From IMG/VR virus record IMGVR_UViG_3300032053_011398: a stretch of DNA of 64,000 nucleotides; one strand, 5' to 3'. Position 1 is the stretch's first letter. Every line of letters begins with the position of its first letter. The notes under the pieces were generated by a model that made no database searches, was not told the origin of the DNA, and was given only the letters and a program-made list of their open reading frames with translations. The position numbers and the translations under genes were made by a program. This document shows positions 1 to 64,000 of this stretch, in pieces. The DNA is from a virus.

Positions 1-1150
1 TGGCCCCGAACCAGGAGCGCGGCATACCGATGATCGAGTAAAACAAGTCGGTCAACAGCTCGATGTCGTAAACATCGGGGATGTTCTGCGTGCCCTGGAG
101 CTTTTCGATGGTGTGCTCGAAGCCGGTTGGCTTGGCGACCCACAGGATCGTGTCCAGCGACCAGGCGTTGTAAAAAGCCTGGAAGCCCATCGGGTCGGTT
201 AGGTCGGAGGTCAGCCCCGTGCTGCCTTGGTTCTGGAGGCCGAAGGACAACTTGCTGCGGAGCGTCTGCTTCCACCGTTGCACGGTCTTCATCTGCTCCA
301 TCGGCGGCTGGTCTTTGGTGTCGATGTTGATGACATAGCGGTCGGGCTGAACCTGGGCGCGGTGAACGACCATCTGGTCGATGGCCAACCGGAGCTTTTT
401 GTAAATCCCCTGCGCCTCGTCGAAGATCGGCTCGCCATGTTCGCTGATGCGGAGGCGATACATGCGGCGGAAGTGGAGCATGTCCCAGGGATACCAAAGC
501 TCCTCGATGTTTTGTCCGTCGCTGATGGCCACGCGCTCAATAGGGGTCTTGTTGTCCGGGTGAACAAACGCGGCCTCTTTACTGGGCTTGTGACCCGTCC
601 AGCGAAAGCCTACGACCTTGCGGTTCCGTTCGAGCCAGTAGCGGCGAATATCCATCGGATGGATGAACGACATGCCCATCACGCCCTCGCCAGGGGCGTA
701 TTCCAACTTCTCAAAGTGATTGCCCAGGGCAGAAACGTAGTAAACTTGGGACGGCAGCAGTTCCTCAGCGTTGAGGTTAATGAGCATTCCATTCAAATCG
801 TCCTCAAACTCACGGTCGTTGCACTGATACCAGAGAGTGGCTGGGCTATTCTGGTCTTGCTGCGTAGCTTCGTCAACAATTTCCACTAGGGCGGCAGCCA
901 TCATGTCCCACCCTGCCATTTCATCCCACAATTGGAGCATCGCGTCGAACGTGACCGGACGGCGCATGTAGGCGTTGAACCTTGACCAGACATCGGGATT
1001 GGCGACGCGGCCAGCCTCCTGAAAATCCTTGAATAGCTCTTGATCTGCTGTGGGCGTGCCAGCACGCGGGACGAGGCTTCCGGTGGGCTGCCCGGATGTG
1101 CCGATCATCCCCAAATATTTTAGCAGGCTTGTCGCAGTCGTGTTTGCCAT
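1..1150 (-). CDS. Portal protein, T4 gp20-like (truncated at window edge)
   Basis: Not in the ORF track. Manual translation from ATG at 1150 gives MANTTATSLLKYLG...AAALVEIVDEAT...HGEPIFDEAQGIYKKLRLAIDQMVVHRAQVQPDRYVINID...IEKLQGTQNIPDVYDIE. This matches gp20 hallmarks (IYRxxRAPERRxFYID; IxTLPGxQNxxxxxDI). Confidence 0.85.
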   Translation of the reverse strand, partial: MANTTATSLLKYLGMIGTSGQPTGSLVPRAGTPTADQELFKDFQEAGRVANPDVWSRFNAYMRRPVTFDAMLQLWDEMAGWDMMAAALVEIVDEATQQDQNSPATLWYQCNDREFEDDLNGMLINLNAEELLPSQVYYVSALGNHFEKLEYAPGEGVMGMSFIHPMDIRRYWLERNRKVVGFRWTGHKPSKEAAFVHPDNKTPIERVAISDGQNIEELWYPWDMLHFRRMYRLRISEHGEPIFDEAQGIYKKLRLAIDQMVVHRAQVQPDRYVINIDTKDQPPMEQMKTVQRWKQTLRSKLSFGLQNQGSTGLTSDLTDPMGFQAFYNAWSLDTILWVAKPTGFEHTIEKLQGTQNIPDVYDIELLTDLFYSIIGMPRSWFGA

Positions 1151-1157
1151 ACGCTTT

Positions 1158-1164
1158 TAACTAC
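1158..1164 (-). promoter_or_regulatory. Putative late-promoter element GTAGTTA upstream of portal
   Basis: GTAGTTA-AAAGCGT-ATG. The same motif precedes many structural genes. Confidence 0.6.
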
Positions 1165-1210
1165 CGAAAAGAACGGGAACCCTTGCTAACGATTCCGTTC
1201 TATCGAGCGT

Positions 1211-1423
1211 ATGGCTGAAAAAAAGCTCAAAGAATACATCGTGTCGTTTAGGATTCCGAAGGACCAGGCAACTATCGTGAGCAAAATGCTGGTCGATCAA
1301 CCAATCTTGGGTGTGAAGTCCGTCAATCAGTTTTTCCGCAAGATTGGCCGTGACCATCTGGCGGGAAGGCTGGCATACAAGAACCCTGAGCACGCGAGCA
1401 CTGACACGGACATTATGGACTAA
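1211..1423 (+). CDS. Small putative ribbon-helix-helix DNA-binding protein
   Basis: 70 aa. IVSFRIPKDQATIVSKM...SVNQFFRKI has the beta-strand plus two helices pattern of Arc/CopG. Preceded by the CGTTCT motif. Confidence 0.55.
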   Translation: MAEKKLKEYIVSFRIPKDQATIVSKMLVDQPILGVKSVNQFFRKIGRDHLAGRLAYKNPEHASTDTDIMD

Positions 1424-1740
1424 ACTCTCTGCGCCTTCTGCGTCAAAGGGTTAAGCTCAAAATGAACGTCCAACTCGAACGTCGAAGTGCTCTCATGATC
1501 GGCAACGCGGCACGGTATCCGCACCGTGATCTTGTCTGCGTCAATCTTTTCAACCACTGCCAGTTCCACGCTTAGCGGCTCGTCCTGTTCCTTGATCGCC
1601 TCCAGCAACGCCTCCCGAAAACAACCAGCCCGGCACTCAGACTGAATCCACGCCGACAGCGGAGGCTTGGGAGAACGGTCATCCTCGATGTAAGTGCCTG
1701 CAATCCTTCGGGCAATCTCGGATGGAGTCACACTCATCAA
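1420..1740 (-). CDS. Hypothetical protein
   Basis: 106-aa ORF, translationally coupled to the upstream gene. Confidence 0.6.
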   Translation of the reverse strand: MMSVTPSEIARRIAGTYIEDDRSPKPPLSAWIQSECRAGCFREALLEAIKEQDEPLSVELAVVEKIDADKITVRIPCRVADHESTSTFELDVHFELNPLTQKAQRV

Positions 1741-2168
1741 AAAGCGTAGTCGTATTCCTCGCCAGGAAAGTCCTCCGGCTTCAGCTCAAGTTGAATACCG
1801 GTGCGGGCTTGGCCGTCCTTCACGAACCGAAAGAGTTTAGGCTCTCGCGGAGCGGCAATTAGCCGAAGGAGCGGCGTAATCACTTCCTGGGGAAGACGGC
1901 GGAAGGAGAGCTGGACAATGACCTCATCGGTGGGCGCTTCGGGCTTTTCCCGTTCCTCAGCCTCGTTGAACACGCCGTCTTCCACCTGGTCATCGGTATT
2001 ACTTTCGATTCCAGGCTTGAAAACAGCCACGTCCGCCAGATTGGCCATCAAAGCTTGTTGCGAGTGAAGACGGAGCATAAGCCGATTGACATAGACCGAA
2101 ATTTTCTTGTCGATACTCGCGTCCGCCAGCTTTTCGACCAACAATATGGCCAGTTCTTTGTAGGTCAT
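1737..2168 (-). CDS. Hypothetical acidic protein (possible virion/head protein)
   Basis: 143 aa, preceded by GTAGTTA (2173-2179). N-terminal ILLVE motif. Confidence 0.6.
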   Translation of the reverse strand: MTYKELAILLVEKLADASIDKKISVYVNRLMLRLHSQQALMANLADVAVFKPGIESNTDDQVEDGVFNEAEEREKPEAPTDEVIVQLSFRRLPQEVITPLLRLIAAPREPKLFRFVKDGQARTGIQLELKPEDFPGEEYDYAF

Positions 2169-2371
2169 GCTCTAACTACGTCCTGCAAGTCGAACTTGTT
2201 GCGCGGGCAAAAATACTCACCAAGGGCTTGGGTCACGACCTGGCGGAGCCACTTACGATCCAACTTTGGACGAATCGGCAGCCACGAGGGGACTTCGGCA
2301 GTGACCTCGCACACCATCCATCCGTTCACTTTTAAGCAGTAGAGCCGCACAACAATAACTCGCACACTCAA
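2165..2371 (-). CDS. Hypothetical protein (start may be GTG 2365)
   Basis: 68-aa ORF overlapping the next gene by 4 nt. CGTTCT motif upstream. Confidence 0.45.
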   Translation of the reverse strand: MSVRVIVVRLYCLKVNGWMVCEVTAEVPSWLPIRPKLDRKWLRQVVTQALGEYFCPRNKFDLQDVVRA

Positions 2372-2469
2372 CAGAACGGAACAGAAAGCAGCGCCGAGTC
2401 GCGCCTAAGCGCATTATGGATCAATTTGTCACTACTATTAACTTGCTGGATTTGGTTCTATACGGCGGT

Positions 2470-3030
2470 ATGCCAGCACGGATTGAACGCAAGTCCGGCG
2501 ACCACAATGGGCGCTTAACCCTGGTCAAAGAGTCGGAACCCGACCGCTGGGGCGGTCGGCAGTTCCTTTTCAAATGCGATTGTGGCAGTGAAGTCGTTGC
2601 CCGGTGGGGGATTACGAGGAGCTGCGGGTGCCTCCAGCGAGAAACGACAATTCACATCACCAACTATAAAAAGCGTCTTGGTTGTGGCGAAGCCTGCTTG
2701 AACTTTGTTTACAACCGCTATCTCATGCGGGCACGGAACAAATGCCTTGAGTTCGTCATCAGCAAGGCCCAGTTTTTGGCACTGACTCAGCAGGCGTGCC
2801 ACTATTGCGGGTGTCCTCCCAGCAATATCGAGACAAAATACCACGATGCCTACGGCACGTTCACGTATAACGGTCTTGACCGGGTTGATCCCAAACGCGG
2901 CTACCTGCTGAGCAACGTGGTGCCGTGCTGCCGAATCTGCAACGTGGCTAAATCTATCATGACAAAAGAGGAGTTCATCGCTTGGATTGAACGTGTTCAT
3001 AATCATCAATATGCGTGCCTTAGTGTATAG
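2470..3030 (+). CDS. HNH homing endonuclease
   Basis: CDCG...SCGCL N-terminus, then CHYCG...YNGLDRVDPKRGY...NVVPCCRICNVAK. Start placed at ATG 2470 after the GGTTCT motif. Confidence 0.85.
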   Translation: MPARIERKSGDHNGRLTLVKESEPDRWGGRQFLFKCDCGSEVVARWGITRSCGCLQRETTIHITNYKKRLGCGEACLNFVYNRYLMRARNKCLEFVISKAQFLALTQQACHYCGCPPSNIETKYHDAYGTFTYNGLDRVDPKRGYLLSNVVPCCRICNVAKSIMTKEEFIAWIERVHNHQYACLSV

Positions 3031-4045
3031 CGATTTACAGGCGACGGACGGCCACGAACGCTGTTTTGCGGACCCTAGCCGATCTCTCCAACTCTGGAGA
3101 ATAGACCGGTTTTTCAAAGAACTGAAACGGATATACCGCGAGCAAAAATGTGACGCCCTCTTTGATCTCGGTGATACTACGGACGACAGAAGCGCAATTC
3201 CGGTGCCAGTTATTGACCTTTTATGCGATCACTTGAAGGAATTTAAAGGGGAATGGAATCTAAAATTAGTGGGCAACCATGAGCAATGGTTACGCTCGCC
3301 AAAAATCCACGCCGGGAAGATGTTCCGGGCCTTTTTCCACGTCGTGGACGGCTGCGAGGCCGTTCCGTGCGGAAACGTAAACATTTTGTGCATTAGCTAT
3401 CACGACGACGAACGCTCGATCACGGATTTCTTGCGGCTGAACCGGCCCAAAAGACCTGCGCTGCTCCTCGGCCACTTCCAGGTCGCCGGGTGCCAGATGC
3501 CTGCGGGCACGGCGGCAGGCGGTTTCTCCAGGGGAGCACTAGATTTTGTAAACATTGGCCTGCTTGGACATATCCATAAGCCGCAAGCCCTCGGCAAGCT
3601 TCATTACGTCGGCTCCCCCTTCCAGCAGGATTGGGGCGAGTCCGGGGAAGCCAAGCGCGTGGCCATTGTGGACATCCAGGGAGGCCGGATAGACGTGTCC
3701 TGGGTGCCCCTGGAGGGCTTCCCGGCCTATCGTCAAGTGTCGCTCGACGATTTCCTGGTCAGCGTCAAGGCGGACTCGGAGGATCGCTACAAGGTCGTCT
3801 TGAAGGACATCGCGGAGGCTGAGCGGTATTATGCCCATCCCCTGGCTAACCGCGCCGACGAGGCCATCTACGACTTCGAGATGACCGTCGCGGGGAACAA
3901 AGAAGGGGAAGTGGGCAACCAGCCGATCCCGCGTTCCAAGCAGGACATCATGCTCCGATACTTAAAGCAAAATCCGCCGCAGAACGTGGGAATCGTCCTG
4001 GAAGACGATGCCATGCTGGCCTACGGGGATCAGATTTCTAAATAA
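3011..4045 (+). CDS. Mre11/SbcD-like metallophosphoesterase nuclease (T4 gp47-like)
   Basis: Motifs SDLQ, LGD, GNHE, GH, LGHIH and YVGSPFQQDWGE. Confidence 0.85.
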   Translation: MRALVYSDLQATDGHERCFADPSRSLQLWRIDRFFKELKRIYREQKCDALFDLGDTTDDRSAIPVPVIDLLCDHLKEFKGEWNLKLVGNHEQWLRSPKIHAGKMFRAFFHVVDGCEAVPCGNVNILCISYHDDERSITDFLRLNRPKRPALLLGHFQVAGCQMPAGTAAGGFSRGALDFVNIGLLGHIHKPQALGKLHYVGSPFQQDWGESGEAKRVAIVDIQGGRIDVSWVPLEGFPAYRQVSLDDFLVSVKADSEDRYKVVLKDIAEAERYYAHPLANRADEAIYDFEMTVAGNKEGEVGNQPIPRSKQDIMLRYLKQNPPQNVGIVLEDDAMLAYGDQISK

Positions 4046-4119
4046 TCCGTTCTATTCGTTTGTGGTCAATGCGGGCACGGTCGGTGCGGATGCGTGGTGG
4101 TCAGTGCGGAGTCGGGCGC

Positions 4120-4365
4120 ATGAAAAAGCTATTACCACTCGTGCTGCTGGCGCTCACTGGGTGCGTGCCCCTGGGAAAGAGCACCCACCTGGTTCTCGGC
4201 CTCGGAGTGTTCCGCGTAAACAATACCAACCAGGTGACCGTGGTCAAAGCCAACACGCTGGGCGTTTACGCCGGGTCTGGCCGTGTAAACGTGGGCCTCT
4301 CCAGCGTTGTGGCGGCGAGCATCCCAACCAACAGCAGCACGATCCTGGAAATTAAAGGTAGGTAA
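4120..4365 (+). CDS. Putative lipoprotein
   Basis: MKKLLPLVLLALTG-C lipobox. Confidence 0.6.
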   Translation: MKKLLPLVLLALTGCVPLGKSTHLVLGLGVFRVNNTNQVTVVKANTLGVYAGSGRVNVGLSSVVAASIPTNSSTILEIKGR

Positions 4366-4370
4366 GTTGT

Positions 4371-4784
4371 ATGAGAAAGCTGCAAATTCTTTTCCTCGGC
4401 GCGGCTTTGGCACTCTGTGCCACGGGCTGCAAAAACCTGAACTCGGTCATCACCACGACCCAAACGGGCCTGGGCGTCAGCGTTTCGGAAAACCCATCCA
4501 CCCAGCTCTACGAGATACGCTTCGGGTATTTCAGGAGCGAGTTCGCTTTCGTCCCCGGCAATACCAACGACCCAGCCACGGTGCCCGACGTAATAATGGA
4601 GATTCGGATGGAGCACATCATCAAGGGTGGACTGGTTTACCAGCGCCTCGCAGTGGGCAAAAATGCCATTAGCCAGCCGGGGGCTTCTCTGATGTTCGCC
4701 AGGGACGCCAATGGCAACCTGAGCAGCAACGCAATTGATTTTATCACCCGCAAAGTGAACAACATCCCGGAAGCTCCGAAATGA
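4371..4784 (+). CDS. Putative lipoprotein
   Basis: MRKLQILFLGAALALCATG-C lipobox. Confidence 0.65.
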   Translation: MRKLQILFLGAALALCATGCKNLNSVITTTQTGLGVSVSENPSTQLYEIRFGYFRSEFAFVPGNTNDPATVPDVIMEIRMEHIIKGGLVYQRLAVGKNAISQPGASLMFARDANGNLSSNAIDFITRKVNNIPEAPK

Positions 4785-4936
4785 ACACACGAGTCTTCCG
4801 CATTGACATGGCGACGGTCACCGATCTGGCCAACAGCATCGTGGTCCTCTGCAACAAGCAGCTCACCGAGGGGTTCAATTTGGCTGCCTCCTTCGTCTGG
4901 CAGACCAATCTCGTGCTGATTTTCCAAAAGGTGTAA
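4781..4936 (+). CDS. Small hypothetical protein (51 aa)
   Basis: ATGA overlap with the preceding stop. Sequence MNTRVFRIDMATVTDLANSIVVLCNKQLTEGFNLAASFVWQTNLVLIFQKV. Below the ORF-track cutoff. Confidence 0.5.
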   Translation: MNTRVFRIDMATVTDLANSIVVLCNKQLTEGFNLAASFVWQTNLVLIFQKV

Positions 4937-5070
4937 ACAAATTCTATCCCATCGAAGCGCCTTAACTCTCAATAGTGTTAGGCATCTTAAAAAGTGCTCG
5001 CGTGGTTACTTGTGATTAAGGCACTCCAGGCCAAGCCGGGAGTGCAAAACGCAGCAAAAACACATAACCT

Positions 5071-5613
5071 ATGAATCAAGCAAGTTTAGTTCCCTTTGGA
5101 ACAGACGCAACCCGGCTTTCCGGCTACGCACAGACGGCTAACGAGCGCCTGGGCGCGGTGGATTTCATCTTTGAAAACACCGGCTCAATCGCGGCCTACA
5201 TCCGCGTCAAACAATATGTGGCTCCCACCACAACCCCATCCGGCTACGCTGACGTGACGCCACTTGGCATCGGCGCATACGTCGGGCCGGAAATCACGGT
5301 TGCCGCACGGGGTGCCGTGACCCGCAGCTACAACCTCCTGAGCAAGCGCATCGGCTTCTTCGGGTCGGGTGTCGCCGCAACAGTCAACGGCATCGTCGTT
5401 CGCTCGACCACTGTCAACATCACGGCTGTCCTCCGCAACAAGAGCGACATTCGTGGGGCACAGATCGACATCAGCCAGGTCAGTCGTCAGGGCTGGGGCT
5501 TCGACCCGGCCTTCAACACCCCGAATCTCACCAAGAAGTGGGGTTCCCTCGACGCCACAACCGGCCAGCTCAACCCGGACGGTCTCAATTACAACGAGCC
5601 TGCCGCATCGTAA
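5071..5613 (+). CDS. Putative virion structural protein (paralog of 23154 and 35278 ORFs)
   Basis: 180 aa, Gly/Thr/Ala-rich beta-type composition, followed by a terminator. Confidence 0.6.
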   Translation: MNQASLVPFGTDATRLSGYAQTANERLGAVDFIFENTGSIAAYIRVKQYVAPTTTPSGYADVTPLGIGAYVGPEITVAARGAVTRSYNLLSKRIGFFGSGVAATVNGIVVRSTTVNITAVLRNKSDIRGAQIDISQVSRQGWGFDPAFNTPNLTKKWGSLDATTGQLNPDGLNYNEPAAS

Positions 5614-5646
5614 GCTTTTCGCGGACAAAGGCAGTCATACAGTCGC

Positions 5647-5674
5647 AGGCCGGGCCGAATGGCTCGGCCTTTTT
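5647..5674 (+). terminator. Rho-independent terminator
   Basis: AGGCCGGGCC-GAAT-GGCTCGGCCT stem-loop followed by TTTT. Confidence 0.7.
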
Positions 5675-5686
5675 GTTCTTCCTGGC

Positions 5687-6295
5687 GTGAAGCAAATCGG
5701 TTTCATCGCCAACCAGGACGGGGCCGTCGTCAAATACGACCCCAGGATTCACGCTGTCCGCGAGCCTGCCCAGCCGCCGGGGCCGCTGACCCGGCACCAA
5801 CGGGCCACGCTCTATTTCAAGGCCCTTCGCGCCGCCAGCGCCCTGCTCCGCGAGGTTGGTTTCCAGACCGTAGCCGATGTGGGTCACTCCGGTTTCTGCA
5901 TCGAGATGGACCGGTTCATCCTGGAAATGATGGTTAAGGAGGCACCGCGCCTGGCCTATGTCACCAGCTATCCAGGCTACGTGTATGACCCACAGAATGT
6001 TACGGCCAGGGTCGAAATGGCTTCCTGCCCTACGGATAGCAACGATTACGTGATCCAGGTCGTCGCTTCGTATCCCAGAGGCACCTTTGCGCCGCGCTAT
6101 GTAATGATCCGCCAGAACTCCCCAGATGTGCTCAGGGAGGCATTCATGGGTATTCTGGCAGTGGCACGGACCTTCATCAGCAAAGACCCTCACTTGATGG
6201 CTAAAATTCAGGCCGCGCTGGCGAGGCGCGATCTGGAGAAAGACTTGGACCGGCTGAGCCGGGAGGACGCCCGGCAACTGCCGCCTATGGTATAG
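5687..6295 (+). CDS. Hypothetical protein
   Basis: Likely start GTG 5687 (VKQIGF...), after the terminator and a TGTTCT motif. In frame with track ORF 5369..6295. Confidence 0.55.
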   Translation: MKQIGFIANQDGAVVKYDPRIHAVREPAQPPGPLTRHQRATLYFKALRAASALLREVGFQTVADVGHSGFCIEMDRFILEMMVKEAPRLAYVTSYPGYVYDPQNVTARVEMASCPTDSNDYVIQVVASYPRGTFAPRYVMIRQNSPDVLREAFMGILAVARTFISKDPHLMAKIQAALARRDLEKDLDRLSREDARQLPPMV

Positions 6296-9200
6296 AGATG
6301 GCCAAGTTGCAACCCACGGCACGGCCCAGCGGCCCATCAAGGCTGGTGTTCAGCATAGTGTAGTTGCCGTTCATCTTGACCACCAATGACGAGCTGCCGC
6401 CGCCATCGAGATTGAGCGCGTTATAGACGGCGTAGTTCCGCATCAAAATGTCCACGATGTCACCCACGGCCATGCCGCCGTTGCCTCCCAACGATCCGCT
6501 CACACCTTCGGCCACACAGACGACCAGGGTGCTTCTGTCGCTCTTCACGCCAACAACGGTGCGGGCACGCTTGAGGTTATACCACGAGTTGCTGTTCGAG
6601 TAGCCGCTCATGGCGGTGAGCTGGTTCGTGCCTGATCCATAGATCGGAATGGTTTTGACGCCGTTCGTAACGACCTGGGCGCTGCCCGCAACGCCATTCC
6701 ACAAGGCCACGCCCTCCAGGACGTGTTTGTTGTCCACGTAGGCTCCGTCGCGGTGGACGACCGTGGCCATGCCGCTGACGCCGATGTTTAGCGCCGGGGC
6801 ATACGGCAGGATCGCGTAGCTCTGATTGGCGTAGCCAATACCGATAGGCTGAGGCTCGAAGGGCGAGAAAACGATGCCTGACGACGCCACAAATCCAACA
6901 TCCGCCGCGTTCGGGCTGGCAGACGGGAAGGGCAGGAAGAAGTTGCCATTGAAGGCCAGGTCAGCGCCCACGCTGGCAGCAAAGTCAAGGGTCGTCTGTC
7001 GAACCGTATCCCGCGAGCCGCCAGGGCTGGTGACGAAGGTGCTGGAATTTATGAGATTGACCACAGCTACGAACATGCGCGTGCCGTCCGGCATCACCAG
7101 CATATCCACGTAAATGTGGTCGTTGACGGACATCCGGCTGCCGATGTTCCAGGGCAAAATGTTGTAGGCCCCGCCAGGCACGGTGCCAGCCCAGGTGTAA
7201 AGATCGGCATAGACCAGTGCGACGGGCCGATTCGGGATCGGCGGAGCGGCTACGACCAGACGGTTGCCGTTGTTTGCAATATAGGCGGAAGGCCAGCGAT
7301 AGGTGAAGGCCGAGTCCACCACCCGAAGGCTGTTGCGTTCGACCTCCGGCACCCGGTTAGTTGGCAGCGGGTCTCCGTATCGCACCAAACTTTGGTAGGA
7401 ATTGGCCGCGAAGATGGGTGCCAACTCTCCCTGTTCGGCCAGCCACACATCGAGATCGCCGTTTCCACCGGCATCTTCGCGCCCGGAATAGAGCTTGAAG
7501 ACCAGCGGGCCGACCAACGGGGTGTTGCTGCCATACCAAACGCAGGGAAACGGCAATGCCGGGACTGAATCGGTGATACCTCTGGCTCGCACCAGGGCGT
7601 ATTCCACGCCGCTCGCTTTAACTGTCAGGATGCTGTCGGGATTAACCTCGGTCATGGACACATCGGCGGGCAGCGTTCCGTAGAAGGCATACTCACTGCG
7701 ATTCGTCAGGCCGGTGAAACCTACGGCGCGGATTGGTGTCGGGGCCGTAGGATAAAGCGTGCCGGTCGCGTAGAGGCGAGGCCGGGGCACCCAGGGCTTC
7801 CAGGAGATGTGAATAGTCGCTCTCTTGGCATACATCCTGAAGTTGATCTGATCGCCTGCCCTCACGTCCATCTTCGTGACGAACGTGCCCAAGCGCATTG
7901 GGAATCGGGTTGGAACCCCGGCGCGATAGCGGATGAGTTGCTTGTCGTTGCTGCTCACCGAAACGATGAACTCCAGAGTGCCACTGCCAGGAACCACCAA
8001 AACCGGCTGCTCGACGACATTCTTGCTGACGATAACCGTTGCGTGGCCTTCGATCAAACCAGCCGCGCCGTCGTCGTAAGTTTGCGGCACGACACCTTGG
8101 AACGGAACTCCCGTGTCCATGTGGTTCATGTAAACGTCCACGTCGCGCTGGGTCTCGTGGTCGCGGTAACGCACAACCATGCCGCCCGTGGCGGAGCCGG
8201 TGCAGAAGGAGTCCTGGCAGTCATAGACCACATCCACTTCGTCGCGCCCGACCAGGCTGTAGCCGGTTGTGTAAGCTAGGCTGCCCGCGTTGCCGTAGCA
8301 GGTGCCGTTGTAGGCCACGTAGCCGGGAGGAATTGTCGTGCTGGGATAGGGAATGACCAGTGGATTGCTGGTGCCGTTGCAGGCCAGGAAGGCATAAGCC
8401 ACACCGCAGTAGCTCCCGTTCGTGTAGGCCACAAAAGGATCATAGGCGGGCAGGATGCCATCAGTGCCGACCCACTCCAAAGTGATGCACGGATTGCAGT
8501 AACAGCGCGTTACCTGGTCAGCGGGGGCCACGTAAGGAGCCGGATTATAGAGCGGCTGGAGGACATGGAGCTTAGTAGCCCCATTGTATTCGCCGTAGCA
8601 GAACAGGCCCGCTGGCACGCATTTTGGGTCGTAGCAGGCGATGATGTCAGCGACCAGTGGGTAGATGGTGCCGGAAGCGTCCACGGTGTAGGTGCCGTTG
8701 GCGCTAGCCGTCGTAGTGCCCATCATGGCGACCAACGGGCCGACGTTGTGATAGCACGCGCCGTCAAAACGGGCGAATGGACCTGAAACCATCGAGTAAA
8801 CCGTGCCTTGCAGCTCGGCTGGATCGGGCCGGGTAACTCCAACCGGCCAGGAGACGAGATCGGCCCCACTCTCGTCGAGGTTGACGATGCCAACAATGCC
8901 GTTGTCAATGAACTCAGCGTCGGAAATGTCAACATTTGCCTCTGCGATTTTGAGGTAGGTTTGGAGGTCAGGGCTGAAAGCATCCGCCATAACCGGCACC
9001 GCGACCGAACGAGTGCTGTAACCGCCTGCGGTGAGCAGGTTCACGCTGATGACTGTCCCCGCATTCACATAGCCATTGGCCAAGTAGATGGCGACCTTGC
9101 CCCAAACCCGGCGAGGACGCTGGATGATCGTGGGGTAGGCGGGCATCATGAATGAAATTGTGAACGGACGCGATTCCTCGATGGCATAGGTCGAGTGGGC

Positions 9201-10475
9201 ATCGACTTCCAGAAGTCCTTCAGTCGCCGGGTCATACGAAGTCGTCCAGTTTTGATCGGTGTAGAACAGCCGGTGCGACTGCTCCGAAATGTCGGGCCTG
9301 CCTTCCAAGCTGAGGGTGACCGGCAGCGTTTCGGGCAAGTCAGTTTCATAGGTCTGGATAGCGGTCGGCGAGCTGCCCATGCGGCCTTCGGGCGTATCCG
9401 TATCGGTCAGCAGGTTCACCTTGCTGAACAGGACGGCGAAGCGCCGGGCACGCTGGCCTGCTCCACCCTCGGACGTGGATTCAGGGCACAGCCTGAACTC
9501 ATAAACCTGGGTCTTATCATAAAAGCACTTCACCCGGATGCGGAAGCGGAATGGCAATTGCGGGCCGACCGACGTGGCGAAACCTTCGGTCGTGATCTGG
9601 AGCCGGAGGTCGGCGGGCGCGGGCACGAAGTAAGTGTTGCTCAGAAACTCGTAGGGCAGGTCAATCGTGCCCGGAGCTTCGCCTCGGACAGACCAGTTGC
9701 CTGTGGGTGTGCGGACGACGACCTGGCCCGGCGCACGCACCGTCTCTGGATCAAGTTCGACCTGGAAATAAGTCGTGCCTGGCAGCAGGTAAATTTGCTC
9801 GGCCATTGCGGTCATAGGCATAGCCACGGTGGATGAAAAGCTCGCCTCGCCGATCTGCTCGCCAGTATAAGCATAGCCCAGGAATTGCATTGTCTTGCCC
9901 GGCTGCGGCTGGAGGCTGGCCTGAATTTCGTAGTCGCCGACCACGACCGTTGAGCTGTCGCCAGTGACAGTGTTGTTATCGTTGTCAATGACCTTGGAGA
10001 CGATCCGGTAAACACCGTGATCGGCGTTTTCGTAGTGGATCGTGGCGGTGGTGCCTGATGCCTGCCAAATGCTGTTCCGGTAAAGGTTCCAAGTGAGCGA
10101 CTGGTAGTTCCGGCCCCTGGGGTCGCTGAAGACGATTTGAGCGTCGATAGGGTCGCTCTTGCGGTATTGAATCTTGCTCCAATTGATGGAGGTCGTAATC
10201 GGGCCAATGGGAGTGCTAACAACTTGAACGAAAAAGCTTTGGTGCTGAGCAGAACCGTCGCCTTTAACGACGAACACGTCGATCAAAGTGGTGACCGGAT
10301 CAACCGGCGTGAACGAAATCACCGGGGTCGTTCCAGAGGCAATTTCGACCGTCGCCCAGACCGACCAAACGGACTGCAACGGAACCTGGCCGTCCACCAG
10401 GATGCTCAGCGCCGCCGATACGTTGGCAGTCAGAATCGGTGGTAGCGGCTTGCCAGCAAACATCAGCGTTATCAT
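6285..10475 (-). CDS. Large virion fibre/spike protein with C-terminal phosphodiester glycosidase (NAGPA/DUF2233-like) domain
   Basis: 1396 aa. Ig/PKD-like N-terminus and Cys-rich middle. C-terminal FNGNFF, RARTVVG, ALNLDGGGSSSL and RAVGCNL motifs. Confidence 0.75.
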   Translation of the reverse strand: MITLMFAGKPLPPILTANVSAALSILVDGQVPLQSVWSVWATVEIASGTTPVISFTPVDPVTTLIDVFVVKGDGSAQHQSFFVQVVSTPIGPITTSINWSKIQYRKSDPIDAQIVFSDPRGRNYQSLTWNLYRNSIWQASGTTATIHYENADHGVYRIVSKVIDNDNNTVTGDSSTVVVGDYEIQASLQPQPGKTMQFLGYAYTGEQIGEASFSSTVAMPMTAMAEQIYLLPGTTYFQVELDPETVRAPGQVVVRTPTGNWSVRGEAPGTIDLPYEFLSNTYFVPAPADLRLQITTEGFATSVGPQLPFRFRIRVKCFYDKTQVYEFRLCPESTSEGGAGQRARRFAVLFSKVNLLTDTDTPEGRMGSSPTAIQTYETDLPETLPVTLSLEGRPDISEQSHRLFYTDQNWTTSYDPATEGLLEVDAHSTYAIEESRPFTISFMMPAYPTIIQRPRRVWGKVAIYLANGYVNAGTVISVNLLTAGGYSTRSVAVPVMADAFSPDLQTYLKIAEANVDISDAEFIDNGIVGIVNLDESGADLVSWPVGVTRPDPAELQGTVYSMVSGPFARFDGACYHNVGPLVAMMGTTTASANGTYTVDASGTIYPLVADIIACYDPKCVPAGLFCYGEYNGATKLHVLQPLYNPAPYVAPADQVTRCYCNPCITLEWVGTDGILPAYDPFVAYTNGSYCGVAYAFLACNGTSNPLVIPYPSTTIPPGYVAYNGTCYGNAGSLAYTTGYSLVGRDEVDVVYDCQDSFCTGSATGGMVVRYRDHETQRDVDVYMNHMDTGVPFQGVVPQTYDDGAAGLIEGHATVIVSKNVVEQPVLVVPGSGTLEFIVSVSSNDKQLIRYRAGVPTRFPMRLGTFVTKMDVRAGDQINFRMYAKRATIHISWKPWVPRPRLYATGTLYPTAPTPIRAVGFTGLTNRSEYAFYGTLPADVSMTEVNPDSILTVKASGVEYALVRARGITDSVPALPFPCVWYGSNTPLVGPLVFKLYSGREDAGGNGDLDVWLAEQGELAPIFAANSYQSLVRYGDPLPTNRVPEVERNSLRVVDSAFTYRWPSAYIANNGNRLVVAAPPIPNRPVALVYADLYTWAGTVPGGAYNILPWNIGSRMSVNDHIYVDMLVMPDGTRMFVAVVNLINSSTFVTSPGGSRDTVRQTTLDFAASVGADLAFNGNFFLPFPSASPNAADVGFVASSGIVFSPFEPQPIGIGYANQSYAILPYAPALNIGVSGMATVVHRDGAYVDNKHVLEGVALWNGVAGSAQVVTNGVKTIPIYGSGTNQLTAMSGYSNSNSWYNLKRARTVVGVKSDRSTLVVCVAEGVSGSLGGNGGMAVGDIVDILMRNYAVYNALNLDGGGSSSLVVKMNGNYTMLNTSLDGPLGRAVGCNLAISIP

Positions 10476-10522
10476 CGGCTTAACTACGCGCTTTACGCCG
10501 TGGCCCAGCCATCGCTATCTTT

Positions 10523-11146
10523 TCAATCCGTGGCCAGTGCGCCGTAGATGAACTGCTGATCGACGAAAGCCAGCTCAGTATTCTCGATAATCATGGGGTT
10601 GACCCGGCCTTTATCCGGGAAAACCTCCTGGCCGGTGTAAAATGGATAGCCAACGTCCGCACCGACCTGGCGCACGCTGAAATGGAGGTTTTCCCTCTTG
10701 GCATCCTCGGCGGTATCCGGCAGAACGATAAGGCTTTCGCGGCGAACAGACGGCTCGATGAGCACAAAACGCCCCACGATCTTGAACGATTCCAACTCGA
10801 TCACGTCCCTGGTGAGCCTGGCGATGATGTCCTCGACGTGGAGGAAGCAATTCAGCACGCCCTTGATGTCGAAGGTGAGACTCTCGACTAAAGACGGTGG
10901 AAGCTGGAACAGCACAAGATCGCCAGCGATGTAAGTCTCTTTGGTGCTGTGTTTGCCATCCGGCCCATAACCCTCCATCGCGCCGACCGCGATCACTTCG
11001 CCGATCTCGTAGAGCTTCGCCCGATTGGGAAGAAGCTGGATCGCGCCCTTGAGCTTCGTTGCGTGTTGCTTGACCACCACTCTGCCCGCCATAACTCTCA
11101 TATTCATAGGCTTCGCACACCTTCTGCTTGTCCCCGCACTGACCAC
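10523..11146 (-). CDS. Co-chaperonin GroES-like protein with two tandem GroES domains
   Basis: Domain 1: MRVMAGRVVVKQ...GAIQLLP...GEVIAVG...GDLVLF. Domain 2: KIVGRFVLIEP...LIVLPDTA...VRQVG...GQEVF. Confidence 0.7.
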   Translation of the reverse strand: MVSAGTSRRCAKPMNMRVMAGRVVVKQHATKLKGAIQLLPNRAKLYEIGEVIAVGAMEGYGPDGKHSTKETYIAGDLVLFQLPPSLVESLTFDIKGVLNCFLHVEDIIARLTRDVIELESFKIVGRFVLIEPSVRRESLIVLPDTAEDAKRENLHFSVRQVGADVGYPFYTGQEVFPDKGRVNPMIIENTELAFVDQQFIYGALATD

Positions 11147-11171
11147 CTAAAAAGAACGCAGTTACTTTTGT

Positions 11172-12248
11172 TTACAATTTTGCTCCTGGATCGTGGGCCA
11201 GGCTGCCACGTGCGCCAGGGAAGTCTTTACCCAGGCGCATCATGGCTACGTCCTGCGGGAGTGGCGTTTGTCGTTCCGTCACGGCGTATAGGGCCGCTTC
11301 TACATCATCGTTAGCGTCATTGGTCAACCGGGCGGTGCCATCGGCACTTCGGCTGTGGGGCATCCGGGCAACCGTGACCGGCAGGAGCGCCCCAAGCCTG
11401 GCCCCGGTCTCGACGGCCAGGTCACTGGAATCGCTGTCGAACAGGATGCAGAACTCCTTGATGTGGCGGTATCGCTGGAACTTGGCAACCTGGGAGCGAC
11501 TGAGGCGATGGGTAAAAACGCAGACCGGTGCGATATGGGCCACATCCAGCTCGCGCAACTTGTGCCGGAGCGACAGCGCGTTAAGGATCGACTCCACGAC
11601 GATCACCCGGCTCACCTGGAGGTCAGTCAGGGCGTCTAGGTTGTAAACCCAATAGCTTGGCCCGTAGGGAACCTCTTTTTTGCCGGGAAACCGCTTGGTG
11701 CTCTCAAAGCCTTCGTCGTTGTAGGTGCGACCCTGGTAATACACGCATCGCATACCTTCGTAAACCGGGAAAATGCAGAACGGCTCCCATGGCCCCGTGC
11801 GCGTAAATCCAGCCCCGGCTTCCTCCAGGTCTTCGATGCTCAAGTGCTTGCGTTCGGCCATGTCCCGACAGAAACGCCAATAGCAGCTCTTGCGGTTATT
11901 GCTCAGCAGCTCAAACCCGGTCGGCAGTTCGATGTCCTGGACGGGCGTAACCGCCTTTCTCATGTCGCCTTCCATAAGCTGCTGCCCAAAGCCTTCAAAG
12001 CCATCGCTGCCCTCATCGTCGGCCCATTCCAAGCCTTTTAACTTGAACAGGGACTTGACGTGATGGGGCTGGGGGTCGTGGCAGCGCCAGCAATGTGTGT
12101 AGAGGGTCTTGACATTGATGCTCCGATTTCCTGTTTTGTCATCGCACCCGCTAACCGGACAGAGGATGTAGATTTCATCGTCCGTCGAACGGTTTTTGAT
12201 GACCTCGAAGGCATTGCCAATCTCGCGTTTGATCTTATCCGGCGACAT
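11172..12248 (-). CDS. DNA primase (Zn finger + TOPRIM)
   Basis: CPVSGC...HCWRC Zn finger, IFPVY...YYQGR, VIVVESILNAL and ILFDSD. Start placed at ATG 12248. Confidence 0.8.
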   Translation of the reverse strand: MSPDKIKREIGNAFEVIKNRSTDDEIYILCPVSGCDDKTGNRSINVKTLYTHCWRCHDPQPHHVKSLFKLKGLEWADDEGSDGFEGFGQQLMEGDMRKAVTPVQDIELPTGFELLSNNRKSCYWRFCRDMAERKHLSIEDLEEAGAGFTRTGPWEPFCIFPVYEGMRCVYYQGRTYNDEGFESTKRFPGKKEVPYGPSYWVYNLDALTDLQVSRVIVVESILNALSLRHKLRELDVAHIAPVCVFTHRLSRSQVAKFQRYRHIKEFCILFDSDSSDLAVETGARLGALLPVTVARMPHSRSADGTARLTNDANDDVEAALYAVTERQTPLPQDVAMMRLGKDFPGARGSLAHDPGAKL

Positions 12249-12270
12249 GCTGTAGTTAAGAACGAAGTTT

Positions 12271-12462
12271 ATGGAATTGAACCAAATGATCGACATTTCG
12301 AGAAAGTTCGAGCCGAACAAACAGCAGCAGGCCATCCAGCAGGACGGCCAGGCCAAAGCTGCCTTCGCCTTGAACTTGATCCAGCGGATGCCCCAAGAAC
12401 CTCCGAAGCCCGAAGAAGCGGTAAGAATTCCCTGTTTGGGGGTCTTAGCCATTCCGAGCTGA
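12271..12462 (+). CDS. Small hypothetical protein
   Basis: 63 aa filling the gap between the primase start and the sulfotransferase end. Preceded by GTAGTTA (12252-12258). Confidence 0.45.
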   Translation: MELNQMIDISRKFEPNKQQQAIQQDGQAKAAFALNLIQRMPQEPPKPEEAVRIPCLGVLAIPS

Positions 12463-13203
12463 CGGGGCGGCTGCCTGAGCCGAAGAATCTAAAAGTTCGC
12501 TCCTCTTGCTTGTTCGCTCCAACAGCTCACGGTAGCACGGCCACAGATCGTTAGCGGTCATTTTACCCCTGGTGATGTGCGCCATTTTCGGCTGGATGAA
12601 GTCCCGCTTGATCGTGTAACTCAGCAGTGTCTCCAGGAAGGGCAGGATCGAGCCGTCGATCAGTTCGTCGGTCTCGATATAGCAAAAAGTGCCGTCGTCG
12701 TTGGCCAGCACATGCTCATAAGTATTGAGCCACATCTGCTCCAGGGCAGACCTCTCCTGGGCGATCACGGGATGATCCGCCCGCAAGCGCAGGGCACTAT
12801 CCACGAAATCGGATGGTTTGCGGAACAGGACGATGTTGACGTGCGGCTGAACGAAGAAAGGCTTCCAGGCCGGGTAGGTGAAAGAGAAGCGCGGGTCTTT
12901 GAAAGCATAGGGCTGAAACCAAAAGTAGCGCCGCACGGCCATCAGATCGGGGAACCTTGCCAGCGGCATTTTCTCGCGGGCTTCCAACGGGATGGGAGCG
13001 ACTAAAATGCCTTTGAAGTCGCAGACCTGCTTCAGCAGATCGTTGTTCCAGCAGCATACCCCGTGGTCTTCCCAGTAGCCCTGTGGCATCTGGCTGGTCG
13101 CACCGACCGGGTGCAGACCCGTGAACACTCCTGACTTGGCCAAGGCCCCCGCGAGGGCGGAAGTGCCGCACCTGCCAGAACCGAAGATAAGGCAATTTCT
13201 CAT
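12445..13203 (-). CDS. Sulfotransferase-family protein
   Basis: N-terminal IFGSGRCGTSALAG (5'-PSB loop), GYWED, KDPRFSFT and LFRKP. Confidence 0.7.
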   Translation of the reverse strand: MRNCLIFGSGRCGTSALAGALAKSGVFTGLHPVGATSQMPQGYWEDHGVCCWNNDLLKQVCDFKGILVAPIPLEAREKMPLARFPDLMAVRRYFWFQPYAFKDPRFSFTYPAWKPFFVQPHVNIVLFRKPSDFVDSALRLRADHPVIAQERSALEQMWLNTYEHVLANDDGTFCYIETDELIDGSILPFLETLLSYTIKRDFIQPKMAHITRGKMTANDLWPCYRELLERTSKRSELLDSSAQAAAPSARNG

Positions 13204-13850
13204 AACTTATGCACCTCCGTTGACCAGCCATCGCGCACGCACGCCAGCATTCGTTCGCGGACTGTTTCTAAGACGGCAACCTTTCCGGCAGCCCAATAAT
13301 GTTTCATCCAGGCGTCCGGCCAAAAGTCGGAGTCTTGGTTGCAGATCAGCCACTCCGGGATGAACGAAATTTTGCTCCGAAAATCCGGGAAGAACTGCAT
13401 CAGGCACTTGATGGCGTTTTGCTCCCAGGCGTCACGGGTGCCAAACGGACCAACCGGATCAACCGTCCCCAGCATAGGCAGCAGATCAAAAAGAGCCTTC
13501 GACCAGGCGCAATTTTTGACCAAGAAAGCGCCAAAACACACGCCCCACTTATCCAGGGAGATGAGCAACGGCTTATTCCACGAAAAGGTATTGACGATCT
13601 CCTCCAACTTGATGTCCTGGCGCATCAGCACGATGTCCGCGTCGAGCCACATAATCCAGTCGCAGTCGTCCATCTGCGAGCACACGGCCATGAGCTTGTT
13701 CCAGGAAGCAGGCTGCTGCGGATTGAACAACGACCGGTAGCAGACAAATCCATAGCCGTGTTTGCTGGCATACGCCTGGACCAGCGGGGCGCTGACTTCC
13801 CCCAGCATCGCCCGGCCCTCGTCGTAGAGCATGACCAATTTTATCTTCAT
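13200..13850 (-). CDS. Glycosyltransferase, GT34-like (GMA12/MNN10 type)
   Basis: YASKHGY, SWNKL, WIMWLDADI (DxD), GAFLVKNCAWS and WEQNAI. Confidence 0.75.
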   Translation of the reverse strand: MKIKLVMLYDEGRAMLGEVSAPLVQAYASKHGYGFVCYRSLFNPQQPASWNKLMAVCSQMDDCDWIMWLDADIVLMRQDIKLEEIVNTFSWNKPLLISLDKWGVCFGAFLVKNCAWSKALFDLLPMLGTVDPVGPFGTRDAWEQNAIKCLMQFFPDFRSKISFIPEWLICNQDSDFWPDAWMKHYWAAGKVAVLETVRERMLACVRDGWSTEVHKL

Positions 13851-14617
13851 TAGTAGTATAACCACTTTGGATAGCGAGACTGCGGTGCCGTCATTTTCCG
13901 GGCAGCCGTAATCAGGCACTCCTCGCGGATGATCTCCGGGAAGCTATTGGCTCTCAGGTGGTCGATCAAGTGGCGGTCGGTCTCGGTGAAATCAAGCGCG
14001 TAATTACAGCCTTTGACTTCTGTCACCTGGTAGCCGCTGGCTTCAGCCAGGTCTTTCAGCTCGCCGGGCGAGTATTCCCTGGCCAGGCGCGGCTCGCTGG
14101 AGATGATGTAGTTGCTGAAAAATCCGGGGTGGAACCCGTTCAGCACTTTCCAGACGGCCTTGATCGAGCAGGCGTTGGGCACGGACAGGATCAGGGTGCC
14201 GCCGACCTTCATGGTGCGGTTGATCTCATACATCATCCACATCGGGTCGCACTGCATGTAGGACAAGACCTCGCAGCAGAGCACGCAGTCGAACTGGGCA
14301 TCTTGGTAGGGAAAAGTGTCCTTCTCGGCATCGAAGAAGTCCATCCGGCTTTGGAACTCTTTACCCTCGCGGGACATGATGTTTGCGTTCCGCGTGCCTG
14401 TCCCCAAGTAGCAGGCATACACGTCCGGGTAGCCGCCGATGAACTTGCAAACCGGAGCCATCTGGAGATAGCTGCCCATGTCCAGCAGGGCCTTGCCGGG
14501 GCCTCCCTCCGGGACGCACTCCAGCGTCCTCAACAACCGGATACGATGAGACTGGACGTATGCCTCCGCGTCTTCGGTGACCGTCCAGTCAATTATCTGC
14601 GGCAGCGTAACCGTCAT
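13850..14617 (-). CDS. Class I SAM-dependent methyltransferase
   Basis: LLDMGS, FPYQDAQFDCVLCCEVL and GGTLILSVPN. Confidence 0.85.
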   Translation of the reverse strand: MTVTLPQIIDWTVTEDAEAYVQSHRIRLLRTLECVPEGGPGKALLDMGSYLQMAPVCKFIGGYPDVYACYLGTGTRNANIMSREGKEFQSRMDFFDAEKDTFPYQDAQFDCVLCCEVLSYMQCDPMWMMYEINRTMKVGGTLILSVPNACSIKAVWKVLNGFHPGFFSNYIISSEPRLAREYSPGELKDLAEASGYQVTEVKGCNYALDFTETDRHLIDHLRANSFPEIIREECLITAARKMTAPQSRYPKWLYY

Positions 14618-16902
14618 AGCTTTTGCAATTCATTCACGATTCCATCATCAAAGAACGCCATTCGGCAGCGGCAATCATTTTCGCCGAAGGTGACCAGCCA
14701 GCCGCGCGCGGCCCGGATTGCCCCGCAAGGGAAGATCACGGAGTGCTGGGAAGGCCGATTATACTGAATTTTCTCCTCCTCGCCCGCCAAGAGTGGCACT
14801 TTGGACATGTAAACCGGCTTGAAGGGAGGCTTGGGATCGAAGGCGTAAACGCCGATAAAGTATTGACGGATGGGGCCGTAGGACTCCTCACGGATGTTGA
14901 CGCTGGAGTGGAAAAACGACCAGAGCAGCCCGTCGTGCAGCACCGGCGAGGAGCCGCCGCGCAGGTCGCCCCGCGTCCAGTTGTGGTCGAAGCGGGTCTC
15001 ATATACGAACTTGGTCGTGTGGTCTTCCACGCTGACCTCAAGAACCTTGTGAGGCACAATGCCGTAGGTAGCGAACAGCCGACCTTCCGCCTCGAAGAAC
15101 GTCCAGTTTTTCTCCGGCCTGGTGTGATACCAGGGGCGCTCTAGGTAAAAACTCTCCGCCGTGGTCATGTCGTCGTTTAATCGGGCGATACCGACCTCAA
15201 GAGAGTCGGTGTAGGCCAACCACAAATTTTCTTTGTAAACAAAAAACCTTGGGTCTTCCACGCAGTAGTTGCCAAACTTGGAATGGAGATCGAACACTCT
15301 GGTCGTCTCCAGGATTGGGTTCCATTCCCGATCCAGTTCGTTGACGGCAACCATCGAGAGTCGGAACCAGGGGATACACTCGACGCGATAAGCCAGGAAC
15401 TTTTTACCCTTCCAGATGGCCAGGCTGGGATTGAACCACGCCTCAACCCGGCCCTTTCTGCCGAATGTCCACTGGATGGCGTTGCGCTTCATCGGCAAAG
15501 GCAGGGGAATGGCCTGAAGCATCCGGCTGTTGTCGAACAGGTGCGTGGAAGCCATGCCGATACTTCGGTGCAGGCCGCTGATCGTGGCCGGGACGCCATT
15601 GTGGGTGTAGAATTCCTCAAACTTAGTGGGCTGCTCGACGACGTTAATTTCCGGGGCCTGGTGCGTCAGTTTTCGGACGTGCCATTTCTCCTTCCGGCGC
15701 GGATTGAGCGGCAGGTGCCTCAGCTCAGGAATGTAAACAAATTTGTCCTGGCCGTAGATGGCGTTGGGCCGCTTGAACAAGCAATTGGCGAGCTGTGGAT
15801 AGGTTTCCTGGACGGTGTTCACCTTTAGCCCCTCGGCAATAGCGTAGGGACAGCTCTGGTTGCCGACGAACAAATGACAGCCCGCAATCAGCCGGGCCAG
15901 TTCCAGGAGGTTGGCCGTCTGCGCGTGCGGAATCAGGCCGAAGTCCGAAACAAACGAGGCATACTCCTCCGGCGTGCCGATGAATACCATGTCGCGCCGG
16001 AACCTGTTCACGATGTCGTGCCAGGGGAACTGCGGATTGCGCCAACGATGGCTTCGGTGGACGAGCACGCTGCGCTTGAGAATGATCGGGTCAACATCCA
16101 ACCAGGGCACCTGATCGTTGAAAAAGGTCTCGGCGCTCAGGCAGCAGGCGTCGAGGGATTGAGTGACCAGGTTCTTCCCTGGTGCCGCGAAGTTGCGGAA
16201 CAGGTTCAGGTCGTAGTTCACAACCGGCATCTTCTCCGTGAAGTAAACTGACCGGACATAGGGCTGGGCCAGCATCAGGGGCGCGATGTTCTTGACCACC
16301 TTGGGCGACATGACTTCGCGCAAGTCCGGTTTTGGGTTCATCTTGATCTCCGTGCCCAAGTAAAAGATGCCGTGGCCCATGACCTTCAAGGCAGGCATGG
16401 AATAGATGATGTCACCCAAGTTGCCGCTATGATAGAGCCGCCATCCCTTGGGGTCATGGTTGCCCTCCATACGCTCAACCAAGCCGACCGCACCGACCTG
16501 GTGGGTCTTCACCAGCGGTGAATCCAGGGCCTTGTAAGCGCGGCGGTAAAATGACGTGCTATAGACCGGCTCATGGAGGTCGTGGCGCAGTTCGATTTTC
16601 AGGTAAGTCGTGGTCAGCCGAGCGTGGATGCTGAGCACGTCCCTGTGATACCACCAGCCAAGCGTCCAAAGCACGCAAATCTGGCCCCTGGCTGCCCGCA
16701 CACCAGCAGCAATAGCGTTTTCACCGTTGATCGGCTTGACCTGAATGCCATCTCCGAGGTCTTTGTCCAAAAGGTTTACAAAAACCAGCTCTTTGTGCGG
16801 ATGGCTCTGCCGGTGAAAGCTCCCATGGATGGAACCTATTGACCCTACGGTCTTTTCGTCCACCACCACGATTGTCGAAATCAGGACTGGGACATCGTTC
16901 AT
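14614..16902 (-). CDS. Multidomain glyco-enzyme: GT2-like remnant + GT9-like glycosyltransferase + GH130-like beta-propeller
   Basis: HSGNLGDIIYSMP and NLLELARLIAGCHLFVGNQS (GT9-like). FNPSL, EDPR, EKNWTFF, LRGGS and VIFPCG (five-bladed propeller glycosidase/phosphorylase). Confidence 0.7.
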   Translation of the reverse strand: MNDVPVLISTIVVVDEKTVGSIGSIHGSFHRQSHPHKELVFVNLLDKDLGDGIQVKPINGENAIAAGVRAARGQICVLWTLGWWYHRDVLSIHARLTTTYLKIELRHDLHEPVYSTSFYRRAYKALDSPLVKTHQVGAVGLVERMEGNHDPKGWRLYHSGNLGDIIYSMPALKVMGHGIFYLGTEIKMNPKPDLREVMSPKVVKNIAPLMLAQPYVRSVYFTEKMPVVNYDLNLFRNFAAPGKNLVTQSLDACCLSAETFFNDQVPWLDVDPIILKRSVLVHRSHRWRNPQFPWHDIVNRFRRDMVFIGTPEEYASFVSDFGLIPHAQTANLLELARLIAGCHLFVGNQSCPYAIAEGLKVNTVQETYPQLANCLFKRPNAIYGQDKFVYIPELRHLPLNPRRKEKWHVRKLTHQAPEINVVEQPTKFEEFYTHNGVPATISGLHRSIGMASTHLFDNSRMLQAIPLPLPMKRNAIQWTFGRKGRVEAWFNPSLAIWKGKKFLAYRVECIPWFRLSMVAVNELDREWNPILETTRVFDLHSKFGNYCVEDPRFFVYKENLWLAYTDSLEVGIARLNDDMTTAESFYLERPWYHTRPEKNWTFFEAEGRLFATYGIVPHKVLEVSVEDHTTKFVYETRFDHNWTRGDLRGGSSPVLHDGLLWSFFHSSVNIREESYGPIRQYFIGVYAFDPKPPFKPVYMSKVPLLAGEEEKIQYNRPSQHSVIFPCGAIRAARGWLVTFGENDCRCRMAFFDDGIVNELQKL

Positions 16903-18629
16903 ACGCGGCGAATCTGCAACCCGGCCAAATAGCCAAGAACTTCGATTCTGATAGTAGAACCGGGAACAATATCCAGGCTGCTGAACAGAACGTAGTTGTC
17001 ATCCTGAATCCAGGAGGTTGCCCCCGTGGGGGTAGTCGTCGCGCTGAGGATGGTTCCGCCGTCCACCTGGACGTAGTAGTCGGAACCACTGCCACTGAAA
17101 GTCTGATTGCTGTAAAGGTAAAGCCCATAAATGCCGGGAGGCAGGCCGTGGAGCCGAAAGACGGTGGTATAGGGGACGCCGCCCATATCGAACCCGCCGA
17201 TCCAGGTCATCAGCATCCCGTTCCAGGTCGCTGTGACACCACTGTTATTCACCAAGGGAGCAACCCGTTCCAGCCAGATGCGCGTGTCCACCTGCTTGGC
17301 GTCCTTCAGGTAGATGTAAGACACCGAGGAGTAGGTGAAGCAGACTTCGGGTGTGCCGCCATAGCCGTAGGAGCAGTAGCAGTCCCGGTAATCCTTTGTG
17401 TAAAGCACCGGCACGTAGATGTTCCAGTAGTCGCTGGTGTCGCCGACCACCGCAGGCCCCCAGTAGCGGGTGACCGTGATCCCGTTCTCGGTGTCGAAAT
17501 TGTCGTTGAGCAGCACGGTGCTGCCGGTGAGGTCTTCGAGCACTACATCATCCAGCAGCGACCCAAAAGCTTGACCGGGATCGGTTTCCAAGGCGATTTT
17601 GCGGAACGAAATGGTGCCGGTGGAACCATCGCCAGTAAAATCGACGTAGTAGTCCTGGAAATCCTGCATCCAGTCGGTGATGTCCAGGTTGGCATCGACC
17701 AGTGCCCCGGCTTTGTAATTCAGAATTTCGTGGGCACGAGCAAGGCGCTGGTTGCCCGCCGCCCGCCAGCTTAACCGGAAGATGTGCCCGGTCGTGAAGG
17801 TAAAGGTCGTCTTGCTCTCCATACGGCCATACCAGCTCATCGAACCTCCGGCATTGCCGCTGCCCGCCATATCCACATAAAGGCCATTGCCGGGCCTGAA
17901 GTCATAAAATCCCCTGCCGATCAAATCGACGCTGCCGTTGTCCACCACGTTGAAGTTTATGAAAAACGAGTAGCTGAGCGCCCCCCGGCCTTCGAGCACG
18001 GTGCCATCACTGCCGTTGAAGTCAATGTCCGCCAGCACAGGCGGATGATAGCCAAAAATGTTTACAAAATAATGGACACCGTTGACGATGATCTGGCGGA
18101 TGACCGAAAGGAATGTCCGAGGGAGCCGGTCGGCAGCTTCTCGAATGAAGCCTGTGCGCCCAATCGCGTGGGTGCCGTCCTGGACCTGAAAATGGCGGCT
18201 GACCGAAGCTGGATCATGCGGCGTGCCCATCCATTTGATCTGGAAGAAAAGCTCGTCCGTCAGGAGGTTGCCGATCACGTCGCCGCGCACCACCGGCGTC
18301 GCCGTCTGAACCGTGCAGGAGGCCAGACCATGGACGGTCGTCCAGATTTCGTTGCCGTGGTCAATCGTGACCTCGTAGGTTGGCTGCGTTCCCAAGAGCG
18401 TATTGGGCGTGAATTTCCAGATCGAAAAAATCAAGCGAATCGAAATGACTTTGCCGTCCCCAGCAGCCAATACCTGCTCTCCCGGCTCGAAGCGGTAGCA
18501 GCACCCCAGGTTGGTTTCGCCCTCAACGGAGAAGTCCTCCAGGAGGAACAACTTCTTCCGGCTCGGCGGACGAAGTTTCTGGAGTGTCCACCGCGCTGGA
18601 AATTTCAATGGCGATAGGTCTGGAGTCAT
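16899..18629 (-). CDS. Virion protein with degenerate M23/LytM domain and carbohydrate-binding-like beta domains
   Basis: VLAAGDGKV...VTIDHG...VVRGDVIG...PHDP M23 scaffold without the zinc ligands. Confidence 0.6.
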   Translation of the reverse strand: MTPDLSPLKFPARWTLQKLRPPSRKKLFLLEDFSVEGETNLGCCYRFEPGEQVLAAGDGKVISIRLIFSIWKFTPNTLLGTQPTYEVTIDHGNEIWTTVHGLASCTVQTATPVVRGDVIGNLLTDELFFQIKWMGTPHDPASVSRHFQVQDGTHAIGRTGFIREAADRLPRTFLSVIRQIIVNGVHYFVNIFGYHPPVLADIDFNGSDGTVLEGRGALSYSFFINFNVVDNGSVDLIGRGFYDFRPGNGLYVDMAGSGNAGGSMSWYGRMESKTTFTFTTGHIFRLSWRAAGNQRLARAHEILNYKAGALVDANLDITDWMQDFQDYYVDFTGDGSTGTISFRKIALETDPGQAFGSLLDDVVLEDLTGSTVLLNDNFDTENGITVTRYWGPAVVGDTSDYWNIYVPVLYTKDYRDCYCSYGYGGTPEVCFTYSSVSYIYLKDAKQVDTRIWLERVAPLVNNSGVTATWNGMLMTWIGGFDMGGVPYTTVFRLHGLPPGIYGLYLYSNQTFSGSGSDYYVQVDGGTILSATTTPTGATSWIQDDNYVLFSSLDIVPGSTIRIEVLGYLAGLQIRRV

Positions 18630-18638
18630 AATGTCACT

Positions 18639-19448
18639 CTAAGTAGCGTTCTGAGGCACTTGTTGAATGTCGTCGGCGTAGAACGTCGTGGACAGCGTGA
18701 CGATCTTCGCCGCCTCATAGCTCAGATCGCTGATTTTGAACCCACCGAGCCAGCAGTTCACCAACCGGTATTCCATCGAAAACTCAAGGTCGTTAATGAC
18801 GGAGTTGTCAGCAGCGTAGTTGGACACGGCCTCGCCGACTGTTTGCAGGGTTGAAAAGCCGAAAGCTCCAGCCAGGGCGCTCGCAGTCATGAGGGCCTTT
18901 TGACCGGCAGCAGTGTCATAGACTCGCGGGTTGGAGCAGCCGCGCAGCAAGAGCAGGCGCACGTCGAAACAGTAGTCGATCCGGTAATCCGTGTTTAGGC
19001 GGATCGAGCTTTCGCCCGACATCGGGCCGCGCCCAGCCCGAACAACCATCCTCCAACCATCGAGCATCTGGTAGATGTCCGACTTGTAGGGCGACCGGTT
19101 GGCCGTGCCCGTGGCCCCGCTGGTGTAAGAGTCCAGGATGAAGGTCATCGTGATCGGCTCCAGGGCTTCCTCCCAGGCTGGTGTGGGGTAGGCCCGTGAA
19201 TCACGCCGGATCGGTTCTGCCCGCACTTTCAGCTCTGGAAGGGTGACGGATTGCGCAAAATACGACTGCAACTTGGGCGGCAGATAAAAAGCAGCCAAAC
19301 CGTCCGTCATCGGCTTGCTGTATAAGATGCTCAGGTTCAATCCCGCCAGGGCATCTTTGAAGTCCACGATCCAAAAATCGGAGCGTTGAGCTTCGAGGCC
19401 CGATGTTCGGCCCCAAAGATTGGTCTGGTTGTCGATTACGCGACTCAC
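18639..19448 (-). CDS. Tail-tube-fold protein (tube initiator / baseplate-tube junction, gp48/gp54-like)
   Basis: QRSDFWIV, AQSVTLPEL, YRLVNCW...SDLSYE...LSTTFYAD resemble the gp19 fold. Paralog of 25350..25967. Confidence 0.6.
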   Translation of the reverse strand: MSRVIDNQTNLWGRTSGLEAQRSDFWIVDFKDALAGLNLSILYSKPMTDGLAAFYLPPKLQSYFAQSVTLPELKVRAEPIRRDSRAYPTPAWEEALEPITMTFILDSYTSGATGTANRSPYKSDIYQMLDGWRMVVRAGRGPMSGESSIRLNTDYRIDYCFDVRLLLLRGCSNPRVYDTAAGQKALMTASALAGAFGFSTLQTVGEAVSNYAADNSVINDLEFSMEYRLVNCWLGGFKISDLSYEAAKIVTLSTTFYADDIQQVPQNAT

Positions 19449-19466
19449 GCTGTAACTACTCTGGAC

Positions 19467-20564
19467 ATGGGTTTGCCTGGAACATACGCCGGTTTGGTTG
19501 AAGACGACAAAGACCCGGAAAAGCTTGGCCGATTAAAGGTCAGAGTCCCGCACGCTTACGGAGCAGTCGGCGGCGTCTTTGGAGCGATCAGCACGGAAAA
19601 TCTGCCCTGGGCGCTGCCTGCGGGCCTGCCGAATGGCCTTTCCCAGCAGAGCGGCGGCTTCGACTGGCTCCCGATAATCGGCGACCAGGTGCTCGTGCGT
19701 TTCCTTGACGGAGAACCAGAAAAGCCCGTTTACGAGTGGTTCATGCAGACGCAAAAGGCCGCTCAGAGCTTCAAACTGCACCAATACAAGGACGCGCCAG
19801 GGAGCACTCCCGGCAGCAGTGGCGGCAGCCCCAAGCGCGGAGCACTGGTGCGCTACGGCCACACCGTGGAGTGGAACTCGGATGGCCTGATCCTAACCAC
19901 CAGCAAAGGCTACCGGCTGCTCCTGACCGACGCTAGCAAAGCGGGCAATGACGGCGACATCCAGCTCGCCACGGCGATGGGCCAATACTTCGAGTTCGAT
20001 GACCAGCTCAACCAGTGCAATTTGAACGTCAATCAGGACTGGCAGATCAACGTCGGCAACCAGATGGTCGCTATTTGCGACGCCATCAGCCTCCAAACGA
20101 TGGCCAACGAAATCGAGATGATCTCCGGCAGCTACATGTCCATCGACACCCTGGGCAATCTGGAGGTTACCATCGGCGGCGATTGGAAAATGGACGTAAC
20201 CGGCGATACCTTCTTGACGCTGGTTGGTGACGCGACTATCGACGTGACCGGAAGTTGGATAATGAGCGTGTTCACCGATGTCAATTTGACCGTCACCGGC
20301 CTTTTGGATGTCACCAGCACGGCGGGGATCAGTGTCGGCACCCCAGCGATCATGGCGCTGGACTTCGGCAGCCTGTTCCTGGGCACTGGGTCAACCGAAG
20401 CTTATGTCCTTGGAAATAGGCTGCTTACCTATCTGACCAACCTTGTTACGACCTTGCTCGGTCACACCCATACCGATCCACAGGGAGGCGCAACCGGCCC
20501 GATGTTACCTCCGCCAATCCTGCCCACCATTGCCCTGCTCAGCACCGTCATCAAGGGTAAGTAG
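19467..20564 (+). CDS. Baseplate central spike (gp5/gpV/VgrG-like OB-fold + beta-helix)
   Basis: GLVEDDKDPEKLGRLKVRVP...LPWA...PIIGDQVLVRFLDGEPEKP, beta-helix repeats, and a C-terminal HTH (His-x-His) tip motif. Confidence 0.85.
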   Translation: MGLPGTYAGLVEDDKDPEKLGRLKVRVPHAYGAVGGVFGAISTENLPWALPAGLPNGLSQQSGGFDWLPIIGDQVLVRFLDGEPEKPVYEWFMQTQKAAQSFKLHQYKDAPGSTPGSSGGSPKRGALVRYGHTVEWNSDGLILTTSKGYRLLLTDASKAGNDGDIQLATAMGQYFEFDDQLNQCNLNVNQDWQINVGNQMVAICDAISLQTMANEIEMISGSYMSIDTLGNLEVTIGGDWKMDVTGDTFLTLVGDATIDVTGSWIMSVFTDVNLTVTGLLDVTSTAGISVGTPAIMALDFGSLFLGTGSTEAYVLGNRLLTYLTNLVTTLLGHTHTDPQGGATGPMLPPPILPTIALLSTVIKGK

Positions 20565-20600
20565 ATTTTGTAAACAAACCTTTCTCGTTCTTCTCGCTGT

Positions 20601-21518
20601 ATGGCATTCCAATCGAAGCTGACCAGCCTGGAACCGCGCAGGCTGCGATTTCAAAAGCGGATCAAGCTGCTGTCGGGCGGCTACGTGAAACCAGACTCGT
20701 TTCCGAACGGCGAGATCACGGTATTCCCCTGGGATGCCAACATCGACGATTGGCTCGCCGAGCGCGTCCGCAAGGGCAACCGGGATATGTTGCTGTTCGA
20801 CCTGTGCGCCCAGGTCTGCGATTTGAATGGCTGCCCCCTGGATGCGTTCGTGATCGGCGATGTGAACACGGTTCTGTTGGTCTCACGGTCGCTCCGTTAC
20901 AACGGCATCGTGGAATACGAATGCACGTGCCCCAACTGCCGCACCACGACCGTCGAGACGATCACCGTGCCCGATGAGCTTGGCCGGGTTGGTGAGAAAG
21001 ACACCAGCTACCCTGGCTTCGACACCCTCACGCTGCCGGAGTGCCAGGACGTGCTCCAAGTGCGCCCGCTCCAGGTGAAGGACGAAAGCATCATCTTGGC
21101 CCGTGAGCCAGCCTCCAAGGCGCTCATGACGGATCGGGTTATGCACATCCTGATGCCCATTGTCTCCATCAACGACGGCAAGCCAGACGCTTGGGAGGAA
21201 GCGACGCGCTGGTATAACGCACTGTCGCCCTCTGATGCCCAATACTTGGAGGACCGAGAGAACGAACTGTATCCCCACCTCGCTACTGAGATTCCGCACC
21301 TGTGCGACCAGTGCCAAAAAAAGTTCAAGCATACCTTGGACTTTACAGCGGAATTTTTTCGTCCAAGCCTCAAGCCGAGCCACGGAACTAAGATGGCATC
21401 AAATGTTCGACCTGGCGTGGAACGGGAAGGGGCTAATTTTAAATCTCAGGGAAGTGCCGGACCAATTTCTGGAGCAGATGGTGGGTTGGGCAAACGAAAA
21501 GATCGAAGCGCAAAATGA
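20601..21518 (+). CDS. Baseplate hub assembly protein / tail assembly chaperone (T4 gp26-like)
   Basis: LLSGGY, IGDVNTVLLVSRSLRY, CTCPNC and CDQC, ending in ...FTAEFF followed by a low-complexity tail. Confidence 0.7.
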   Translation: MAFQSKLTSLEPRRLRFQKRIKLLSGGYVKPDSFPNGEITVFPWDANIDDWLAERVRKGNRDMLLFDLCAQVCDLNGCPLDAFVIGDVNTVLLVSRSLRYNGIVEYECTCPNCRTTTVETITVPDELGRVGEKDTSYPGFDTLTLPECQDVLQVRPLQVKDESIILAREPASKALMTDRVMHILMPIVSINDGKPDAWEEATRWYNALSPSDAQYLEDRENELYPHLATEIPHLCDQCQKKFKHTLDFTAEFFRPSLKPSHGTKMASNVRPGVEREGANFKSQGSAGPISGADGGLGKRKDRSAK

Positions 21519-21546
21519 CCAATTAAGCGGATTGGCCGGACCATGA
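21352..21546 (+). CDS. Overlapping small chaperone-like ORF (frameshift extension, or independent start at ATG 21403)
   Basis: +1 frame reads FFVQASSRATELRWHQMFDLAWNG...; its stop overlaps the next gene's ATG (ATGA). Confidence 0.45.
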   Translation, partial: NFFVQASSRATELRWHQMFDLAWNGKGLILNLREVPDQFLEQMVGWANEKIEAQNDQLSGLAGP

Positions 21547-22421
21547 CCGATATTATCCTCGACGGAAATTCGCTCTTTGCCCGATGCTGGTTTGCCGTGA
21601 AAGAAGACCCGGAGGCAACCCGCAGAGTCTTTGTCCAGTCGGCGCTCCAGCTCCTCGATCAAAATGAGGGCCGGATCAACATGCCCATCACGCGGACGCT
21701 GTTCGGTTGGGACGGCCATGCCAAGACCGACAAGCCACGCCAACCCAAGCCCCAGGCTTATGCGGACACCCGCAAGCGTGTCCAGGAAGACATCCTGACG
21801 CTTTTTGACACCACCAACGGCTACCACCCCGACTACGAGGCGGACGACATTGTGGCGACCGTCGTGTTCAATTCCAAGGCCGAGCAAATCGTCGTCGTGA
21901 GCGGCGACAAAGACCTCATGCAGCTCCAGGGCGGCAACGTGGCCTACTACTGCCTGAACTCGAAATCAATGCTGCCGTCCCGCACGATCTGCCATAAATT
22001 TGCTGTCAAGCGCCCGTCCCAAGTCGCCATTGCCCTGGCCATCATCGGTGATCGCGGCGACGGCGTTGGCGGCATACCGAAATGGGGGCCGAAGAAGGTC
22101 GAGAAGCTGTTCAAAGCCGTGACCGAGGCCATGAATTTCGAGTCGGCCCTGGTGACCATCCAAGCCCAAATTCCCGGAAACTTGCTGCCCTTCTTCTTAG
22201 ACTCGCTAGACAAGACCCTGCTCTACAGTGATGTGCCTGGCGTGCCAGAACCATCCGAGTTGAGGTTCTGCTCCAGCCGCGAGTTGATGGCGCTGGGCAT
22301 CAAGGAAATCGCGCAAAGCTACGAGCGCGTCGCCCGGCAGTATGAAGACGGAGGAGGAGGAGAAGCAACCCTGGACGAGATGCTTAAATCAAGCCGTCCT
22401 GCAACAGCGCGGTCAGTATAA
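21543..22421 (+). CDS. 5'-3' exonuclease / RNase H (FEN-type, T4 rnh-like)
   Basis: ILDGNSL, YEADDIVAT, VSGDKDLMQL and GDRGDGVGGIPKWGPK. Confidence 0.9.
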   Translation: MTDIILDGNSLFARCWFAVKEDPEATRRVFVQSALQLLDQNEGRINMPITRTLFGWDGHAKTDKPRQPKPQAYADTRKRVQEDILTLFDTTNGYHPDYEADDIVATVVFNSKAEQIVVVSGDKDLMQLQGGNVAYYCLNSKSMLPSRTICHKFAVKRPSQVAIALAIIGDRGDGVGGIPKWGPKKVEKLFKAVTEAMNFESALVTIQAQIPGNLLPFFLDSLDKTLLYSDVPGVPEPSELRFCSSRELMALGIKEIAQSYERVARQYEDGGGGEATLDEMLKSSRPATARSV

Positions 22422-23157
22422 TTTTGGTATTGAGCGAAGATTCGTAGTGCTTCGCGTAGCCCTCGTCCTCGCTGCCGCCCGCGTAGTCAAAGCGAGACCT
22501 GTCATCCGGGCGTTCTCTTTCCCGCCGTTCTTTGCGCTGCTTCTTATTTGCTTCTACTTCCGCGTCCCCCTTCTTCTTCAATATATCGGCATCAGTGTTA
22601 AGTTCAGACCAGCAATCGTCGCACACCGATCCGCCAAGGGGAGGCATAAGAGCGTGCGTGCCTGGTTTTCCGCACTTCCAACAACGATCAAGACCGGGAT
22701 CTGGTTCTTGCGCTTTACCTTGTGCTTTTCCCCCGACCAGACCCGGCAGCATGTCTAAAACGCCGTAACCTAACCTGCCAAGCGCAACCTTGTTTCTTTC
22801 GTGCCAGCCGAGGGGATCATTGGGTGACCCGGACACAAGCGCCAAAGTTCTAGCATTCTTGTCAAGCTGATAAACCTGACCCGTGGCAGGCACCGCCCAC
22901 TGCTGGCCATCCTGCATCCGATTCAACAAGGCCGTAAACCAAGCGAGATGAGCTGGACTCGGCTGCCAAGCGGCAGGCGCGAGCACAGGGGTTGCAGCTC
23001 CGGCCATACTAAATGGATTGGCGCTGATGGCCCCCAGTATCTTGCCCATGAGGCCAAAGAATCCGCGCCTGTTCAGCGCCTCAGCGACTTCAGTGTCGTC
23101 CTCCAGCAGCGCGGCCAGGATAATCTCGGTGTTGGTTGGCGCAAGATAGCGGCTCAC
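22384..23157 (-). CDS. Putative internal head protein with cryptic twin-arginine motif
   Basis: IILAALLEDDTEVAE-ALNRRGFFGLMG..., a CxxC...CxxC pair, and a C-terminal repeat of the N-terminal motif (IILTALLQD). Confidence 0.55.
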   Translation of the reverse strand: MSRYLAPTNTEIILAALLEDDTEVAEALNRRGFFGLMGKILGAISANPFSMAGAATPVLAPAAWQPSPAHLAWFTALLNRMQDGQQWAVPATGQVYQLDKNARTLALVSGSPNDPLGWHERNKVALGRLGYGVLDMLPGLVGGKAQGKAQEPDPGLDRCWKCGKPGTHALMPPLGGSVCDDCWSELNTDADILKKKGDAEVEANKKQRKERRERERPDDRSRFDYAGGSEDEGYAKHYESSLNTKIILTALLQDGLI

Positions 23158-23507
23158 AGATTCAAGATCGGAACCGCCCCACCTGAATCACGGTTGAAAT
23201 AGCGCGTGATGGCGAACTCCAGGAAAGCACCCCCGGAGGCGTTGCCAATCATTTGGATTTTGGAGTTGCTAGATTCGCACTCGATCAGCTTGGTCTCGTT
23301 CGCCGAAAGCGTGTTGTAGAAGTCGCTGCCGCTGGCTCCCATGTCCACCCAAATTGATCCGTTCCACTCCTGGAAACGGTAGTTCATTGTGTTGACGCCA
23401 GAGTTTTTGAGAATGATAGCGGCATCCACGGGCGACGGTTGGATGATGGTAAACAGCGTGCCAAGAGCCTCGCCAACCACTTGGCTGTCAGTAACATGTA
23501 TGACCAT
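23154..23507 (-). CDS. Small virion structural protein
   Basis: 117 aa in the tail operon. Shares the IxxNxG...YxxQ motif with the 5071 and 35278 ORFs. Confidence 0.6.
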   Translation of the reverse strand: MVIHVTDSQVVGEALGTLFTIIQPSPVDAAIILKNSGVNTMNYRFQEWNGSIWVDMGASGSDFYNTLSANETKLIECESSNSKIQMIGNASGGAFLEFAITRYFNRDSGGAVPILNL

Positions 23508-23510
23508 AAA

Positions 23511-24047
23511 TCAAAAGCGTATCCGCCAGGTTAAAGTTAGGCTGAAATCGGAGGTCTTGTTGATCCCGACGCTGCGGACTTTCCGCGCCAGGAGCGTGTT
23601 GTTGCCGGAGAACAGACCGAACTCGGTCAAGAGGTAGCCGTTGGCGTCGCCGACCGCGACATTGAAACCAACGCGCATGACGAAGGCCGTCAGGAAGTCA
23701 ACGCTGGTGATCTTGGCTACGGTCGCTCCGAACCCAGAGGCCAGCGCCACGGCAGATTCCAGGGCAACATCCGTTACTCTGGCGGCGGTCAAGCCAGTGC
23801 CCACCGCAAATTTTTGGACGGTGTAATTCTCGATAGGGGCACGGAAACCAAAGGCGTAAGCCAGAAGTTGACGGCCTTGGTCCAAAAATAAGTTTCGCCC
23901 CAGGCAAGCTTCATCGTGGCCGACACTCCAACCGCTCGGCGTTCGCTCCGGGGTGATCCATCCGTAATCACAAGCCTTGCGGAGTGGCAATTCCTTGCCA
24001 TCCGCAAGCGTGATCTTGGAAACCGTGATTAGACCTTCAGCTCGCAT
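23511..24047 (-). CDS. Tail collar/fibre-attachment-like structural protein
   Basis: NLFLDQGR...FAVGTG...DVALES...LTEFGLF...LLARKV...INKTSDFSLTLTWRIRF, a typical myovirus baseplate/fibre motif. Confidence 0.65.
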   Translation of the reverse strand: MRAEGLITVSKITLADGKELPLRKACDYGWITPERTPSGWSVGHDEACLGRNLFLDQGRQLLAYAFGFRAPIENYTVQKFAVGTGLTAARVTDVALESAVALASGFGATVAKITSVDFLTAFVMRVGFNVAVGDANGYLLTEFGLFSGNNTLLARKVRSVGINKTSDFSLTLTWRIRF

Positions 24048-24781
24048 CAGTCAGCTCCAGGGGCCTCCAAGAGCCGGTCGGCGATGTCCTGGATCGACGC
24101 CCTGCCGTCCAATTGCTCCATCGCGGGCTGCATTGGATTGATGGCCGCTTTGGAGGGGACGCCACAGGCTTTGGGAGGCAGCTTGACTCGTTGACGGAAA
24201 TTCATTCGGCTCGGAGGAGCACCGCCGAGGCGGCGGCGAAGAGGCATACCCCGGCCTGCCCCCGCCATGCCCAAATCCTCCTTCATGGCCTTGTCCGGCT
24301 GTTCGCCGTCCTTGGTCTTGCCGACGCCCTCGTCCTTCTTCTTGCCGAAGGAGCCTTTGTTCTTGCAGAAGCCGCATTGGCAACCGGCTTTATGTCCGCC
24401 TTCGGACAGCAGCGCAGCGACATCAGTGTCGTCGCCGTCGATGAGCTGGCGCAAAGTCTCCTTCATGGCCTCCTTGCTGATTGCTTCGCCCTCGTCCTCG
24501 CTCTTGCCCTGGCCGGTGGTCGTGGCGTCCTTGCCGCTGGTCGGCGCGTGCGATGGGGCCGCAGCCACGGGGGCGGGAATCGACCCCGAAGGTTGCTTGT
24601 AAGCCTTCTTGACGGGTTCGCCCTCGTCCTCGCTCTTGCCCTGGCCGGTGGTCGTGGCGTCCTTGCCGCTGGTCGGCGCGTGCGATGGGGCCGCAGCCAC
24701 GGGGGCGGGAATACCGTCTTCGCTAACCCTGCGAGCGTGCCGGGCATCGTCCAATCTCGAAATGAACTCGAATGCTTTCAT
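24047..24781 (-). CDS. Low-complexity putative internal head protein
   Basis: Start MKAFEFISRL at 24781. Internal 32-aa duplication, VSE/LLSE/LLE motifs and HxxxCxCxxC. Confidence 0.6.
   Translation of the reverse strand: MKAFEFISRLDDARHARRVSEDGIPAPVAAAPSHAPTSGKDATTTGQGKSEDEGEPVKKAYKQPSGSIPAPVAAAPSHAPTSGKDATTTGQGKSEDEGEAISKEAMKETLRQLIDGDDTDVAALLSEGGHKAGCQCGFCKNKGSFGKKKDEGVGKTKDGEQPDKAMKEDLGMAGAGRGMPLRRRLGGAPPSRMNFRQRVKLPPKACGVPSKAAINPMQPAMEQLDGRASIQDIADRLLEAPGAD
24485..24712. repeat. Perfect 96-bp direct repeat (24485-24580 and 24617-24712)
   Basis: Two identical copies separated by 36 bp, in frame. Confidence 0.9.
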
Positions 24782-25350
24782 ATTGGTAATTGACTGAGAT
24801 GGCTGTGAGCACGCTCGATCCAAGCTTGAAAATCAGCGGCGCTCATTGTTCTTTTTGCTTTGTTACAGATTTCGCAGCAAGCCACACTATTCTCCGGCGT
24901 GTAGCCTTTGGTATTATCTACGCGGTCAATACCATTGTAATGGATCGAGCCAAACATGCCTATACGACCCCGGACATTCTGAGGTTCAGCACCACAGTAG
25001 CGACAATCGGAGAAAATCAATCGAACCACGTCCTCGCGGGTAAGCGCAAAGTCGAGTTGACGCTTTCTGGCAGCTTGAACATAGGTGTTTACGACCGAAT
25101 TGATCGCGTGCTCACCCGGTGCTTTACGGCGAAGTTTGCCAGAATTTGATGCTTTTTCACGCTGAAGACAGCCGCAGCTTTTTGTGCGCCCACGAGACAA
25201 AACAGAAGGCCGCGTGACTGTAATTTTTCCGCAAGCGCACTGAAGTTCGATTTGGCGGAGGATTTGGCCCCCACTAACCGTCCTTTCAAGTTCTCGAAGC
25301 ACGGTTAACCGTCCAAACTTTTGTCCAGCATTTATCTGTAACCCATTCAT
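24778..25350 (-). CDS. HNH homing endonuclease
   Basis: GQKFGRLTV...CACG...TKSCGCL, then CRYCG...YNGIDRVDNTKGYTPENSVACCEICNKAK. Confidence 0.85.
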   Translation of the reverse strand: MNGLQINAGQKFGRLTVLRELERTVSGGQILRQIELQCACGKITVTRPSVLSRGRTKSCGCLQREKASNSGKLRRKAPGEHAINSVVNTYVQAARKRQLDFALTREDVVRLIFSDCRYCGAEPQNVRGRIGMFGSIHYNGIDRVDNTKGYTPENSVACCEICNKAKRTMSAADFQAWIERAHSHLSQLPI

Positions 25351-25967
25351 TATGGCACACTTACGATCATTGAGTCGATATTTACGGGGTAATACCTATC
25401 AATTTGGAGGGAGAGCTGGCAGTCCACCTTGCCGCTGGTGGTCATATCAGCATCCGAAAACTTGAAGCCCTTCAAGAGCACGCCTTCCAGGTAATACTTC
25501 AAGCCGTTTTTCATCGTATTGGGCATCGACTGGGGCACACCACGGATGTCCGCGTTTTGCGCGACCTGGTTGGGGACAATCCAGGTGAAAAACCCATCCG
25601 ACTTGACGAAGCTGGTCAAGCCCACGCCGCCTGTGAGCGGATTTCGGATGAGCCAAAACCACTTTTCCAGCGCCGTGGCAATGTCAGCGGCAAAAGCGTA
25701 GCGAACAGGAATTTCCACGGCGGGTGTCGGGGTGTCGCCGCCAATCAGAAAGTTGGTCTGTTGCATGTATTTGACACCGATGACTTCGATGCTGCGCTCC
25801 GGGAAAGGAAACTTCTCCACCGCGAACTCGACCTGATCCGTCCAATTCATGCGGAGAGCTTGGGGCAGATTGAGCGTGAACTTAAACAGGTCTTGGCGCT
25901 GCAAGTCCAGACCTTGCCCCTGTCCGGCTTGCCCGCCGAACGTGTTCTTGAATAGCATTCTGCTCAT
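25350..25967 (-). CDS. Tail tube protein (gp19-like)
   Basis: Directly downstream of the sheath. LQRQDLFKF...YYLEGV...LSLQIDRY. Confidence 0.75.
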   Translation of the reverse strand: MSRMLFKNTFGGQAGQGQGLDLQRQDLFKFTLNLPQALRMNWTDQVEFAVEKFPFPERSIEVIGVKYMQQTNFLIGGDTPTPAVEIPVRYAFAADIATALEKWFWLIRNPLTGGVGLTSFVKSDGFFTWIVPNQVAQNADIRGVPQSMPNTMKNGLKYYLEGVLLKGFKFSDADMTTSGKVDCQLSLQIDRYYPVNIDSMIVSVP

Positions 25968-25972
25968 AAATC

Positions 25973-28192
25973 TTAGCCAGTTACGTTAGTGAGGTCTGCG
26001 CCCGATTCGCGGACAACAGCGTTGATGTAGATACGCTCCACGGCGTCAGTCGGCACGACGTAGAGATCGACAATCACTTCGCGGCGGTTCCGAGTCGTGG
26101 TGCTGTTGTTCGATTCGTCGCAAACCAGGTTGTAGGCTTCGATGCCCCGCAGGTTCTTGACGCCATCGAGGAACTGCCTCATGGCTAGTTCCAGCGAATT
26201 GAGCAGGGTGAGGTCATTCGGATCGAAGACGAATCGGCGACCGATAGCCGCCAACCCCTGAACCACATACTCGACCAGAACGAGGTTGTGGATCGCGGTG
26301 AGCTTGCTCTCCGTTCGCTGGAGGGTGCGCTCGCCGTAAACCATGATGACCCCGTTGCGCTGGATGATGGGGTTGACCGCGTTGCCAGAGCCATACATGG
26401 CTTCCTTGGCGTTGTCGGACAGGCGCGGGAAAGTGACCGAAGTCGCTTCACTGATGACGCCACGGTTTTCACCGGCAGCGGCAGACCACGGCTGGTCGTG
26501 CAGCCAGGTGTAGGCCATGACCCGCAGAGCGCCGATGGTCGGCGGGCACAGCTTGGGCTGCTGGGTGAGCGGATCACTCATCGTGAACCAGTTCCAGAAA
26601 CACGCCAAATAGGCGGTGTCCATCTTGCCACGATCTTTGAACTTGCCCTGACCGTTGTGCCAGTCGATGGCATCCCACACGTTCAACGGCACCCCATTGA
26701 AGCTGAGGGGCACGTCAATCAGGCCAATGGATTTGGTAATGTAAGCCGTGTCGCGCAACTGAGTGTGGATCGGCAGCTTAGAGGCGTCCGGCGAAGTCTC
26801 GCCAGGAGCACAGAGGACAGTAACATATATGTTGTCCAAGTCCTCGAAGGACTTGATGCCAGTCAGGGTGTCGTCCACGGGATTGAGCTTGCCAACGAAA
26901 TCCTGAGCACGGGCAGCCTCGCCGTTGCATCCTCTATCGAAGGCCCCACCGGGAAGCGGCACGCCGTATTTCGCCGTGTTTGTCGGAGCCTGCGGCACCG
27001 GCGTGGACGGGGAGCTGTTCCAAGGATCGACCGTGTTGGCCGGGACATAGTTGCCCAGCATCTTGATGGTGATGTAGCTGGAAGGCGCGTTGGTATTGAT
27101 GGTATCCGCGAAGTCCAACGGAGGCGCAGTCGTGGGAAACTGAGCCGCGACGCCCAGGTTGTCGTAAACCTCGACCAAAGCCGAATCCCAATAGATGCTG
27201 ATTTTCTTGGTGCCCGCTTGAGTTCCTGGACTGATCTTGACCTGCAACCCGCCAACCGGATTCGAGTTGGTCGTGTTGGCCCAGGTGCCTTCGGTGAGTG
27301 CGTAAATGAGGGCTGCGTTGGTCTTCGAGCTGACCTTCTCGACCGTCGCGGCAGTGTATGTGTCCTGGAGCGGAAGCGCCTGGTAGCCACGTTCGGTGTC
27401 ATCCGTGGCCTGAAGTTCGATGGTTGCTGAGGCGTTAGAACCAGACCCGATAATGGGATTCGTTTTGGCGCAGTAAACTTCGTAGGTCGGAAACTTGCCC
27501 GTCTGGGTGATCCGCAGCAGGTCGCCCACTACAATATAGGTCGGATTGCTCGTGACCGAGAAATAGTAGTTGCCCTTTTCACCGGAAACGACACCAAGGG
27601 TGGGGATGGGGGTGTAACTGTAACCTTCCAAGACGCCTTGGGCCTTGCTGGCGGCGTTGGCCCAATAGCTGAACTGAAGCAAACCGTTCGCGTAGGTGTC
27701 CGGCAGGGTATCCGTGTTCAGCGTGACCACGGTGCCGGAGACGCTGAGCACCTTCGCATTGACAAGGCTCTTCTTGCCATCCTCGGTGATCTGGACGTAA
27801 TAGTTGCCAGTCGGGGTATAAGTCTGATTTTTGTCCACCAGCGGAGCCGCTGCGGTGTCAAAAGTCGTCGCACCGGAGGTTCCGACCACGGCACTGACAA
27901 TGTTTCCTGGCAGATCATTGTATAGCAACCCAACCCGCACAACTATAGAGCCATCGCTGTATGGCGCAACCACGCCCACTGCCGTTCCCAGGAAATAATC
28001 GCCGTCAATCGGCTGGCCGAAAAGGCGGACAAAATCCTGGAGAGTGCGAACCTGGGTCGGCGTGTTAAATGGGCCTTTGCTGGCGACACCAATCAAACCG
28101 GGGCGGAATCGAGCAGTGTTCGTGTTCACGAACGACTGGTCGATTATCTGGGTATAAACTCCCGGAAAGTTCTTTCGCTTAATCGTTGCCAT
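25973..28192 (-). CDS. Tail sheath protein (gp18-like)
   Basis: FPGVYTQIIDQS, GVASKGPFNTP, PWSAAAGENRG, VNPI, YGERTLQ, FVFDPND and CDESNN. Confidence 0.95.
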   Translation of the reverse strand: MATIKRKNFPGVYTQIIDQSFVNTNTARFRPGLIGVASKGPFNTPTQVRTLQDFVRLFGQPIDGDYFLGTAVGVVAPYSDGSIVVRVGLLYNDLPGNIVSAVVGTSGATTFDTAAAPLVDKNQTYTPTGNYYVQITEDGKKSLVNAKVLSVSGTVVTLNTDTLPDTYANGLLQFSYWANAASKAQGVLEGYSYTPIPTLGVVSGEKGNYYFSVTSNPTYIVVGDLLRITQTGKFPTYEVYCAKTNPIIGSGSNASATIELQATDDTERGYQALPLQDTYTAATVEKVSSKTNAALIYALTEGTWANTTNSNPVGGLQVKISPGTQAGTKKISIYWDSALVEVYDNLGVAAQFPTTAPPLDFADTINTNAPSSYITIKMLGNYVPANTVDPWNSSPSTPVPQAPTNTAKYGVPLPGGAFDRGCNGEAARAQDFVGKLNPVDDTLTGIKSFEDLDNIYVTVLCAPGETSPDASKLPIHTQLRDTAYITKSIGLIDVPLSFNGVPLNVWDAIDWHNGQGKFKDRGKMDTAYLACFWNWFTMSDPLTQQPKLCPPTIGALRVMAYTWLHDQPWSAAAGENRGVISEATSVTFPRLSDNAKEAMYGSGNAVNPIIQRNGVIMVYGERTLQRTESKLTAIHNLVLVEYVVQGLAAIGRRFVFDPNDLTLLNSLELAMRQFLDGVKNLRGIEAYNLVCDESNNSTTTRNRREVIVDLYVVPTDAVERIYINAVVRESGADLTNVTG

Positions 28193-28260
28193 ACACGTTC
28201 ATTCTTTCTCTTTATCTACACTTCGTCATTTCCTGGTTTTGGGGTCGAATTTGTAAACAA

Positions 28261-29430
28261 TTACGCCAAATCCCGGCTCCAACTCGACCGGAACACCAAG
28301 GTCAACGTGTGCGAGTTGTCTTTGATCTGCGGGCTATCCAAAACGAAAACGTAAGCAGTCTGGATCGACGCAAAGAAGTTGTTCGGATCATGGTATCCAT
28401 AACCGAAACTTTGCATGTCCACCCGATTGGCCGTGCCCACATTGAAAACAGCGGTCACATCCACGTAAAAACTGTTGCTCGCGTAAACCGCCCGTGTGAT
28501 GGTATCGGCGTAGCCCACATTGAGATGGCGGTCAACCGCCGTGCCGAAAGTGGCTGGCGCGGAACTGTTTGGGGACAAAAAGACGCCCCAGTGGGTTTGG
28601 CCAGCATTGGAAGGTTCCGAAGTCAGCCTCCCGGTAACCTGAGAGTCACCATTTGTGTTCACCGTCCCCATGTAGGAAATTTGAGCCTGCTCAGTGCCGG
28701 TCGTGCCCGTCCAGCCGGAGATTGCTGCCGAGCGCGAAATAGGTGATCCGGGATTCAAGGTGATCCGCAGTTCGTAGGTGACGCGAAGTTGCTGGCCAAT
28801 GTCCACAAAAACCGGGCCGGGCAGGAGAACGCGAGCGAAAGTCGTGCTGGCACCCGCTGCGGCCCAGGAGAACCCGACTTCGGTGTAGTTCTGCGGGGCA
28901 ACCTCGATAGTGAAGTCGAAGGTGCGCCGAAATTGGAACTGATTGGCAACCTGGGCAGTGCCGCAGTTGCCGACGCCCGTCAACTTGGTGTTGGTGCGCT
29001 TGGTTTCGACCGAGAGGGCTGTGTCTTGGGTGTTGTATTTGATGAAATGGCCGCTGGCCGAACCCGTGGCATCCGTGTAAACCGTGCTGGAGCTGGAGTA
29101 GCTGGTGATAATGGCGCGGGTGCCGTCATCCCACTCCAGCTCGGCTCCGACATCGCTGGGATCGAAAAATGGTGCGTCGCTGGAAATGGTTCCACCGGCG
29201 AGTGTGGCGTTGGTGGTCAGGCTGTCCACGGAGGTTGGGCGAACGCCGGTGCCACAGATCGCATACTCGAAGCTGCCGACCCAAGTTCGAGTGGCAATGC
29301 CGTTCAAGCCGGTATTCAGGATCAGGTTCCTGATCCAGTCCGGGCCTGAATCACGGATGACCTTGCTGGTCTTTCCCTCGACTACCGCCCACTTCAGGTA
29401 GCCGCCTGCTGTCTGTGCTGTCCAAGTCAT
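28261..29430 (-). CDS. Virion tail/baseplate structural protein
   Basis: 389 aa, Thr/Gly/Ser-rich. NLILNTGL...CGTG...TEVG...FARVL motif related to the 23511 ORF. GTAGATA upstream. Confidence 0.6.
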   Translation of the reverse strand: MTWTAQTAGGYLKWAVVEGKTSKVIRDSGPDWIRNLILNTGLNGIATRTWVGSFEYAICGTGVRPTSVDSLTTNATLAGGTISSDAPFFDPSDVGAELEWDDGTRAIITSYSSSSTVYTDATGSASGHFIKYNTQDTALSVETKRTNTKLTGVGNCGTAQVANQFQFRRTFDFTIEVAPQNYTEVGFSWAAAGASTTFARVLLPGPVFVDIGQQLRVTYELRITLNPGSPISRSAAISGWTGTTGTEQAQISYMGTVNTNGDSQVTGRLTSEPSNAGQTHWGVFLSPNSSAPATFGTAVDRHLNVGYADTITRAVYASNSFYVDVTAVFNVGTANRVDMQSFGYGYHDPNNFFASIQTAYVFVLDSPQIKDNSHTLTLVFRSSWSRDLA

Positions 29431-29437
29431 AATCTAT

Positions 29438-31000
29438 CTACGCATACGCGCCAACCAAAAACAGGCCCGCCATACTGCCGGAGGCGAACCAGGTGCCAGC
29501 ATTCGCAACCCTCATCGAACTCGTTCCGATCAAGAAAACGGCTGCGGTCGTGCCCGCATCGAAGTAACTACCGCTATCCACCGAAGTCATCATATAAATG
29601 CCCGTTCCGAAGACTGCGGCTGTCGTGCCGGTCTCGTAGTAGGTGCCAATATCGACCACGGTCGAGACATAGGTGCCCATCGTGAACAAGCCCACCACGG
29701 TTCCGGCCTCGAAGTAGGTGCCGCCCGGTTGCAACGTGAGGACGTATGCGCCCTCGGTGAGACTGCCAGAGGATGCCCCGTCATCGAAGAGGATAAGCTT
29801 CTCGTTTGCTCCGTAAAGGAATCCGCCGTAGGTAGTTCCAGCTTCCACGATACTGCCGTAGTTGACGACCGTTCCCGCTGGGTAAATGTAATCGCCAAAT
29901 AAGAAGACGCTTGCGGTCGTGCCGGTCTCGTAAAAGGTTCCCGCACAGCGGGTTACCTCCGTCAACGTCGCCAGGCCGTAGCCGGAGGTTGAGGGAATGC
30001 CGCCCAAAAAATAGGGGCTGTTCGTGTTGCTGCTGTTGAACCCATAGAGCAAATAGCCGTTGGGCTGGAGACTGCCGCTCAAGTAAACGTCATGCCCAGG
30101 GTAGGTGCCGTAGGTTGCGTGTCGTAGATTTTGTTGACATTCTTCATCTGGCGGCACGTTCTGCCGGGCCAGCATGGTCGCGTTGTCGTCGCGGAGCCTC
30201 AAGTCTTCGGTCTGTTGATCGAGAGCTTCGCCCAATTCGTCGGGGTTAGCTGACTGCTCCTGACCGCGAATGATGAGCGTCCAGAGGGCAGGCAAGAATT
30301 GGATGTCTTGGTCAATCGAGTAGCCCTCCAGGCAGAGGGTAAACGTGGTGCGAAACTCGACGTGTTTTTGGTCCTCCGGCTCCTCCAAGGTGGTGTTTTC
30401 GATGTCCCCCTCGATGAACATGCGGATTCTGTGGAGACCAATTCCAGGGTAGTGGATCAAAACCCAGCATTGGGGCGTGCCCCCCGTGATCCACATGGAA
30501 CGCATCAGCTTCTCGACGAAATACGCCTGCGTGTCCGGGCGCATGGCGTAGTGGTCGATCTGCCAACGGTAATCCCAAGCCATCGGGCGGTAGCTGACGG
30601 CCACGTTGGCAAGCTGGCAGCGGCCCACCGGATTCGAGACCGTGGGCCAGTTCATCTTCCGCCACTGATGGATGGAGTAATTCTGCTCCGGGCGGTAACG
30701 CCAACCACGCCGAAAGATGGAAATCAGGGGATAACGGAGGTTGGCCGGATACGGTTCGTAAAGAGGCTTACCCTGCTCGTCCTTTAGGTCGAACAGGTAT
30801 TTGAACGGATTGGCATTGCTTTTCCACAACTTGTCGAAGTTCCCAAACGCATCCATTGGGGTGGAGAAAACCACCGGGATGGGAAAGCCTTCACGCACAA
30901 AAAAATTGGAATACAGCCAACGCTGCAAAGCCAATTCATGGTAGCGCATTCCCGTTGCGCCTACGGTGCCTGGCCTTACACTTAGGGTTTCGTCTGCCAC
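29438..31000 (-). CDS. Tail terminator/completion protein (gp15-like) with C-terminal repeats
   Basis: PIPVVFSTP...YPLISIFR...PMAWDYRWQID...FRTTFTLCLEGY, followed by ~25-aa GTxxExGTT repeats. Start placed at GTG 31000. Confidence 0.6.
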   Translation of the reverse strand: MADETLSVRPGTVGATGMRYHELALQRWLYSNFFVREGFPIPVVFSTPMDAFGNFDKLWKSNANPFKYLFDLKDEQGKPLYEPYPANLRYPLISIFRRGWRYRPEQNYSIHQWRKMNWPTVSNPVGRCQLANVAVSYRPMAWDYRWQIDHYAMRPDTQAYFVEKLMRSMWITGGTPQCWVLIHYPGIGLHRIRMFIEGDIENTTLEEPEDQKHVEFRTTFTLCLEGYSIDQDIQFLPALWTLIIRGQEQSANPDELGEALDQQTEDLRLRDDNATMLARQNVPPDEECQQNLRHATYGTYPGHDVYLSGSLQPNGYLLYGFNSSNTNSPYFLGGIPSTSGYGLATLTEVTRCAGTFYETGTTASVFLFGDYIYPAGTVVNYGSIVEAGTTYGGFLYGANEKLILFDDGASSGSLTEGAYVLTLQPGGTYFEAGTVVGLFTMGTYVSTVVDIGTYYETGTTAAVFGTGIYMMTSVDSGSYFDAGTTAAVFLIGTSSMRVANAGTWFASGSMAGLFLVGAYA

Positions 31001-31047
31001 AAAATAGATACGGCCACTCGCGGCCAGCCGATAGCAGTGGAAAACGA

Positions 31048-31076
31048 TTGTCCTATTCACGATCCACGGGTATAGT
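31048..31076 (+). promoter_or_regulatory. Sigma70-like promoter for the HNH gene
   Basis: TTGTCC-N17-TATAGT, 7 nt before GTG 31084. Confidence 0.55.
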
Positions 31077-31083
31077 GCGGATC

Positions 31084-31644
31084 GTGAATACGGAAATATG
31101 TCCCGGAGACTCGTTCCATAGACTAACCGTGGTGGGCAAATCATCTTTGAGCGCCCGCCGCGCCTGGCACTACGAATGTCGTTGCTCTTGCGGCGGTATC
31201 GTTTATCCGCTGGGATCAAGCCTGAAAAACGGTAACACTAAAAGCTGTGGATGTTTACAAAAAGAAGCGGCAAGAAAAAACGGGATAAAACTGCCGTTCG
31301 GTGAGTCTTCATTCAGAAAACTCTTTAGAGACCGGCAGCGCGAAGCGGTGCATAAAGGACGAGAGTGGGCACTAACAAAATCCGAATTTCGGTCCTTAAC
31401 CGCCTCTCCGTGCCACTATTGCGGCGTTCCTCCAAGGCAGTCTTACCACGGGATCGAAGCCTTCGGACCTTACATCTACAATGGATTGGACCGATTGGAT
31501 TCAAGCGGCGGCTACACCGCCAAAAACGTCGTGCCATGCTGCTGGACGTGCAACATGGCAAAAAACGCCCAATCGTTAACCGATTTCATCGCCTGGATTA
31601 AGCGGGTCCACTCTCGCCTAGCTTACTTTGAGAAGCAGGCTTGA
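31084..31644 (+). CDS. HNH homing endonuclease
   Basis: CRCSCG...TKSCGCL, then CHYCG...YNGLDRLDSSGGY...NVVPCCWTCNMAK. Confidence 0.85.
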   Translation: MNTEICPGDSFHRLTVVGKSSLSARRAWHYECRCSCGGIVYPLGSSLKNGNTKSCGCLQKEAARKNGIKLPFGESSFRKLFRDRQREAVHKGREWALTKSEFRSLTASPCHYCGVPPRQSYHGIEAFGPYIYNGLDRLDSSGGYTAKNVVPCCWTCNMAKNAQSLTDFIAWIKRVHSRLAYFEKQA

Positions 31645-31896
31645 CTGGACTGGCACCTTAATGCCGTTGGCCGTCTCCACATCCACCCAGCCGGAACCCT
31701 TAGCTGAAGGTCCAGCCACTCTGACTTTTAGGCCCGCCAGAGAATACGTGGGATCGTCGATGACGGCAACCATCTCGCCCGCCTTCACGTCCATGTCTTC
31801 GGACAGAATAGCGTTGGCGGCTGCCCTGATCGTGTCAGGCTTCCTCACGTCGGCTTGCGCGACCGCTTCTTGGATCGTTGTATCAATGTTCTTCAT
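31618..31896 (-). CDS. Small KOW/SH3-like protein (possible head protein)
   Basis: ILSE followed by VKAGEMVAVIDDPTYSLAGLKVRV. Confidence 0.55.
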   Translation of the reverse strand: MKNIDTTIQEAVAQADVRKPDTIRAAANAILSEDMDVKAGEMVAVIDDPTYSLAGLKVRVAGPSAKGSGWVDVETANGIKVPVQSSLLLKVS

Positions 31897-31901
31897 GCGC
31901 T

Positions 31902-32267
31902 TTAACTAGCGCCCTTCGAGAGCGCCAACAGTATTGCCGTATCAACATCAGGATGCGGGTCAAACCAGTTCGACCCACGCCGAAGCAAACTCAGCAGAGC
32001 CGCAGATTCCGCATCTGACCTAATTACGAGCTTGCCTCGCTGGATGCTCACTTCCAGATTTTTGGCCATTTTCCGCAATCTTGGCTCCATGTTCGCAATC
32101 CTCTGCGCCAGGTCGGGCACCGGCTTGAAGCGGGCATCCCGGTTGAACCAGTTCATAAACCGTTCAACCACCGCATTCTGCTTTTGGGTCGTATTCGTAA
32201 ACAAATTATCTTGGAGCGCACTCCGCACGGCGTCCGCGAACACACCCTCTTTATGGCCAATAATCAT
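31902..32267 (-). CDS. Hypothetical protein (neck region)
   Basis: 121-aa ORF coupled to the upstream gene. Confidence 0.55.
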   Translation of the reverse strand: MIIGHKEGVFADAVRSALQDNLFTNTTQKQNAVVERFMNWFNRDARFKPVPDLAQRIANMEPRLRKMAKNLEVSIQRGKLVIRSDAESAALLSLLRRGSNWFDPHPDVDTAILLALSKGAS

Positions 32268-32905
32268 GGCCAGTTATGGGGGATGTTGGCCGGGCCTGTG
32301 GGTGCCGGGCCTGGCCAATCAGGCAGGGGCTTGGCCCCAGGCTGTTCAGCGGGCACGGGCGTTAAGAGGTCGATTGTAGGCCGGGCATCGCCATCGGGAG
32401 CAATGGATGCTTCGCAGACCAAGCCCAACCAGACGTTGGTCTGCAACCAGTAGGTGCTGGGGTCCAGCACCACGTTGATAACCATGAGCCGGTAGCCGAT
32501 GTAATAAATCAGGTCGCCGCGCAGAGGAAAATAGTCTAGGCGAACCGGGTCTATTTCACGCCCGTCGATCAGTGTGCCAGAAGGGTTTAGGTGGAGATTC
32601 GCCAACCAAAATTTAAAGTGTTGCTTGGGGGTGAGGCCCAGCTTGGTCATAGCCCAGTTGGGCTTCTCGAACGTGACGATGGAGGGAATGTCCAGGGTGC
32701 GCTTGAACACGGTGCGCTCCGTCATCGGCATGTGCCAGAGCGGATCAACGGCCTCCTCACTACGATCAACCTCGAAGAACTTCGGGTAGGGCCTGGGTGA
32801 GCTGGTTCTCACGTATTCGGCGTGCATCTTCAGTGCTATTCCGACATCCGTTTTTTTCCAGAGTTCACTATCAAACAAAAATTCCTTGCGTTCAGCGTAT
32901 CGCAC
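32264..32905 (-). CDS. Neck/head-closure protein (gp14-like)
   Basis: VDPLW, FPLRGDLIYY and YWLQTN. Located among neck and tail genes. Confidence 0.55.
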   Translation of the reverse strand: MRYAERKEFLFDSELWKKTDVGIALKMHAEYVRTSSPRPYPKFFEVDRSEEAVDPLWHMPMTERTVFKRTLDIPSIVTFEKPNWAMTKLGLTPKQHFKFWLANLHLNPSGTLIDGREIDPVRLDYFPLRGDLIYYIGYRLMVINVVLDPSTYWLQTNVWLGLVCEASIAPDGDARPTIDLLTPVPAEQPGAKPLPDWPGPAPTGPANIPHNWP

Positions 32906-32920
32906 AGCTTAAATACCGGC

Positions 32921-33625
32921 GTGAACTGCAAAAGGTGGAAGACAAAATACCTTGGAGTCATCGAAGCTCCGATCAGAATGATGGGCAAAAACGTCCAATT
33001 TCAAATCACATGCCCGACATGCAAAGCGCCACGGTGGGCTTGGTGGCCGGTAATCTACTATTCCAGATCACTTATCTGCAAATCCTGCTTTAATAGCAGC
33101 AACAAATTGCCGCTTAATATCAAATGGAAAGGAAAGCTTACCCCTGTAGAAGTTCTTGGAACCAAATACGGCAGAACACTTTACAAATTCAAATGTGAGT
33201 GTGGCGGTGAAATATCAACAACCGCGCATCATTCGGTCAAAAGCTGCGGCTGTCTTAAAAAACGCCCAAGAATAACCAGGAGGAAATCCGACCAAGCAGT
33301 CGGTTTGACGCATTTCCGCCATGTTTACATCGGGTCTGCTAGAGCTAGAAACTTGGATTATACCCTATCTAGCGCACAATTCGATAAACTAATAAATAAT
33401 CCCTGCAACTACTGTGGTGAACCACCAGCCACGCGCTTATTCAACTTTCGCACCAGAACTATCGCTTTTACCTGCAATGGCATCGACCGCGTAAAAAATA
33501 CTGAAGGTTACACCCCGCAAAACACCGTATCCTGTTGCACTACGTGCAATCGGCTAAAAAGAGCGATGAGCCGCGATGACTTCTTGAGTCTTATCAAAAA
33601 GATTTGGCAGAAGTCGTGTAACTAG
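32921..33625 (+). CDS. HNH homing endonuclease (start uncertain, 32921 or 32978)
   Basis: CECGG...KSCGCL, then CNYCG...NGIDRVKNTEGYTPQNTVSCCTTCNRLK. AT-rich. Confidence 0.85.
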   Translation: MNCKRWKTKYLGVIEAPIRMMGKNVQFQITCPTCKAPRWAWWPVIYYSRSLICKSCFNSSNKLPLNIKWKGKLTPVEVLGTKYGRTLYKFKCECGGEISTTAHHSVKSCGCLKKRPRITRRKSDQAVGLTHFRHVYIGSARARNLDYTLSSAQFDKLINNPCNYCGEPPATRLFNFRTRTIAFTCNGIDRVKNTEGYTPQNTVSCCTTCNRLKRAMSRDDFLSLIKKIWQKSCN

Positions 33626-33632
33626 CTTGGAT

Positions 33633-33932
33633 ATGGAACGACCTGTTGAACTGGCGCAATTGCTTGCGGAGCTGAAAGGTGAAAATCCCAGCTCTACCAT
33701 CATTATCCAGGACGACAGCCATCTTGTGGTGGTCATCGACGACATCGAAGCCCACTACGATTTCACTGGGCCGGAGGCCAAACTGCTCTTGGCGAACCGG
33801 GACACTGTGGAACGGCTGTTCGAGGCCCTGGGCTACCCGGAAGAGAGTTTTATCGAACTCCAAAACTTGACGATTGACGAGGAGATCATGGTTGAGCTTG
33901 AAAGCTACGCTTCAAACGTCGATGAAATGTAA
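33633..33932 (+). CDS. Hypothetical acidic protein
   Basis: About 99 aa with host-like codon usage, upstream of the hub gene. Confidence 0.55.
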   Translation: MERPVELAQLLAELKGENPSSTIIIQDDSHLVVVIDDIEAHYDFTGPEAKLLLANRDTVERLFEALGYPEESFIELQNLTIDEEIMVELESYASNVDEM

Positions 33933-33940
33933 ACAATTTT

Positions 33941-35281
33941 GTGGCTCAATCTGGCAATACCAACCTGGAAGGCCGAACGGTCGTAGAAATCGAGCTAAGG
34001 CTGCCAAATAGCAAGATCATCCCGTTCAGCAAGATCAACGTCGTCCACAGTAAGTCCATCATCACGGAGGGCCTGAAGATGCCGAGCCAACACGAGCTGT
34101 GGGTTCAGGCCCCAACGACAGACTACGTGGATGGCCTGATCCGCTTCGCCCAGTCCCAGGGCACGCCGAAAATCCGTTACCGGATTGGCGTCGGACTGCC
34201 AGGCCAGATGGCCTACCTGCCCTGGCAAGACTCAATTATCACCAGCCTGGGCGCGGCCATCGACGGCGTAGGCAAAAGTGCCGGTCATTTTGTCCGGCTG
34301 AGCTTGTCGGATTATTTGTTTACAGTTACACGCCGGACGAAGGTCGTGACTCGAAAGGGAAAAATCAGCGCCATCGTGGCTCAGATTGCCGAAGAAAACG
34401 GCATCGCCAACACCGTCATCGAGGAAACCGTGGGCGAAGGCATGTGGATTCAAAGTTTTGTTGACGATTTCGACTTCATCCTGCATCGCATGGTGCCGCG
34501 TGCCATCAACGCCAAGGGCCGGGGCAACTACAGCATCTACGTCCAGGACAACACGCTTCATTTTCACTCACCGGACTACCATGCCGCGCTCAAGGAGCTG
34601 GTCTATTACCAGACCAACAACATTGGACTGACGCAATTGGACGAGAGCCAAAACCTGCTGGAAGCGGGCGCATCCGGCGTGCGCCTGGTCGTTTACGATC
34701 CCTATACCGGCCAGATGAAAGAAATCGCCTCCGATCCGGCCAAGGCTCTCAAGCTGGGCAACGTCATGCACTCGTTGGCCAACGTGAAGGGAGCCGACCT
34801 GAATTATCCATTCCATCTGAGCACGAACGCCCCTACGGAGGCCGAGAACATGGCACAGACCATGTATGAAAATGCGCGGGCGCAAATCCTGGGGATCAAA
34901 CTCGACGTGGCTCACTCTATTTTTCTGCGCGTCGGCGACATCGTGCGCATTATCATCAGCCCGTCCTCTGACAAGTCCACCGTTTGGTCTGGCACCTACC
35001 AGGTCACCAACGCCTGCTACATGATTGAGAGCGGGGCCATGTTGTCGTCGTTCATCGCCAAACGGGGCGAATTTCAAACCAGCAGCGCGGCGGCGACCTC
35101 GCTCCAGGTTCTTGGGGAAACAGTCATCATCAGCGACCAGGAAGCTCCGGGCCAGGCGCTCAACCTGAAAGCAATACAAAGCTCCGAGCTTGCGCACGGA
35201 GCTGGTCAATCTGCTTTTACTTCGGTATTCTCGACGACTCAGAGCAAGAGCGCAGCTCCGAATCCGACACCGACGTATTAA
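33941..35281 (+). CDS. Baseplate hub protein (gp27/late-control-D-like)
   Basis: GKISAIVAQIAEENG, QSFVDDFDFI, DNTLHFH, LRVGDIVRI and WSGTYQV. Confidence 0.7.
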   Translation: MAQSGNTNLEGRTVVEIELRLPNSKIIPFSKINVVHSKSIITEGLKMPSQHELWVQAPTTDYVDGLIRFAQSQGTPKIRYRIGVGLPGQMAYLPWQDSIITSLGAAIDGVGKSAGHFVRLSLSDYLFTVTRRTKVVTRKGKISAIVAQIAEENGIANTVIEETVGEGMWIQSFVDDFDFILHRMVPRAINAKGRGNYSIYVQDNTLHFHSPDYHAALKELVYYQTNNIGLTQLDESQNLLEAGASGVRLVVYDPYTGQMKEIASDPAKALKLGNVMHSLANVKGADLNYPFHLSTNAPTEAENMAQTMYENARAQILGIKLDVAHSIFLRVGDIVRIIISPSSDKSTVWSGTYQVTNACYMIESGAMLSSFIAKRGEFQTSSAAATSLQVLGETVIISDQEAPGQALNLKAIQSSELAHGAGQSAFTSVFSTTQSKSAAPNPTPTY

Positions 35282-35766
35282 ATGGTCGGGAATGGGGCGG
35301 GCACTACTACGCCTGGGCCTGCGTGGTAACTCTTGCTCCACAGGCTAGGGGCACCAAAGGGATCAGTGCGGCTCATTGCCATCTGCTCCCACTTCAGGCG
35401 GGAATCCAATTGGGCGCGAATCGCGCCCGCGCCGCCGACGCACTTGATCTCGATAAACGGAGCGTTAATGGTGAAATCCACGACGCGCGTGCCTAGAGGC
35501 GCGATGCCATATTGGGGGGTGATCGACGTTCTTGGATCGGCTGAGCCATCACCGTAGCTCTGCTGAACCTGGAAGAACAAAGTCGTGCCATTGGTGACGT
35601 TTTCAATGGTCAGGTGGACTTTGCTGTCCTCCAGGACATAACCCGCGTAGTTGGTTCCGAACGAGTAGTCGGCAACCCGCAATCGGCTGCCGACATAGCC
35701 CGAAACCATCGGGACTTGAACCCAAGTCGTTCTTACCATTGGTTCAGGATATGCGCCGGGTGTCAT
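35278..35766 (-). CDS. Small virion structural protein
   Basis: 162 aa. Paralog motif LTIENV...FFQVQQ...IAPLG...IRAQLD. Confidence 0.55.
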   Translation of the reverse strand: MTPGAYPEPMVRTTWVQVPMVSGYVGSRLRVADYSFGTNYAGYVLEDSKVHLTIENVTNGTTLFFQVQQSYGDGSADPRTSITPQYGIAPLGTRVVDFTINAPFIEIKCVGGAGAIRAQLDSRLKWEQMAMSRTDPFGAPSLWSKSYHAGPGVVVPAPFPTI

Positions 35767-35769
35767 AAA

Positions 35770-38430
35770 TTATTCAGCTCCGCTTGGAACGGGCATGGGA
35801 CGTTTGCCCGGTCGAAATTCTTCTTCACCCGCAAGTTTGTCCTCCTCGCCGCCTTCACCTGGCTCCAGCTCGCCTTCTTCGGGAATCTCCGGGGCCTCGC
35901 CGCCCTCAGCAGCTTCATCAGCTACCAGGTCAGCCAATAGGTCGCGGATTTCGCGCAAAAGGCTGACAGCCACGTTGTCCTGGGTGGACGCGCCAACCGC
36001 ACTGTCCGATACCGGTGGTTCCATCGGCATGTCGGCCCCGGATGGCGAGGGCATATCGCCCACATCACCCGCAGAGTCCAGCCCGCCCAGCTCGTCGCCC
36101 ATCTCGTCGCCCATCTCGACTACGAGCTTATAGGCGTTCTTTACGACTTTGATCTCTTGTAACGTCAGCAGCGTTTTCATGTTCGTCATACTATCTACTC
36201 CTTCAGTCTTGAGGAACCTGCGACCGAGAAATTGGCCCGGCGTAAGTCCTTTGATCTCGCCTGGAGCAGCCGCTTTCTTGGCAGGTTTCTCGGCAGCCTT
36301 GGCAGGCTTGATTGGGATTTTCTTTACTGGGGCAGCCGGAGGCAATTCGCGCCTGCGCTGTCCTGGCGGCGGCGGCGCGGGGGCCGGAGCCTTGGGGCCT
36401 TTGGGAGCTTGCGGGGCTTTCGGGGCGGCGGGCGCTTTGCCGTATTTGGCTTTGAGTTCCTGGGGCGAAGGCGGTGGTCTTATCCACGGTTCCATCGGTA
36501 TTCCAGTGAGTTCCGGGGGCATGACTGCGGCCAGTTTGCTGGCCAGCCGATTCTGGCGCTGAGGCGGCAACCCGATATTGCGGCGGGCTTTCGCAGCAGC
36601 AATCTTGGCGTCGCGCTCGCGGGCTGCGGCCATCTCCGCATCGAAATTGATCCAGCGTTTGGTAGCATGTTTGGTGAGCCTATCCAGGCGATCCGAAGGC
36701 CCCATGTCCTCCGGGAAACCGGACAGCAGGCCATAAATGAAATCCCGCGTGGCTAGAATATGTTTACAAAGTCCAGGTATGCCCTGCGGGTTGGTCTTTC
36801 TGGGGGCGCGGCTGATGCACTGGTTGAGTGAATTCTTGCCGATGGGGCCAGCCTTCTTCTGGTGGTTGGCCCAAGCCCAGCGGTAACGATAGTCCGGGCA
36901 GTTATGAACGGCAACGCCATGAACGATGAACGACTCGTCCTCCTCTACGGCCAAGTCGTAAACTTCACCAGTGTATTCGACTTTCTCTCGCTTGAGCAGG
37001 GTTTTCAACTGGCCTTCGTCGCGGACGTAATCGGCACAGTGAAAAACGCCGGAACCAGGTGAAAACTTGTCCTTTTCTCGGAGATGCGGCCAGAGCCATT
37101 TTCTAACTTCATCCGCTGAACCTCCTCCCGGCACTACAACTTGATAACTGCGCTGCTTGCTTGCTTTTGCCTCTGTGTGAATTGAAACAGAGTGTCTTAC
37201 CCCCAGGCGGCTCAGTATGCAGCTCATTTGGCTAGCCAGCGCAAAACTCGTAGAGATGTATTTCATTCCCCGGCTTGGATAAATCCAACCGTCGCCCAAC
37301 ATAGCACCGATAAAAACCTCTTTTAGCGCCGCGTTGTCAAACCCCATGATTTCCGGTGAAAATCGTTTTGAGTTCGATCCCCGGCCAACGTGCGCCAGGC
37401 ACTCGTCGCGTAGCTTGCGGCTGCGAATGATTACGGACAACCATTTTTGCTTTTTGTAGCTCCGATTTTTGATCTCTGCCGGGTAACCAAGCTTGGCACA
37501 CAATCCCAAAATATCAGCAGCAATAGTTTCTTTTTCGTTGGTATTGAGTGTAAGAAAAACGCAGGCGCTTCGCGCTGGAACATGACCCTCGGCGGCGTAA
37601 TAACCAAGGAGTCGGGCAAAAGCCAGGTCCACGCTGATTTTGCCCTCTTCTAACCAAGGCAGCAGGAACCACTCCTGCGGCCTGAAATCATCTACTTTAA
37701 TCCACTCGAAGTGCCCAGGATCATTTTCCAGGACTGTGCCTTTGGCCCAGTGCCCTTGCCGATATTTCTTGGACAAAATTAAGTTGGGGCTAAAGAGCCG
37801 ATTTGCGGTTTTAAACCCACCAGCACCATCCTCGAACAAAGATTGGCCGCACCCGCACAAACACTTTTCATTGCCGCGCAAAACATAAAACGGATGGTTG
37901 CCTGTAGCGATCAACTCGCCTAGAAATCCAACAACCTTAATTTTGTAAACATTCTCATCTTGTTTGACCAACCGTGGAACATTTCCAAGCACGCGCCTAA
38001 TTCTGCCCCGGTGCGTATAAACGGAATCACCCTTCTTGATTTCACGGATGGGTTTATAGGTGCCATCACCCAGCATAACCAAGGTTTCAGGCGCAAAGCA
38101 CATACAGTCAACTTCTACCGGAAGCTGGGAGAGCGGCGTATTTTTGCCCTTGTGCCCGCGTTTGGGCTTGAGGAATCGAACAAAGCCCCGGTGTCGCAGG
38201 CCGGTGGTCGAATGGCCGGGCGCGGACTTGGCATTAAAATAATAGGAAAAAACCCAGTGGTTGGCTGTCTGATACGCCTCGACTTCCATCGGAGGAATGC
38301 GGACGTAATGCGACCGAACGAACCGCTTCGGCTCGGACATCCGGTAAAGCTGGTCGTAGGTCAGGTATTCCTGGATCATTTCCAAGCTCTCGGCCACTTC
38401 CAGCAGTTTTTTGAATCGCATTCCGCGCAT
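35770..38430 (-). CDS. SWIM-type zinc-finger protein interrupted by an intein
   Basis: Spliced extein reads VDCM|CPDYRYRWAW...TNPQGIPGLCKHI (CxC...CxH). Pro/Lys-rich linker and acidic C-terminus. Confidence 0.75.
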   Translation of the reverse strand: MRGMRFKKLLEVAESLEMIQEYLTYDQLYRMSEPKRFVRSHYVRIPPMEVEAYQTANHWVFSYYFNAKSAPGHSTTGLRHRGFVRFLKPKRGHKGKNTPLSQLPVEVDCMCFAPETLVMLGDGTYKPIREIKKGDSVYTHRGRIRRVLGNVPRLVKQDENVYKIKVVGFLGELIATGNHPFYVLRGNEKCLCGCGQSLFEDGAGGFKTANRLFSPNLILSKKYRQGHWAKGTVLENDPGHFEWIKVDDFRPQEWFLLPWLEEGKISVDLAFARLLGYYAAEGHVPARSACVFLTLNTNEKETIAADILGLCAKLGYPAEIKNRSYKKQKWLSVIIRSRKLRDECLAHVGRGSNSKRFSPEIMGFDNAALKEVFIGAMLGDGWIYPSRGMKYISTSFALASQMSCILSRLGVRHSVSIHTEAKASKQRSYQVVVPGGGSADEVRKWLWPHLREKDKFSPGSGVFHCADYVRDEGQLKTLLKREKVEYTGEVYDLAVEEDESFIVHGVAVHNCPDYRYRWAWANHQKKAGPIGKNSLNQCISRAPRKTNPQGIPGLCKHILATRDFIYGLLSGFPEDMGPSDRLDRLTKHATKRWINFDAEMAAARERDAKIAAAKARRNIGLPPQRQNRLASKLAAVMPPELTGIPMEPWIRPPPSPQELKAKYGKAPAAPKAPQAPKGPKAPAPAPPPPGQRRRELPPAAPVKKIPIKPAKAAEKPAKKAAAPGEIKGLTPGQFLGRRFLKTEGVDSMTNMKTLLTLQEIKVVKNAYKLVVEMGDEMGDELGGLDSAGDVGDMPSPSGADMPMEPPVSDSAVGASTQDNVAVSLLREIRDLLADLVADEAAEGGEAPEIPEEGELEPGEGGEEDKLAGEEEFRPGKRPMPVPSGAE
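36901..38100 (-). mobile_element. Intein with LAGLIDADG homing endonuclease (400 aa)
   Basis: Starts CFAPETLV. Block B TGNHPF, LLGYYAAEG and FIGAMLGDG. Ends VYDLAVEEDESFIVHGVAVHN followed by Cys+1. Confidence 0.95.
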
Positions 38431-38436
38431 ATCAAG

Positions 38437-38988
38437 TCATGGGCGGAGAGGACTCTTTTTGCCAGTCAGGTAGTCCATCTCCCCCGAAGAAAGGGCATCA
38501 GGGTGCTGCCATTTCGCCGCTATTTCCGTTTTTGACAGCCGCCTGGGCGACTGTTCGGGCTTTTCGCCATACACAACCTCCTTGGCCGGGGCGGGCTGAG
38601 GTGTGTCGAAGACGTTTTTGGCCCACAAAACGATGTCGCCAGGCATGAACTGCAAAAATGAGCGTAGCCGGTCCACATAGAGCGATGGAAGATTATTCCG
38701 GTATTGGGCGCTGATGACGGTCTTGTTGCCCTCGTGGTCGGTCATGCCGATAACCATGCCGTAATTAGTAACATATTCATTGACAGCAGTATCCGGGTGC
38801 TCGAAGACCATCGCAGGAAATGCCCGACCCGTGAAGGAAGACAGCGCCTTCAAGAGCGCGGCAAAGACATAGGTCTCGCCACGATCTTCAAAAAACAAGC
38901 CGCTGTTGGGAGTAATCCGAGGAATGTAGAATACTCCCCGTGATGACATCACGGGAGCCGGTTTTTTCTTTTTTCCACAGCCAAGCAC
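38437..38988 (-). CDS. Hypothetical protein
   Basis: 183-aa ORF with GTAATTA upstream. Confidence 0.55.
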   Translation of the reverse strand: MLGCGKKKKPAPVMSSRGVFYIPRITPNSGLFFEDRGETYVFAALLKALSSFTGRAFPAMVFEHPDTAVNEYVTNYGMVIGMTDHEGNKTVISAQYRNNLPSLYVDRLRSFLQFMPGDIVLWAKNVFDTPQPAPAKEVVYGEKPEQSPRRLSKTEIAAKWQHPDALSSGEMDYLTGKKSPLRP

Positions 38989-39012
38989 ACCCTAATTACG
39001 TTCTCTCTGGCA

Positions 39013-40962
39013 ATGACCGACCTTCGGATCAAGCGGATACGGATGCGGAACTGGACGACCGTGCAATCGGCGGACATCAGCTTTCCCGACAAGGGCTTAG
39101 TTTTGGTCATCGGCTCGAATCTGGCCTCGGACGGCAAATTCCAAAGCGTCGGCTCCGGCAAGACGTGCCTGGGCGAAGCCCTAAGCCGCACACTCACCGG
39201 CGTCGCCGGGCGCTTCACTGAACTGGGCCATTATGCCGGGGACACTGCCAGCGTGCCGAATATGCTGGTCAAAGTTGACGCCGAATTGCTCGGAAAGCCC
39301 TTGACCGTGGAGATGGGCTTCAAATGCCCGGAGCTGTCCAAGACCGGCGAGGGCCTGCGGTTCATCTACGACGGCAAAACTACCCAACGGGGGCACGTTG
39401 ACCAAACCCGCGAGGAACTGTCCAAAACGATCCGGGTCACGCCAGAACTCGCGGAATGGACAGTCTTTCTTGATGGCGACAAACTCAAGTTCAACCGGAT
39501 GTCCCAGCAGAACTCCGTGAACCTGCTGATGACGGCCTTGGCCCAGCCGCCCTGGACGGAATACTTCGGTCGGGCGACCAAGGCGCTTCAGACTGGCCAA
39601 AGGCAGGTCGCCGTGGCCAACCAGGCGCTCCAAAGCGCCAAACTGCGCCGGGAGGGCCTGGAAGAAGACCTAGCCGATGCCAAGCAGGATCACGCCGACG
39701 CGGCAAAGGAATACCAGCGCCAGGTCGAGGAACTGGAAGACCGGATCAAGGAGTTGAAGCGCCAAAATGTAAACGACCGCAACTCCGTGATTGCTGCCGA
39801 GGAAGCTATCGGCAAGCTCAGGAAGAAGATCAAGTTGCTGGAGGAGCAAAACGCCGCTGCCGCGCACCAGCTCGACATCCAGCGCCAGGAACTCCGCGAC
39901 AAGTTGGCCGTGCTCGACGTGGCATGGCAGCGAGCCGTGGAAACCCGGTCCTCCCGCGATGCCTATGAGCAGCAAGTGCAGGAACGGCTGCACGAGATGC
40001 AGAAGATACCTAAGACCTGCCCGACTTGTGGCAAACCCTGGGATAAAGCCCTCAGCGAGATCGAGATGAAAAAGGCCGAGGCCGCGCTCAATCAGGCGAC
40101 CCTAGACTACCAGGCATCCGACAGGGCTTATCTCGCCATCAAAACCAAACGCGATGGCGTCAAGACTTCGATAAAAGAAATCGAGGAGCAGATGGACGCC
40201 GAGACCCACCTGGACGACGCCAGAGAATTGGGAGAACAGGTCACCGGCAACGAGCGCGTGATCCGCAACGTGGGCGCTTGCATCCAGGCCCGCGAGGTCA
40301 AAATCGCGTCCCTGGGCAACGGCATTGACGCCAGTTTTGTAAACAAAAAATCTGCTGTGGTGCAAGAACGCCAGCGGGCGCTGGAGGCTGAGCAGAAAGC
40401 CATCGAGATGGCAGCCGCCGATCTGGCTGGGGAGGAGGAAGTTTTCAAGGTGCTCGCATACTGGCATCGTGCTTTCGGGCCGACTGGCATCCCTAACATG
40501 GTCTTGGCCGACGCTATCGCTCCCTTGAACCGCGTGGCCCAGCGCATCTCGAACATGATGACCGGAGGCACGCTCCAAGTCAGTTACTCGACCAAGCGCG
40601 AACTGGCCAGCGGCGACAATAAAGCCCAGCTCATTATCAAGGTCGAAAACCGAATCGGCAGCAAGCGCCTGGAAGGAAGCTCCAAGGGCGAGGCGGGCCT
40701 GACCAACCTCATCATCGCCGAGAACCTGTCAGAGATCGGTCAAGTCTCCAGCCGGGTGGGCTTTCGCTGGTATGACGAAATCACCAGCGGCCAGGATGCG
40801 GTCGTGCGCCGGAGCATCTTCTCTTACTTGAGGGAAGTGAGCCATCGTCTGGGCATTCTGATCTTCGTCGTCGATCACCACGTCGAAGCGGCCAGCTACG
40901 CGGATTTCGTGCTGATCGCTGAAAAGATCAAAGGCGAAGGCACGCGCTTTTTCTGGCGCTAA
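39013..40962 (+). CDS. Rad50/SbcC-like ATPase (T4 gp46-like)
   Basis: Walker A GSGKT, coiled coil with CPTC zinc hook, signature SSKGE, Walker B WYDE and H-loop VVDH. Confidence 0.9.
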   Translation: MTDLRIKRIRMRNWTTVQSADISFPDKGLVLVIGSNLASDGKFQSVGSGKTCLGEALSRTLTGVAGRFTELGHYAGDTASVPNMLVKVDAELLGKPLTVEMGFKCPELSKTGEGLRFIYDGKTTQRGHVDQTREELSKTIRVTPELAEWTVFLDGDKLKFNRMSQQNSVNLLMTALAQPPWTEYFGRATKALQTGQRQVAVANQALQSAKLRREGLEEDLADAKQDHADAAKEYQRQVEELEDRIKELKRQNVNDRNSVIAAEEAIGKLRKKIKLLEEQNAAAAHQLDIQRQELRDKLAVLDVAWQRAVETRSSRDAYEQQVQERLHEMQKIPKTCPTCGKPWDKALSEIEMKKAEAALNQATLDYQASDRAYLAIKTKRDGVKTSIKEIEEQMDAETHLDDARELGEQVTGNERVIRNVGACIQAREVKIASLGNGIDASFVNKKSAVVQERQRALEAEQKAIEMAAADLAGEEEVFKVLAYWHRAFGPTGIPNMVLADAIAPLNRVAQRISNMMTGGTLQVSYSTKRELASGDNKAQLIIKVENRIGSKRLEGSSKGEAGLTNLIIAENLSEIGQVSSRVGFRWYDEITSGQDAVVRRSIFSYLREVSHRLGILIFVVDHHVEAASYADFVLIAEKIKGEGTRFFWR

Positions 40963-41040
40963 GTGCAAGTGGACGAACTCGACATCCTGTTTTCTTTCAA
41001 GCTCCATTCACCAGCCGCCTGACACACCGTGAAACTGGTG

Positions 41041-42018
41041 CTACGTCAATGGCACCCACAGTGGCGTGGACGGCGGAATGGTAGTGGGCGTCCACACCGG
41101 CGAGAGCGAGAGCGGCGGAGCGGGGGGCGGCGGGGGCGGCGGGGGTGGGCTGAACCCCTGGTAGCTACGCTCGGAAATTAGTGACAATTGGCGAGTGTTA
41201 TACAGCGTGTCTTTCACGTCGTGCGCAAAAGCCTGGGCCTGCGTGCTATTCTTTTCAATCGTGCTGGTCGAAATCGAGAAGTTGTTGCCGTAGCCTGGAA
41301 CATGGACAAAAGTAAAATCGAAGTCCGCCGACGTGGGCAAATTGCAAGATCGGTCAGGACCGCGCAACCAGGGGCCATTCAACTTAACCTTTACGTCTTT
41401 CAAATAACCAGTGCAAACGATGCCCGGTCCAGTATCTTCCGTGAAGATCAGTTCCAATCTCAATGTCACCGGCGGATTGAAGTCGGATTTGGAATGGGAA
41501 GAGACATTGTAGGGCACATCGCTGTCCTGGCCCCGGCTGGCCAGATCATCGGTGCTGCCCCCAGGTTCATTTTTATTTTTATTTTTATCTTTATCTTTAT
41601 CTTTTGGGTCTGGTCTCCTCTCCGCCGCAGTGATGTCCATTTTCGTAGCCTGGCCAGACACGGAAATTGGCAGAACCATCGCGTGCAAGAGCGCGGCCAG
41701 TTCCAGCAGGGACTTGGCTCCCTTGGGGCAAAAATCTTTGTCGAAGGACTGGAGTTTGAAAGAAAAGGGGATGGTTAACGGGTTCGTCCACTTATATTGA
41801 TGAATACCATCCGGCATGACTGGGCTGTTGACCACCAAGTATTCGACGCTGCGGGCCAGCTCGATAGAGTCCGGCATGGCCGGAAAGTTGATCCCTGGGA
41901 AGGAGCTAAGACCGGCAAACGGATCGTAGCCCGTCGTCCGCCCCGTCTCCAACACAAACAGCCTGCCGCAATAAGGATAGCTGCTCTGGCGCAGGAGCGA
42001 TGTAGTCGGAGTAGCCAT
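41041..42018 (-). CDS. Baseplate/tube-like protein downstream of tape measure
   Basis: FPAMPDSIE...IPFSFKL...PPVTLRL...GYLKDVKV...LPTSADFDFTF resembles a contractile-system tube-initiator N-domain. Confidence 0.6.
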   Translation of the reverse strand: MATPTTSLLRQSSYPYCGRLFVLETGRTTGYDPFAGLSSFPGINFPAMPDSIELARSVEYLVVNSPVMPDGIHQYKWTNPLTIPFSFKLQSFDKDFCPKGAKSLLELAALLHAMVLPISVSGQATKMDITAAERRPDPKDKDKDKNKNKNEPGGSTDDLASRGQDSDVPYNVSSHSKSDFNPPVTLRLELIFTEDTGPGIVCTGYLKDVKVKLNGPWLRGPDRSCNLPTSADFDFTFVHVPGYGNNFSISTSTIEKNSTQAQAFAHDVKDTLYNTRQLSLISERSYQGFSPPPPPPPPPAPPLSLSPVWTPTTIPPSTPLWVPLT

Positions 42019-42021
42019 AAA

Positions 42022-44517
42022 CTACGGTGAAATTGCCCACATGCTTGCGCTGGTTTTGATGTTTGTCCCCGGATTCACCATTAACTTGCGGTGCGTGGTC
42101 TCCTGGAACGCTATTATGAACTCATCCCGCCTCCGTTGAGCTTCTTCTTGCTTACGGTCGGCATTGGCCTTTGCAAGCGTATCTTTAATACTGAGTTGGG
42201 CACCGACGCCCTGCTTGCTAAGCTCAATTGACTTACGATCCTTCTCCGCCGTTTGAGCCTCCGCCGATGTGACAGAAGCCAGACCCATCCGCTCACGCGC
42301 CTCAGCCGTTGCGGGCAGGACGATAGCTTTGTATGCGGCGGCAGCCGCCTCTGTAGTCAATCCTCTAACCTTGCCGATATTTTGTTCCCAAATGCTCTGA
42401 ATGGTATCCTCTTTTCCCGTGTAGATCGCCTGCCGGATTTCAGCAGCCACTTCCTGCCAGCTCTTAGTGCCCTCCCTGGATTTGCCTACGATGGCGGCAG
42501 ATTTTGCGTTGGCTTTGGCATACCAAGCCTCCCCTATTTTCTCGGAAAGCGCCGCGATCCAGTTACCGGGAAACTTTTTATCATACCAGCGGCCCACGGC
42601 ATGGCTTGCGGCCCAGGCGGCGGCAACTGCCGCAACCGGCCCCATCACGCCGAGACGGCCAACCAAACCCCATATCCGCGTGTTCAAACCGGACGTAAGA
42701 GTATTCAGTTTGCCGAGACCTAAAACCCCGCTGTATTGAGTTTGGAACATTTTCGGCAGCCAGTTGCCAAGAAAGCCGCTGACTTTCGGCAAATGCGCAG
42801 CGACCGTTTTGCTGAGCAGGCTAAAACCAGTCCATTTGCTGACAAAACCGCTAAAGCCTTGAATCGCCTTGCCATAGGCAGCCTGTGCCGCCAATGACTT
42901 CGGCAGACCACCTACCCCACCCAATCCTCCGCGAGCAGCTTCCGCGATGGATGCCGCTGTGGCATTCTTGGCGACTTGTTTTAGCGCCAAGTAAAGCGCC
43001 CTTAGCGACCAAACCGCTTTGCCAATCACCGCTGGAAGGATAACAGCCGCAGCCCACATGGCATATTTATTCTCGGCGATAGAGGAGACGATTTTGGCGA
43101 TCCACTTGAGGGCTATGGACAAATATTCAATCCACGGGGTCAGCCCGCGCTGAATAAGCGCGAACAACGAATTTTTAATGAGGCCCAAAGACTTGTTGGC
43201 GTTGGCAATTTGTTCCTGCCAACGCGCCTGCAATTTCTGCTGTTCGTTCAACGGCTCATTGGCCTTGGCCATCATGTCCCGCCAATATGTGATCGCTTCG
43301 GCGCTGGTGCCGAACATCTGCGCGGCAGTTTCGAGCTGCGCGGTATAGGCCGCGCTGCCGGGGGCCGCACTGACGATGGACTTAATAATCCGGTCGATGC
43401 CCTCCATAGCTTGCTGTGCCCCTGCCTGGGTTCTAAGAGTGCCCGGAGCACCGACGCCAGCGAGGCCGCGAAGCATGAAGCCCTGGGCCGTCCCCTTGGT
43501 CATCTCACCAAACATCTTGACGACATCCTCGGCATTGCCGCCCACGTCCTTCATGCGGCCAGCCATCATCGCCACATAACCGGTAGCTTTTGACGTATTT
43601 CCTTCCAGCGGGCCAAGCAGCCGCAGGGCCTTGCCGATCTCTACGGCATAGCGCGTGGCTTCGTCTGCCATCAGAGAGGTCTGGTTGGCGATGGCCGCGA
43701 TCTGGTCGGCGACCTCGCGCACCGGAGTCTTCAAGCTGACTTCAAAAATCCGGGCGAGTTGGGCCGAGTTCTCGTAGGAGACGCCCAAGCCCTCCTCCAT
43801 CTCGACCATGACCTCCAGCGTGTCCTTGAAATTCTTCCGCAGATCGAAGCCGACACCTGTGAGCGCCTTGGCGGCAGCCAGCATCTCCGCCTGCGCATTG
43901 CCGGTCTTGGCCATGACCTCCCATACGTCGCGGGATAACTGCGCCCGGACAGAGGTCGCGCTGTTAGCTTCGATGAGCGATTGGTTCAGTGCGCCACTGC
44001 GCCTGATGGCGTCAGCAAAACCTTTGGCCACAGCGGCTTCGAGTGCCATTTCGACGCCTGACCATTTGGCATACTGCTGCTTGAAGCTGAGCAGCTTTTC
44101 GGCGAACGCCACTTCCTTTTCTGCCTGGTTTACCGCTTGCTTAGCCATATCAACAGCCTTCTGCTGATGCGGAAATATCCCAGTATATGTCGTGGTAAAC
44201 TGATTCAGTTGTTTTTGCTGCTTATCCAGCTCTGAAGTAGCTCCAGCCAGCTTATCCCGGCTGGCGGCGAGTGCTGTATTCATCTCCTCGATAGGAGTAA
44301 CCAGGGCTTGCGAGCCAATCTGCATCCACTTCGGCAAGTTGATGGTGCTCAGCAGTGTTTCCCTCATGCTGCGGTTATGGCCGCGAAGCTGTTGACCGAA
44401 CTCGGAAAAATTCTTAGCGATGCCCTTGGTCGAGTTTACCATCTTGTCCAGATTTTCCGTCGTCATCCGCACCAGATGCGCGACTGTTTCCAGTTCACGT
44501 TGTTCGTTCGAGGCCAT
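42022..44517 (-). CDS. Tape measure protein
   Basis: 831 aa, Ala-rich, helical/coiled-coil with hydrophobic segments, in a tail-gene context. Confidence 0.75.
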   Translation of the reverse strand: MASNEQRELETVAHLVRMTTENLDKMVNSTKGIAKNFSEFGQQLRGHNRSMRETLLSTINLPKWMQIGSQALVTPIEEMNTALAASRDKLAGATSELDKQQKQLNQFTTTYTGIFPHQQKAVDMAKQAVNQAEKEVAFAEKLLSFKQQYAKWSGVEMALEAAVAKGFADAIRRSGALNQSLIEANSATSVRAQLSRDVWEVMAKTGNAQAEMLAAAKALTGVGFDLRKNFKDTLEVMVEMEEGLGVSYENSAQLARIFEVSLKTPVREVADQIAAIANQTSLMADEATRYAVEIGKALRLLGPLEGNTSKATGYVAMMAGRMKDVGGNAEDVVKMFGEMTKGTAQGFMLRGLAGVGAPGTLRTQAGAQQAMEGIDRIIKSIVSAAPGSAAYTAQLETAAQMFGTSAEAITYWRDMMAKANEPLNEQQKLQARWQEQIANANKSLGLIKNSLFALIQRGLTPWIEYLSIALKWIAKIVSSIAENKYAMWAAAVILPAVIGKAVWSLRALYLALKQVAKNATAASIAEAARGGLGGVGGLPKSLAAQAAYGKAIQGFSGFVSKWTGFSLLSKTVAAHLPKVSGFLGNWLPKMFQTQYSGVLGLGKLNTLTSGLNTRIWGLVGRLGVMGPVAAVAAAWAASHAVGRWYDKKFPGNWIAALSEKIGEAWYAKANAKSAAIVGKSREGTKSWQEVAAEIRQAIYTGKEDTIQSIWEQNIGKVRGLTTEAAAAAYKAIVLPATAEARERMGLASVTSAEAQTAEKDRKSIELSKQGVGAQLSIKDTLAKANADRKQEEAQRRRDEFIIAFQETTHRKLMVNPGTNIKTSASMWAISP

Positions 44518-44518
44518 A

Positions 44519-45073
44519 TCAAATCTTTGTAATCGTGCCGTTTTGGATTAAGTAGCGCCCCCATGAGGTCACGAATTCCGCGCCCACGGGCCACTGTCTT
44601 TCTTGGGCCAAAGTTTTCATGCGCTGGATGGCCCGCACCTGCTGCGCCCGGAAAGTCATGCCAAATGGAGTGTAAATCCTGTTGACGTATTTTCCTCCCA
44701 CGACCGGCGAAGGCACTTGAAAGTTCCACTCGATGTTGAGGTTATGGCCCGGCACGAGGTCATACCTGGAATAGACCTTGAACGCGGTCTGTTCCGAGGG
44801 ATGATACACGTCTTTGAAACCTATTCCTTCCTCCTCATCATCATCTTCCAGCACGATCCTGACAACCTCGGCTGCCCGCTCCTTGATCGCGTGCGGAACT
44901 TTTCCACCGGCATCGGTGTTCCTGAAGCCCGGCTTCAGGTGCTTTTGGTTGGTGAGGGTTGCCATCACGTTGATGAACTCCTGGGGCTGGCGCTTCATCG
45001 CCGCCAGACCTCTGCGCCGGGCGTAGGCTTTGGCCTCTAGCGGCAGGGGCAGCTCTTCTAGGTCATCACGCAT
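44519..45073 (-). CDS. Hypothetical protein (possible internal head protein)
   Basis: Contains PLE, IKE and VVRIVLEDD motifs. Confidence 0.55.
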   Translation of the reverse strand: MRDDLEELPLPLEAKAYARRRGLAAMKRQPQEFINVMATLTNQKHLKPGFRNTDAGGKVPHAIKERAAEVVRIVLEDDDEEEGIGFKDVYHPSEQTAFKVYSRYDLVPGHNLNIEWNFQVPSPVVGGKYVNRIYTPFGMTFRAQQVRAIQRMKTLAQERQWPVGAEFVTSWGRYLIQNGTITKI

Positions 45074-45462
45074 TATTGTCGCACGAGGCTGTGGGCCGCT
45101 GCCCGGATGGTCGTCAGGGCGTGCTGCTGCTCTGGCGATGGGTTGGTCAAACTGCTCTGGAGCCGCTTCAGCGCCGCCAGGATATTCCGAGCAACGGCAA
45201 CCTCGCGGCCTTCCAGGGCCGGGTCTTCGTGGTCTTCGGAAAGCAGCGTGGTGACGATGGCCGCGCCGATCTGTTGCAGGCTCTCGCCCTTCTTGGCAGG
45301 GAGACCTTTGTGCTTCGTCCCGGCGAACTTGGCCAGCTCGTCCTGGCTCATGCTGAGCATTTGCTTGGAAGCGCCAAACAACTCGCTTTTGGACTTTTCG
45401 CCCCTTTTCACAGCCAAGGCTGCGCCCGCCGCCCCTGCTTGAGCTTTGCTTAATGCTGGCAT
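45073..45462 (-). CDS. DUF3008-like protein with C-terminal extension
   Basis: MPALSKAQAGAAGAALAVKRGE...GASKQM...ELAKFAGTKHKGLP is the DUF3008 pattern. Confidence 0.7.
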   Translation of the reverse strand: MPALSKAQAGAAGAALAVKRGEKSKSELFGASKQMLSMSQDELAKFAGTKHKGLPAKKGESLQQIGAAIVTTLLSEDHEDPALEGREVAVARNILAALKRLQSSLTNPSPEQQHALTTIRAAAHSLVRQ

Positions 45463-45588
45463 ATATCGTTCAGTTTAAGCTAGTTACATCATAATATCTA
45501 CGCGCACAAACTGTCCTGGCGCACTCTGCCAATATAACTACCCCCTGCTGGGCACGAAAGAAGTGTAAACAAAAGTGCATCAACCCTC

Positions 45589-45617
45589 TTGACAGCAAAC
45601 TTTTTATAGTTTACAGT
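45589..45617 (+). promoter_or_regulatory. Sigma70-type early promoter
   Basis: TTGACA-N17-TACAGT. Confidence 0.75.
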
Positions 45618-45627
45618 TTTGACCAAA

Positions 45628-46758
45628 ATGAACGAACGCATCAAAACCCTCACCGACTTTCTGGAGAAGACTTTTCCCCAGGCTTTTCACGCCGCCCACC
45701 CGCGCAACGTCACCCCGCCGCCCGGCTACACCAATCCGCGCTACTACGCAGCCTCGATGGTCGGCAATCTGATGGTGGTGCGTGATCCAGCCATGAACCA
45801 GTTGCCGCACCTGACAGCCTACATGACCACGCTGGCGCTCATGGCCAACAAGATGCCCACTTATTTCATCGCCTACGAGTTTTGCCTGGCCGTGGCCAAC
45901 ACCGACCTGCCGCTCGACTTCAAATTCGCCGAGATCAAGTGGCCGCTCAACGCGCAGCTCTTTGTGCTGCCCGACCAGTTCGTCGCGCAGTATTTCGGCT
46001 GCCACGCCCCATTCATCGCCGTGACCCGCTGCCCGGCTGGCAAATACCCCGATGTCCTCAAGGTGCCCTCCGTTGAGATTCCCTACACCCCAATGAATAA
46101 CCATGCGGACAAACTGGCCGTCGATTACCCCGTCTATCACGGCATGAATACGCCCATCGACTACAACGGCAACTACCCGATGAGCATGGGCATCGAAGTC
46201 TTCAAGAGCGCGGCCTGGGTGGATTCGACGATCTACGAGGAGGAATACCATGGTTTCACCTACAAGGCCAGCGGGAACGAACTGGCCGGTGACGCGGAGA
46301 AAATCTACGTGAACAAGATGCTCATGTTCGCCATGAAACTCCTCATGGCAGTCTCCTGCCGCCCAGGGCTGGTCGAACACGGCCAATGCACACGGCTCAT
46401 GAAGATCAAGAAGGGCCGCGTTGCCCACCGCGATATGTGGTCGCCCAACGTCATTGGCCGTAGCTACAAGATTCCGCGCCAGGGCATCATTACAACCGGC
46501 AGCACCGGGCCGCGCAGCAAGCCCCGATTCACTTTCCGGCGCGGCCACTATACCTGGCAAGCGAAGCGTTTCAAGGATGTGGAGTTCGTCTCCGTGGAAG
46601 CCATGCCCCACAAGGAAGATGGCACTATCGACTTCGACACCGCTGGCACCCCGCTGGCTGACAAGTTCCGCACCGTTCACGAGCGCCTGTGGATCGAGGG
46701 CATTCTCCTTGGGGATGGAGCAGATAGCCCTAGCAATTCCTGTGCCACACCGTCTTAA
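45628..46758 (+). CDS. Hypothetical early protein with C-terminal RRGH motif
   Basis: Long ORF with strong codon bias. PRFTFRRGHY...LWIEG. Confidence 0.7.
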   Translation: MNERIKTLTDFLEKTFPQAFHAAHPRNVTPPPGYTNPRYYAASMVGNLMVVRDPAMNQLPHLTAYMTTLALMANKMPTYFIAYEFCLAVANTDLPLDFKFAEIKWPLNAQLFVLPDQFVAQYFGCHAPFIAVTRCPAGKYPDVLKVPSVEIPYTPMNNHADKLAVDYPVYHGMNTPIDYNGNYPMSMGIEVFKSAAWVDSTIYEEEYHGFTYKASGNELAGDAEKIYVNKMLMFAMKLLMAVSCRPGLVEHGQCTRLMKIKKGRVAHRDMWSPNVIGRSYKIPRQGIITTGSTGPRSKPRFTFRRGHYTWQAKRFKDVEFVSVEAMPHKEDGTIDFDTAGTPLADKFRTVHERLWIEGILLGDGADSPSNSCATPS

Positions 46759-46798
46759 TCGCATAAACTTTTATTCGATTAAAAGGATACGAACTCTA

Positions 46799-46827
46799 TT
46801 GACACTGGGCTGAAGATCGTTTACTTT
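46799..46827 (+). promoter_or_regulatory. Sigma70-type early promoter
   Basis: TTGACA-N17-TACTTT, with a leader hairpin GGTTGAGC-GTGAT-GCTCAACC at 46841-46861. Confidence 0.75.
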
Positions 46828-46899
46828 ATCGCGTAACGATGGTTGAGCGTGATGCTCAACCGAAGAATGAAAGACGAAAACAACGAACGAATAGAGATT

Positions 46900-47670
46900 A
46901 TGAACGAATCAAAATTGATGCTCCACTGCGGCGGTCAGCTCGCAACCCGCGAACAAATCGCCGAAGTCGTGACTCCAAGTCCCACCCGAAGCTGGCAGCC
47001 CGTGCCACATATCCGCCTCATCGACGAGGTTGAGGCATCTCTCGAAACCTTCCAGATGCGCGTCGTGGCCTCGGCCTTCGCGCTCGCCAAAGAAGGCACC
47101 CGGTTCTTCGGTCTTATGCAGGTTGCCCTGGCCGACCGCGAAGAGAAGGACTACGGCTACGTCGTCAGCCTCCGCAACGCCCACGATAAAGCTTGGCAGA
47201 TCATGATGGGCGTCGGCTTGAATGCCTTTGTGTGCGACAACCTCTCGTTCTCAGCCGAAATCCAGGTGCTCCGCAAGCACACCAACCGCGTGCTCCTCGA
47301 CCTCCCCAACCTCGTTGGCCGCGCCACTGGCCAGCTCGCCGAACGCTGGAACGACCAGGGCACCCGCATCGAGGCTTACAAGACCCATGAGCTGACCGAC
47401 AGTCAGGCCAATGACCTCATCGTTCGCGCCTATGAAGGCGGCGTAGCCCCGATCACCATCCTGCCGGAAGTCATCACCGAGTGGCGCACGCCGAGTCACC
47501 CGGAGTTCGCCGAGAGCAAGAACGTGTGGCGGCTGTTCAACGCCTTCACTCAGGGTCTCAAAGGCAATCTGTGGGCGCTCCCGAAGCGCACCCAGGCCCT
47601 CCACGCGCTGATGGATGGACAGGTCGGCCTCCTGGCCCGCCAGACGGCGATGACGATCAGCGCCAACTAA
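46900..47670 (+). CDS. DUF932/DUF945-family protein
   Basis: LMLHCGG, SWQPVPH, LRNAHDK, AFVCDNLSFS, RKHT and WRLFNAFT. Confidence 0.75.
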   Translation: MNESKLMLHCGGQLATREQIAEVVTPSPTRSWQPVPHIRLIDEVEASLETFQMRVVASAFALAKEGTRFFGLMQVALADREEKDYGYVVSLRNAHDKAWQIMMGVGLNAFVCDNLSFSAEIQVLRKHTNRVLLDLPNLVGRATGQLAERWNDQGTRIEAYKTHELTDSQANDLIVRAYEGGVAPITILPEVITEWRTPSHPEFAESKNVWRLFNAFTQGLKGNLWALPKRTQALHALMDGQVGLLARQTAMTISAN

Positions 47671-47715
47671 CCCCGCACCCCAACGGGGGCCGGGAGTCCG
47701 GCCCCCAATAAACGT

Positions 47716-48099
47716 ATGCTCGACCCAATCCCCACGTTCGCTGTGCAGGCCATCATTAACGGGTGCGACGCCACGGTCATCAACGACCTCGCCCGCGTCC
47801 TGCGCGAGCCGATGTCCTGGCAGTCCGGGTCACCGGAACCCATGCCGAAGAACACGCGCATGTGGGAGGCCAACGTAGGCGATTGGCAACTCGTTCTGGT
47901 GGACTTCGACATCTCCGAGCAGGAGGGCCGCAAGCCCGGCGACCGGGGCCAGAACGTGAGCATGAGCAACAAAAAAGCGGACCTCATTCTTATGTCTGAC
48001 GGGATCATGCAGCACGAGGTCGCCCGCTGGCTTTTTGAACGTATGGATCAATATGGCGGCGGCAAGTCGGGCGCAGCCTGGAAAGTCAAACCAAACTGA
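47716..48099 (+). CDS. Hypothetical early protein
   Basis: 127-aa ORF in the early operon. Confidence 0.6.
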   Translation: MLDPIPTFAVQAIINGCDATVINDLARVLREPMSWQSGSPEPMPKNTRMWEANVGDWQLVLVDFDISEQEGRKPGDRGQNVSMSNKKADLILMSDGIMQHEVARWLFERMDQYGGGKSGAAWKVKPN

Positions 48100-48101
48100 G
48101 T

Positions 48102-48329
48102 ATGGACGCAACAATCAAAACCCCGAAGAACCTCCAAGCCGTCCTGGATTGGTGCGACGCGCACCGCCCTGACCTCAAGCCGGTCATCGAGCATGAGCGC
48201 AACAACGAAGGGTTCATCCTGCTGATGTCGGTCGGCTTTGAGGCTGGCCGACAGTTTCAGGCGAGCAACCCCGTTGACGGCGATGGAAAGACCCTTCCCC
48301 TCAACCAACCTCACCTTTACTGGGAGTGA
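48102..48329 (+). CDS. Hypothetical early protein
   Basis: 75-aa ORF in the early operon. Confidence 0.55.
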   Translation: MDATIKTPKNLQAVLDWCDAHRPDLKPVIEHERNNEGFILLMSVGFEAGRQFQASNPVDGDGKTLPLNQPHLYWE

Positions 48330-48332
48330 ATT

Positions 48333-48659
48333 ATGATAGATGCCATTATTATCATTTGGATAGTCGTCAGTCTAATCAATTGGGCGATGAAAAATGAATC
48401 CGACATCTTCACCTTCATCTGTGTTTGGCTGTTGGGCGGCACACCCATGGCGCTCATCGGTGTCGGGATTCTCAGCATCGTTCTATTCGGAGTTGATCGG
48501 TCGCCCACGGATGGCGGTGTTCTCACGATGCTTATTATTTCGCTAATTATTGGCCTGTTCGTTGCAGCCGCAATGACGACCGACGCTTCCAAGGATCGGA
48601 AAGACGAGCCGCCAGTCGAAAAGACTCCCGCCCCGCCAGTCGAAAAGCCGCGCCAATAA
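48333..48659 (+). CDS. Small membrane protein (~3 TM helices)
   Basis: Three hydrophobic stretches and a charged PPVEK-repeat tail. Confidence 0.6.
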   Translation: MIDAIIIIWIVVSLINWAMKNESDIFTFICVWLLGGTPMALIGVGILSIVLFGVDRSPTDGGVLTMLIISLIIGLFVAAAMTTDASKDRKDEPPVEKTPAPPVEKPRQ

Positions 48660-48804
48660 TCGTTCTTCAATCCTGATTGACTGCATATCCAGAACTTAAA
48701 GCAGCGCATACTCTCTGTCAACATTTCTTTCCTAACAAGGTTGGGTTATTTTAAATGCTCAATAGAGGTGCATTAGATAGGTGAATGTCATCAGGTGTAG
48801 CCAA

Positions 48805-48833
48805 TAAAAAACCCCCATTTTCATGGGGGTTTT
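48805..48833 (-). terminator. Rho-independent terminator after major capsid gene (possibly bidirectional)
   Basis: AAAACCCCCAT-TTTC-ATGGGGGTTTT hairpin with A/T tracts on both sides. Confidence 0.8.
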
Positions 48834-48855
48834 CGAGATTGTCGGTTAGCCTCGC

Positions 48856-50310
48856 TTAACCGATTACGCTGCCAAAAGTTGTGGGGCTGTTGACAACGAG
48901 GCCACGGCAAAACATTTTCGAGTTAATCATTTTGCGTGCGAACGAAGTTGCGAACCCGCGCTGGTGGATGAAGTCCGGGAGCACCACGTCGGGCGTGGTG
49001 TAGAGCTTCTGGTATTCCGCCAGCACATATCCCGTCGTGAGGAACTGGTCGCCCTTGTGCCCGACCAGCCACTCGTTGACCGGAAAGTGCGGGTCAGCGA
49101 AGACCTTCTTGTTGCCGAGGTCACCCAGGTAGGTGACGCCCTGCATCTGCGTCCGGGCGTTGCGAGCCACGAACTGGGGCAGCGTGGCAACGACCGTTGC
49201 AGCCTGAAGACCGAGGAGCAGCCAGTTTCCGGCGACCATGTTCGTGGCCCCGAAGATGAAGTTGCTCGCCGTCTCGAAGGCGTCGATGATGGAGAACTTG
49301 TGGGTCTGGTAGTTCACCGAGGGCGGGGCCACGGCGTCCCATACCACGAAGCCAGCGTCGGCACGCGCCCGGAGGTCGAAGATCACCTGGCGGTGCTTTT
49401 GATAGGTCAACGCATTCGTCAGGGCGTTGAGCAGGACGCTCTCCGCCTTGATGTTATACATCGCCTGGAGGTTTTGGTCGGCTTCTTCGGACCACAGAGT
49501 CTTGAGCTTCATCACCTTCGCCGTAACCGGCGTGGAGCTGAGCTTCATCTCGTAGTCCTGGATGTTCAGGTTGCCTTCGGCGTTGAACGCATAGGTCACG
49601 CTGTAGGCTGCCGTTGCCCCCACACCCGTAACGGTGATGGCACCTGTGACGTAGTTGATCGTGCCGCCAGCGATAGTGCCGACCGGCAAGATACTGCCGT
49701 TGCTGTCGTCGGTGGTGACATCAGAACCAACGGTCACCGTCAAGGTGCCCGCACGGATCGGATACCACTCCAACTGACCGGCATTGCCGGACAGCACGCC
49801 CGACTCGTCCTGGACGAGTTCGTCACCGTCGTCATCGCGGTCAACCGCGCCTTGCAGGGCACGCCACATGGGGGCGCCCGCAGGGGTGCGGCCTTTCCGG
49901 CGACCGGTCACAATGTCCATGTAAACGATCTGGCTCACCGGCCCGGCCATAGGCTGAAGCGCGACGAGCTGGTCGATCACATCGTTCTCCGACATGTTCG
50001 CAATGATGGGGAAAATCCACTTGTCGAACGTGCCCAGGGACGTGGTGCGCGTCACTTCGTCCAGTTGGCCGAAGCGGCTGCGGCAGTTTTCGAGCATGAT
50101 CGCCGTATAGGCCCGTTTGTGTTCGGGCATGTGGGCGACGAACTCCTTCCAGCCTTTGGCTTCCCAAAGGCCCTTGGGATTTTTGTCGGTAATTCCGACC
50201 GGCGTTTCGGCCAACTTATAGCCCCATTCCAGCGTCTCCGTGAAACGGGCGATATGACCGCCGTTGGTCGCCAGCATCGGCCTACCGGTTAGTGCATCTT
50301 GTATAACCAT
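48856..50310 (-). CDS. Major capsid protein (T4 gp23-like)
   Basis: TAIMLEN, LVALQPMAGPVSQIVYM, VTAKVMKLKTLWSEEADQNL and RGFATSFARKMIN. Confidence 0.92.
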   Translation of the reverse strand: MVIQDALTGRPMLATNGGHIARFTETLEWGYKLAETPVGITDKNPKGLWEAKGWKEFVAHMPEHKRAYTAIMLENCRSRFGQLDEVTRTTSLGTFDKWIFPIIANMSENDVIDQLVALQPMAGPVSQIVYMDIVTGRRKGRTPAGAPMWRALQGAVDRDDDGDELVQDESGVLSGNAGQLEWYPIRAGTLTVTVGSDVTTDDSNGSILPVGTIAGGTINYVTGAITVTGVGATAAYSVTYAFNAEGNLNIQDYEMKLSSTPVTAKVMKLKTLWSEEADQNLQAMYNIKAESVLLNALTNALTYQKHRQVIFDLRARADAGFVVWDAVAPPSVNYQTHKFSIIDAFETASNFIFGATNMVAGNWLLLGLQAATVVATLPQFVARNARTQMQGVTYLGDLGNKKVFADPHFPVNEWLVGHKGDQFLTTGYVLAEYQKLYTTPDVVLPDFIHQRGFATSFARKMINSKMFCRGLVVNSPTTFGSVIG

Positions 50311-50364
50311 AGGTTTCGATTTTCTCTTTGTTATTTACTGTTCCGGCTAGTCGGCTGACAACCA

Positions 50365-52014
50365 TCAGCCGTTCACGCTCGCCTTCGACAGCCGCGTCAC
50401 CATTCCAATGGCTTCGTTAAGGCCGCGAGGATCGGTCGGCGTTGCACTGATGATCGTTAACCCTTCGGTAACCGGGGCCTTGGGGCTACCTTCGGCTGGC
50501 GGAGCCGCAGGTTTCTTTCCCTCCGTCACGGACGGAGCCGCCGCCCCTGACTTTTTGGTCTCATCGACCTTGCCAGCGGGTGGATTGGTTTTGCCTTCGC
50601 AAAGGGCGCGGATGGCAACCAGGTCACGAGGCTTGGTCGCTTCCTTGAGCGCCTTCTGGATTTCGGGCGTCTGAGCCTTCTCGGCGAACTCCAGTTGGAT
50701 GACGCGCCTGCCCATCTCAGTCACGTCCGCCTTATACTTCGAGGCGAGCTGCTGGAGGGCTTCGGACGCCATCATGAAGCGGCGGCGATACTTGGCCGAC
50801 TCGGCTTCATTGACCTTGGCCAGTTGACGCCAGGCTTGGCCGCGCTCCACGACTTCGTTGAGCAGGGCCGATTGACGACCGACCTGTTTGATGGACTCGC
50901 CGAGCTTGTTCTTGAAGGTCAGGCCCGTCTGCGCGACAGCCTTGATGACCTGCATGAGCTTGGTGTTGTCCTCGTTCAGCTTCGAGGCCCGTTTGCCGGG
51001 CGCGAGCTGCGCTTCCTGCCAGGTGTTCTCAATGGATTTGATCTCGTCATGAAGTTGCTGGCCATTCCAGGAACGCTTCGCGTCCTCGGCAACAAAATTG
51101 GCAACCTCCTGATGGAGCGCACCCAGTTGAGACATCCCTTCGGCAAACCGCTGCGGGCCGAGCTTGGAAGGTTCCAAACCCCGGAACGTAGCAATCGTCG
51201 TTTTGATTTCGTTCAGGTTCATAGCTTTTTCTTGGGATGATTCCGTTGTTTTCACCGGAGTTGACGCCCCGGATGTTGGAGCCTGAGAACCCCGCTCAGC
51301 TTCCAAAGTGGTTTGTTGCAGTGGGACAGCCGGGGCCGCAGGAGCAACTGGCGCTGTCGTCTCGGAAATAGGCGCAACACCTGAAGACGGCAAAGCAGCC
51401 TTTTTCTCGGCTGCCTCGGCGGTAACTGCCTCGCGTTGTGGCTTCATCTCGGCAGTCTCGAAGGACGGCTTCATCACAATGTCCGCGCCTTCGCACACGT
51501 AATCTTCTTGGACATCATCCGCGCCATCTGAGGCGCGAACCAAGGAGCCGAACCCACGGGTCGAAACCAAAGGATTGTAATTGGTGGTCTCGACAAGGGT
51601 CTTGATGCGGTCGCCATCTGGGAAGCCAGGGCCAGAGAGGACTTGAATTTCGCCCACAACCTCCCATATCTCCTTGCCCTTTTCATCGGTGCCTTTTTGA
51701 AGCTTGGCCTCGGTGAGCAGGTGGGAAATGGGGGAGCGCCAGTTAACCGCGCCATCAGTCGGGTGCTCCAAGAGGCCGAACGCGGCACTCTTGCCGATGG
51801 ACTGCATGAGCACGGAGCCAGGCTCCAAATTCTTCTCCCAAACACGCTTGCCGTAGCGCCGACCATTGCCGTTGAGCGTGTCGCACAGGCTAATGCGGCC
51901 AGGCATCCGCGTCCGGCTGCCCCCGTTGGGGAGGCTTTCGGTGATGATCTTGTTCCGATCAACAATGAAAGGGACGGCCCCTTTCAAGCCTTCAGCAAGG
52001 TATTGTCGTGCCAT
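50365..52014 (-). CDS. Prohead protease (gp21-like) fused to coiled-coil scaffold
   Basis: NGNGRRY, FGLLEHP, ISH, VSTRGFGS and DIVMKPS, followed by a linker and coiled coil. Confidence 0.85.
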   Translation of the reverse strand: MARQYLAEGLKGAVPFIVDRNKIITESLPNGGSRTRMPGRISLCDTLNGNGRRYGKRVWEKNLEPGSVLMQSIGKSAAFGLLEHPTDGAVNWRSPISHLLTEAKLQKGTDEKGKEIWEVVGEIQVLSGPGFPDGDRIKTLVETTNYNPLVSTRGFGSLVRASDGADDVQEDYVCEGADIVMKPSFETAEMKPQREAVTAEAAEKKAALPSSGVAPISETTAPVAPAAPAVPLQQTTLEAERGSQAPTSGASTPVKTTESSQEKAMNLNEIKTTIATFRGLEPSKLGPQRFAEGMSQLGALHQEVANFVAEDAKRSWNGQQLHDEIKSIENTWQEAQLAPGKRASKLNEDNTKLMQVIKAVAQTGLTFKNKLGESIKQVGRQSALLNEVVERGQAWRQLAKVNEAESAKYRRRFMMASEALQQLASKYKADVTEMGRRVIQLEFAEKAQTPEIQKALKEATKPRDLVAIRALCEGKTNPPAGKVDETKKSGAAAPSVTEGKKPAAPPAEGSPKAPVTEGLTIISATPTDPRGLNEAIGMVTRLSKASVNG

Positions 52015-52016
52015 GA

Positions 52017-52045
52017 TTACATGTAGTCTGCAAAACTACATGTAA
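52017..52045. promoter_or_regulatory. 11-bp inverted repeat abutting the protease start codon
   Basis: TTACATGTAGT-N7-ACTACATGTAA. Confidence 0.55.
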
Positions 52046-52164
52046 CCACAAACGGGCGCAGTTGAAGTTGTAAATGTCAACGACTTGCACCTAAGCCGAT
52101 TGAAAACTAATTTGAAACTGCTAATATCCTTGATGTGGAAATTCCATGCTGTAATGTGGAATTT

Positions 52165-52686
52165 ATGAAAACCTGCAAGCGGTGTAGCCGGTCAAAGGAT
52201 GAGTCGGAATTTTATCCGAATCACGCCCTAAACGGTAAAATCTACCTTCAGCCGATCTGCAAAGAGTGCTCCAAGGCAGCGGCTAGAGCCTGGCAGAAAT
52301 CCAATCCAACCCGGCATAAAAAAGCTTATGAGATTAGATTTGCGAAAGACCCTGATAGCATTCGTAAACAAAAACTAAAATCACAGACAGAAAGATGCCG
52401 CAGATTGAAACTGGCTTCTTTTGCGCACTATAGCAGTAACCCACCAAAATGCGCATGTTGCGGGGAAACTCTGCTCGAATTTTTAACGATGGACCATGCT
52501 AATGGCGGCGGCAACAAACATCGTAAAAGCATTGGCCTCGGCAGGAGCATTCACGAGTGGTTACGCAAAAACAGCTATCCTGAAGGATTTAGAGTATTGT
52601 GCTATAACTGCAACTGTTCCATCGGCCACTACGGCTATTGTCCGCACCAAATCAGTCAATTTTCGGCTGTAATAACGGCTCTTTGA
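52165..52686 (+). CDS. HNH endonuclease (second family)
   Basis: KTCKRC...ICKEC, then CACCGE...LTMDHANGGG...RVLCYNCN. Confidence 0.85.
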   Translation: MKTCKRCSRSKDESEFYPNHALNGKIYLQPICKECSKAAARAWQKSNPTRHKKAYEIRFAKDPDSIRKQKLKSQTERCRRLKLASFAHYSSNPPKCACCGETLLEFLTMDHANGGGNKHRKSIGLGRSIHEWLRKNSYPEGFRVLCYNCNCSIGHYGYCPHQISQFSAVITAL

Positions 52687-52927
52687 CAGGCGGTTCCCTG
52701 TATCTTTCAATCTCGATGGCTCCCTTATAGAAGTTCCAAACGTGGTCAAGAGCTTTTTCAACTAGGATCATGTCGGCCCCACGCTCGCGGAACCATTCGA
52801 CGGTCTCGTCTGGGTCAAGTTCTTCGGTATGGACTGAACCGTCCGCCTTGGGGATGTGCAGGGTGAAAAAGTCAATGAACGGCTCCCGCTTTACAAGAAC
52901 CGTCAGGGATTTGCCAATCTCGCTCAC
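52652..52927 (-). CDS. Hypothetical protein
   Basis: 91 aa, coupled to the upstream gene. Confidence 0.55.
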   Translation of the reverse strand: MSEIGKSLTVLVKREPFIDFFTLHIPKADGSVHTEELDPDETVEWFRERGADMILVEKALDHVWNFYKGAIEIERYREPPVKEPLLQPKID

Positions 52928-53658
52928 ATGAAGCGCCGAAAGGCACTGTAAACCGTCTTGCCGTCGCCTTCTTTGTGGTCCGGCATGAGCGAAGTGCCGG
53001 GCTGGGCCGGAGTCAAAGCCTCAGCGACTTTGACCGTGATCTCAGCCGGATTCACGTTCATTGCCGCCACGACCGATTCGGCCATCGTTTCCAGCTCTTC
53101 CGGCGCGGGGTTCTGACGGCCCAGGATCGTGTCCATCGCCCCCCTGGCACCAGCCGACATGGTTTGATGGCCCATTTGCTGGGCGGCGGCAACGGATGGC
53201 GGAGGCGTTGGGCGCTCAATGGATTTCGGCGGGGCCGGAACCTGGGACGGGTCGATCTGCTTCATGACGTTGGGCGTCACGTCCGGCGCGACCAGGGCAG
53301 CGGTCGGCTGGATCAATTCCGCGCCATCGACGTTGGCCATGAACTGTGGTTCAGCCGGGCCTTCAGCCGAGGGTAAAGGGTCGTTACGGACGCCGGGGAT
53401 GGTCTCGCCGCCGAGCGTCGTATCAACCGGCTTCGCTTCGGAGGGGATGATCGACTCGTCATCGCTCTCGGTCATGCCGATGATGCTGGCCACGACCGAA
53501 CTTTGGCGGGCCTTGGCCCGGAGTTTGTCATCGTTTTTGTCCTTCGGCGGCTGGATGCGCAACGGCAATGGACGGCGGGGCTTACCGGCCAAGACCGGTG
53601 GAACGTCCCCACTTTCGGCCACTCTGCGGCCCAAGATTTGGTCAACAAGGTTGCTCAC
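52924..53658 (-). CDS. Pro-rich putative head protein
   Basis: Repeated DxILGR and VAE/MTE/MAE motifs. Confidence 0.55.
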   Translation of the reverse strand: MSNLVDQILGRRVAESGDVPPVLAGKPRRPLPLRIQPPKDKNDDKLRAKARQSSVVASIIGMTESDDESIIPSEAKPVDTTLGGETIPGVRNDPLPSAEGPAEPQFMANVDGAELIQPTAALVAPDVTPNVMKQIDPSQVPAPPKSIERPTPPPSVAAAQQMGHQTMSAGARGAMDTILGRQNPAPEELETMAESVVAAMNVNPAEITVKVAEALTPAQPGTSLMPDHKEGDGKTVYSAFRRFM

Positions 53659-54119
53659 CGTTCAACTCCAAGGATTTGCCGGATCGGACAGCCCTGGGCG
53701 TCCTGGGGCGACTCGACCGAGGCGGGTTCAGTGGTTGCGACACCTTCGCCAGGAGGGCCTTCCTCGGCCCCCAGGGATATGTCCTGACCTTCATACTCCC
53801 CCTGCTGCTTCAGCATGATGTCCGCCATCTTGGCAAGCTCTAAGGCCCCTTCCCGGCCAATGGCAAAGACTAACTTTACGGCAGTCTCATTGTCCATTAG
53901 CAGAAACCGTGCGGTCACGTCCGGGCGGTTGCCCTGTGACCACAGGTTGGCAAGCTCATCAATCTCAGCTTCGGGTGTCGCCTCAGAATTGGATGGCTCA
54001 GCTTTTGGCGCGGAAGACTCCGGCCCTGTGATCTTCTTGGCCTTGAACTTCTTTTCCTTCTCGTCAGTGTCAGGTTTGTCATCGGCCTCGCCGAGAATCA
54101 GCTTAATGATGTCAGCCAT
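53655..54119 (-). CDS. Acidic putative head protein
   Basis: IIKLILGE at the N-terminus and IRQILGVE at the C-terminus. GTAGTTA upstream (54128-54134). Confidence 0.55.
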   Translation of the reverse strand: MADIIKLILGEADDKPDTDEKEKKFKAKKITGPESSAPKAEPSNSEATPEAEIDELANLWSQGNRPDVTARFLLMDNETAVKLVFAIGREGALELAKMADIMLKQQGEYEGQDISLGAEEGPPGEGVATTEPASVESPQDAQGCPIRQILGVER

Positions 54120-54130
54120 ATACGCCCTAA

Positions 54131-55042
54131 CTACGCGGGCACATCGACGAAGGCATAGTGGCCAAGACTATCCACCGGGATGCCCATGCCGCTGTGGCCC
54201 CCGGCATACTTGGGCAGGCGCAGGAAGAAGGGCCGGTAGATCGGCTCCTGACCGTAACGCTTGCTGATATAGGACATGACTTCGTAGGATTCCCGATCCA
54301 GAAGCTTGCGTTCCGGCCCGCTTACGCTGCTCGCAACATCTTGGTGCCGCAGATGGGGATGCTCCAGATCGAGACAATTCTGCATTTGGCCATCCAGGTT
54401 GATCCCGCCAGCAAATCGCGCCCGGATCGTGTAATCACAGTGCTCCTCACCAAATTTTCCAAACCTAGCGTCGAAATAACCGATCTTGTCGAACACGGCG
54501 CGGGTCATCGACATCATCATGCCAGTCATCCGGGGCAACAATTTGACCATGTAGCCCCGCGAGTTGACGGTCATCCAGCGGTAGGTTTCCGGCAGGCCGG
54601 ATGCTGCCGGAGTTGCCACGGTGAAATCGCAGAAGCAGAACATGCCCACGCCCAGGTCTTCATGGCCGTGAGCGTAAAAGTTTACAAAATCTCCCAGGAC
54701 GTGGAGATCATCGTTCATGAGGCAAAGATGGTCATACTGCCCTTCTCCGAAAAGCTTCAGTATTCGATTACTATTGCCAGCCACACCCAGGTTAGTGCTG
54801 CCCAAGAAGACTCGGATGTTTGACCCTAAGTGTTTTCCATCCCACTCCTCGGCCAAAAGGTCTATCCGCGACGCCAACAACTTTGGAGTTGGACCCTTCA
54901 AAAATGTTTCCGTTCCGTCCCTTTGCCCATTATCCTCAACAATATGAATATCATAAGCCGAGCAGTGCTTTAACAGCCCAGAAAGCGTCTCTTTGAGCGC
55001 GTCAATGCGGTTGAAAGTCAGAATCGAAACAAGCGATTTCAT
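54131..55042 (-). CDS. Glycosyltransferase family 2
   Basis: SILTFNR, IVEDNG, NLGVAGNSN, LMNDD and IGYFDARFGKFGEEHCDYTIR. Confidence 0.85.
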   Translation of the reverse strand: MKSLVSILTFNRIDALKETLSGLLKHCSAYDIHIVEDNGQRDGTETFLKGPTPKLLASRIDLLAEEWDGKHLGSNIRVFLGSTNLGVAGNSNRILKLFGEGQYDHLCLMNDDLHVLGDFVNFYAHGHEDLGVGMFCFCDFTVATPAASGLPETYRWMTVNSRGYMVKLLPRMTGMMMSMTRAVFDKIGYFDARFGKFGEEHCDYTIRARFAGGINLDGQMQNCLDLEHPHLRHQDVASSVSGPERKLLDRESYEVMSYISKRYGQEPIYRPFFLRLPKYAGGHSGMGIPVDSLGHYAFVDVPA

Positions 55043-55422
55043 GCAGTGGGTGCAGCCTGCACAACCGAGGCAACGACGGCGGGGGCGACGGGAGTGGGGT
55101 CAGGGCTGCTGAAGAACCGCTTGAAGTTGTTCTGGATGGCGGATTTGAGTTCCTTGCCAACCTTGAAGCGGATGCCAGGGCGTGATGGGATGCGGACATC
55201 GCCCGCTTCGGGACGCTTTGGATTCCGCCCGACACGTTCCTTAGACATGCGGACTTCCCAAATGCCAAAGCCGCGAAATTCCACGCGACGGCCTGATGAT
55301 AGGGTGCTCTCGATTTGTTTGAGGAAAGCCTCAACGACGGTTTCAACGACCGCCTGCGACTGTTTGGTCGTGGCGGAGACAGCTTTGACGGCTCCGATTT
55401 TGGTTAATGTTTGATTGTTCAT
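55039..55422 (-). CDS. HU/IHF-like DNA-binding protein
   Basis: VEFRGFGIWEVR...RVGRNPK...IPSRPGIRFKVGKELK. Start ATG 55422. Confidence 0.9.
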   Translation of the reverse strand: MNNQTLTKIGAVKAVSATTKQSQAVVETVVEAFLKQIESTLSSGRRVEFRGFGIWEVRMSKERVGRNPKRPEAGDVRIPSRPGIRFKVGKELKSAIQNNFKRFFSSPDPTPVAPAVVASVVQAAPTA

Positions 55423-55424
55423 AA

Positions 55425-55817
55425 CTATTTTTGACCTGACAAGTAAGCTACTGCTATCCGAGCAGAAGCATTGGGCAGCATGGCGATGTCCGCGTGCATT
55501 TTTAGCACGAACCACGAACATCGGAAAACCAGGGAGATGAGCCAAACCAGCTTCAGGCTGATGCTGGCCAGTAAGACTGCGAGCAACACGGTCATCCGAG
55601 GCGTGCCCTCCGGGCTGGCCGGATGAAACAGGAACCAGAACCCAGTCACGATCCAGAGCGCCAAGAGGACGATGACCATGATCCAGTCGTAGGGCGTCCA
55701 CCAGCCTGCCTCTTTAAGCGCCTGCCATTGGGTCATCGGCTTTTCGATGATGACGGTGCCCTGGGGCTGGCTGGGCGCGAGCGGTGCCCCAGTTGGAGTT
55801 GGGATTGCGTCTGCCAT
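55425..55817 (-). CDS. Membrane protein (2 TM)
   Basis: Two long hydrophobic segments. Confidence 0.6.
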   Translation of the reverse strand: MADAIPTPTGAPLAPSQPQGTVIIEKPMTQWQALKEAGWWTPYDWIMVIVLLALWIVTGFWFLFHPASPEGTPRMTVLLAVLLASISLKLVWLISLVFRCSWFVLKMHADIAMLPNASARIAVAYLSGQK

Positions 55818-55818
55818 A

Positions 55819-57312
55819 CTATGCCTGTGTAAATGTTACCTGGGCGTGCGCCCGGATAAGGTTCATCGCTTCGGCAGCGTTCAGATCGTCTGGCAAACAC
55901 CAAGAGGACCGACCGCCCTTTTTGCCTGATTCCAGCTTTAGTGACGACTTGATTTCGTCAACCGGATTGATGAAGCGCAAGCGCAGAGGAGTGGTCTGCC
56001 TGCCGATGGAAAAGATCAACTGCATCCCCTCCGTTTTGAGCCGGTCTTTGTGCCGGTAGCACGTCTCGCCCTGGTGCATTACCCGGCGAAAGTTTTCATC
56101 CAAGAAAGCCAAGATTTCCTCCTCGCGCTCCGACTCCGCGAAGGCCGCATCGTTGATTGAGAGGGTGGGACGGATGATGGGCACGCGGGCATGGCGGGAA
56201 CCGAGCAGCTTATGGCTAATGGTAATTTCACCCAGGCCGAAGTTGGATGCCTTCAGCTCGCAACCCTCACGCAACCCGCAGTTGATACAGGAGCGGTGAT
56301 GCTTCTGGAACATGATTCCAAAGCACTTGAACCTGTCATTCCTGACCTCCGGCACCGGCACCCCGCACACCCGCATAGCTTCCTTGATGCCCTCGTTATC
56401 CTTGAAGCGATCAAACTGGTGCTGAGCTGCCAGCATCAGCGCCCGCTTGCGCGTGATGTCGTCGATGGTGCGCGGAATCTGCACGCCGAAAAATTGGAGT
56501 AGAGTCGCCATCGCCGCCGTCTGGCGCGGATCATCTTCGATGTGGGTCTTCATAAACAAACACTTTTTCTTGATATGGTTGTGGCAATTTTGGAATGACT
56601 CCACGCTGATGCCCAGGGCTTCGGCCATGTGCTCGTAGCGTATGCGTATCCGCAGCGGTTTGCCGGTGCGCTGACCGCGCTCCGCGTCTTGCCGGGCATA
56701 GAACAGGGTGTCTTCGCTGGGCGATAGCAGCTCCTCCAGCACAGCCTTTTCCACCTTCTTGAGTCGGGAAGCGACATGATCGACCAACTCCGCAAAGGCC
56801 ATCGCGTCGCAACCGGAATCAATGTCGGCAACCTGGAATCCAGCGTCAGGATCGTCGATGCGGATTTCCCGTGGCTTGGTAGAGACCGGGCTGAAGTTGT
56901 TGCGTTGATCCTTGGGCGGAGGTTTGATGCCGGTGCGCTTTTCCGTGAAGCGATGCTTCTGCACCAGGCTACAAATATGGTTGCGGAGGGCCGTTTTGTA
57001 TTGCTTGAAGTATTCGACCCGGTTCCGGCAACGGTTGAGCAGGCCCCGGCTTATCATCTCGCTGGTCTTGGCCCAGCACTCGGCTATCAAGTCTTCATAG
57101 TGAAGCTCGACGCAGGACTGATCGACATAGCCTGCAACGACCTTGTTAATCAAGTTTCCCATGTCATTGACCATCTCCTCATAAACGGGCGGGCGCAACT
57201 CGGCCTCGGCGAACACGAGGAACATGCGGTTCCGAGGAGCGGCAAAGCAGCCCAGTTCAATGCAGATGGGCGCAGGTGAGTTGCCCCTGACATCAATGGC
57301 TATGTGAATCAT
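55819..57312 (-). CDS. Sigma-factor-like protein with C-terminal extension
   Basis: Region-2-like YEDLIAECWAK...YFKQYKTALRNHICSL, region-4-like LKKVEKAVLE...YEHMAEALGIS, and a C-terminal CFG...CxxC...C cluster. Confidence 0.55.
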   Translation of the reverse strand: MIHIAIDVRGNSPAPICIELGCFAAPRNRMFLVFAEAELRPPVYEEMVNDMGNLINKVVAGYVDQSCVELHYEDLIAECWAKTSEMISRGLLNRCRNRVEYFKQYKTALRNHICSLVQKHRFTEKRTGIKPPPKDQRNNFSPVSTKPREIRIDDPDAGFQVADIDSGCDAMAFAELVDHVASRLKKVEKAVLEELLSPSEDTLFYARQDAERGQRTGKPLRIRIRYEHMAEALGISVESFQNCHNHIKKKCLFMKTHIEDDPRQTAAMATLLQFFGVQIPRTIDDITRKRALMLAAQHQFDRFKDNEGIKEAMRVCGVPVPEVRNDRFKCFGIMFQKHHRSCINCGLREGCELKASNFGLGEITISHKLLGSRHARVPIIRPTLSINDAAFAESEREEEILAFLDENFRRVMHQGETCYRHKDRLKTEGMQLIFSIGRQTTPLRLRFINPVDEIKSSLKLESGKKGGRSSWCLPDDLNAAEAMNLIRAHAQVTFTQA

Positions 57313-58327
57313 CGTCTCCATAAACTTCATACTCCCCGGATCGTCGTGGGTTTAGAACTTCGACCATTTCGTGGTAAAGGTCTTGCGCGGTTCGTGCATT
57401 CTTTCCGTGGCGCTCCCCAACTTCCGCAACGGAATCAGGGTCTTTGTCCCCGATTTCTACTTCATCAAAAATCTGTTTGGCTTCGACCAGCGCGGCCAGT
57501 TGGGCGATGGTCGGAATTTTGAACCGCATACCTCCATAATTGGCGCACAAATATTTGCCATGAACGGGCCAAGTGAATGGCGTATTGGGCATGTCGAACA
57601 GGCTTACGAAGTGGGTGTAGCTGTAGGCGGCTCGAACCAGGTCTTCTTCGGTGAAGGGCACTCGGATGCGGCGATACATTTGGTCGCGCAGGGCCACGAG
57701 CGCCCAAGAATAAAAAAATTTGGCCAGCTCTATCGAGATGCCGTAGGCGTAAGCCGCGCCCTTGACCGCCGCCTGCTTGTCGTGGTCTTCCTCCAGGATA
57801 CACTCAATCAGGAAGTGGATGGCACCGATCTCCTGGGGCGTGCCCCAGCGGCAGGTCAGGTTGGCCAACTTGGCGCGAACCTCCGTCGCCATGTCATGCT
57901 TATCGACTGCGTGATCCTCGGCCCCAAAGAACTTCTCCAAATTGTCGCTGGTGACGTGGTAGCGTTTACGAAACTGGTTTACCTTTACCAGCTCGCTGCG
58001 AAAGGCATTCTTGGCACATTTACTGAACCAAGCGAACAGCTTACCCTTTTTGCGCTGCCAGCGCAGCAGCCACTTCACCACCTTCTCCTGCGCGGCGGAT
58101 ACGAGGATGTCCAGATCAACCGTGTAATGGTAACCCTCGTGCTGAGCCAGCCGCTCGAACATTTGCGTCGAACCCACAATGATCTCCTCCAAGACAAGCA
58201 TGGCCTCCGTGTGCCTGCCCAGAGAATTAAGCTCCTTCCAGCGAAGAGCCAGCGGCTCCAAGTAGCTGGCCGGGAAAATGTGTTCCCCGGCAACCGCAGG
58301 AACGACCAGTGTGGGGTTTTTGGACAT
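57293..58327 (-). CDS. Phage sigma factor (T4 gp55-like region 2)
   Basis: DILVSAAQEKVVKWLLRWQRKKGKLFAWFSKCAKNAFRSEL, plus HTH-like segments. Confidence 0.6.
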   Translation of the reverse strand: MSKNPTLVVPAVAGEHIFPASYLEPLALRWKELNSLGRHTEAMLVLEEIIVGSTQMFERLAQHEGYHYTVDLDILVSAAQEKVVKWLLRWQRKKGKLFAWFSKCAKNAFRSELVKVNQFRKRYHVTSDNLEKFFGAEDHAVDKHDMATEVRAKLANLTCRWGTPQEIGAIHFLIECILEEDHDKQAAVKGAAYAYGISIELAKFFYSWALVALRDQMYRRIRVPFTEEDLVRAAYSYTHFVSLFDMPNTPFTWPVHGKYLCANYGGMRFKIPTIAQLAALVEAKQIFDEVEIGDKDPDSVAEVGERHGKNARTAQDLYHEMVEVLNPRRSGEYEVYGDDDSHSH

Positions 58328-59130
58328 CAGGACTTGAACTTCAACGGGTCGCAGGTATCCTGGTAATCCCGAACCAACTCATCGAGTTTTTTCTGCCGGT
58401 CTTCCGCATTTGGAAAGCGTTCGTAGTGTTCACTCATGTTGAGGGCGCTCAACAGGAGAGAGTATATAGACGATTGAACGCTGTAGTGTGGATATTTCGC
58501 TGGATCAAAGTCAGGCGGCAGCTTGAGCGGTTGCTTTTCGGGCGGTAACTCACTCTCCGGCAAGGTCGATTCCTCAATCGACTTGGGAGCTGTTTCCACC
58601 GGCGATACCGGCGTTACAGCCTTGACAGGTTTGGGCGGACCAGCAACCACCTTGACCTTCTTGACCAAAACGACTGCTGGCGGCGTAAGAGGAAGATGGG
58701 GTTCCTCCCTCTTAGCCACTGGTTTTTCGGGCGGTGGAGGCGGCGGAGTTTCGACAACTTCCGGCGCAGATTTGACCTTCTTGCGCTTCGGCTCAGCCGA
58801 TGGGGCCGAAGGAGGGTGATTGGGCGCGGACATCGCTCCCCCAGGGCGGTCGCCAAGACGCATCATGACACGAGCGGCCATTCGCAGCACGTCGTTGAGC
58901 GGAACCTTGTGGGCATCTTTGCCCTCGTTATGCAAAGCTTCGGTGATTTCGACCGCTTCCTTGCTGAAAAAGACTTTTTCTCCGAAGCGCGTCTCGATGG
59001 GATATGTTTTGGGGCCAAGCCTGCCGCAGATGGCAGGCTGGCTTTCCAGAATTCCCTGCACCCGCTCATACCGCATCGAAGTCGGCAGCTTGTTCTGCGG
59101 CTTCGTTTCGTTGGTCATCGTAGTATTCAT
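58327..59130 (-). CDS. Hypothetical protein with Pro/Lys-rich linker
   Basis: 267-aa ORF coupled to the sigma gene. Confidence 0.6.
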   Translation of the reverse strand: MNTTMTNETKPQNKLPTSMRYERVQGILESQPAICGRLGPKTYPIETRFGEKVFFSKEAVEITEALHNEGKDAHKVPLNDVLRMAARVMMRLGDRPGGAMSAPNHPPSAPSAEPKRKKVKSAPEVVETPPPPPPEKPVAKREEPHLPLTPPAVVLVKKVKVVAGPPKPVKAVTPVSPVETAPKSIEESTLPESELPPEKQPLKLPPDFDPAKYPHYSVQSSIYSLLLSALNMSEHYERFPNAEDRQKKLDELVRDYQDTCDPLKFKS

Positions 59131-59192
59131 ACGTCGCTGATTACCGATCTAGCGGGCCACTGATTTTTGTCCACACTTTTAAGTGAAAAAAG

Positions 59193-59690
59193 TTAAGCCC
59201 TCGGTTTCTGGTTCTCCGCGAACTGTTTAGCTGAGGTCTTCAATGCCTCCCGCATGTCCAAAAGGCACTCATTGTAGGCCCCAAAGTGGGCAACCGTGGC
59301 TGGAAACTCCTGAATCGTGGGTTTCCGTTTCTTCAGGACGATTTTGCCCTCCTTGTTCTTTTCCACGTTTATGGTCATGAGGGCGCGGTGTATGGCCGCG
59401 TTCTTTTTGATCTCATCCGCGTGCGTCCAAAAATAGTGGTCGCCCAGGATCAGGTAGGAGACTTCCGTCAACAGTTGAAGGACGGGTGAGAGCTTCACGC
59501 AACGGATGGCATCGGCTTCGCCGCCTGGCGGCGGAACATGCTCGCCTTCGTCGTTGGTGCGCGTCACCACCACGGAGCTGATTTTGATTTCCTGTTCACG
59601 GAGCGGATTGAACTCCACGAATCTAGTATTGTTTACAATCGCGTCCACATCTTCGGCGAACTTCTTATTGACTTCGTATTCGGTGTTCAT
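59193..59690 (-). CDS. Phage metallopeptidase-like protein (degenerate)
   Basis: YLILGDHYFW...KNAAIHRALMTI...PTIQEFPATVAHFGAY resembles the phage putative metallopeptidase family but lacks HExxH. Confidence 0.5.
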   Translation of the reverse strand: MNTEYEVNKKFAEDVDAIVNNTRFVEFNPLREQEIKISSVVVTRTNDEGEHVPPPGGEADAIRCVKLSPVLQLLTEVSYLILGDHYFWTHADEIKKNAAIHRALMTINVEKNKEGKIVLKKRKPTIQEFPATVAHFGAYNECLLDMREALKTSAKQFAENQKPRA

Positions 59691-61120
59691 AGGTCATCAT
59701 CGGCGACGCCGGGTATTGGTTGTTTTCGGCTGGCGCGGGTGGGACGAGGTTCGGGGTCGGCGTCAACGGCATCCTCCTTATCTTTCGCGTCTGGCTTGTA
59801 GAACTCACTCAACCCTTCGGTCTCGTAAGCCCGGCGCATAGCTACCTCCCATAACCGCTCCAGGTCGCTGCGGTGCGCCCTATAGAAGCTGATCCATTCG
59901 TAGCGTCCGTCGATGCCGGGGTCTTTCTGACGTTTTTGTTTACCCTCCTTCGGCTCCTCCAGCGTTACGTTTTCCGCAAAGGTCGTAGTCTCGACCTTGA
60001 ATTTGCGGAACAGGAAACTGATGGAGCCGTCGTCGCGGAGTTCGGCGACCTTGAGGAAACACATCGACTCCAGAAGGCTCAGCACGTTGTGCAAACCACC
60101 CTGCTCCTCATCGAACAGCAGCACCATGCGGGCCTCACGGCCCGGCTTACGGATGCGGTTCTTGACCGTGCGAAAGCCAATCAAATAGCCAGCCGGGAAC
60201 TGTGCCTCCTTGACCAGCGTGTATTTGATCGGGATTTGGAACATAAACACCCGATGACTGGAATAGAAACCCAGTGCCTTGCCGCCAAAGGTGGAGAAGT
60301 CACCCGCCTGGGGCGTGTTAAACCGTGCCCGATAGCCGCCGCCTTGCTGGAGGTCTTTGAACTTCGTTCGCACCTGGTTGGTGAAGATCGCGGCCACGTT
60401 ATGGCGGCTGACCTCGTTGACGATGCAGCGGAAGCCCAGGCTGATCTGCTGGGCCTGACGGGGGTAATCGCGCTCGCCCCATTCGCGCTCCAGCTCTTCT
60501 TTCGAGCTGGTGCCAGCGATAGTGTCCACCAGAAAGACGCCGAAAACGATGTGCCCAGTTTGCTCCTCGGCATTATACTTCTCGCGCCCCTTGATCTTCT
60601 CGATGAATATGTCCATGGCCTGGAAAATCTGATCCACCGTGTCGCACATCATGATGGCCGTCTTCATTGTGGTGCGCTCGATGACCTCCTTACCCTCGGC
60701 GTCATAGGCCACGTCCGTAATGGTCACCTTGAACCCTTTTTCCAGGGAGTGCTCGTTATCGACATAACACTTGATGACCTCGATCTTCTCCGGTTTGACC
60801 TGTTTGACCGTGTAGATGAAGCCCTCGCGGGAGACGACTTCATAGATGTGGCCTGTCTGGAACCGGCACATGGCCCGCACCATCATCGCGGTCTTGCCGC
60901 AATTTTCCAGGCCAAACACCTCGCTGATGCGCCCAAATGGGAAACCGCCCACGATGCGGTCGTAGGAGTCAACGCCGGTCAGAAGCACATACTTTACGTC
61001 GCCTAAGATGTCCTCGTCGGACATCACAATGTCGAACGTCGCCGCCCCTTCTTTTTTGGGGCGGCAACGCAACATCGAGGCGACGAAAGACTCTGTAAGG
61101 TCTTTCGGCATCTTGGCCAT
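59687..61120 (-). CDS. RecA/UvsX-like recombinase
   Basis: GGFPFGRISEVFGLENCGKT, VDNEHSL, VDTIA, IFTNQVR, FGGKALGFYSS and TVKNRI. Confidence 0.92.
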   Translation of the reverse strand: MAKMPKDLTESFVASMLRCRPKKEGAATFDIVMSDEDILGDVKYVLLTGVDSYDRIVGGFPFGRISEVFGLENCGKTAMMVRAMCRFQTGHIYEVVSREGFIYTVKQVKPEKIEVIKCYVDNEHSLEKGFKVTITDVAYDAEGKEVIERTTMKTAIMMCDTVDQIFQAMDIFIEKIKGREKYNAEEQTGHIVFGVFLVDTIAGTSSKEELEREWGERDYPRQAQQISLGFRCIVNEVSRHNVAAIFTNQVRTKFKDLQQGGGYRARFNTPQAGDFSTFGGKALGFYSSHRVFMFQIPIKYTLVKEAQFPAGYLIGFRTVKNRIRKPGREARMVLLFDEEQGGLHNVLSLLESMCFLKVAELRDDGSISFLFRKFKVETTTFAENVTLEEPKEGKQKRQKDPGIDGRYEWISFYRAHRSDLERLWEVAMRRAYETEGLSEFYKPDAKDKEDAVDADPEPRPTRASRKQPIPGVADDDL

Positions 61121-61123
61121 AGG

Positions 61124-62611
61124 TTATTGGCCTTTCTTGGTGATGCGATCCAAGCGGGCTTTGAGGTCGCTCGAACCACGAGTCGGGGGTGGGGACACGG
61201 CGGACGTGGCGGGCGGCTCCTCCACCTTTTCCTTCATTGGAGGAGCAGGGTCGCGGCGTTCTTCGGGCACGCCTTCCTCCTCTTCTACGCTGCTTTCAGC
61301 CTGGCGGCGAGCTGGGGGTGCGGGCGCATCATTTTCTTGCGGGGCCGGAGCCGAATGACGGGTTGGCGGAGCTGGAGCTTCTTCCTGGACTGGGGTGTTC
61401 CGGCGGGTCGGAGGAGCTGGAGCTTCGACGGAACGGCGGACAGGAGCCAAAGTGGCAGGCGCTTCCTCCTGGACGGCGGGAGCCTCGCGCCGGGCCGGAA
61501 CTTCCGCGCCTGGAATCTGGTCTTTCTCCAAGTCACGCTGGGTCACCGGCTTCTCAGGCCGGTCGTCTTCCTCGACTACGCGGCGGCGGGGAGGGGGAGC
61601 AGCGGAGCGGCTTTCCTCGCGGGCAGGAGCGCGACGGTCATCCTTGGCGGGCGCTTCGTCACGCGATGAGCGGCGGGTGCTCGGCGCTTCGTCGTTGCCG
61701 CCGGTGGAGCGGCTGGAACGAGTGCCGGGACGGTCGCTATCATCATCATCTTCGCCGGTGAAGCGGTTGCGGCGACCACCTCGGTCGTCATCCTCCTCAC
61801 CACGGCGGTATCCACCACGGCTGCCTCCGCTGTCGCGGGTGCGCGTGCGGCGACCACCGCCGCTTTCGGTGTCCTCCTCGAACTTGACGGCCATTTCCAG
61901 CAGTTGCCTCTCACTGGCGATGGTGATGGTCGGCTTGCGGAGACGCGCCCAAATCTTGCCAATCTTGGCGTCCCAATCCGGGTCTTTCGGGTCGAAGATG
62001 GGGCCGAGTTCCTGGCGATCCAAGCGCACACCTTTGGTCCCATGAGTTGCCAAGAGGTTACAACCGGTCTCCAAATCCAGCACGCCCAGCTCCGAGGGTT
62101 CACCGCCGCCCTTGCGGCGGGTTGTCGCCCAACGCTGATACTTTTTGAAGTCCTCCCAAGTGGTCTTATACATGTCGAACTCGTAAGGGTTCAACAGTTC
62201 CTCGTCGGGCATCTCCTCGATCTTTCCACGAGCGTCTTCCTTGTCGAACACCACGCACCAAACGCGGTAGCGCAGGACGCAACGTGCCTGGTAGCCCAGG
62301 TCACGGATGGCGTCGTCTCCGCTTTCGTTCAGGCGCTCCGACAGTTCACAGATCGGACAGGGCGCGTTAGAATTTCCGCCGAAAGCTTTCTGCGTGTAAA
62401 CCGGACAAGTGACCGGCCTATTGTTCCGCCAATGCTGGGCCAGCCGAGCGTAAAACATGCCGTCCGCCCCGAAGGTGACCGGCAGCAGCCGGAGGTTCCA
62501 GGTGTGGTTGTTCTCGATTTTAACCCGACGCGCAGTTTTGGTGAGGAGCGACACACTCCGTTCGTCCTCCTCCATATACTTCCACATCGCCGATGGTTTA
62601 ATATCACTCAT
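61124..62611 (-). CDS. Single-stranded DNA-binding protein (gp32-like) with long disordered tail
   Basis: LRLLP, QHW...TCP...PCPICE Zn site and LDLETGCNL. Adjacent to RecA. Confidence 0.75.
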   Translation of the reverse strand: MSDIKPSAMWKYMEEDERSVSLLTKTARRVKIENNHTWNLRLLPVTFGADGMFYARLAQHWRNNRPVTCPVYTQKAFGGNSNAPCPICELSERLNESGDDAIRDLGYQARCVLRYRVWCVVFDKEDARGKIEEMPDEELLNPYEFDMYKTTWEDFKKYQRWATTRRKGGGEPSELGVLDLETGCNLLATHGTKGVRLDRQELGPIFDPKDPDWDAKIGKIWARLRKPTITIASERQLLEMAVKFEEDTESGGGRRTRTRDSGGSRGGYRRGEEDDDRGGRRNRFTGEDDDDSDRPGTRSSRSTGGNDEAPSTRRSSRDEAPAKDDRRAPAREESRSAAPPPRRRVVEEDDRPEKPVTQRDLEKDQIPGAEVPARREAPAVQEEAPATLAPVRRSVEAPAPPTRRNTPVQEEAPAPPTRHSAPAPQENDAPAPPARRQAESSVEEEEGVPEERRDPAPPMKEKVEEPPATSAVSPPPTRGSSDLKARLDRITKKGQ

Positions 62612-62638
62612 AGATAGTCTTTCAATCGTTATTTTTGT

Positions 62639-63142
62639 TTACTGCGATGGCTCGTCATCAATCGTCTTCCGGCGCGTAGCCTCGGACGAACGCATGGCCT
62701 GCAACTTCAGCCGCAGGTTCTCCATCGTCTCCGACAATCGAACCACGTAACTCTTTAGAACGGCATAGCGATGCCATGCGTCGTAGAGTTCCTGATCCTG
62801 GGCTAAAACGGATTGCACGGTAGTTTCGGTCATCTTATCGGCATAAAGCGTGCCCCAGTCTTGACGGAGTTTCATGAGCTTTTCACCGGCCAGCCACTCT
62901 GCGTCCTTCTTCGCATCGTGCATGGTGATGCTGAATTTCTGGATGTGGTCGTTGATCTCCTCCATGACGCATGGCAACTCGGTCGCAGCCAGACCGAAGT
63001 CAAGGCTGTATTGCTTTTTGAACCAGTGATCCACGTCCAACTTCAACTCCGCGTTGTCGATGGCGATAAGGATGGGCGTTTTCGGGTCGAGTTTTGGCTC
63101 GTGGATTGGTGCGGATGGTTTATTGACGGGTTCGCGTGCCAT
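62639..63142 (-). CDS. UvsY-like recombination mediator
   Basis: Helical, KMTETTVQSVL...LKLQAMRS. Next to SSB and RecA. Confidence 0.5.
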   Translation of the reverse strand: MAREPVNKPSAPIHEPKLDPKTPILIAIDNAELKLDVDHWFKKQYSLDFGLAATELPCVMEEINDHIQKFSITMHDAKKDAEWLAGEKLMKLRQDWGTLYADKMTETTVQSVLAQDQELYDAWHRYAVLKSYVVRLSETMENLRLKLQAMRSSEATRRKTIDDEPSQ

Positions 63143-63144
63143 AA

Positions 63145-64000
63145 TCAGTCGGGTTTGATAGTGGATAACTTAATGAGCTTGGGCGCTCGGCTTTCCACAG
63201 CATCGAAACGCTCAAGAATTTTTTCGTGGGTTACGGCCAAATGACAGTGGCAGATCGTCTGGCTCTCGCCCATCGGGCAACGGTTATGCGGGAACTGCGC
63301 CCAGGCGTAGCAAGGGCTATGACGGCAGGCTCCCTGTTCCCAAATGGCCGTGTCCATGTATTCCTTGTCGTAGCCGAGACGGACACCGGGATCATGACTG
63401 CCCCACAGGGACACGCAGGGAGTGCGGAGCGCCTGAGCGATGTAGAGCGTGGCCGAATCCAGGCTCAAACAACAATTTGCCCTGGAGATCAATTGCATCA
63501 GGTTGCGGAGCTGAGTCTTGCCGCAGAGGTTGGCTACCCGCCCCGCGCTCACCAAATCACGATCTACGGTGCCTATGAAGTCACCTGCCGACATGTCCGT
63601 CGTGGGCATCCGGTCTCGGAGCGCCCCCACGACCAGCACCGGGCGGCGTTCTGCCAGGCATTGAATCGTGCTCAGCATCGTCTGATACGAGGTCGAACGA
63701 AGGGAACTATTGGAAAAGGGCGCGACCACGTAGTAGCCGGTATGGCGCAAGTCCAGATGAAGCCGCGTGTTCTGGAAAACCCAGTAGAAGAAATCGTCGA
63801 GGGTCTTGGTCTCGCTGTCGGCGATCCGCGCATACGGACGTTTGAATCGGGCATCGACCGTTGTCGGGTCGATGCCCAGGCTGGCGTAGAGGGAATCGTA
63901 AACATTTAGCTGATCCGCCTCCTCATTGTATTCGGTCACGCTGTCGATGAACCAGTGGTAGTCGTATTGCGGCAGATCGTCATAGAGCACTGGACCGACC
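63145..64000 (-). CDS. Glycosyltransferase family 9 (heptosyltransferase-like), 5'-truncated
   Basis: NLCGKTQLRNLMQLISRANCCLSLDSATLYIAQALRTPCVSLWG. Confidence 0.85.
   Translation of the reverse strand, partial: VGPVLYDDLPQYDYHWFIDSVTEYNEEADQLNVYDSLYASLGIDPTTVDARFKRPYARIADSETKTLDDFFYWVFQNTRLHLDLRHTGYYVVAPFSNSSLRSTSYQTMLSTIQCLAERRPVLVVGALRDRMPTTDMSAGDFIGTVDRDLVSAGRVANLCGKTQLRNLMQLISRANCCLSLDSATLYIAQALRTPCVSLWGSHDPGVRLGYDKEYMDTAIWEQGACRHSPCYAWAQFPHNRCPMGESQTICHCHLAVTHEKILERFDAVESRAPKLIKLSTIKPD

Follow-up and report, generated by a model that had tools for sequence, protein, structure and literature searches.

The window, a 64,000-nt stretch of DNA, is part of the ~242-kb genome of an uncultured T4-like giant phage that carries a T4-like core. 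Two adjacent, overlapping genes in it encode candidate Sigma factors of 344 aa and ~500 aa, and three classes of promoter-like word, here called E, M and L, lie upstream of start codons (Table 1). Motifs were counted in the 40 nt upstream of 68 called starts with unbiased k-mers, gene classes were assigned from PHROGs, and whole relatives of 230–238 kb were compared. Among hexamers before the 68 starts, TAGTTA and CGTTCT show the strongest enrichment. Both recur at the top of the word lists for whole relatives, where the words are retained at orthologous genes although the flanks have diverged. Together, the three words and the two sigma-like genes point to a phage-run transcription programme, as judged from sequence and fold.

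Table 1. Candidate promoter elements and sigma genes in the window.
Feature	Position	Strand	Context
GTAGTTA (L class)	1158..1164	-	7-nt gap to portal gene (2-1150)
CGTTCT (M class)	1196..1201	+	9-nt gap to ORF 1211-1423
GTAGTTA	2173..2179	-	4-nt gap to ORF 1737-2168
CGTTCT	2373..2378	-	before ORF 2165-2371
CGTTCT	4048..4053	+	7 nt, then three handle-like repeat units and lipoprotein-like ORF (ATG 4120)
GTAGTTA	10481..10487	-	5-nt gap to 1396-aa ORF 6285-10475
CGTTCT	11153..11158	-	7 nt, then handle TGGTCAGTGCGG and GroES-like gene (ATG 11107)
GTAGTTA	12252-12258	+	faces ORF 12271-12462; back to back with CGTTCT (-) 12259..12264
CGTTCT	12259..12264	-	10-nt gap to primase ATG 12248; back to back with GTAGTTA (+)
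GTAGTTA	19453..19459	-	4-nt gap to tube-like gene 18639-19448
CGTTCT	20586..20591	+	9-nt gap to hub-like gene 20601-21518
GTAGATA	28213..28219	-	20-nt gap to tail sheath gene 25973-28192
GTAGATA	29435..29441	-	4-nt gap to fibre-like gene 28261-29430; overlaps upstream stop codon
GTATTTA variant	32910..32916	-	4-nt gap to ORF 32264-32905
GTAATTA	38993-38999	-	faces gene 38437-38988; overlaps CGTTCT (+) 38999..39004
CGTTCT	38999..39004	+	8-nt gap to SbcC/gp46-like gene 39013-40962
GTAGTTT	42019..42025	-	abuts ATG of gene 41041-42018
Two L motifs	45495..45541	-	GTAGTTA 45535-45541, GTAGATA 45495-45501
TTGACA-N17-TACAGT, early-type sigma-70-like promoter (predicted)	45589..45617	+	ATG at 45628
TTGACA-N17-TACTTT, early-type promoter (predicted)	46799..46827	+	before 46839/46843 ORF (DUF932)
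GTAGTTA	54128..54134	-	8-nt gap to ORF 53655-54119
Putative ECF-like sigma, ~470-500 aa	55819..57330	-	sigma-2, sigma-4, Cys4 motif, double-wing (YjbR/MotA-CTD-like) domain
Putative 344-aa sigma factor	57293..58327	-	gp55-like sigma-2, middle helical domain, C-terminal helix-turn-helix

An earlier note on this DNA claimed that GTAGWTA lies just upstream of start codons and that the motifs sort by gene class, and both claims hold. GTAGWTA has 14 matches against 2.9 expected, a number reached in none of 100 shuffles, and 8 of the 14 lie 4–20 nt upstream of a same-strand called start (binomial P 6e-13). The L consensus is GTAGTTA; GTATTTA, GTAATTA and GTAGCTA occur as variants, and a broader form of the box is GTA-N-T/A-TA followed by RRGC. 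Distances from the box to the start have peaks at 4 nt and at 7–8 nt. In relative G001, GTAGTTA was found 10 times against 0.39 expected (P 1e-11), and in G005 TAGTTA occupies 15 upstream windows for 23 copies in the genome (P 1e-17). The top words in G005 also include TGTTCT and GTTTACA, and the top word in G002 is TAGTTAG. With respect to gene class, GTAGWTA fronts portal, sheath, tube-like and fibre-like genes, and CGTTCT fronts primase, SbcC-like, GroES-like, helicase and helicase-loader genes. L motifs precede 5 of 10 virion genes but none of the 16 other annotated genes (Fisher P ~0.004, hand-computed). The M class is also present before a hub-like gene and an Ig/Hoc-like gene. Comparison of orthologues revealed no conserved L box at the prohead-protease gene or the capsid gene; relatives do not share the GTAAATA that lies upstream of the latter.

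Many individual L sites have counterparts in related phages. The G001 orthologue of the 1396-aa ORF has GTAGTTA with a 4-nt gap, orthologues of gene 41041-42018 in L003 and L006 retain GTAGTTT or GTAGTTA, and the motif before ORF 53655-54119 is retained in L002 (as GTAATTA) and L028. For gene 45073-45462, the two L motifs lie 72 and 32 nt upstream, and orthologues retain GTAGTTA with gaps of 4 to 28 nt (4 to 32 nt overall). GTAACTA, the complement of the GTAGTTA before the tube-like gene, faces a gp5-like gene (ATG 19467), and G001 also has a back-to-back L pair at the tube-like/gp5-like position.

CGTTCT had likewise been described as an upstream motif. This is true of its position, but there is no overall excess of the word (39 versus 32). 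It occurs in 8 of the 68 upstream windows versus 0.72 expected (P 7e-7), and 7 of the 39 sites are within 20 nt of a start (P 2e-7), with a gap that peaks at 6–10 nt. Among upstream k-mers in G001, GTTCTA (P 7e-9) and CGTTCT (P 1e-6) are enriched. The sole conserved feature upstream of GTTCT is a T-rich tract at -5 to -3; TGTAAACA is found 10–11 bp upstream of CGTTCT at two genes only. Antisense GTTCT near starts is also raised in relatives (9–13 versus 3–4.5 expected), and divergent gene pairs account for only part of this excess. The motif of the hub-like gene is retained in its G001 orthologue, and that of the SbcC/gp46-like gene is found at a 7–10-nt gap in L003, L015, L049, L033 and L051.

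The E class was proposed as TTGACA-N17-TANNNT preceding a plus-strand block. TTGACA-N16-18-TANNNT has three matches against 0.54 expected, of which those at 45589 and 46799 are intergenic and face plus-strand genes. A standard sigma-70 scan gave no overall excess (11 versus 7.3), and the -10 of the 46799 site (TACTTT) is too weak for such a scan. In G001, there are 28 E sites versus 10.8 in shuffles; 21 are intergenic, and they have an extended consensus in common. The resulting TTGACr-N14-GTTTACATT family is, by its sequence, clearly a predicted sigma-70-type promoter family. The 45589 site conforms to it, and its orthologous counterpart in L003 reads TTGACC-N17-TACATT. Neither the L nor the M class has conserved -35 positions, and no conserved box was found at -30 upstream of either.

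All three classes end ~4–10 nt before starts that have no Shine-Dalgarno sequence, and Shine-Dalgarno cores are at background level only. Hence, the messages are predicted to be mostly near-leaderless. Several starts were corrected: 45619 becomes ATG 45628, and the 10523-11146 gene and the 4060 ORF start at ATG 11107 and ATG 4120, each behind a repeat “handle”. The primase start is 12248. The leader of the GroES-like gene is ~45 nt long in the window and contains the handle, versus an 8-nt gap in G001 (GTTCT-N8-ATG, without the handle), and the gap at gene 45073-45462 also differs among orthologues. Since the motif is constant while the distance to the ATG shifts, a promoter at the DNA level fits better than a translation signal.

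Structure comparisons show a sigma region-2 fold in both of the ORFs that the earlier note had called sigma-like. The 344-aa protein matched region-2 structures with Z 9–10 and rmsd 2.3–3.0. Via structure comparison it matched sigmaB (8x6g_H) with Z 11.2 and T4 gp55 (7d7d_F) with Z 10.9 and rmsd 5.0 over 123/137 residues, the latter ranking second of 48,161 chains; its best 50 Foldseek matches are all sigma chains. A 53-sequence profile aligned to gp55 in hhalign with P 0.002 over 100 columns (gp55 residues 6–116), whereas one with only 9 sequences was not significant. Residues 273–334 have a weaker sigma-4 match (DeoR, Z 6.4; SigF region 4, Z 5.8; Mu C, Z 5.5). In Pfam, Sigma70_r2 is a weak match in 4 of 9 family members (best E 0.016) and Mor in 2 of 9, and the protein has an Atlas score of 0.96 to viral Sigma70_r2 clusters. 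The modelled fold suggests a gp55-like sigma with added sigma-3/4-like domains. Its tail motif is carried by no other protein, and gp33- and gp45-type families are not detectable by sequence.

The start of the ~500-aa ORF is ambiguous (57330, 57321, 57312 or 57234); residue numbers count from 57234. Its Z scores (7–8.6) are in the middling range by the tool's own scale. Sigma-2, at about residues 10–96, matched the SigE NTD (Z 8.1) and sigma70 (Z 8.0) across residues 17–96, and sigma-4, at residues 138–232, matched SigH (Z 7.9), SigD4 (Z 8.0) and sigmaE region 4, with Z 6.8–8.0 for the three together. In a second-look structure search, 48 of the 50 best matches were sigma chains. Four cysteines, C304, C316, C319 and C325, are invariant in the family. 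Residues 369–471 matched YjbR (2fki; Z 7.8, rmsd 2.8, 92/118 residues) and DUF419 (2a1v; Z 7.3). The model of this double-wing part has a pLDDT of 71–91, and it matched the MotA CTD (1kaf) with Foldseek probability 0.91 and TM 0.44. The MotA N-terminal domain was not seen in the protein, and no conserved positions were found for a cognate DNA box ~12 bp upstream of the -10.

Neither window protein has a Pfam match at curated cut-offs or a PHROGs match, and the ~500-aa family has no Pfam Sigma70_r2/r4 match even weakly, the weak matches being those of the 344-aa family. Because Pfam and PHROGs do not see them, both families are annotated as hypothetical, in >100 environmental phage clusters; by sequence, they stand apart as an unannotated family. 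Synteny of the sigma pair is conserved in relatives, and the genes share an operon-like run with gp32 and UvsX. Neither a phage RNA polymerase nor a sigma beyond the two is detectable in complete relatives.

How might the three classes be read? We infer the promoter function of the motifs, the pairing of sigmas with motifs, and the temporal order. On balance, and by a small margin, we favor a model in which all three classes are used by host RNA polymerase, two phage sigmas retarget it, and the transcripts are leaderless. The host primary sigma would read E, which stands before accessory genes with unknown functions. M, a T-rich tract plus CGTTCT, and L would both be -10-only elements; L would be related to the T4 late box and serve portal, sheath, tube, fibre and baseplate genes. 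Given how close these elements lie to Shine-Dalgarno-less starts, transcripts would start on the start codon or no more than a few bases away from it. The two adjacent sigma-70-family proteins would redirect the polymerase: most likely, the 344-aa gp55-like sigma reads L, and M is read by the ECF-like sigma of ~500 aa, whose extension combines zinc and double-wing parts. Comparisons across relatives paired neither sigma with a motif. ECF-type sigmas normally need a -35 element; the lack of one in the M class speaks against an ECF-like sigma reading it.

An alternative explanation is that the motifs act in RNA, as endoribonuclease sites that trim polycistrons to leaderless messages, or as signals to the ribosome or an initiation factor in place of a Shine-Dalgarno sequence. 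The motifs occupy the ribosome-binding-site window where Shine-Dalgarno cores are absent, some L boxes run into the preceding gene's stop codon in the manner of coupling signals, and a GTAGT-containing hairpin lies upstream of the protease gene. However, the distance to the ATG ranges from 1 to 38 nt across sites and orthologues, CGTTCT stands at a fixed 7 nt from repeat handles that are non-coding, and divergent gene pairs have the motifs placed back to back, in the manner of promoters. Moreover, T-11, A-10, T-7 and A-6 are common to the L box and the T4 late box, and the phage has a gp55-like sigma. We consider action in RNA very unlikely. It is also unlikely, though less so, that only one of the proteins is a free-standing sigma. 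The other would be an activator or appropriator, with the ~500-aa protein acting like MotA on the host-sigma holoenzyme; or both would work on one class, as do SPO1 gp33/gp34, and a host alternative sigma would read the rest. The adjacency and overlap of the genes are consistent with this, the double-wing is the DNA-binding fold of MotA (PMC7641849), and M is similar to the CGT-type ECF -10, and the host may have ECF sigmas of its own. Nonetheless, the ~500-aa protein has sigma-2 and sigma-4 in the right order, which an activator would not need, the -30 region lacks a conserved box in both classes, and two new motif classes with two new sigmas are the simplest match.

The motifs could be real promoters in the absence of a temporal cascade: both sigmas might be produced at once, with L postponed through a T4-like link to replication, or M and L might differ in strength and not in time. 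This departs from the favored model only in how timing is set. The sigma genes are apparently co-transcribed, with no conserved M box before the gp55-like gene, and T4 gp55 is made early, late transcription waiting for the sliding clamp (PMC2988020). Yet M and L divide along gene classes in the way that middle and late promoters do, and we think it improbable that there is no cascade. The interpretation given in the earlier note is partly supported; within it, the succession from host sigma to middle sigma to late sigma is putative. No promoter class is conserved before either sigma gene in the relatives compared. The overlap of these genes suggests co-expression rather than a strict relay, and in combination with the lack of a conserved class-specific promoter it means that a sequential relay is not indicated.

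T4 late transcription uses gp55, gp33 and the gp45 clamp at TATAAATA, a lone 8-bp -10 box with no -35 element (PMC2988020). The phage described here is similar in having a short -10-only box before virion genes, a gp55-type sigma-2 domain in its 344-aa sigma, and a T4-like core genome with the sigma genes near gp32 and UvsX in one run. In contrast to T4, GTAGWTA shares only 4/7 aligned positions with the late box, further from it than any T4-family variant listed in PMC2988020, and it lies 4–8 nt from the start codon of messages predicted to be near-leaderless. Furthermore, T4 gp55 is a sigma-2-only protein of ~185 aa with a C-terminal clamp-binding tail and a separate gp33, whereas the 344-aa protein has extra sigma-3/4-like domains in one chain. 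T4 middle promoters carry a MotA box at -30 and depend on sigma appropriation by MotA and AsiA (PMC2988021, PMC6755090); gene 46 and uvsX are among the genes that have them (PMC2988021). The M class fronts a middle-type gene set (gp46-like, primase, helicase), but its -10 word is CGTTCT rather than TAtaaT, no -30 box is conserved, and the double-wing is fused to a complete ECF-like sigma. The ~500-aa protein resembles ECF (group 4) sigmas with C-terminal extensions in its sigma-2, sigma-4 and added C-terminal domain, and in the CGT-containing -10 word. It differs in being phage-encoded and in its extension, a Cys4 motif with a YjbR-like double-wing. ECF promoters have an AAC-type -35 16–17 nt upstream of a CGT-type -10; no such -35 lies beside CGTTCT. 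SPO1 has a sigma cascade of gp28, then gp33/gp34. As in SPO1, early promoters would be left to the host sigma and two more classes would be read by phage sigmas, but the phage lineages are unrelated, and here the sigma genes adjoin each other and are probably expressed together.

A strategy in which phage sigmas retarget host polymerase is known from T4 and SPO1; the parts are unfamiliar here. A further reading, rather less likely than not, is that this clade keeps the T4 transcription machinery in unsplit form: a late sigma with gp55-type sigma-2 and sigma-3/4-like domains in one chain, a middle sigma and MotA-type double-wing in one polypeptide, and an almost wholly leaderless gene set transcribed from -10-only promoters. 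Such a late sigma would be the “fused late-transcription sigma” that, according to the review of T4 late genes, has not been found (PMC2988020). The 344-aa family would link gp55 to full-length sigmas, and the ~500-aa family would join an ECF-type sigma to the MotA DNA-binding fold; hence both bear on the origin of the split, appropriated sigma systems of T4. For this clade, the three words give a sequence-only means of sorting genes of unknown function into expression classes. Judging from predicted starts, leaders and Shine-Dalgarno sequences would be missing from almost every gene of this large phage.

Family scans identify a T4-type core in the window, which has a G+C content of ~57% and carries the majority of its genes on the minus strand. 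Judged by sequence, no cultured phage is close to this one; the nearest has a capsid protein that is only 28% identical, and searches of 50,697 phage records with 20 kb of the window (megablast) or with the 503-aa protein of the longer sigma-like ORF (tblastn) gave no match. IMG/VR holds 52 related loci on contigs of up to 238 kb, and the full contig of the window is 242,565 bp (ENA ERZ27247916, with a fragment in SRR9651337). For comparison, the relatives G001 (238 kb, capsid protein 95% identical) and G005 (230 kb with terminal repeats, capsid protein 69% identical) were taken whole, alongside G002, a 98-kb partial record that is 43% complete.

Genes of the T4-type core, homing endonuclease genes and sigma-like ORFs in the window
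Feature	Position	Strand	Basis
Gp23 capsid protein	48856-50310		family scan
Prohead protease	50365-52014		family scan
UvsX/RecA	59687-61120		family scan
gp32-like protein	61124-62611		family scan
Portal, tail sheath, tube-like and fibre-like proteins			family scans
gp5-like hub with lysozyme			family scans
Primase, SbcC-like and SbcD-like nucleases			family scans
GroES-like protein			family scans
HNH/endonuclease VII-type homing endonuclease genes (n=3)	2416-3030, 24778-25350, 32822-33625		family scans
~500-aa sigma-like protein (start ambiguous)	55819-57330	minus	fold model
344-aa sigma-like protein	57293-58327	minus	fold model

The earlier note had proposed that three motif classes lie just upstream of start codons and sort by gene class: GTAGWTA (here L), CGTTCT (M) and sigma-70-type TTGACA-N17-TANNNT (E). 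The enrichment of L and M next to starts is clear. GTAGWTA occurs 14 times in the window where 2.9 sites are expected, and a same-strand start follows 8 of these sites by 4-20 nt (P 6e-13). CGTTCT is not enriched overall (39 sites, 32 expected), and 7 of the 39 have a start within 20 nt (P 2e-7). An unbiased count of hexamers in the 40 nt upstream of 68 starts in the window, made without the words of the earlier note, ranked TAGTTA first (6 vs 0.22 expected) and CGTTCT second (8 vs 0.72), with GTAAACA next. The top words from the same count were GTAGTTA (10 vs 0.39, P 1e-11), GTATTTA, GTAATTA, GTTCTA, CGTTCT and GTTTACA in G001; TAGTTA (15 upstream windows for 23 genome copies, P 1e-17), GTTTACA and TGTTCT in G005; and TAGTTAG in G002. 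At orthologous genes the motif words are kept and the flanks have diverged. (C)GTTCT is retained at the SbcC-like gene of six genomes with a gap of 7-10 nt, and GTAGTTA or a one-base variant is retained in relatives at genes 53655, 45073 and 41041.

The sorting by gene class holds as well. L precedes the portal, sheath, fibre-like and tube-like genes and the gp5-like hub and, in both the window and G001, genes for very large proteins of unknown function; it stands ahead of 5 of the 10 virion genes and 0 of the 16 other annotated genes of the window (hand-computed Fisher P ~0.004). M precedes the primase gene (start re-set to 12248), the SbcC-like and GroES-like genes and small ORFs in the window, and genes for a DnaB-like helicase, a DnaD-like loader and a ribonucleotide-reductase fragment in G001. 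M also precedes one hub-like gene and one Ig/Hoc-like gene. No L box was found at the capsid gene across ~45 relatives, and GTAAATA upstream of this gene was rejected as an L site since it is not conserved in them. The capsid gene leader (window 50311-50364, and ~45 related loci) has 35-40 nt that are nearly G-free and A/C-rich, and may enhance translation where Shine-Dalgarno sequences are lacking. Directly ahead of the prohead-protease ATG is a minus-strand hairpin, ATGTAGT-N7-ACTACAT (52015-52050); two related loci, L003 and L002, have a hairpin of the same kind (GTAGT...ACTAC), and GTAGAC/GTTTAC words take its place in more distant relatives.

Are L and M promoters or translation signals? 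There are no conserved positions near -35 upstream of either motif; RRGC lies directly 3ʹ of L and a T-rich tract 5ʹ of M. The commonest gaps to the start are 4 and 7-8 nt with L and 6-10 nt with M, and Shine-Dalgarno cores precede 10-14% of starts vs 7-8% of random 12-mers. The usual spacing from a -10 element to the transcription start site is 5-7 nt, which predicts leaders of 0-4 nt for all three classes. Three observations favour a DNA-level promoter over a translation signal. In the window, the CGTTCT ahead of the GroES-like gene stands exactly 7 nt upstream of a handle, the short repeat unit TGGTCAGTGCGG, and the ATG is not reached until ~45 nt past the motif, whereas the G001 GroES-like gene has GTTCT-N8-ATG. 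The distance from the L box to the ATG of gene 45073 is likewise variable, at 4, 28 or 32 nt depending on the relative. Lastly, divergent gene pairs have their L and M boxes set back to back or overlapping (12252/12259, 38993/38999, 19452/19453), a layout retained in relatives.

A second handle array lies 3ʹ of CGTTCT at 4048. Handle-like units GGTCAATGCGG, GGTCGGTGCGG and GGTCAGTGCGG stand at 4055-4110 and 11133-11146, where transcripts driven by CGTTCT are predicted to begin, and are absent from G001, G002 and G005. TGTAAACA was considered as a -30 element of CGTTCT and rejected: only two genes have it there, and its other copies are scattered over both strands as a pseudo-palindrome, in some cases in coding sequence. 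TTTTGTAAACAWW, equivalently TGTTTACA, is dispersed window-wide on both strands (e.g. 15235, 18065, 28253, 37945, 40339), often within coding sequence and with the same place kept in one orthologous gene of G001, and is similar to GTTTACATT, the -10 region of early promoters. GTAGATA-gt-ATG at 36187-36198, on the minus strand and in frame within ORF 35770-38430, could be an internal promoter with the start of a nested 139-aa product.

The E class proposed from TTGACA-N17-TANNNT at 45589 and 46799 is also supported: both sites belong to a well-defined family. In G001, TTGACN-N16-18-TANNNT occurs at 28 sites vs 10.8 in shuffles. Of these, 21 are intergenic, and a longer consensus, ccctnTTGACr-N14-GTTTACATT, recurs at many of them, with an ATG 6-9 nt further on. 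In the related locus L003, the gene orthologous to 45628 retains the promoter. A generic sigma-70 scan of the window gave no excess; hence, the class is defined by its own extended consensus and not by the textbook one. A third site, TTGACA-N17-TAAGTT (48693-48721, minus strand), has a -10 that overlaps AGTTCT and may be a hybrid E/M promoter. Near-identical TTGACAG...TTTAAGTTCTGG occurs in G001 at 210712, ahead of an unrelated position.

Both ORFs that had been called sigma-like are conserved and adjoining in relatives, and both have predicted sigma folds. Alignments of the 344-aa family (A1) and the ~500-aa family (A2) were folded with a mean pLDDT of 69-70. For the 344-aa model, sigma chains are 50 of the 50 best Foldseek hits, across 250-370 alignment columns. 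An exhaustive aligner ranked sigmaB first (Z 11.2) and T4 gp55 of the clamp-activated late complex second (7d7d_F, Z 10.9, 123/137 residues), with many region-2 structures next (Z 9-10). Residues 273-334 are modelled as a helix-turn-helix (DeoR Z 6.4, SigF region 4 Z 5.8, Mu C Z 5.5), and 2 of 9 family members match Pfam Mor. A library-wide profile search gave 120 representatives of the family. Its 53-sequence profile matches T4 gp55 residues 6-116 (P 0.002); hhalign matches of a 9-sequence profile to gp55 and gp33, and of a 12-sequence profile to gp55, were not significant. The language-model neighbours are viral Sigma70_r2 clusters (score 0.96). With both sigma ORFs, Pfam and PHROGs gave nothing except PHROG ‘late transcriptional activator’ at E 0.0097, and profile searches of PDB sequences gave no match. 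A shared clamp-binding tail, as in T4 gp55, gp33 and gp43, was rejected since only the 344-aa protein has the tail, GEYxIY.

Among the 120 representatives, 23 are 490-780 aa long (e.g. L015:723-2765). An intein in this family is inserted precisely in front of the invariant Cys of FSK↓CAKNAF; its junctions are ...WFSK↓(S/C)LSGDT... and ...VVHN↓CAKNAF, and the helix aligns with ITQACFNAF of gp55. The window copy is without the intein.

In the model of the ~500-aa protein (residue numbers count from the 57234 start), the sigma-2 match covers residues 10-96 (Z 8.0-8.1) and the sigma-4 match residues 138-232 (Z 7.7-8.0). Alignments with whole ECF or sigma-28 chains run through both domains (Z 8.2-8.6), and sigma factors make up 48 of 50 second-look structure hits. 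Four invariant cysteines follow sigma-4 in A2. Residues 369-471 of the model resemble YjbR (Z 7.8) and DUF419 (Z 7.3), and Foldseek matches the model to the T4 MotA C-terminal domain (probability 0.91); YjbR and MotCF have in common a fold that binds DNA, the double wing (PMC7641849, PMC2988021). All 56 database clusters of this family are unnamed and without a Pfam domain. The two sigma families are previously unrecognised. One orthologue of the ~500-aa protein (L069, G002:C1:48675-50691) matches in three pieces spread over two frames, and the gap of ~390 nt that follows profile position 75 could be an insertion, intein or frameshift.

Which sigma would read which motif? In G001 and G005, no other sigma and, by sequence, no T4-type gp55 or gp33 was found, and family searches of the complete relatives gave no match to gp45-slide_C or Sigma70_r2. 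No phage polymerase (T7-type or beta-subunit family) was matched in G001 or G005; the T7-type control likewise matched nowhere, so the T7-type negative carries no weight. By homology, the gp55-like 344-aa protein would read the -10-only L box. The T4 late box, TATAAATA, spans positions -13 to -6 (PMC2988020), and in an alignment the two boxes have T-11, A-10, T-7 and A-6 in common. By elimination, M would be assigned to the ECF-like ~500-aa protein, a pairing that the CGT of the M word favours and the lack of a -35 element counts against. None of the comparisons across relatives pairs a sigma with a motif; the 344-aa gene was not detected in the 98 kb of the G002 record, where TAGTTAG boxes are present, but at 43% completeness this carries no weight.

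Neither sigma gene has a conserved class-specific promoter ahead of it, and a CGTTCT 145 nt before gp32 was rejected as such a promoter since it lies in conserved coding sequence. The sigma genes overlap by a few codons, which suggests joint expression. T4 produces gp55 early, and its late transcription has to wait for replication (PMC2988020); by analogy, timing in the window phage could be set in the same way. The cascade of host, middle and late sigma factors proposed in the earlier note is supported in part, by motif enrichment, gene-class sorting and sigma folds; its order and the pairing of sigma with motif are inferred. Transcription in this phage would follow the T4 and SPO1 strategies in a variant form, with two newly recognised sigma families.

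Follow-up and report, generated by a model that had tools for sequence, protein, structure and literature searches.

The matS/MatP sites, the SlmA and Noc sites and parS occur as tens of dyad-symmetric sites per replicon that are read by dimers regardless of genes; sites of this type are palindromes of 12 to 16 bp and are either restricted to certain chromosome regions or kept out of them. Boxes of the MetJ and omega type, which are read by ribbon-helix-helix (RHH) proteins, act as tandem arrays at a few operators; tight binding by known RHH proteins usually depends on tandem boxes, and many RHH repressors autoregulate. The unit read in one major groove, as in the 8-bp met box of MetJ (PDB 1cma) and the heptads of the omega repressor (PDB 2bnw), is 7 to 8 bp long and symmetric or pseudosymmetric. 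The stoperators of Cluster A mycobacteriophages, which are bound by repressors of the L5 gp71 type, are found as tens of copies of a short, phage-specific word at promoters, at gene ends and elsewhere, and their reader is a phage protein; they are asymmetric, monomer-bound 13-mers of temperate phages whose orientation follows transcription (PMC9283540). In T4, the Mot box of middle promoters, (a/t)(a/t)(a/t)TGCTTtA, is followed after 11 to 13 bp by the -10 element (PMC1524935); it occurs in one orientation and at promoters only, and its reader, MotA, is monomeric. The T4 late promoter TATAAATA, read with gp55, is a strict pseudo-palindromic octamer at -13 to -6 that is present in tens of copies, co-oriented with the late genes (PMC1524935).

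Here, we describe a box that recurs dozens of times in an uncultured jumbo phage related to T4 and in its relatives. In the window, i.e., the whole analyzed stretch of 64,000 nt, an initial annotation had counted 18 copies of TGTAAACA on the two strands where about one was expected, and on recount all 18 coordinates and strands were exact. The expectation was 0.77 copies in dinucleotide shuffles, none of which held more than 3, and 1.13 in an order-3 Markov model; TGTAAACA was the top-ranked over-represented octamer in the window, in G001 and in G004. The excess of dispersed sites is thereby confirmed to be real. Positions 2 to 7 of the box (GTAAAC) are strict, position 1 also accepts C, and position 8 is looser. 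The five near-matches that had been reported do exist, at 16773 (TGTAAACC), 32196 and 52363 (both CGTAAACA), 54679 (TGTAAACT) and 62636 (AGTAAACA), and each differs from TGTAAACA at one outer base only; the A/T-rich flanks were found as described.

Twelve of the 18 sites are intragenic (96 of 115 in G002), including the boxes at 31252-31259(-) and 33322-33329(-), which are not intergenic but lie within the HNH endonuclease paralogs 30856-31644(+) and 32822-33625(+). AT-rich codon contexts such as FVN and FVY had been pointed out before, and indeed, the reading frame was xxT GTA AAC A or xxT GTT TAC A (F/I-V-N or F/N/H-V-Y) in 9 of the 12. Such a bias could mean that the box has no function and arises as a side effect of codon constraints and of the avoidance of restriction sites, which together funnel GTNNAC into GTAAAC, since 5 of the 10 classes of GTNNAC hexamers are absent and V-Y is thus almost forced into GTT TAC. 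However, a synonymous-codon shuffle of the window gave an expectation of only 1.2 intragenic copies for 10 observed, and the excess was found in all four genomes analyzed in this way (10 versus 1.2, 27 versus 3.4, 96 versus 19, and 32 versus 5). When the shuffle also retained the extreme restriction-site avoidance of the phage, so that the forbidden words stayed forbidden, the expectation doubled from 1.2 to 2.6 ± 1.6 because V-Y can hardly be written here except as GTT TAC, and of the 53 GTAAAC hexamers within genes, 34 were predicted. Avoidance therefore supplies part of the background, but 2.6 is far below the 12 intragenic boxes observed, and the outer T and A are left unaccounted for. Moreover, the exact octamer was kept in 51 of 87 aligned, phylogenetically non-independent site pairs (59%), compared to 9.6% for other octamers in the same alignments, intergenic sites were conserved amid diverged surroundings, and relatives that do not avoid these words were equally enriched, with centers that are themselves GTMKAC sites. 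By site conservation and the avoidance-aware null, a functionless box is already close to refuted, and we regard it as very improbable. These comparisons uphold the earlier proposal of selection on the DNA word itself and indicate that the box is maintained by selection even within genes.

At some gene ends, the TAA of the box is itself a stop codon. This applies to the box at 4932-4939(+), which ends the ORF 4781-4936(+) and is retained in G137 and G011, and to that at 33928-33935(+), which ends 33627-33932(+) and is separated by 5 nt from the GTG at which 33941-35281(+) starts. It also applies to the box at 11169-11176(-), which ends the primase-like gene 11172-12452(-) and is followed after 11 nt by GTTCT (11153-11157) and, 6 nt further on, by a GTG start at 11146. 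A 12-mer resembling a CRISPR handle is present nearby, at 11134-11145. The intergenic box at 20569-20576(+) lies 4 nt past a gp5-like gene; 10 nt separate it from a GTTCT (20587-20591), and the baseplate hub gene starts 9 nt further on with its ATG at 20601; G011 has it at the same place, and in the orthologous site of G001 the place is kept with the center flipped to TGTTTACA, i.e., with the orientation reversed. The intergenic box at 28252-28259(+) is antisense to its two neighbors, the gene 28261-29430(-), whose stop it follows by 1 nt, and the tail sheath gene, which it precedes by 59 nt (start at 28192); its position and orientation are unchanged in L001/G011 and L002/G001, although the remainder of the spacer has diverged. 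The box at 45564-45571(+) lies between divergent genes and is followed at about 20 nt by a TTGACA hexamer and at about 70 nt by the ATG of a plus-strand ORF.

Within genes, the box is found in both senses. In the HNH endonuclease gene 2416-3030(+), it is antisense (2706-2713[-]; codons TTT GTT TAC AAC) and absent at the aligned place in G001, and in the SbcD-like gene 2987-4045(+) it is sense (3547-3554[+]), with the exact octamer retained in G001, G137 and G011 and lost in G138. The tail-operon gene 14614-16902(-) has two antisense boxes, both retained in G001, at 15234-15241(+) (FFVYK; TGTAAACG in G011) and at 15732-15739(+) (KFVYI; CGTAAACA in G011). The M23-like virion gene 16899-18629(-) has a sense box at 18059-18066(-) that is retained in G011 and lost in G001, whereas relatives are without the antisense box of 33941-35281(+) at 34317-34324(-). 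In the intein-bearing gene 35770-38430(-), an antisense box falls in the intein part (37944-37951[+]), and a sense box at 36761-36768(-), retained in G001 and G138, encodes part of a GLCKHIL motif as CTT TGT AAA CAT; in G002 to G005 the motif is conserved, but it is written with other codons (mostly TGC AAG CAC) and there is no box. AT-rich GLCKHIL codons were thus used only where the box is present. The remaining sense boxes are those of the SbcC-like gene 39013-40962(+) at 40338-40345(+), retained in G138 and lost in G001, and of the metallopeptidase-like gene 59193-59690(-) at 59630-59637(-).

What the initial annotation overlooked is that TGTAAACA is one form of a clade-wide family, TGTA-N-ACA, whose center is dictated here by restriction avoidance. 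TGTA-N-ACA was present in all related IMG/VR jumbo-phage contigs of at least 100 kb that we examined; the genome of the window uses N=A only. GTAC, GTAGAC, GTATAC and GTCGAC have 0 copies each in the window and in G001, and since these words are absent, the other three centers are excluded. The preferred center is lineage specific and differs between phage lineages, which probably have different hosts; the outer bases TGTA..ACA are the same even in phages that share only 36 to 44% identity in their sheath proteins. Avoidance cannot account for every center preference, because G004 uses N=A exclusively although GTAGAC is permitted there. Among GenBank phages we found no close relative, and a literature search found no publication connecting these octamers with phages.

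In six genomes, the numbers of sense and antisense boxes relative to genes matched chance. Both strands were used about equally along the replicon, in contrast to the strand polarity of Chi and KOPS, and no consistent strand switch was found, only local runs in G001 and G005 of opposite sense relative to genes. Spacing was Poisson-like over whole contigs with a coefficient of variation (CV) of about 1, which rules out a regular phasing. The flanks are dyad symmetric: the left profile correlated with the reverse-complemented right profile with r = 0.93 in register and at most 0.58 when shifted. Self-complementarity of single sites was 3.12, compared to 3.16 predicted from the profile, and without an excess within sites a hairpin or cruciform is ruled out. 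Taken together, the sequence data support the view that the boxes behave like dispersed protein-binding sites with dyad-symmetric flanks.

The analogy with stoperators drawn in the initial annotation holds for the tens of copies of a phage-specific short word, but it fails at the defining feature, because the orientation is random and one conserved site is flipped. Furthermore, the box has 8 bp and symmetric flanks, and it is mostly intragenic rather than in promoters or short intergenic spaces, in a T4-related phage that looks lytic. The comparison with matS likewise did not hold: the boxes are spread Poisson-like over the phage genome with no confinement of the macrodomain type. As regards dyad symmetry of the matS, parS and Noc kind, the flank profile of the box is symmetric, yet its central AA breaks the palindrome, and the genome of the window makes no use of the perfectly palindromic form, TGTATACA.

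A strict, short recognition word with random orientation, independence of gene context and Poisson-like spread also resembles the sites recognized by enzymes. A DNA enzyme of the phage, e.g., a site-specific nickase such as an HNH paralog, or a base modifier, might target the boxes and so mark phage DNA at intervals, for use in clamp loading, in recombination-dependent replication or in self-recognition. The window encodes four HNH paralogs, and across genomes 6 of 10 paralogs contain a box. These boxes, however, are at varying positions and in V-Y-N codon contexts of AT-rich, low-GC genes, and HNH endonucleases are therefore only weakly linked to the box as its readers or its source. We know of no reason why enzyme targets should be over-represented 5 to 20 times, the fixed coupling to GTTCT described below would be left unexplained, and no candidate enzyme could be tied to the box. 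An enzyme target is thus quite improbable.

A minority of boxes has a promoter-like context. The arrangement box-N10/11-GTTCT was found 9 times in six genomes, where about one case was expected; it occurs in either orientation and uses the local center variant. About 1 in 10 boxes is thus located 10 to 11 bp upstream of a GTTCT promoter-like element, and about 90% have no downstream partner. Like the T4 Mot box, the box in this subset of about 10% is an A/T-flanked element of 8 to 9 bp that would take the place of the -35 element, 10 to 11 bp upstream of the promoter element. By information content, no second element was detectable at a fixed distance from the box out to ±60 nt.

As a counterpart of TATAAATA, the T4 late promoter, the box could be a one-element promoter for a sigma factor of the phage; it would then fire both ways, including antisense. 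The two words have the same length and share 6 of 8 positions (T-R-T-A-A-A-Y-A) and the pseudo-dyad form, the box core is very strict, T4-type core genes are present in the phage, two putative sigma-like ORFs are both conserved across the clade, and some boxes lie 5 to 47 nt ahead of co-oriented starts. However, only 2 of the 18 boxes have a co-oriented start within the next 40 nt, the box at the sheath gene (28252) is antisense, and the random orientation in all six genomes, with a conserved upstream site flipped, is at odds with co-oriented late promoters. Dyad-symmetric flanks are not expected from a sigma factor that reads one strand. No box is near the major capsid, protease and portal genes, and it is a separate motif, GTAG[AT]TA, that occupies the late-promoter position, 3 to 8 nt before co-oriented starts, with no downstream element at a fixed distance from the box. 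We therefore consider a sigma-factor promoter improbable.

The box might instead be read by a host factor, either a recruited transcription factor or, as a Chi-like signal, the host recombination nuclease. T4-like cyanophages carry host NtcA sites, and the variation of the center with phage lineages, probably of different hosts, would be in line with such a reader. On the other hand, none of the 126 Verrucomicrobiota genomes sampled was enriched in the box: its density did not exceed one copy per 16 kb, and its ratio to the reversed-word control was mostly near 1 and reached about 2.5 at most, with a highest count of 159 copies in 2.5 Mb; this phylum is a lead to the host only and may not be that of the host. 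This counts against a Chi- or uptake-type tag and gives a host genome-wide tag no support in the genomes sampled. The missing strand polarity also speaks against a host reader, and the constant TGTA..ACA across distant phages fits a conserved phage reader better. A host reader is improbable as well.

Of the two phage proteins that had been named as candidate binders, the 70-aa product of 1211-1423(+) is the most plausible. An RHH fold had been claimed for it, and its AF2 model (pLDDT 80.6) bears this out: nearly all top fold matches were RHH proteins (Arc, omega, NikR, ParG, CopA, DinJ and MetJ), with a best Z score of 4.4, which is low, as expected for a domain of only 45 residues. Sequence searches with this protein and the Mor-like, sigma-like protein against solved structures and Pfam gave nothing significant. 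The RHH family comprises 62 clusters, several of them on contigs of 100 to 250 kb, and has neither a Pfam domain nor a functional name. By synteny, the gene is always divergent from the portal gene in the clade, in which it is a conserved core gene; a homolog was not found in G003 and G004, both of which are incomplete contigs. S12, F13 and R14 are invariant or nearly so, and S12 and R14 are predicted to be DNA-facing strand residues. Covariation of the strand residues with the center base was uninformative, because the center is mostly explained by GTMKAC avoidance; the three sequence types track three clades. As in known RHH systems, a short, (pseudo)symmetric unit of about 7 to 9 bp goes along with an RHH protein encoded nearby. 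Against this reader, the boxes are solitary, Poisson-spaced and scattered genome-wide, not tandem or clustered, and none of 12 genomes had a box upstream of its RHH gene, which does not fit autoregulation. The other protein named, encoded by 55039-55422(-), does belong to the HU/IHF family (PF00216; E = 8e-22), has homologs in G001, G002 and G003 and is an alternative candidate.

The explanation we favor, and to which we give about an even chance, is that TGTAAACA is the docking site of a two-fold symmetric, dimeric phage DNA-binding protein. It would be this phage's permitted form of the 8-bp TGTA-N-ACA and the core of a roughly 24-bp dyad-symmetric site, bound in either orientation, about once per 2 to 5 kb, by a phage-encoded, homodimeric protein specific for this double-stranded DNA sequence. 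An RHH dimer could insert its two-stranded beta-ribbon into one major groove and read about 8 bp with two-fold symmetry. At about 1 in 10 sites, the box would be centered near -27, 10 to 11 bp upstream of GTTCT, at the place of the Mot box in T4 middle promoters, and the bound dimer may switch the promoter on or off; the remaining, mostly intragenic boxes could offer the protein additional places to dock and act as architectural elements or roadblocks. The center base would be set by the host, in that the lineage purged GTAC and GTMKAC and only N=A survived. What speaks against the dimer site is G002, in which 96 of 115 boxes are intragenic and the flanks have no information content, and because of this a regulatory role cannot account for most sites. 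Alternatively, the boxes could be a clade-wide self-mark of the genome that is read by the portal-adjacent RHH protein and serves to organize or condense the DNA or to feed it into replication or packaging, not to regulate. The center base would then track the GTNNAC words purged in each lineage because host restriction enzymes continually rewrite the mark. This we consider unlikely.

The dimer-site reading with an RHH protein as the reader is cheaply testable: the 70-aa protein and a single 24-bp probe would do. Temperate mycobacteriophages are the only phages in which dispersed words of the operator type have been studied well. The same phenomenon is found here in a clade of uncultured, T4-related jumbo phages, but its properties differ: the box has no fixed orientation, lies mostly within genes, is conserved at 36 to 44% sheath identity and has a center shaped by restriction avoidance. 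It is a sequence marker by which this phage clade can be recognized in metagenomic data, and it illustrates that restriction by the host can limit how the regulatory words of a virus evolve.

All 18 sites that the initial annotation had counted by eye carry the octamer TGTAAACA exactly, where dinucleotide shuffles expect 0.77, and this word ranks first among the octamers of the window. The five near-matches also reported there are variants at the outer bases; the GTAAAC core is strict, C is also tolerated at position 1 and A predominates at position 8. The window comes from a jumbo myovirus of ~242 kb with T4-type core genes, among whose annotated products are a portal, a tail sheath, a gp5/gp27-like hub, a gp23-like capsid protein and a gp21-like protease, together with an SbcCD-like nuclease, a primase, UvsX and a gp32-like protein. 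No close phage relative was found in GenBank. A clade of relatives is present in IMG/VR, and the contigs G001 (238 kb), G002 (211 kb), G003, G004, G005, G137, G138 and G011 were used for comparison. TGTAAACA is also the top octamer of G001 (51 copies versus 4.7 expected) and of G004 (25 versus 0.5). A codon-preserving shuffle, proposed in the initial annotation as a check, expected 1.2 intragenic sites in the window against 10 found, and synonymous-codon shuffles of G001, G004, G002 and G005 gave similar ratios.

Such an excess might be a side effect of restriction-site avoidance. GTAC is absent from the window, as are ~35 palindromic hexamers expected 10 to 57 times, and 83 hexamers with at least 8 expected copies were not found at all, including the nonpalindromic GTAGAC (AccI-type GTMKAC). 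Since GTAGAC, GTATAC, GTCGAC and GTGCAC are all missing, Val-Tyr is almost confined to GTT TAC. Therefore, we ran a stricter, Markov-chain shuffle that preserved codon usage and the encoded proteins as well as the whole set of forbidden words; it yielded 2.6 ± 1.6 sites, with a maximum of 6, versus 12 observed. Avoidance lifts the background, yet leaves the word unexplained, and was rejected as its cause. Extreme avoidance was also seen in G001, G137 and G011, with sets of avoided words that differ between relatives. The avoidance pattern implies unmodified phage DNA that is pressed by many host restriction systems.

Across the clade the box reads TGTA-N-ACA, with a centre that differs among relatives. 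It is only or almost only A in the window, G001, G137, G138, G011 and G004, whereas G002 uses A 41, T 40, G 34 and C 7 times, G005 has G 38 times, and G003 has G 23 and T 8 times. A is the sole possible centre in genomes purged of GTAC and GTMKAC words, and G and T centres are in use where these words are allowed; G004, with only A although GTAGAC is allowed there, is the exception. The outer bases are constant among phages that share merely 36 to 44% sheath protein identity. G003 (L054-L060) also contains a distinct, much denser repeat, the octamers GGCTACAC / CCGGTGTA, present in as many as 149 copies over 129 kb versus ~10 expected.

In alignments of the window, G137, G138, G011 and G001, the exact octamer was kept in 51 of 87 site pairs, which are not independent, compared with only 9.6% for other octamers. 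The box at 28252-28259(+), which precedes the sheath gene by 59 nt, is common to three phages despite the diverged spacer around it, and G001 has a box in the same place as the hub-gene site at 20569-20576(+), with TT instead of AA at its flipped centre. Lineages with a box at the conserved peptide GLCKHIL, and only these, encode it with CTT TGT AAA CAT. No position was retained at larger distances, and thus the sites turn over. The word is real, under selection and clade-wide. In 126 genomes of Verrucomicrobiota, the presumed host phylum, which may not be the true one, TGTAAACA never exceeded one copy per 16 kb; relative to the reversed control its ratio was mostly near 1 and at most ~2.5. 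Such low figures make a host Chi- or uptake-type tag unlikely, and it was rejected for the sampled genomes.

Six sites lie at gene boundaries, three of which supply the stop codon of the upstream gene. Those at 31252 and 33322 lie inside HNH paralogs missed by the gene caller. Four such endonuclease VII-like homing-endonuclease paralogs of low GC content (0.44 to 0.52) occur in the window, at 2416-3030(+), 24778-25350(-), 30856-31644(+) and 32822-33625(+), and five in G001; the box at 37944 is located in the intein part, with a LAGLIDADG endonuclease domain, of the 886-aa gene 35770-38430(-). Spacing is Poisson-like, there is no consistent strand polarity, and the boxes as a whole have no second element at constant spacing. 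Orientation relative to genes is random after allowing for in-frame TAA, and the likeness to stoperators first suggested does not hold in the strict sense (PMC9283540).

The flanks follow the approximate consensus T-n-G-A-A-W-T [box] A-W-T-T-C-n-A in the clade of the window; those of G002 are uninformative. When the left profile is compared with the reverse complement of the right one, the correlation is 0.93 in register and no more than 0.58 after shifting. Single sites show 3.12 self-complementary pairs versus 3.16 predicted from the profile, which speaks against a hairpin. Flank symmetry without excess within sites is the signature of a putative reader with twofold symmetry.

A candidate reader is the 70-aa protein encoded at 1211-1423(+), whose family (62 clusters, several on contigs of 100 to 250 kb) has neither a Pfam domain nor a functional name. 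In the window and three further contigs examined, its gene and the portal gene are divergent. The model (pLDDT 80.6) has an extended N-terminal segment without an assigned strand, followed by two helices, and ribbon-helix-helix (RHH) proteins (DinJ, ORF56, NikR, omega, CopA, RelB, PutA, Arc, ParG and MetJ) make up nearly all of its 50 best fold matches, at low Z scores of at most 4.4. Residue R14 does not vary and S12 hardly does; with the alternation that is usual in RHH strands, both would face the DNA, and we infer that the Arg14 pair, one side chain at each end of the antiparallel ribbon, could reach the two guanines 5 bp apart. Two points count against this candidate: its gene has no upstream box, and the boxes occur singly, not in tandem. 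Alternatives are an HU-family protein and a sigma-like protein whose tail is Mor-like.

Two other elements precede genes. GTAG[AT]TA lies 3 to 8 nt ahead of co-oriented start codons in 6 of 14 window copies and 11 of 34 in G001, for example, at 28212-28218(-) ahead of the sheath gene and by the portal start near 1150, and resembles a late promoter that would give near-leaderless mRNAs. The box itself was rejected as a late promoter. The ~40-nt sheath leader at 28193-28230(-), GTAGATA.AGAGAAAG..AACGTGT ATG, hardly differs among three phages whose other spacer sequence has diverged, and may act in control at the translational or RNA level. GTTCT after A-T-T-(T/C)-N, found 6 to 10 nt ahead of start codons in 53 cases in the window and G001 (e.g., 1197-1201, 20587-20591 and 11153-11157(-)), is a second promoter-like class; the divergent portal/RHH spacer, conserved clade-wide, has one such element per strand. 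The box and GTTCT are coupled: in six genomes, box-N10/11-GTTCT was counted 9 times versus ~1 expected, in either orientation of the box and also where the centre is the local variant (TGTCTACA in G005). The 12-mer TGGTCAGTGCGG has exact copies at 4098-4109(+) and 11134-11145(-), the latter overlapping a GTG start downstream of a box-GTTCT pair. The box-GTTCT layout resembles that of the Mot box in T4 middle promoters (PMC1524935) but is confined to about a tenth of boxes.

Most likely, a predicted symmetric phage DNA-binding protein docks at the box, a reading to which we give about an even chance. The role of the box would be regulatory at a minority of sites and genome-wide in nature at the rest.

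Follow-up and report, generated by a model that had tools for sequence, protein, structure and literature searches.

Does the open reading frame at 22384-23157 encode a phage head protein that the head protease turns into an export substrate for the next host? The window, i.e. the whole 64,000-nucleotide stretch of viral DNA analysed here, carries this gene on the minus strand. The first-pass annotation had proposed that an acidic N-terminal stretch masks a twin-arginine (Tat) signal in the producer cell, that cleavage during head maturation exposes it, and that after ejection the protein is sent to the Tat translocase or the membrane of the new host. T4 gp21 cuts head proteins after Glu in (I/L/V)xE motifs, and the T4 internal proteins, the classic example of protein injection along with phage DNA, are ejected together with it; Tat is a host translocase that accepts folded proteins. 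Our analysis upheld part of this interpretation: a gp21-type protease is encoded in the window, an h-x-E site precedes the RR pair and leaders resembling capsid targeting sequences (CTS) occur among relatives, whereas masking in the producer cell was not supported for this single-module protein, and Tat HMMs did not detect the target.

The gene and the head machinery of its phage

The target gene encodes 257 amino acids (22384-23157, minus strand), starts with GTG and overlaps the stop codon of an upstream 117-aa ORF in a GTGA. It is the final gene of a compact minus-strand block that starts with the genes for the tail sheath (25973-28192) and the tube (25350-25967). A tape measure or tail chaperone, suggested by the place after the tube gene, was rejected, as no match supported it. 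The acidic leader, RR motif and AxA-like end that had been described for the product were read back exactly from the translation.

An identical protein (P0001) was found on five contigs of up to 172 kb. The sole close homologue, P0002, comes from a 1.8-kb metagenome contig and is 77-80% identical to the target; identity rises along the protein, from 56% in the leader to 72% in the RR and h part, 83% in the central domain and 95% in the C-terminal motif. Pfam, PHROGs and NCBIfam returned no match to the target apart from weak zinc-ribbon ones, an ESM Atlas look-up returned nothing, and a protein search limited to the C-terminal 62 residues recovered only the target itself and P0002. Searches for relatives in isolate phages were negative: 50,697 phage records (T4 included) contained no tblastn match to the target, P0105 or P0129, and megablast of the 10 kb around the target found no DNA-level match in the 50,697 deposited phage genomes.

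By its gene content, the window clearly belongs to a distant T4-like myophage. It encodes a prohead protease (50365-52014, minus strand) with a Peptidase_S77 domain at residues 44-193 (PF03420, 37.6 bits, cut-off 27) and a long scaffold-like C-terminal part, and a Gp23-family major capsid protein (48856-50310, minus strand; PF07068, 95.4 bits), so the gp21-type protease presupposed by the first reading is present. The best matches of the capsid protein are 26-29% identical, and it has L-x-E sites, MLE74↓N and LDE84↓V (the arrow marks the putative cut), at about the position of the trimming site in T4 gp23. The window also has genes for UvsX, a sheath, a gp5-like hub and a gp32-like protein. 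The T4 late promoter TATAAATA is absent from the window, and promoter and terminator scans of the window stayed at chance level.

A neighbouring 244-aa ORF (24047-24781, minus strand), which overlaps the stop codon of an HNH gene in an ATGA, begins like T4 IPI (MKAFEFIS..) and carries a leader-like helix at its C-terminus (..IADRLLEA..). A similar helix was seen in the ORF at 53655-54119, which begins MADIIKLILGE.., and the ORF at 52924-53658 has the same kind of helix at its start or end.

The leader and its candidate protease sites

Residues 1-26 of the target form an acidic leader (23080-23157, minus strand; net charge -5). Comparison with the family and with T4 CTS points to two candidate h-x-E sites in it, LLE19↓D and VAE26↓A, the latter with Val at P3. 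A CTS propeptide has about 10-19 residues, with hydrophobic or aromatic residues at positions 4 and 7 and an h-x-E end; in T4, residues 4 and 7 determine targeting, and residues 8 and 10 processing (PMC9026906). The target leader is longer than the 10-19-aa T4 CTS and its residues 4 and 7 have no positional match to these determinants; it is only loosely CTS-like. The leaders of L007, L009, P0105 and P0136 fit the CTS description closely, with hydrophobic or aromatic residues at 4 and 7 and an h-x-E end. Some relatives' leaders (MLTFKKFYISE↓A, MIKFKKFYVSE↓A, MSKVYNILSE↓A) resemble the starts of T4 internal proteins as read from NC_000866 (ipII and ipIII, MKTYQEFIAE↓A; ipI, MKTFKEF...ITE↓A; alt, MELITELFDE); they too are hydrophobic or aromatic at residues 4 and 7 and end in h-x-E↓A, in line with the T4 determinants of targeting and processing.

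A survey of homologues for a Glu site just upstream of the RR pair supported the first reading: [ILV]-x-E lies two to six residues before RR in 13 of the 16 tabulated motifs. The spacing is fixed as E-x-h-(S/N)-RR in 11/16, and Ala occupies P1' in 10/16. Further family members show the same pattern (..QLME↓AMSRR, ..QILE↓NMSRR, ..LVEE↓AMGRR and ..YITE↓ADMGRR).

Within the leader lies an amphipathic helix (residues 8-21, TNTEIILAALLEDD; 23095-23136, minus strand; AF2 helix 9-20), a second copy of which is found near the C-terminus (residues 242-255, LNTKIILTALLQDG; 22393-22434, minus strand). The two copies are 76% identical in DNA (32/42 nt). The same helix follows the C-terminal motif in relatives, and the repeat in the target is explained by the family module, which often closes with another leader-like helix.

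The twin-arginine segment and the module that carries it

The motif N-R-R-G-F-F (residues 29-34; 23056-23073, minus strand) is unchanged in P0002, which retains RRGFFGLMGK intact. Compared with S/T-R-R-x-F-L-K, the target matches at RR, x and F, has F for L and N for S, and lacks the K. S-R-R-x-F-L-K is the motif bound by TatC, and the family consensus (S/N)-R-R-x-F-L fits it (PMC5539426). The motif is followed by a Gly/Ala-rich, weakly hydrophobic, h-region-like stretch with a single Lys, K39 (residues 32-51; 23005-23064, minus strand), which is modelled as part of a helix (AF2 helix 22-46, pLDDT about 60-70). Beyond K39 there are 22 uncharged residues, and the best 12-residue Kyte-Doolittle mean is 1.73. 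A classical transmembrane anchor or helix was rejected for this stretch, as the best 19-residue Kyte-Doolittle window stays below 1.2. Next comes a candidate signal-peptidase site, AGA↓A (residues 52-55; 22993-23004, minus strand), with AVA↓A at the same place in P0002; APA↓A occurs at residues 60-63 of the target. The RR consensus, hydrophobic region and AxA-like end that had been noted are thus all present, as N-R-R-G-F-F, the Gly/Ala-rich stretch and AGA↓A. The pattern [NSTK]RR.F[LFIVM] is not a frequent chance occurrence, because only one further real ORF in the window contains it, an exonuclease in which no hydrophobic stretch follows the motif.

Tat profiles gave a mixed picture. Neither Pfam TAT_signal (PF10518) nor TIGR01409 reported the target or P0002 at E values up to 10. 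With TIGR01409 (cut-off 16.7), 20 proteins were tested; three exceeded the cut-off (P0105, 41.6; P0136, 19.1; P0120, 17.0) and ten more scored below it. P0105 also exceeded the Pfam TAT_signal cut-off of 22.7 with 33.1, several others scoring below. An h-region of at least 13 uncharged residues was present behind only 6 of the 16 tabulated RR motifs. Most AT-rich relatives have only 7-12 uncharged residues after RR, interrupted by several Lys, and in every P0105 module the first RR motif lacks a hydrophobic stretch behind it. Within the family, signal-like segments are most complete in two proteins of GC-rich phages, the target and P0026. Conservation of the motif, on which the first reading depended, was found with one exception: all modules except one have RR and F, and in P0100 EE is aligned with the RR of the others. 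In P0120 and P0144-P0147, the predicted starts lead directly into M-(S/D/N)-RR, without a leader. Genuine Tat precursors start directly with such M-x-RR ends. In these leaderless members the RR motif therefore behaves as an autonomous N-terminal element.

The family is modular. A short hydrophobic leader ending in [ILV]-x-E, mostly followed by Ala, is separated by one or a few residues from the RR segment, whose consensus is h-(S/N)-R-R-x-F-L-x-x-x-G-(K/R)-G...P; then come a variable cargo, a K/E-rich charged linker, a C-terminal motif (C-motif) and often a leader-like helix. The C-motif of the target (S221-E239, SRFDYAGGSEDEGYAKHYE; 22441-22497, minus strand) is the most conserved part of the family, with the family form ..SRxDxAGGSEDxGYAKYYE and invariant R, D, G, E, D, Y, A and E. 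RR motif and C-motif occur together in most members. Members were seen solely in uncultured T4-like phage contigs. Scans for the C-motif found only three loci in IMG/VR and seven in metagenomes, and a degenerate DNA pattern for h-x-E-A-M-(S/N)-R-R-x-F-L gave zero matches in IMG/VR. Two sizeable IMG/VR records encode a C-motif protein, and an S77 protease was present in both (106 bits). Elsewhere the contexts (L001, L002) are likewise T4-like, with UvsY, SegE and gp46/47-like genes near P0105 and T4-gp15 near P0120.

Modules occur singly, doubled or fused to other domains. Several of them stand in one ORF in P0105, P0120, P0135, P0136, P0026, P0013 and P0017; the target has one cargo block. Five of these are polyproteins with internal modules (P0105, P0120, P0135, which is the ORF of L009, P0136 and P0026), with RR motifs at residues 77, 224, 270, 335 and 371 among others, each preceded by a leader. 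Only cleavage could put such internal motifs at an N-terminus. P0026 corresponds to P0020 plus one RR module set between two leader helices. These ORFs also bear on the proposed masking: in the target, the RR pair at residues 30-31 remains close to the N-terminus, and the n-region of a Tat signal may be long, so that masking in the producer cell was not supported, and on the sequences compared here real masking of RR exists only for the internal modules of polyproteins.

The cargo of the target begins with a conserved alpha/beta domain of about 75 residues (residues 62-139; 22741-22974, minus strand; pLDDT 93-98), delimited by phmmer. An exhaustive phmmer search with the target gave 129 distant matches, nearly all onto residues 62-139; a second group aligned to about residues 156-247, that is, to a C4 zinc ribbon, a charged helix and the C-motif. 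The ~75-aa domain is found as stand-alone proteins of 73-100 residues and within larger phage proteins, mostly in proteins without any signal, and its multidomain relatives have a leader-like helix ahead of every domain. It matched three small uncharacterised viral proteins in BFVD. No Pfam family and, by PDB profile and fold searches, no relative among solved structures was found for it: Foldseek against the PDB with the full and domain-only models gave nothing at E <= 0.001, and the best wide VIA-align Z scores, 4.9 (zinc finger and helix of Rabex-5) and 4.2, were both in the tool's stated noise. The zinc ribbon (residues 159-182; 22612-22683, minus strand) gave weak DZR_2 and HscB_4_cys matches and is common to P0090. 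The K/R/E-rich charged helix (residues 186-219; 22501-22602, minus strand) was recognised from the AF2 model and its composition. Together, the zinc ribbon and the basic helix look more like a nucleic-acid binder, and no recognisable periplasmic or envelope function was found by Pfam and fold comparison in the family cargos examined.

Possible fates of the protein and comparison with known systems

The explanation that we favour, and hold only tentatively, is that the target is a head cargo which is trimmed after Glu, so exposing RR, is ejected, and engages TatBC or the inner membrane of the new host. The amphipathic acidic leader would act like a T4 CTS and bring the protein into the prohead core, and the C-terminal helix copy would probably do so too. 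The S77 (gp21-type) protease would then cut after the Glu of h-x-E, most likely at VAE26↓A27, with further cuts possible at LLE19↓D and after the C-motif (..HYE239↓S). The mature protein would start A-L-N-R-R-G-F-F..., with the RR motif two residues from the new free N-terminus, and would leave the capsid together with the DNA. Once it is in the next cell, contact of the now exposed motif with the Tat receptor, TatBC, or with the inner membrane would be the most likely outcome, and the domain of 75 residues would be exported or anchored in the membrane along with the zinc ribbon and the charged tail.

The steps of this scheme differ in strength. The observations behind it are the sequence features of the target, the S77 protease and Gp23 genes, the family-wide layout, the polyprotein-internal copies and the resemblance to T4 CTS; from these we infer packaging, cleavage and ejection, and engagement of Tat is the most speculative step. 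Packaging and trimming in the head is the best-supported part, and we consider it slightly more probable than its opposite. Tat export after ejection is plausible, and a Tat address is the only known function that fits the RR motif and its strict position, a conclusion that the weak h-regions contradict in part. The complete chain, up to Tat engagement in the next host, appears doubtful. A strictly two-step, protease-gated address, in which removal of the CTS leader by the head protease would create a functional Tat signal and the host Tat system would place the protein in the inner membrane or periplasm, seems slightly less likely again.

The first alternative accepts a packaged and trimmed head cargo and reads the RR segment as a conserved amphipathic, Gly-rich helix with a job other than that of a Tat address; candidate jobs are contact, on the P' side, with the protease or the scaffold core, binding of DNA or the portal, and adhesion to the membrane's cytoplasmic face after ejection. 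The short, Lys-interrupted stretches behind RR in most relatives agree with this, as do the first motifs of P0105, the EE of P0100 and the failure of Tat HMMs to report the target. The joint occurrence of RR motif and C-motif in most members, like two ends of one functional unit, and a cargo that appears cytoplasmic or DNA-binding point the same way. However, the Tat consensus is matched at five positions in very different modules, three proteins exceed curated cut-offs, and the leaderless members start exactly M-S/D/N-RR like true Tat precursors; furthermore, we know of no function besides Tat for S-R-R-x-F-L. We regard this alternative as serious yet unlikely.

It is improbable that the target is simply a Tat substrate or membrane-anchored protein that the producer cell both makes and exports, with the leader as a long n-region and no place in the virion. 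Such a protein could well have RR at 30-31, within the usual N-terminal window, and the complete h-like stretch and AGA↓A of the target, and several relatives have just 10-14 residues, or none, ahead of RR. Nevertheless, it leaves unexplained the conserved [ILV]-x-E↓A directly before RR, the acidity of the leader (net -5), the leaders like those of T4 CTS, the C-terminal leader copy, the RR modules inside polyproteins and the co-occurrence with S77 proteases.

A role of the conserved ends mainly as recombination handles for cassette shuffling, reportedly proposed for T-even internal protein loci, with RR as a functionless relic of a captured host Tat signal, would suit the 76% DNA identity of the two helix copies, the cassette inserted between leader helices in P0026 relative to P0020 and the single, doubled or fused modules, but is very improbable, since AT-rich and GC-rich phages, between whose DNA no recombination is possible, have the motifs conserved in their protein sequences, and RR and F are retained in all modules except one.

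If the favoured explanation is true, phages can pre-load proteins bound for the next host's envelope via Tat, unlike the cytoplasmic T4 internal proteins, and a phage protein would reach the periplasm or inner membrane right at the onset of infection. It might serve superinfection exclusion, envelope repair or the blocking of envelope-based defence, and one polyprotein gene would release several addressed cargos. Even without a role of Tat, the architecture of leader, RR segment and C-motif, the tandem polyproteins and the C-motif itself would mark capsid-delivered effectors in uncultured T4-like phages, and the candidate cleavage sites of the family can be put directly to the test with a divergent protease of the gp21 type. 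A full-text literature search on twin-arginine motifs in connection with head proteases, internal proteins and CTS returned no paper describing this layout, nor one on such a route for injected phage proteins; what appears to be new is a capsid cargo of the CTS type that also has an export-type motif, a conserved C-motif and polyprotein forms.

Three known systems can be compared with the family. As with T4 IPI, IPII, IPIII and Alt, genes for a gp21-type protease and a Gp23-type capsid protein are present in the phage of the target, and the family has a short hydrophobic leader ending in h-x-E followed by Ala. The T-even internal proteins are diverse cargo with the CTS alone in common (PMC3012670); in the family, too, diverse cargo stands behind a conserved leader, which in some relatives is nearly a copy of a T4 CTS. 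Alt has propeptides at both termini and is trimmed at each (PMC9026906), and the helix copies of the target are propeptide-like pieces at both ends. In contrast to the T4 internal proteins, the target has an acidic leader of 26 residues, and the mature parts share no sequence homology: PHROGs, Pfam and tblastn (50,697 records including T4) gave no match between the target and the mature parts of IPI, IPII, IPIII and Alt. Membership of the target among T4-type internal proteins would therefore be only functional, not by descent. The conserved RR motif after the cut site, the C-motif and the tandem modules in single ORFs are undescribed for T4 internal proteins, all known ones of which, to our knowledge, act in the cytoplasm.

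Like Tat signal peptides (PF10518, TIGR01409), the target has RR, F at +2, L or F at +3, S or N at -1, a Gly/Ala-rich weakly hydrophobic stretch and AGA↓A, and three relatives score above curated HMM cut-offs; unlike them, the family motif stands behind an acidic leader or deep in polyproteins, and many of its h-regions are short and charged. The gp21-like proteases of giant phages likewise cleave after Glu (PMC9026906). The processed ejection proteins of phiKZ- and SPN3US-like phages belong to another lineage and have other domains, and an export-type motif at predicted new N-termini is unreported there, whereas the domains of the target's relatives are, as in those proteins and in polyvalent effectors, separated by helices that end in Glu.

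Modular relatives and their accessory parts

Several relatives of the 75-aa alpha/beta domain are multidomain proteins (P0013, P0017, P0019, P0024, P0035 and P0009) that combine it with a HAD-like phosphatase block (..WIGVDLDGTLAK..) and a C-terminal ..SPEIxTLKK..WYWCATHR.. domain. Each of the three parts is preceded by an ..LLE-acidic helix. Two homologues, P0007 and P0020, carry an extra zincin-like HELVH domain.

In many relatives (P0137, P0138, P0142, P0144, P0145 and the protein encoded at locus L008), the conserved C-terminal motif is followed by a basic tail of about 60 aa (..GRKGLAKRSGVN..MAHWMANMK..). The equivalent part of the relative encoded at L003:229-1263 matches Pfam DUF6321 (E 3.5e-15), and on contig L001 the polyprotein gene overlaps at its start with a standalone DUF6321 gene (9754-10059). 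DUF6321 may be an additional capsid-cargo module.

Radical SAM genes directly adjoin the polyprotein genes P0013 and P0026 on contigs L015 and L016, and GTP cyclohydrolase I and PTPS genes are found on L001, where they possibly serve 7-deazaguanine DNA modification. The adjacency may be coincidental.

Surroundings of the target gene

The 3' end of the target gene overlaps that of a convergent 5'-3' exonuclease gene (21543-22421, plus strand) by 38 bp (22384-22421), so that the last exonuclease codons lie opposite the C-terminal copy of the leader helix.

On the minus strand, an HNH/endonuclease VII-like gene (24778-25350; PHROG 1035/374), which looks like a homing endonuclease within the late block, separates the tail tube gene from the small ORFs downstream. 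Its stop overlaps the ATG start (ATGA) of a 244-aa ORF (24047-24781, minus strand), whose product is likely a further capsid-cargo protein: it starts similarly to T4 ipI (MKAFEFIS..), contains a CxCxxC cluster and ends in a leader-like helix (..IADRLLEA..). A perfect tandem repeat (about 32 aa) within it includes ..GQGKSEDEGE.., a string reminiscent of the target's conserved C-terminal motif.

Prohead protease and upstream ORFs

Upstream of the S77 protease ORF, two minus-strand ORFs start with a leader-like helix (53655-54119, MADIIKLILGE↓A..; 52924-53658, MSNLVDQILGRRVAE↓S..); judged by position, their products are candidate prohead-core proteins like T4 gp67/gp68. In the protease itself (50365-52014, minus strand), the protease domain (residues 44-193) is joined to a tail of about 350 aa, rich in Ala/Pro and in coiled coils, in which ..VTE↓G.. 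recurs and which ends in ..GLNE↓A... The product may be a protease-scaffold fusion, whereas in T4 gp21 and gp22 are separate proteins.
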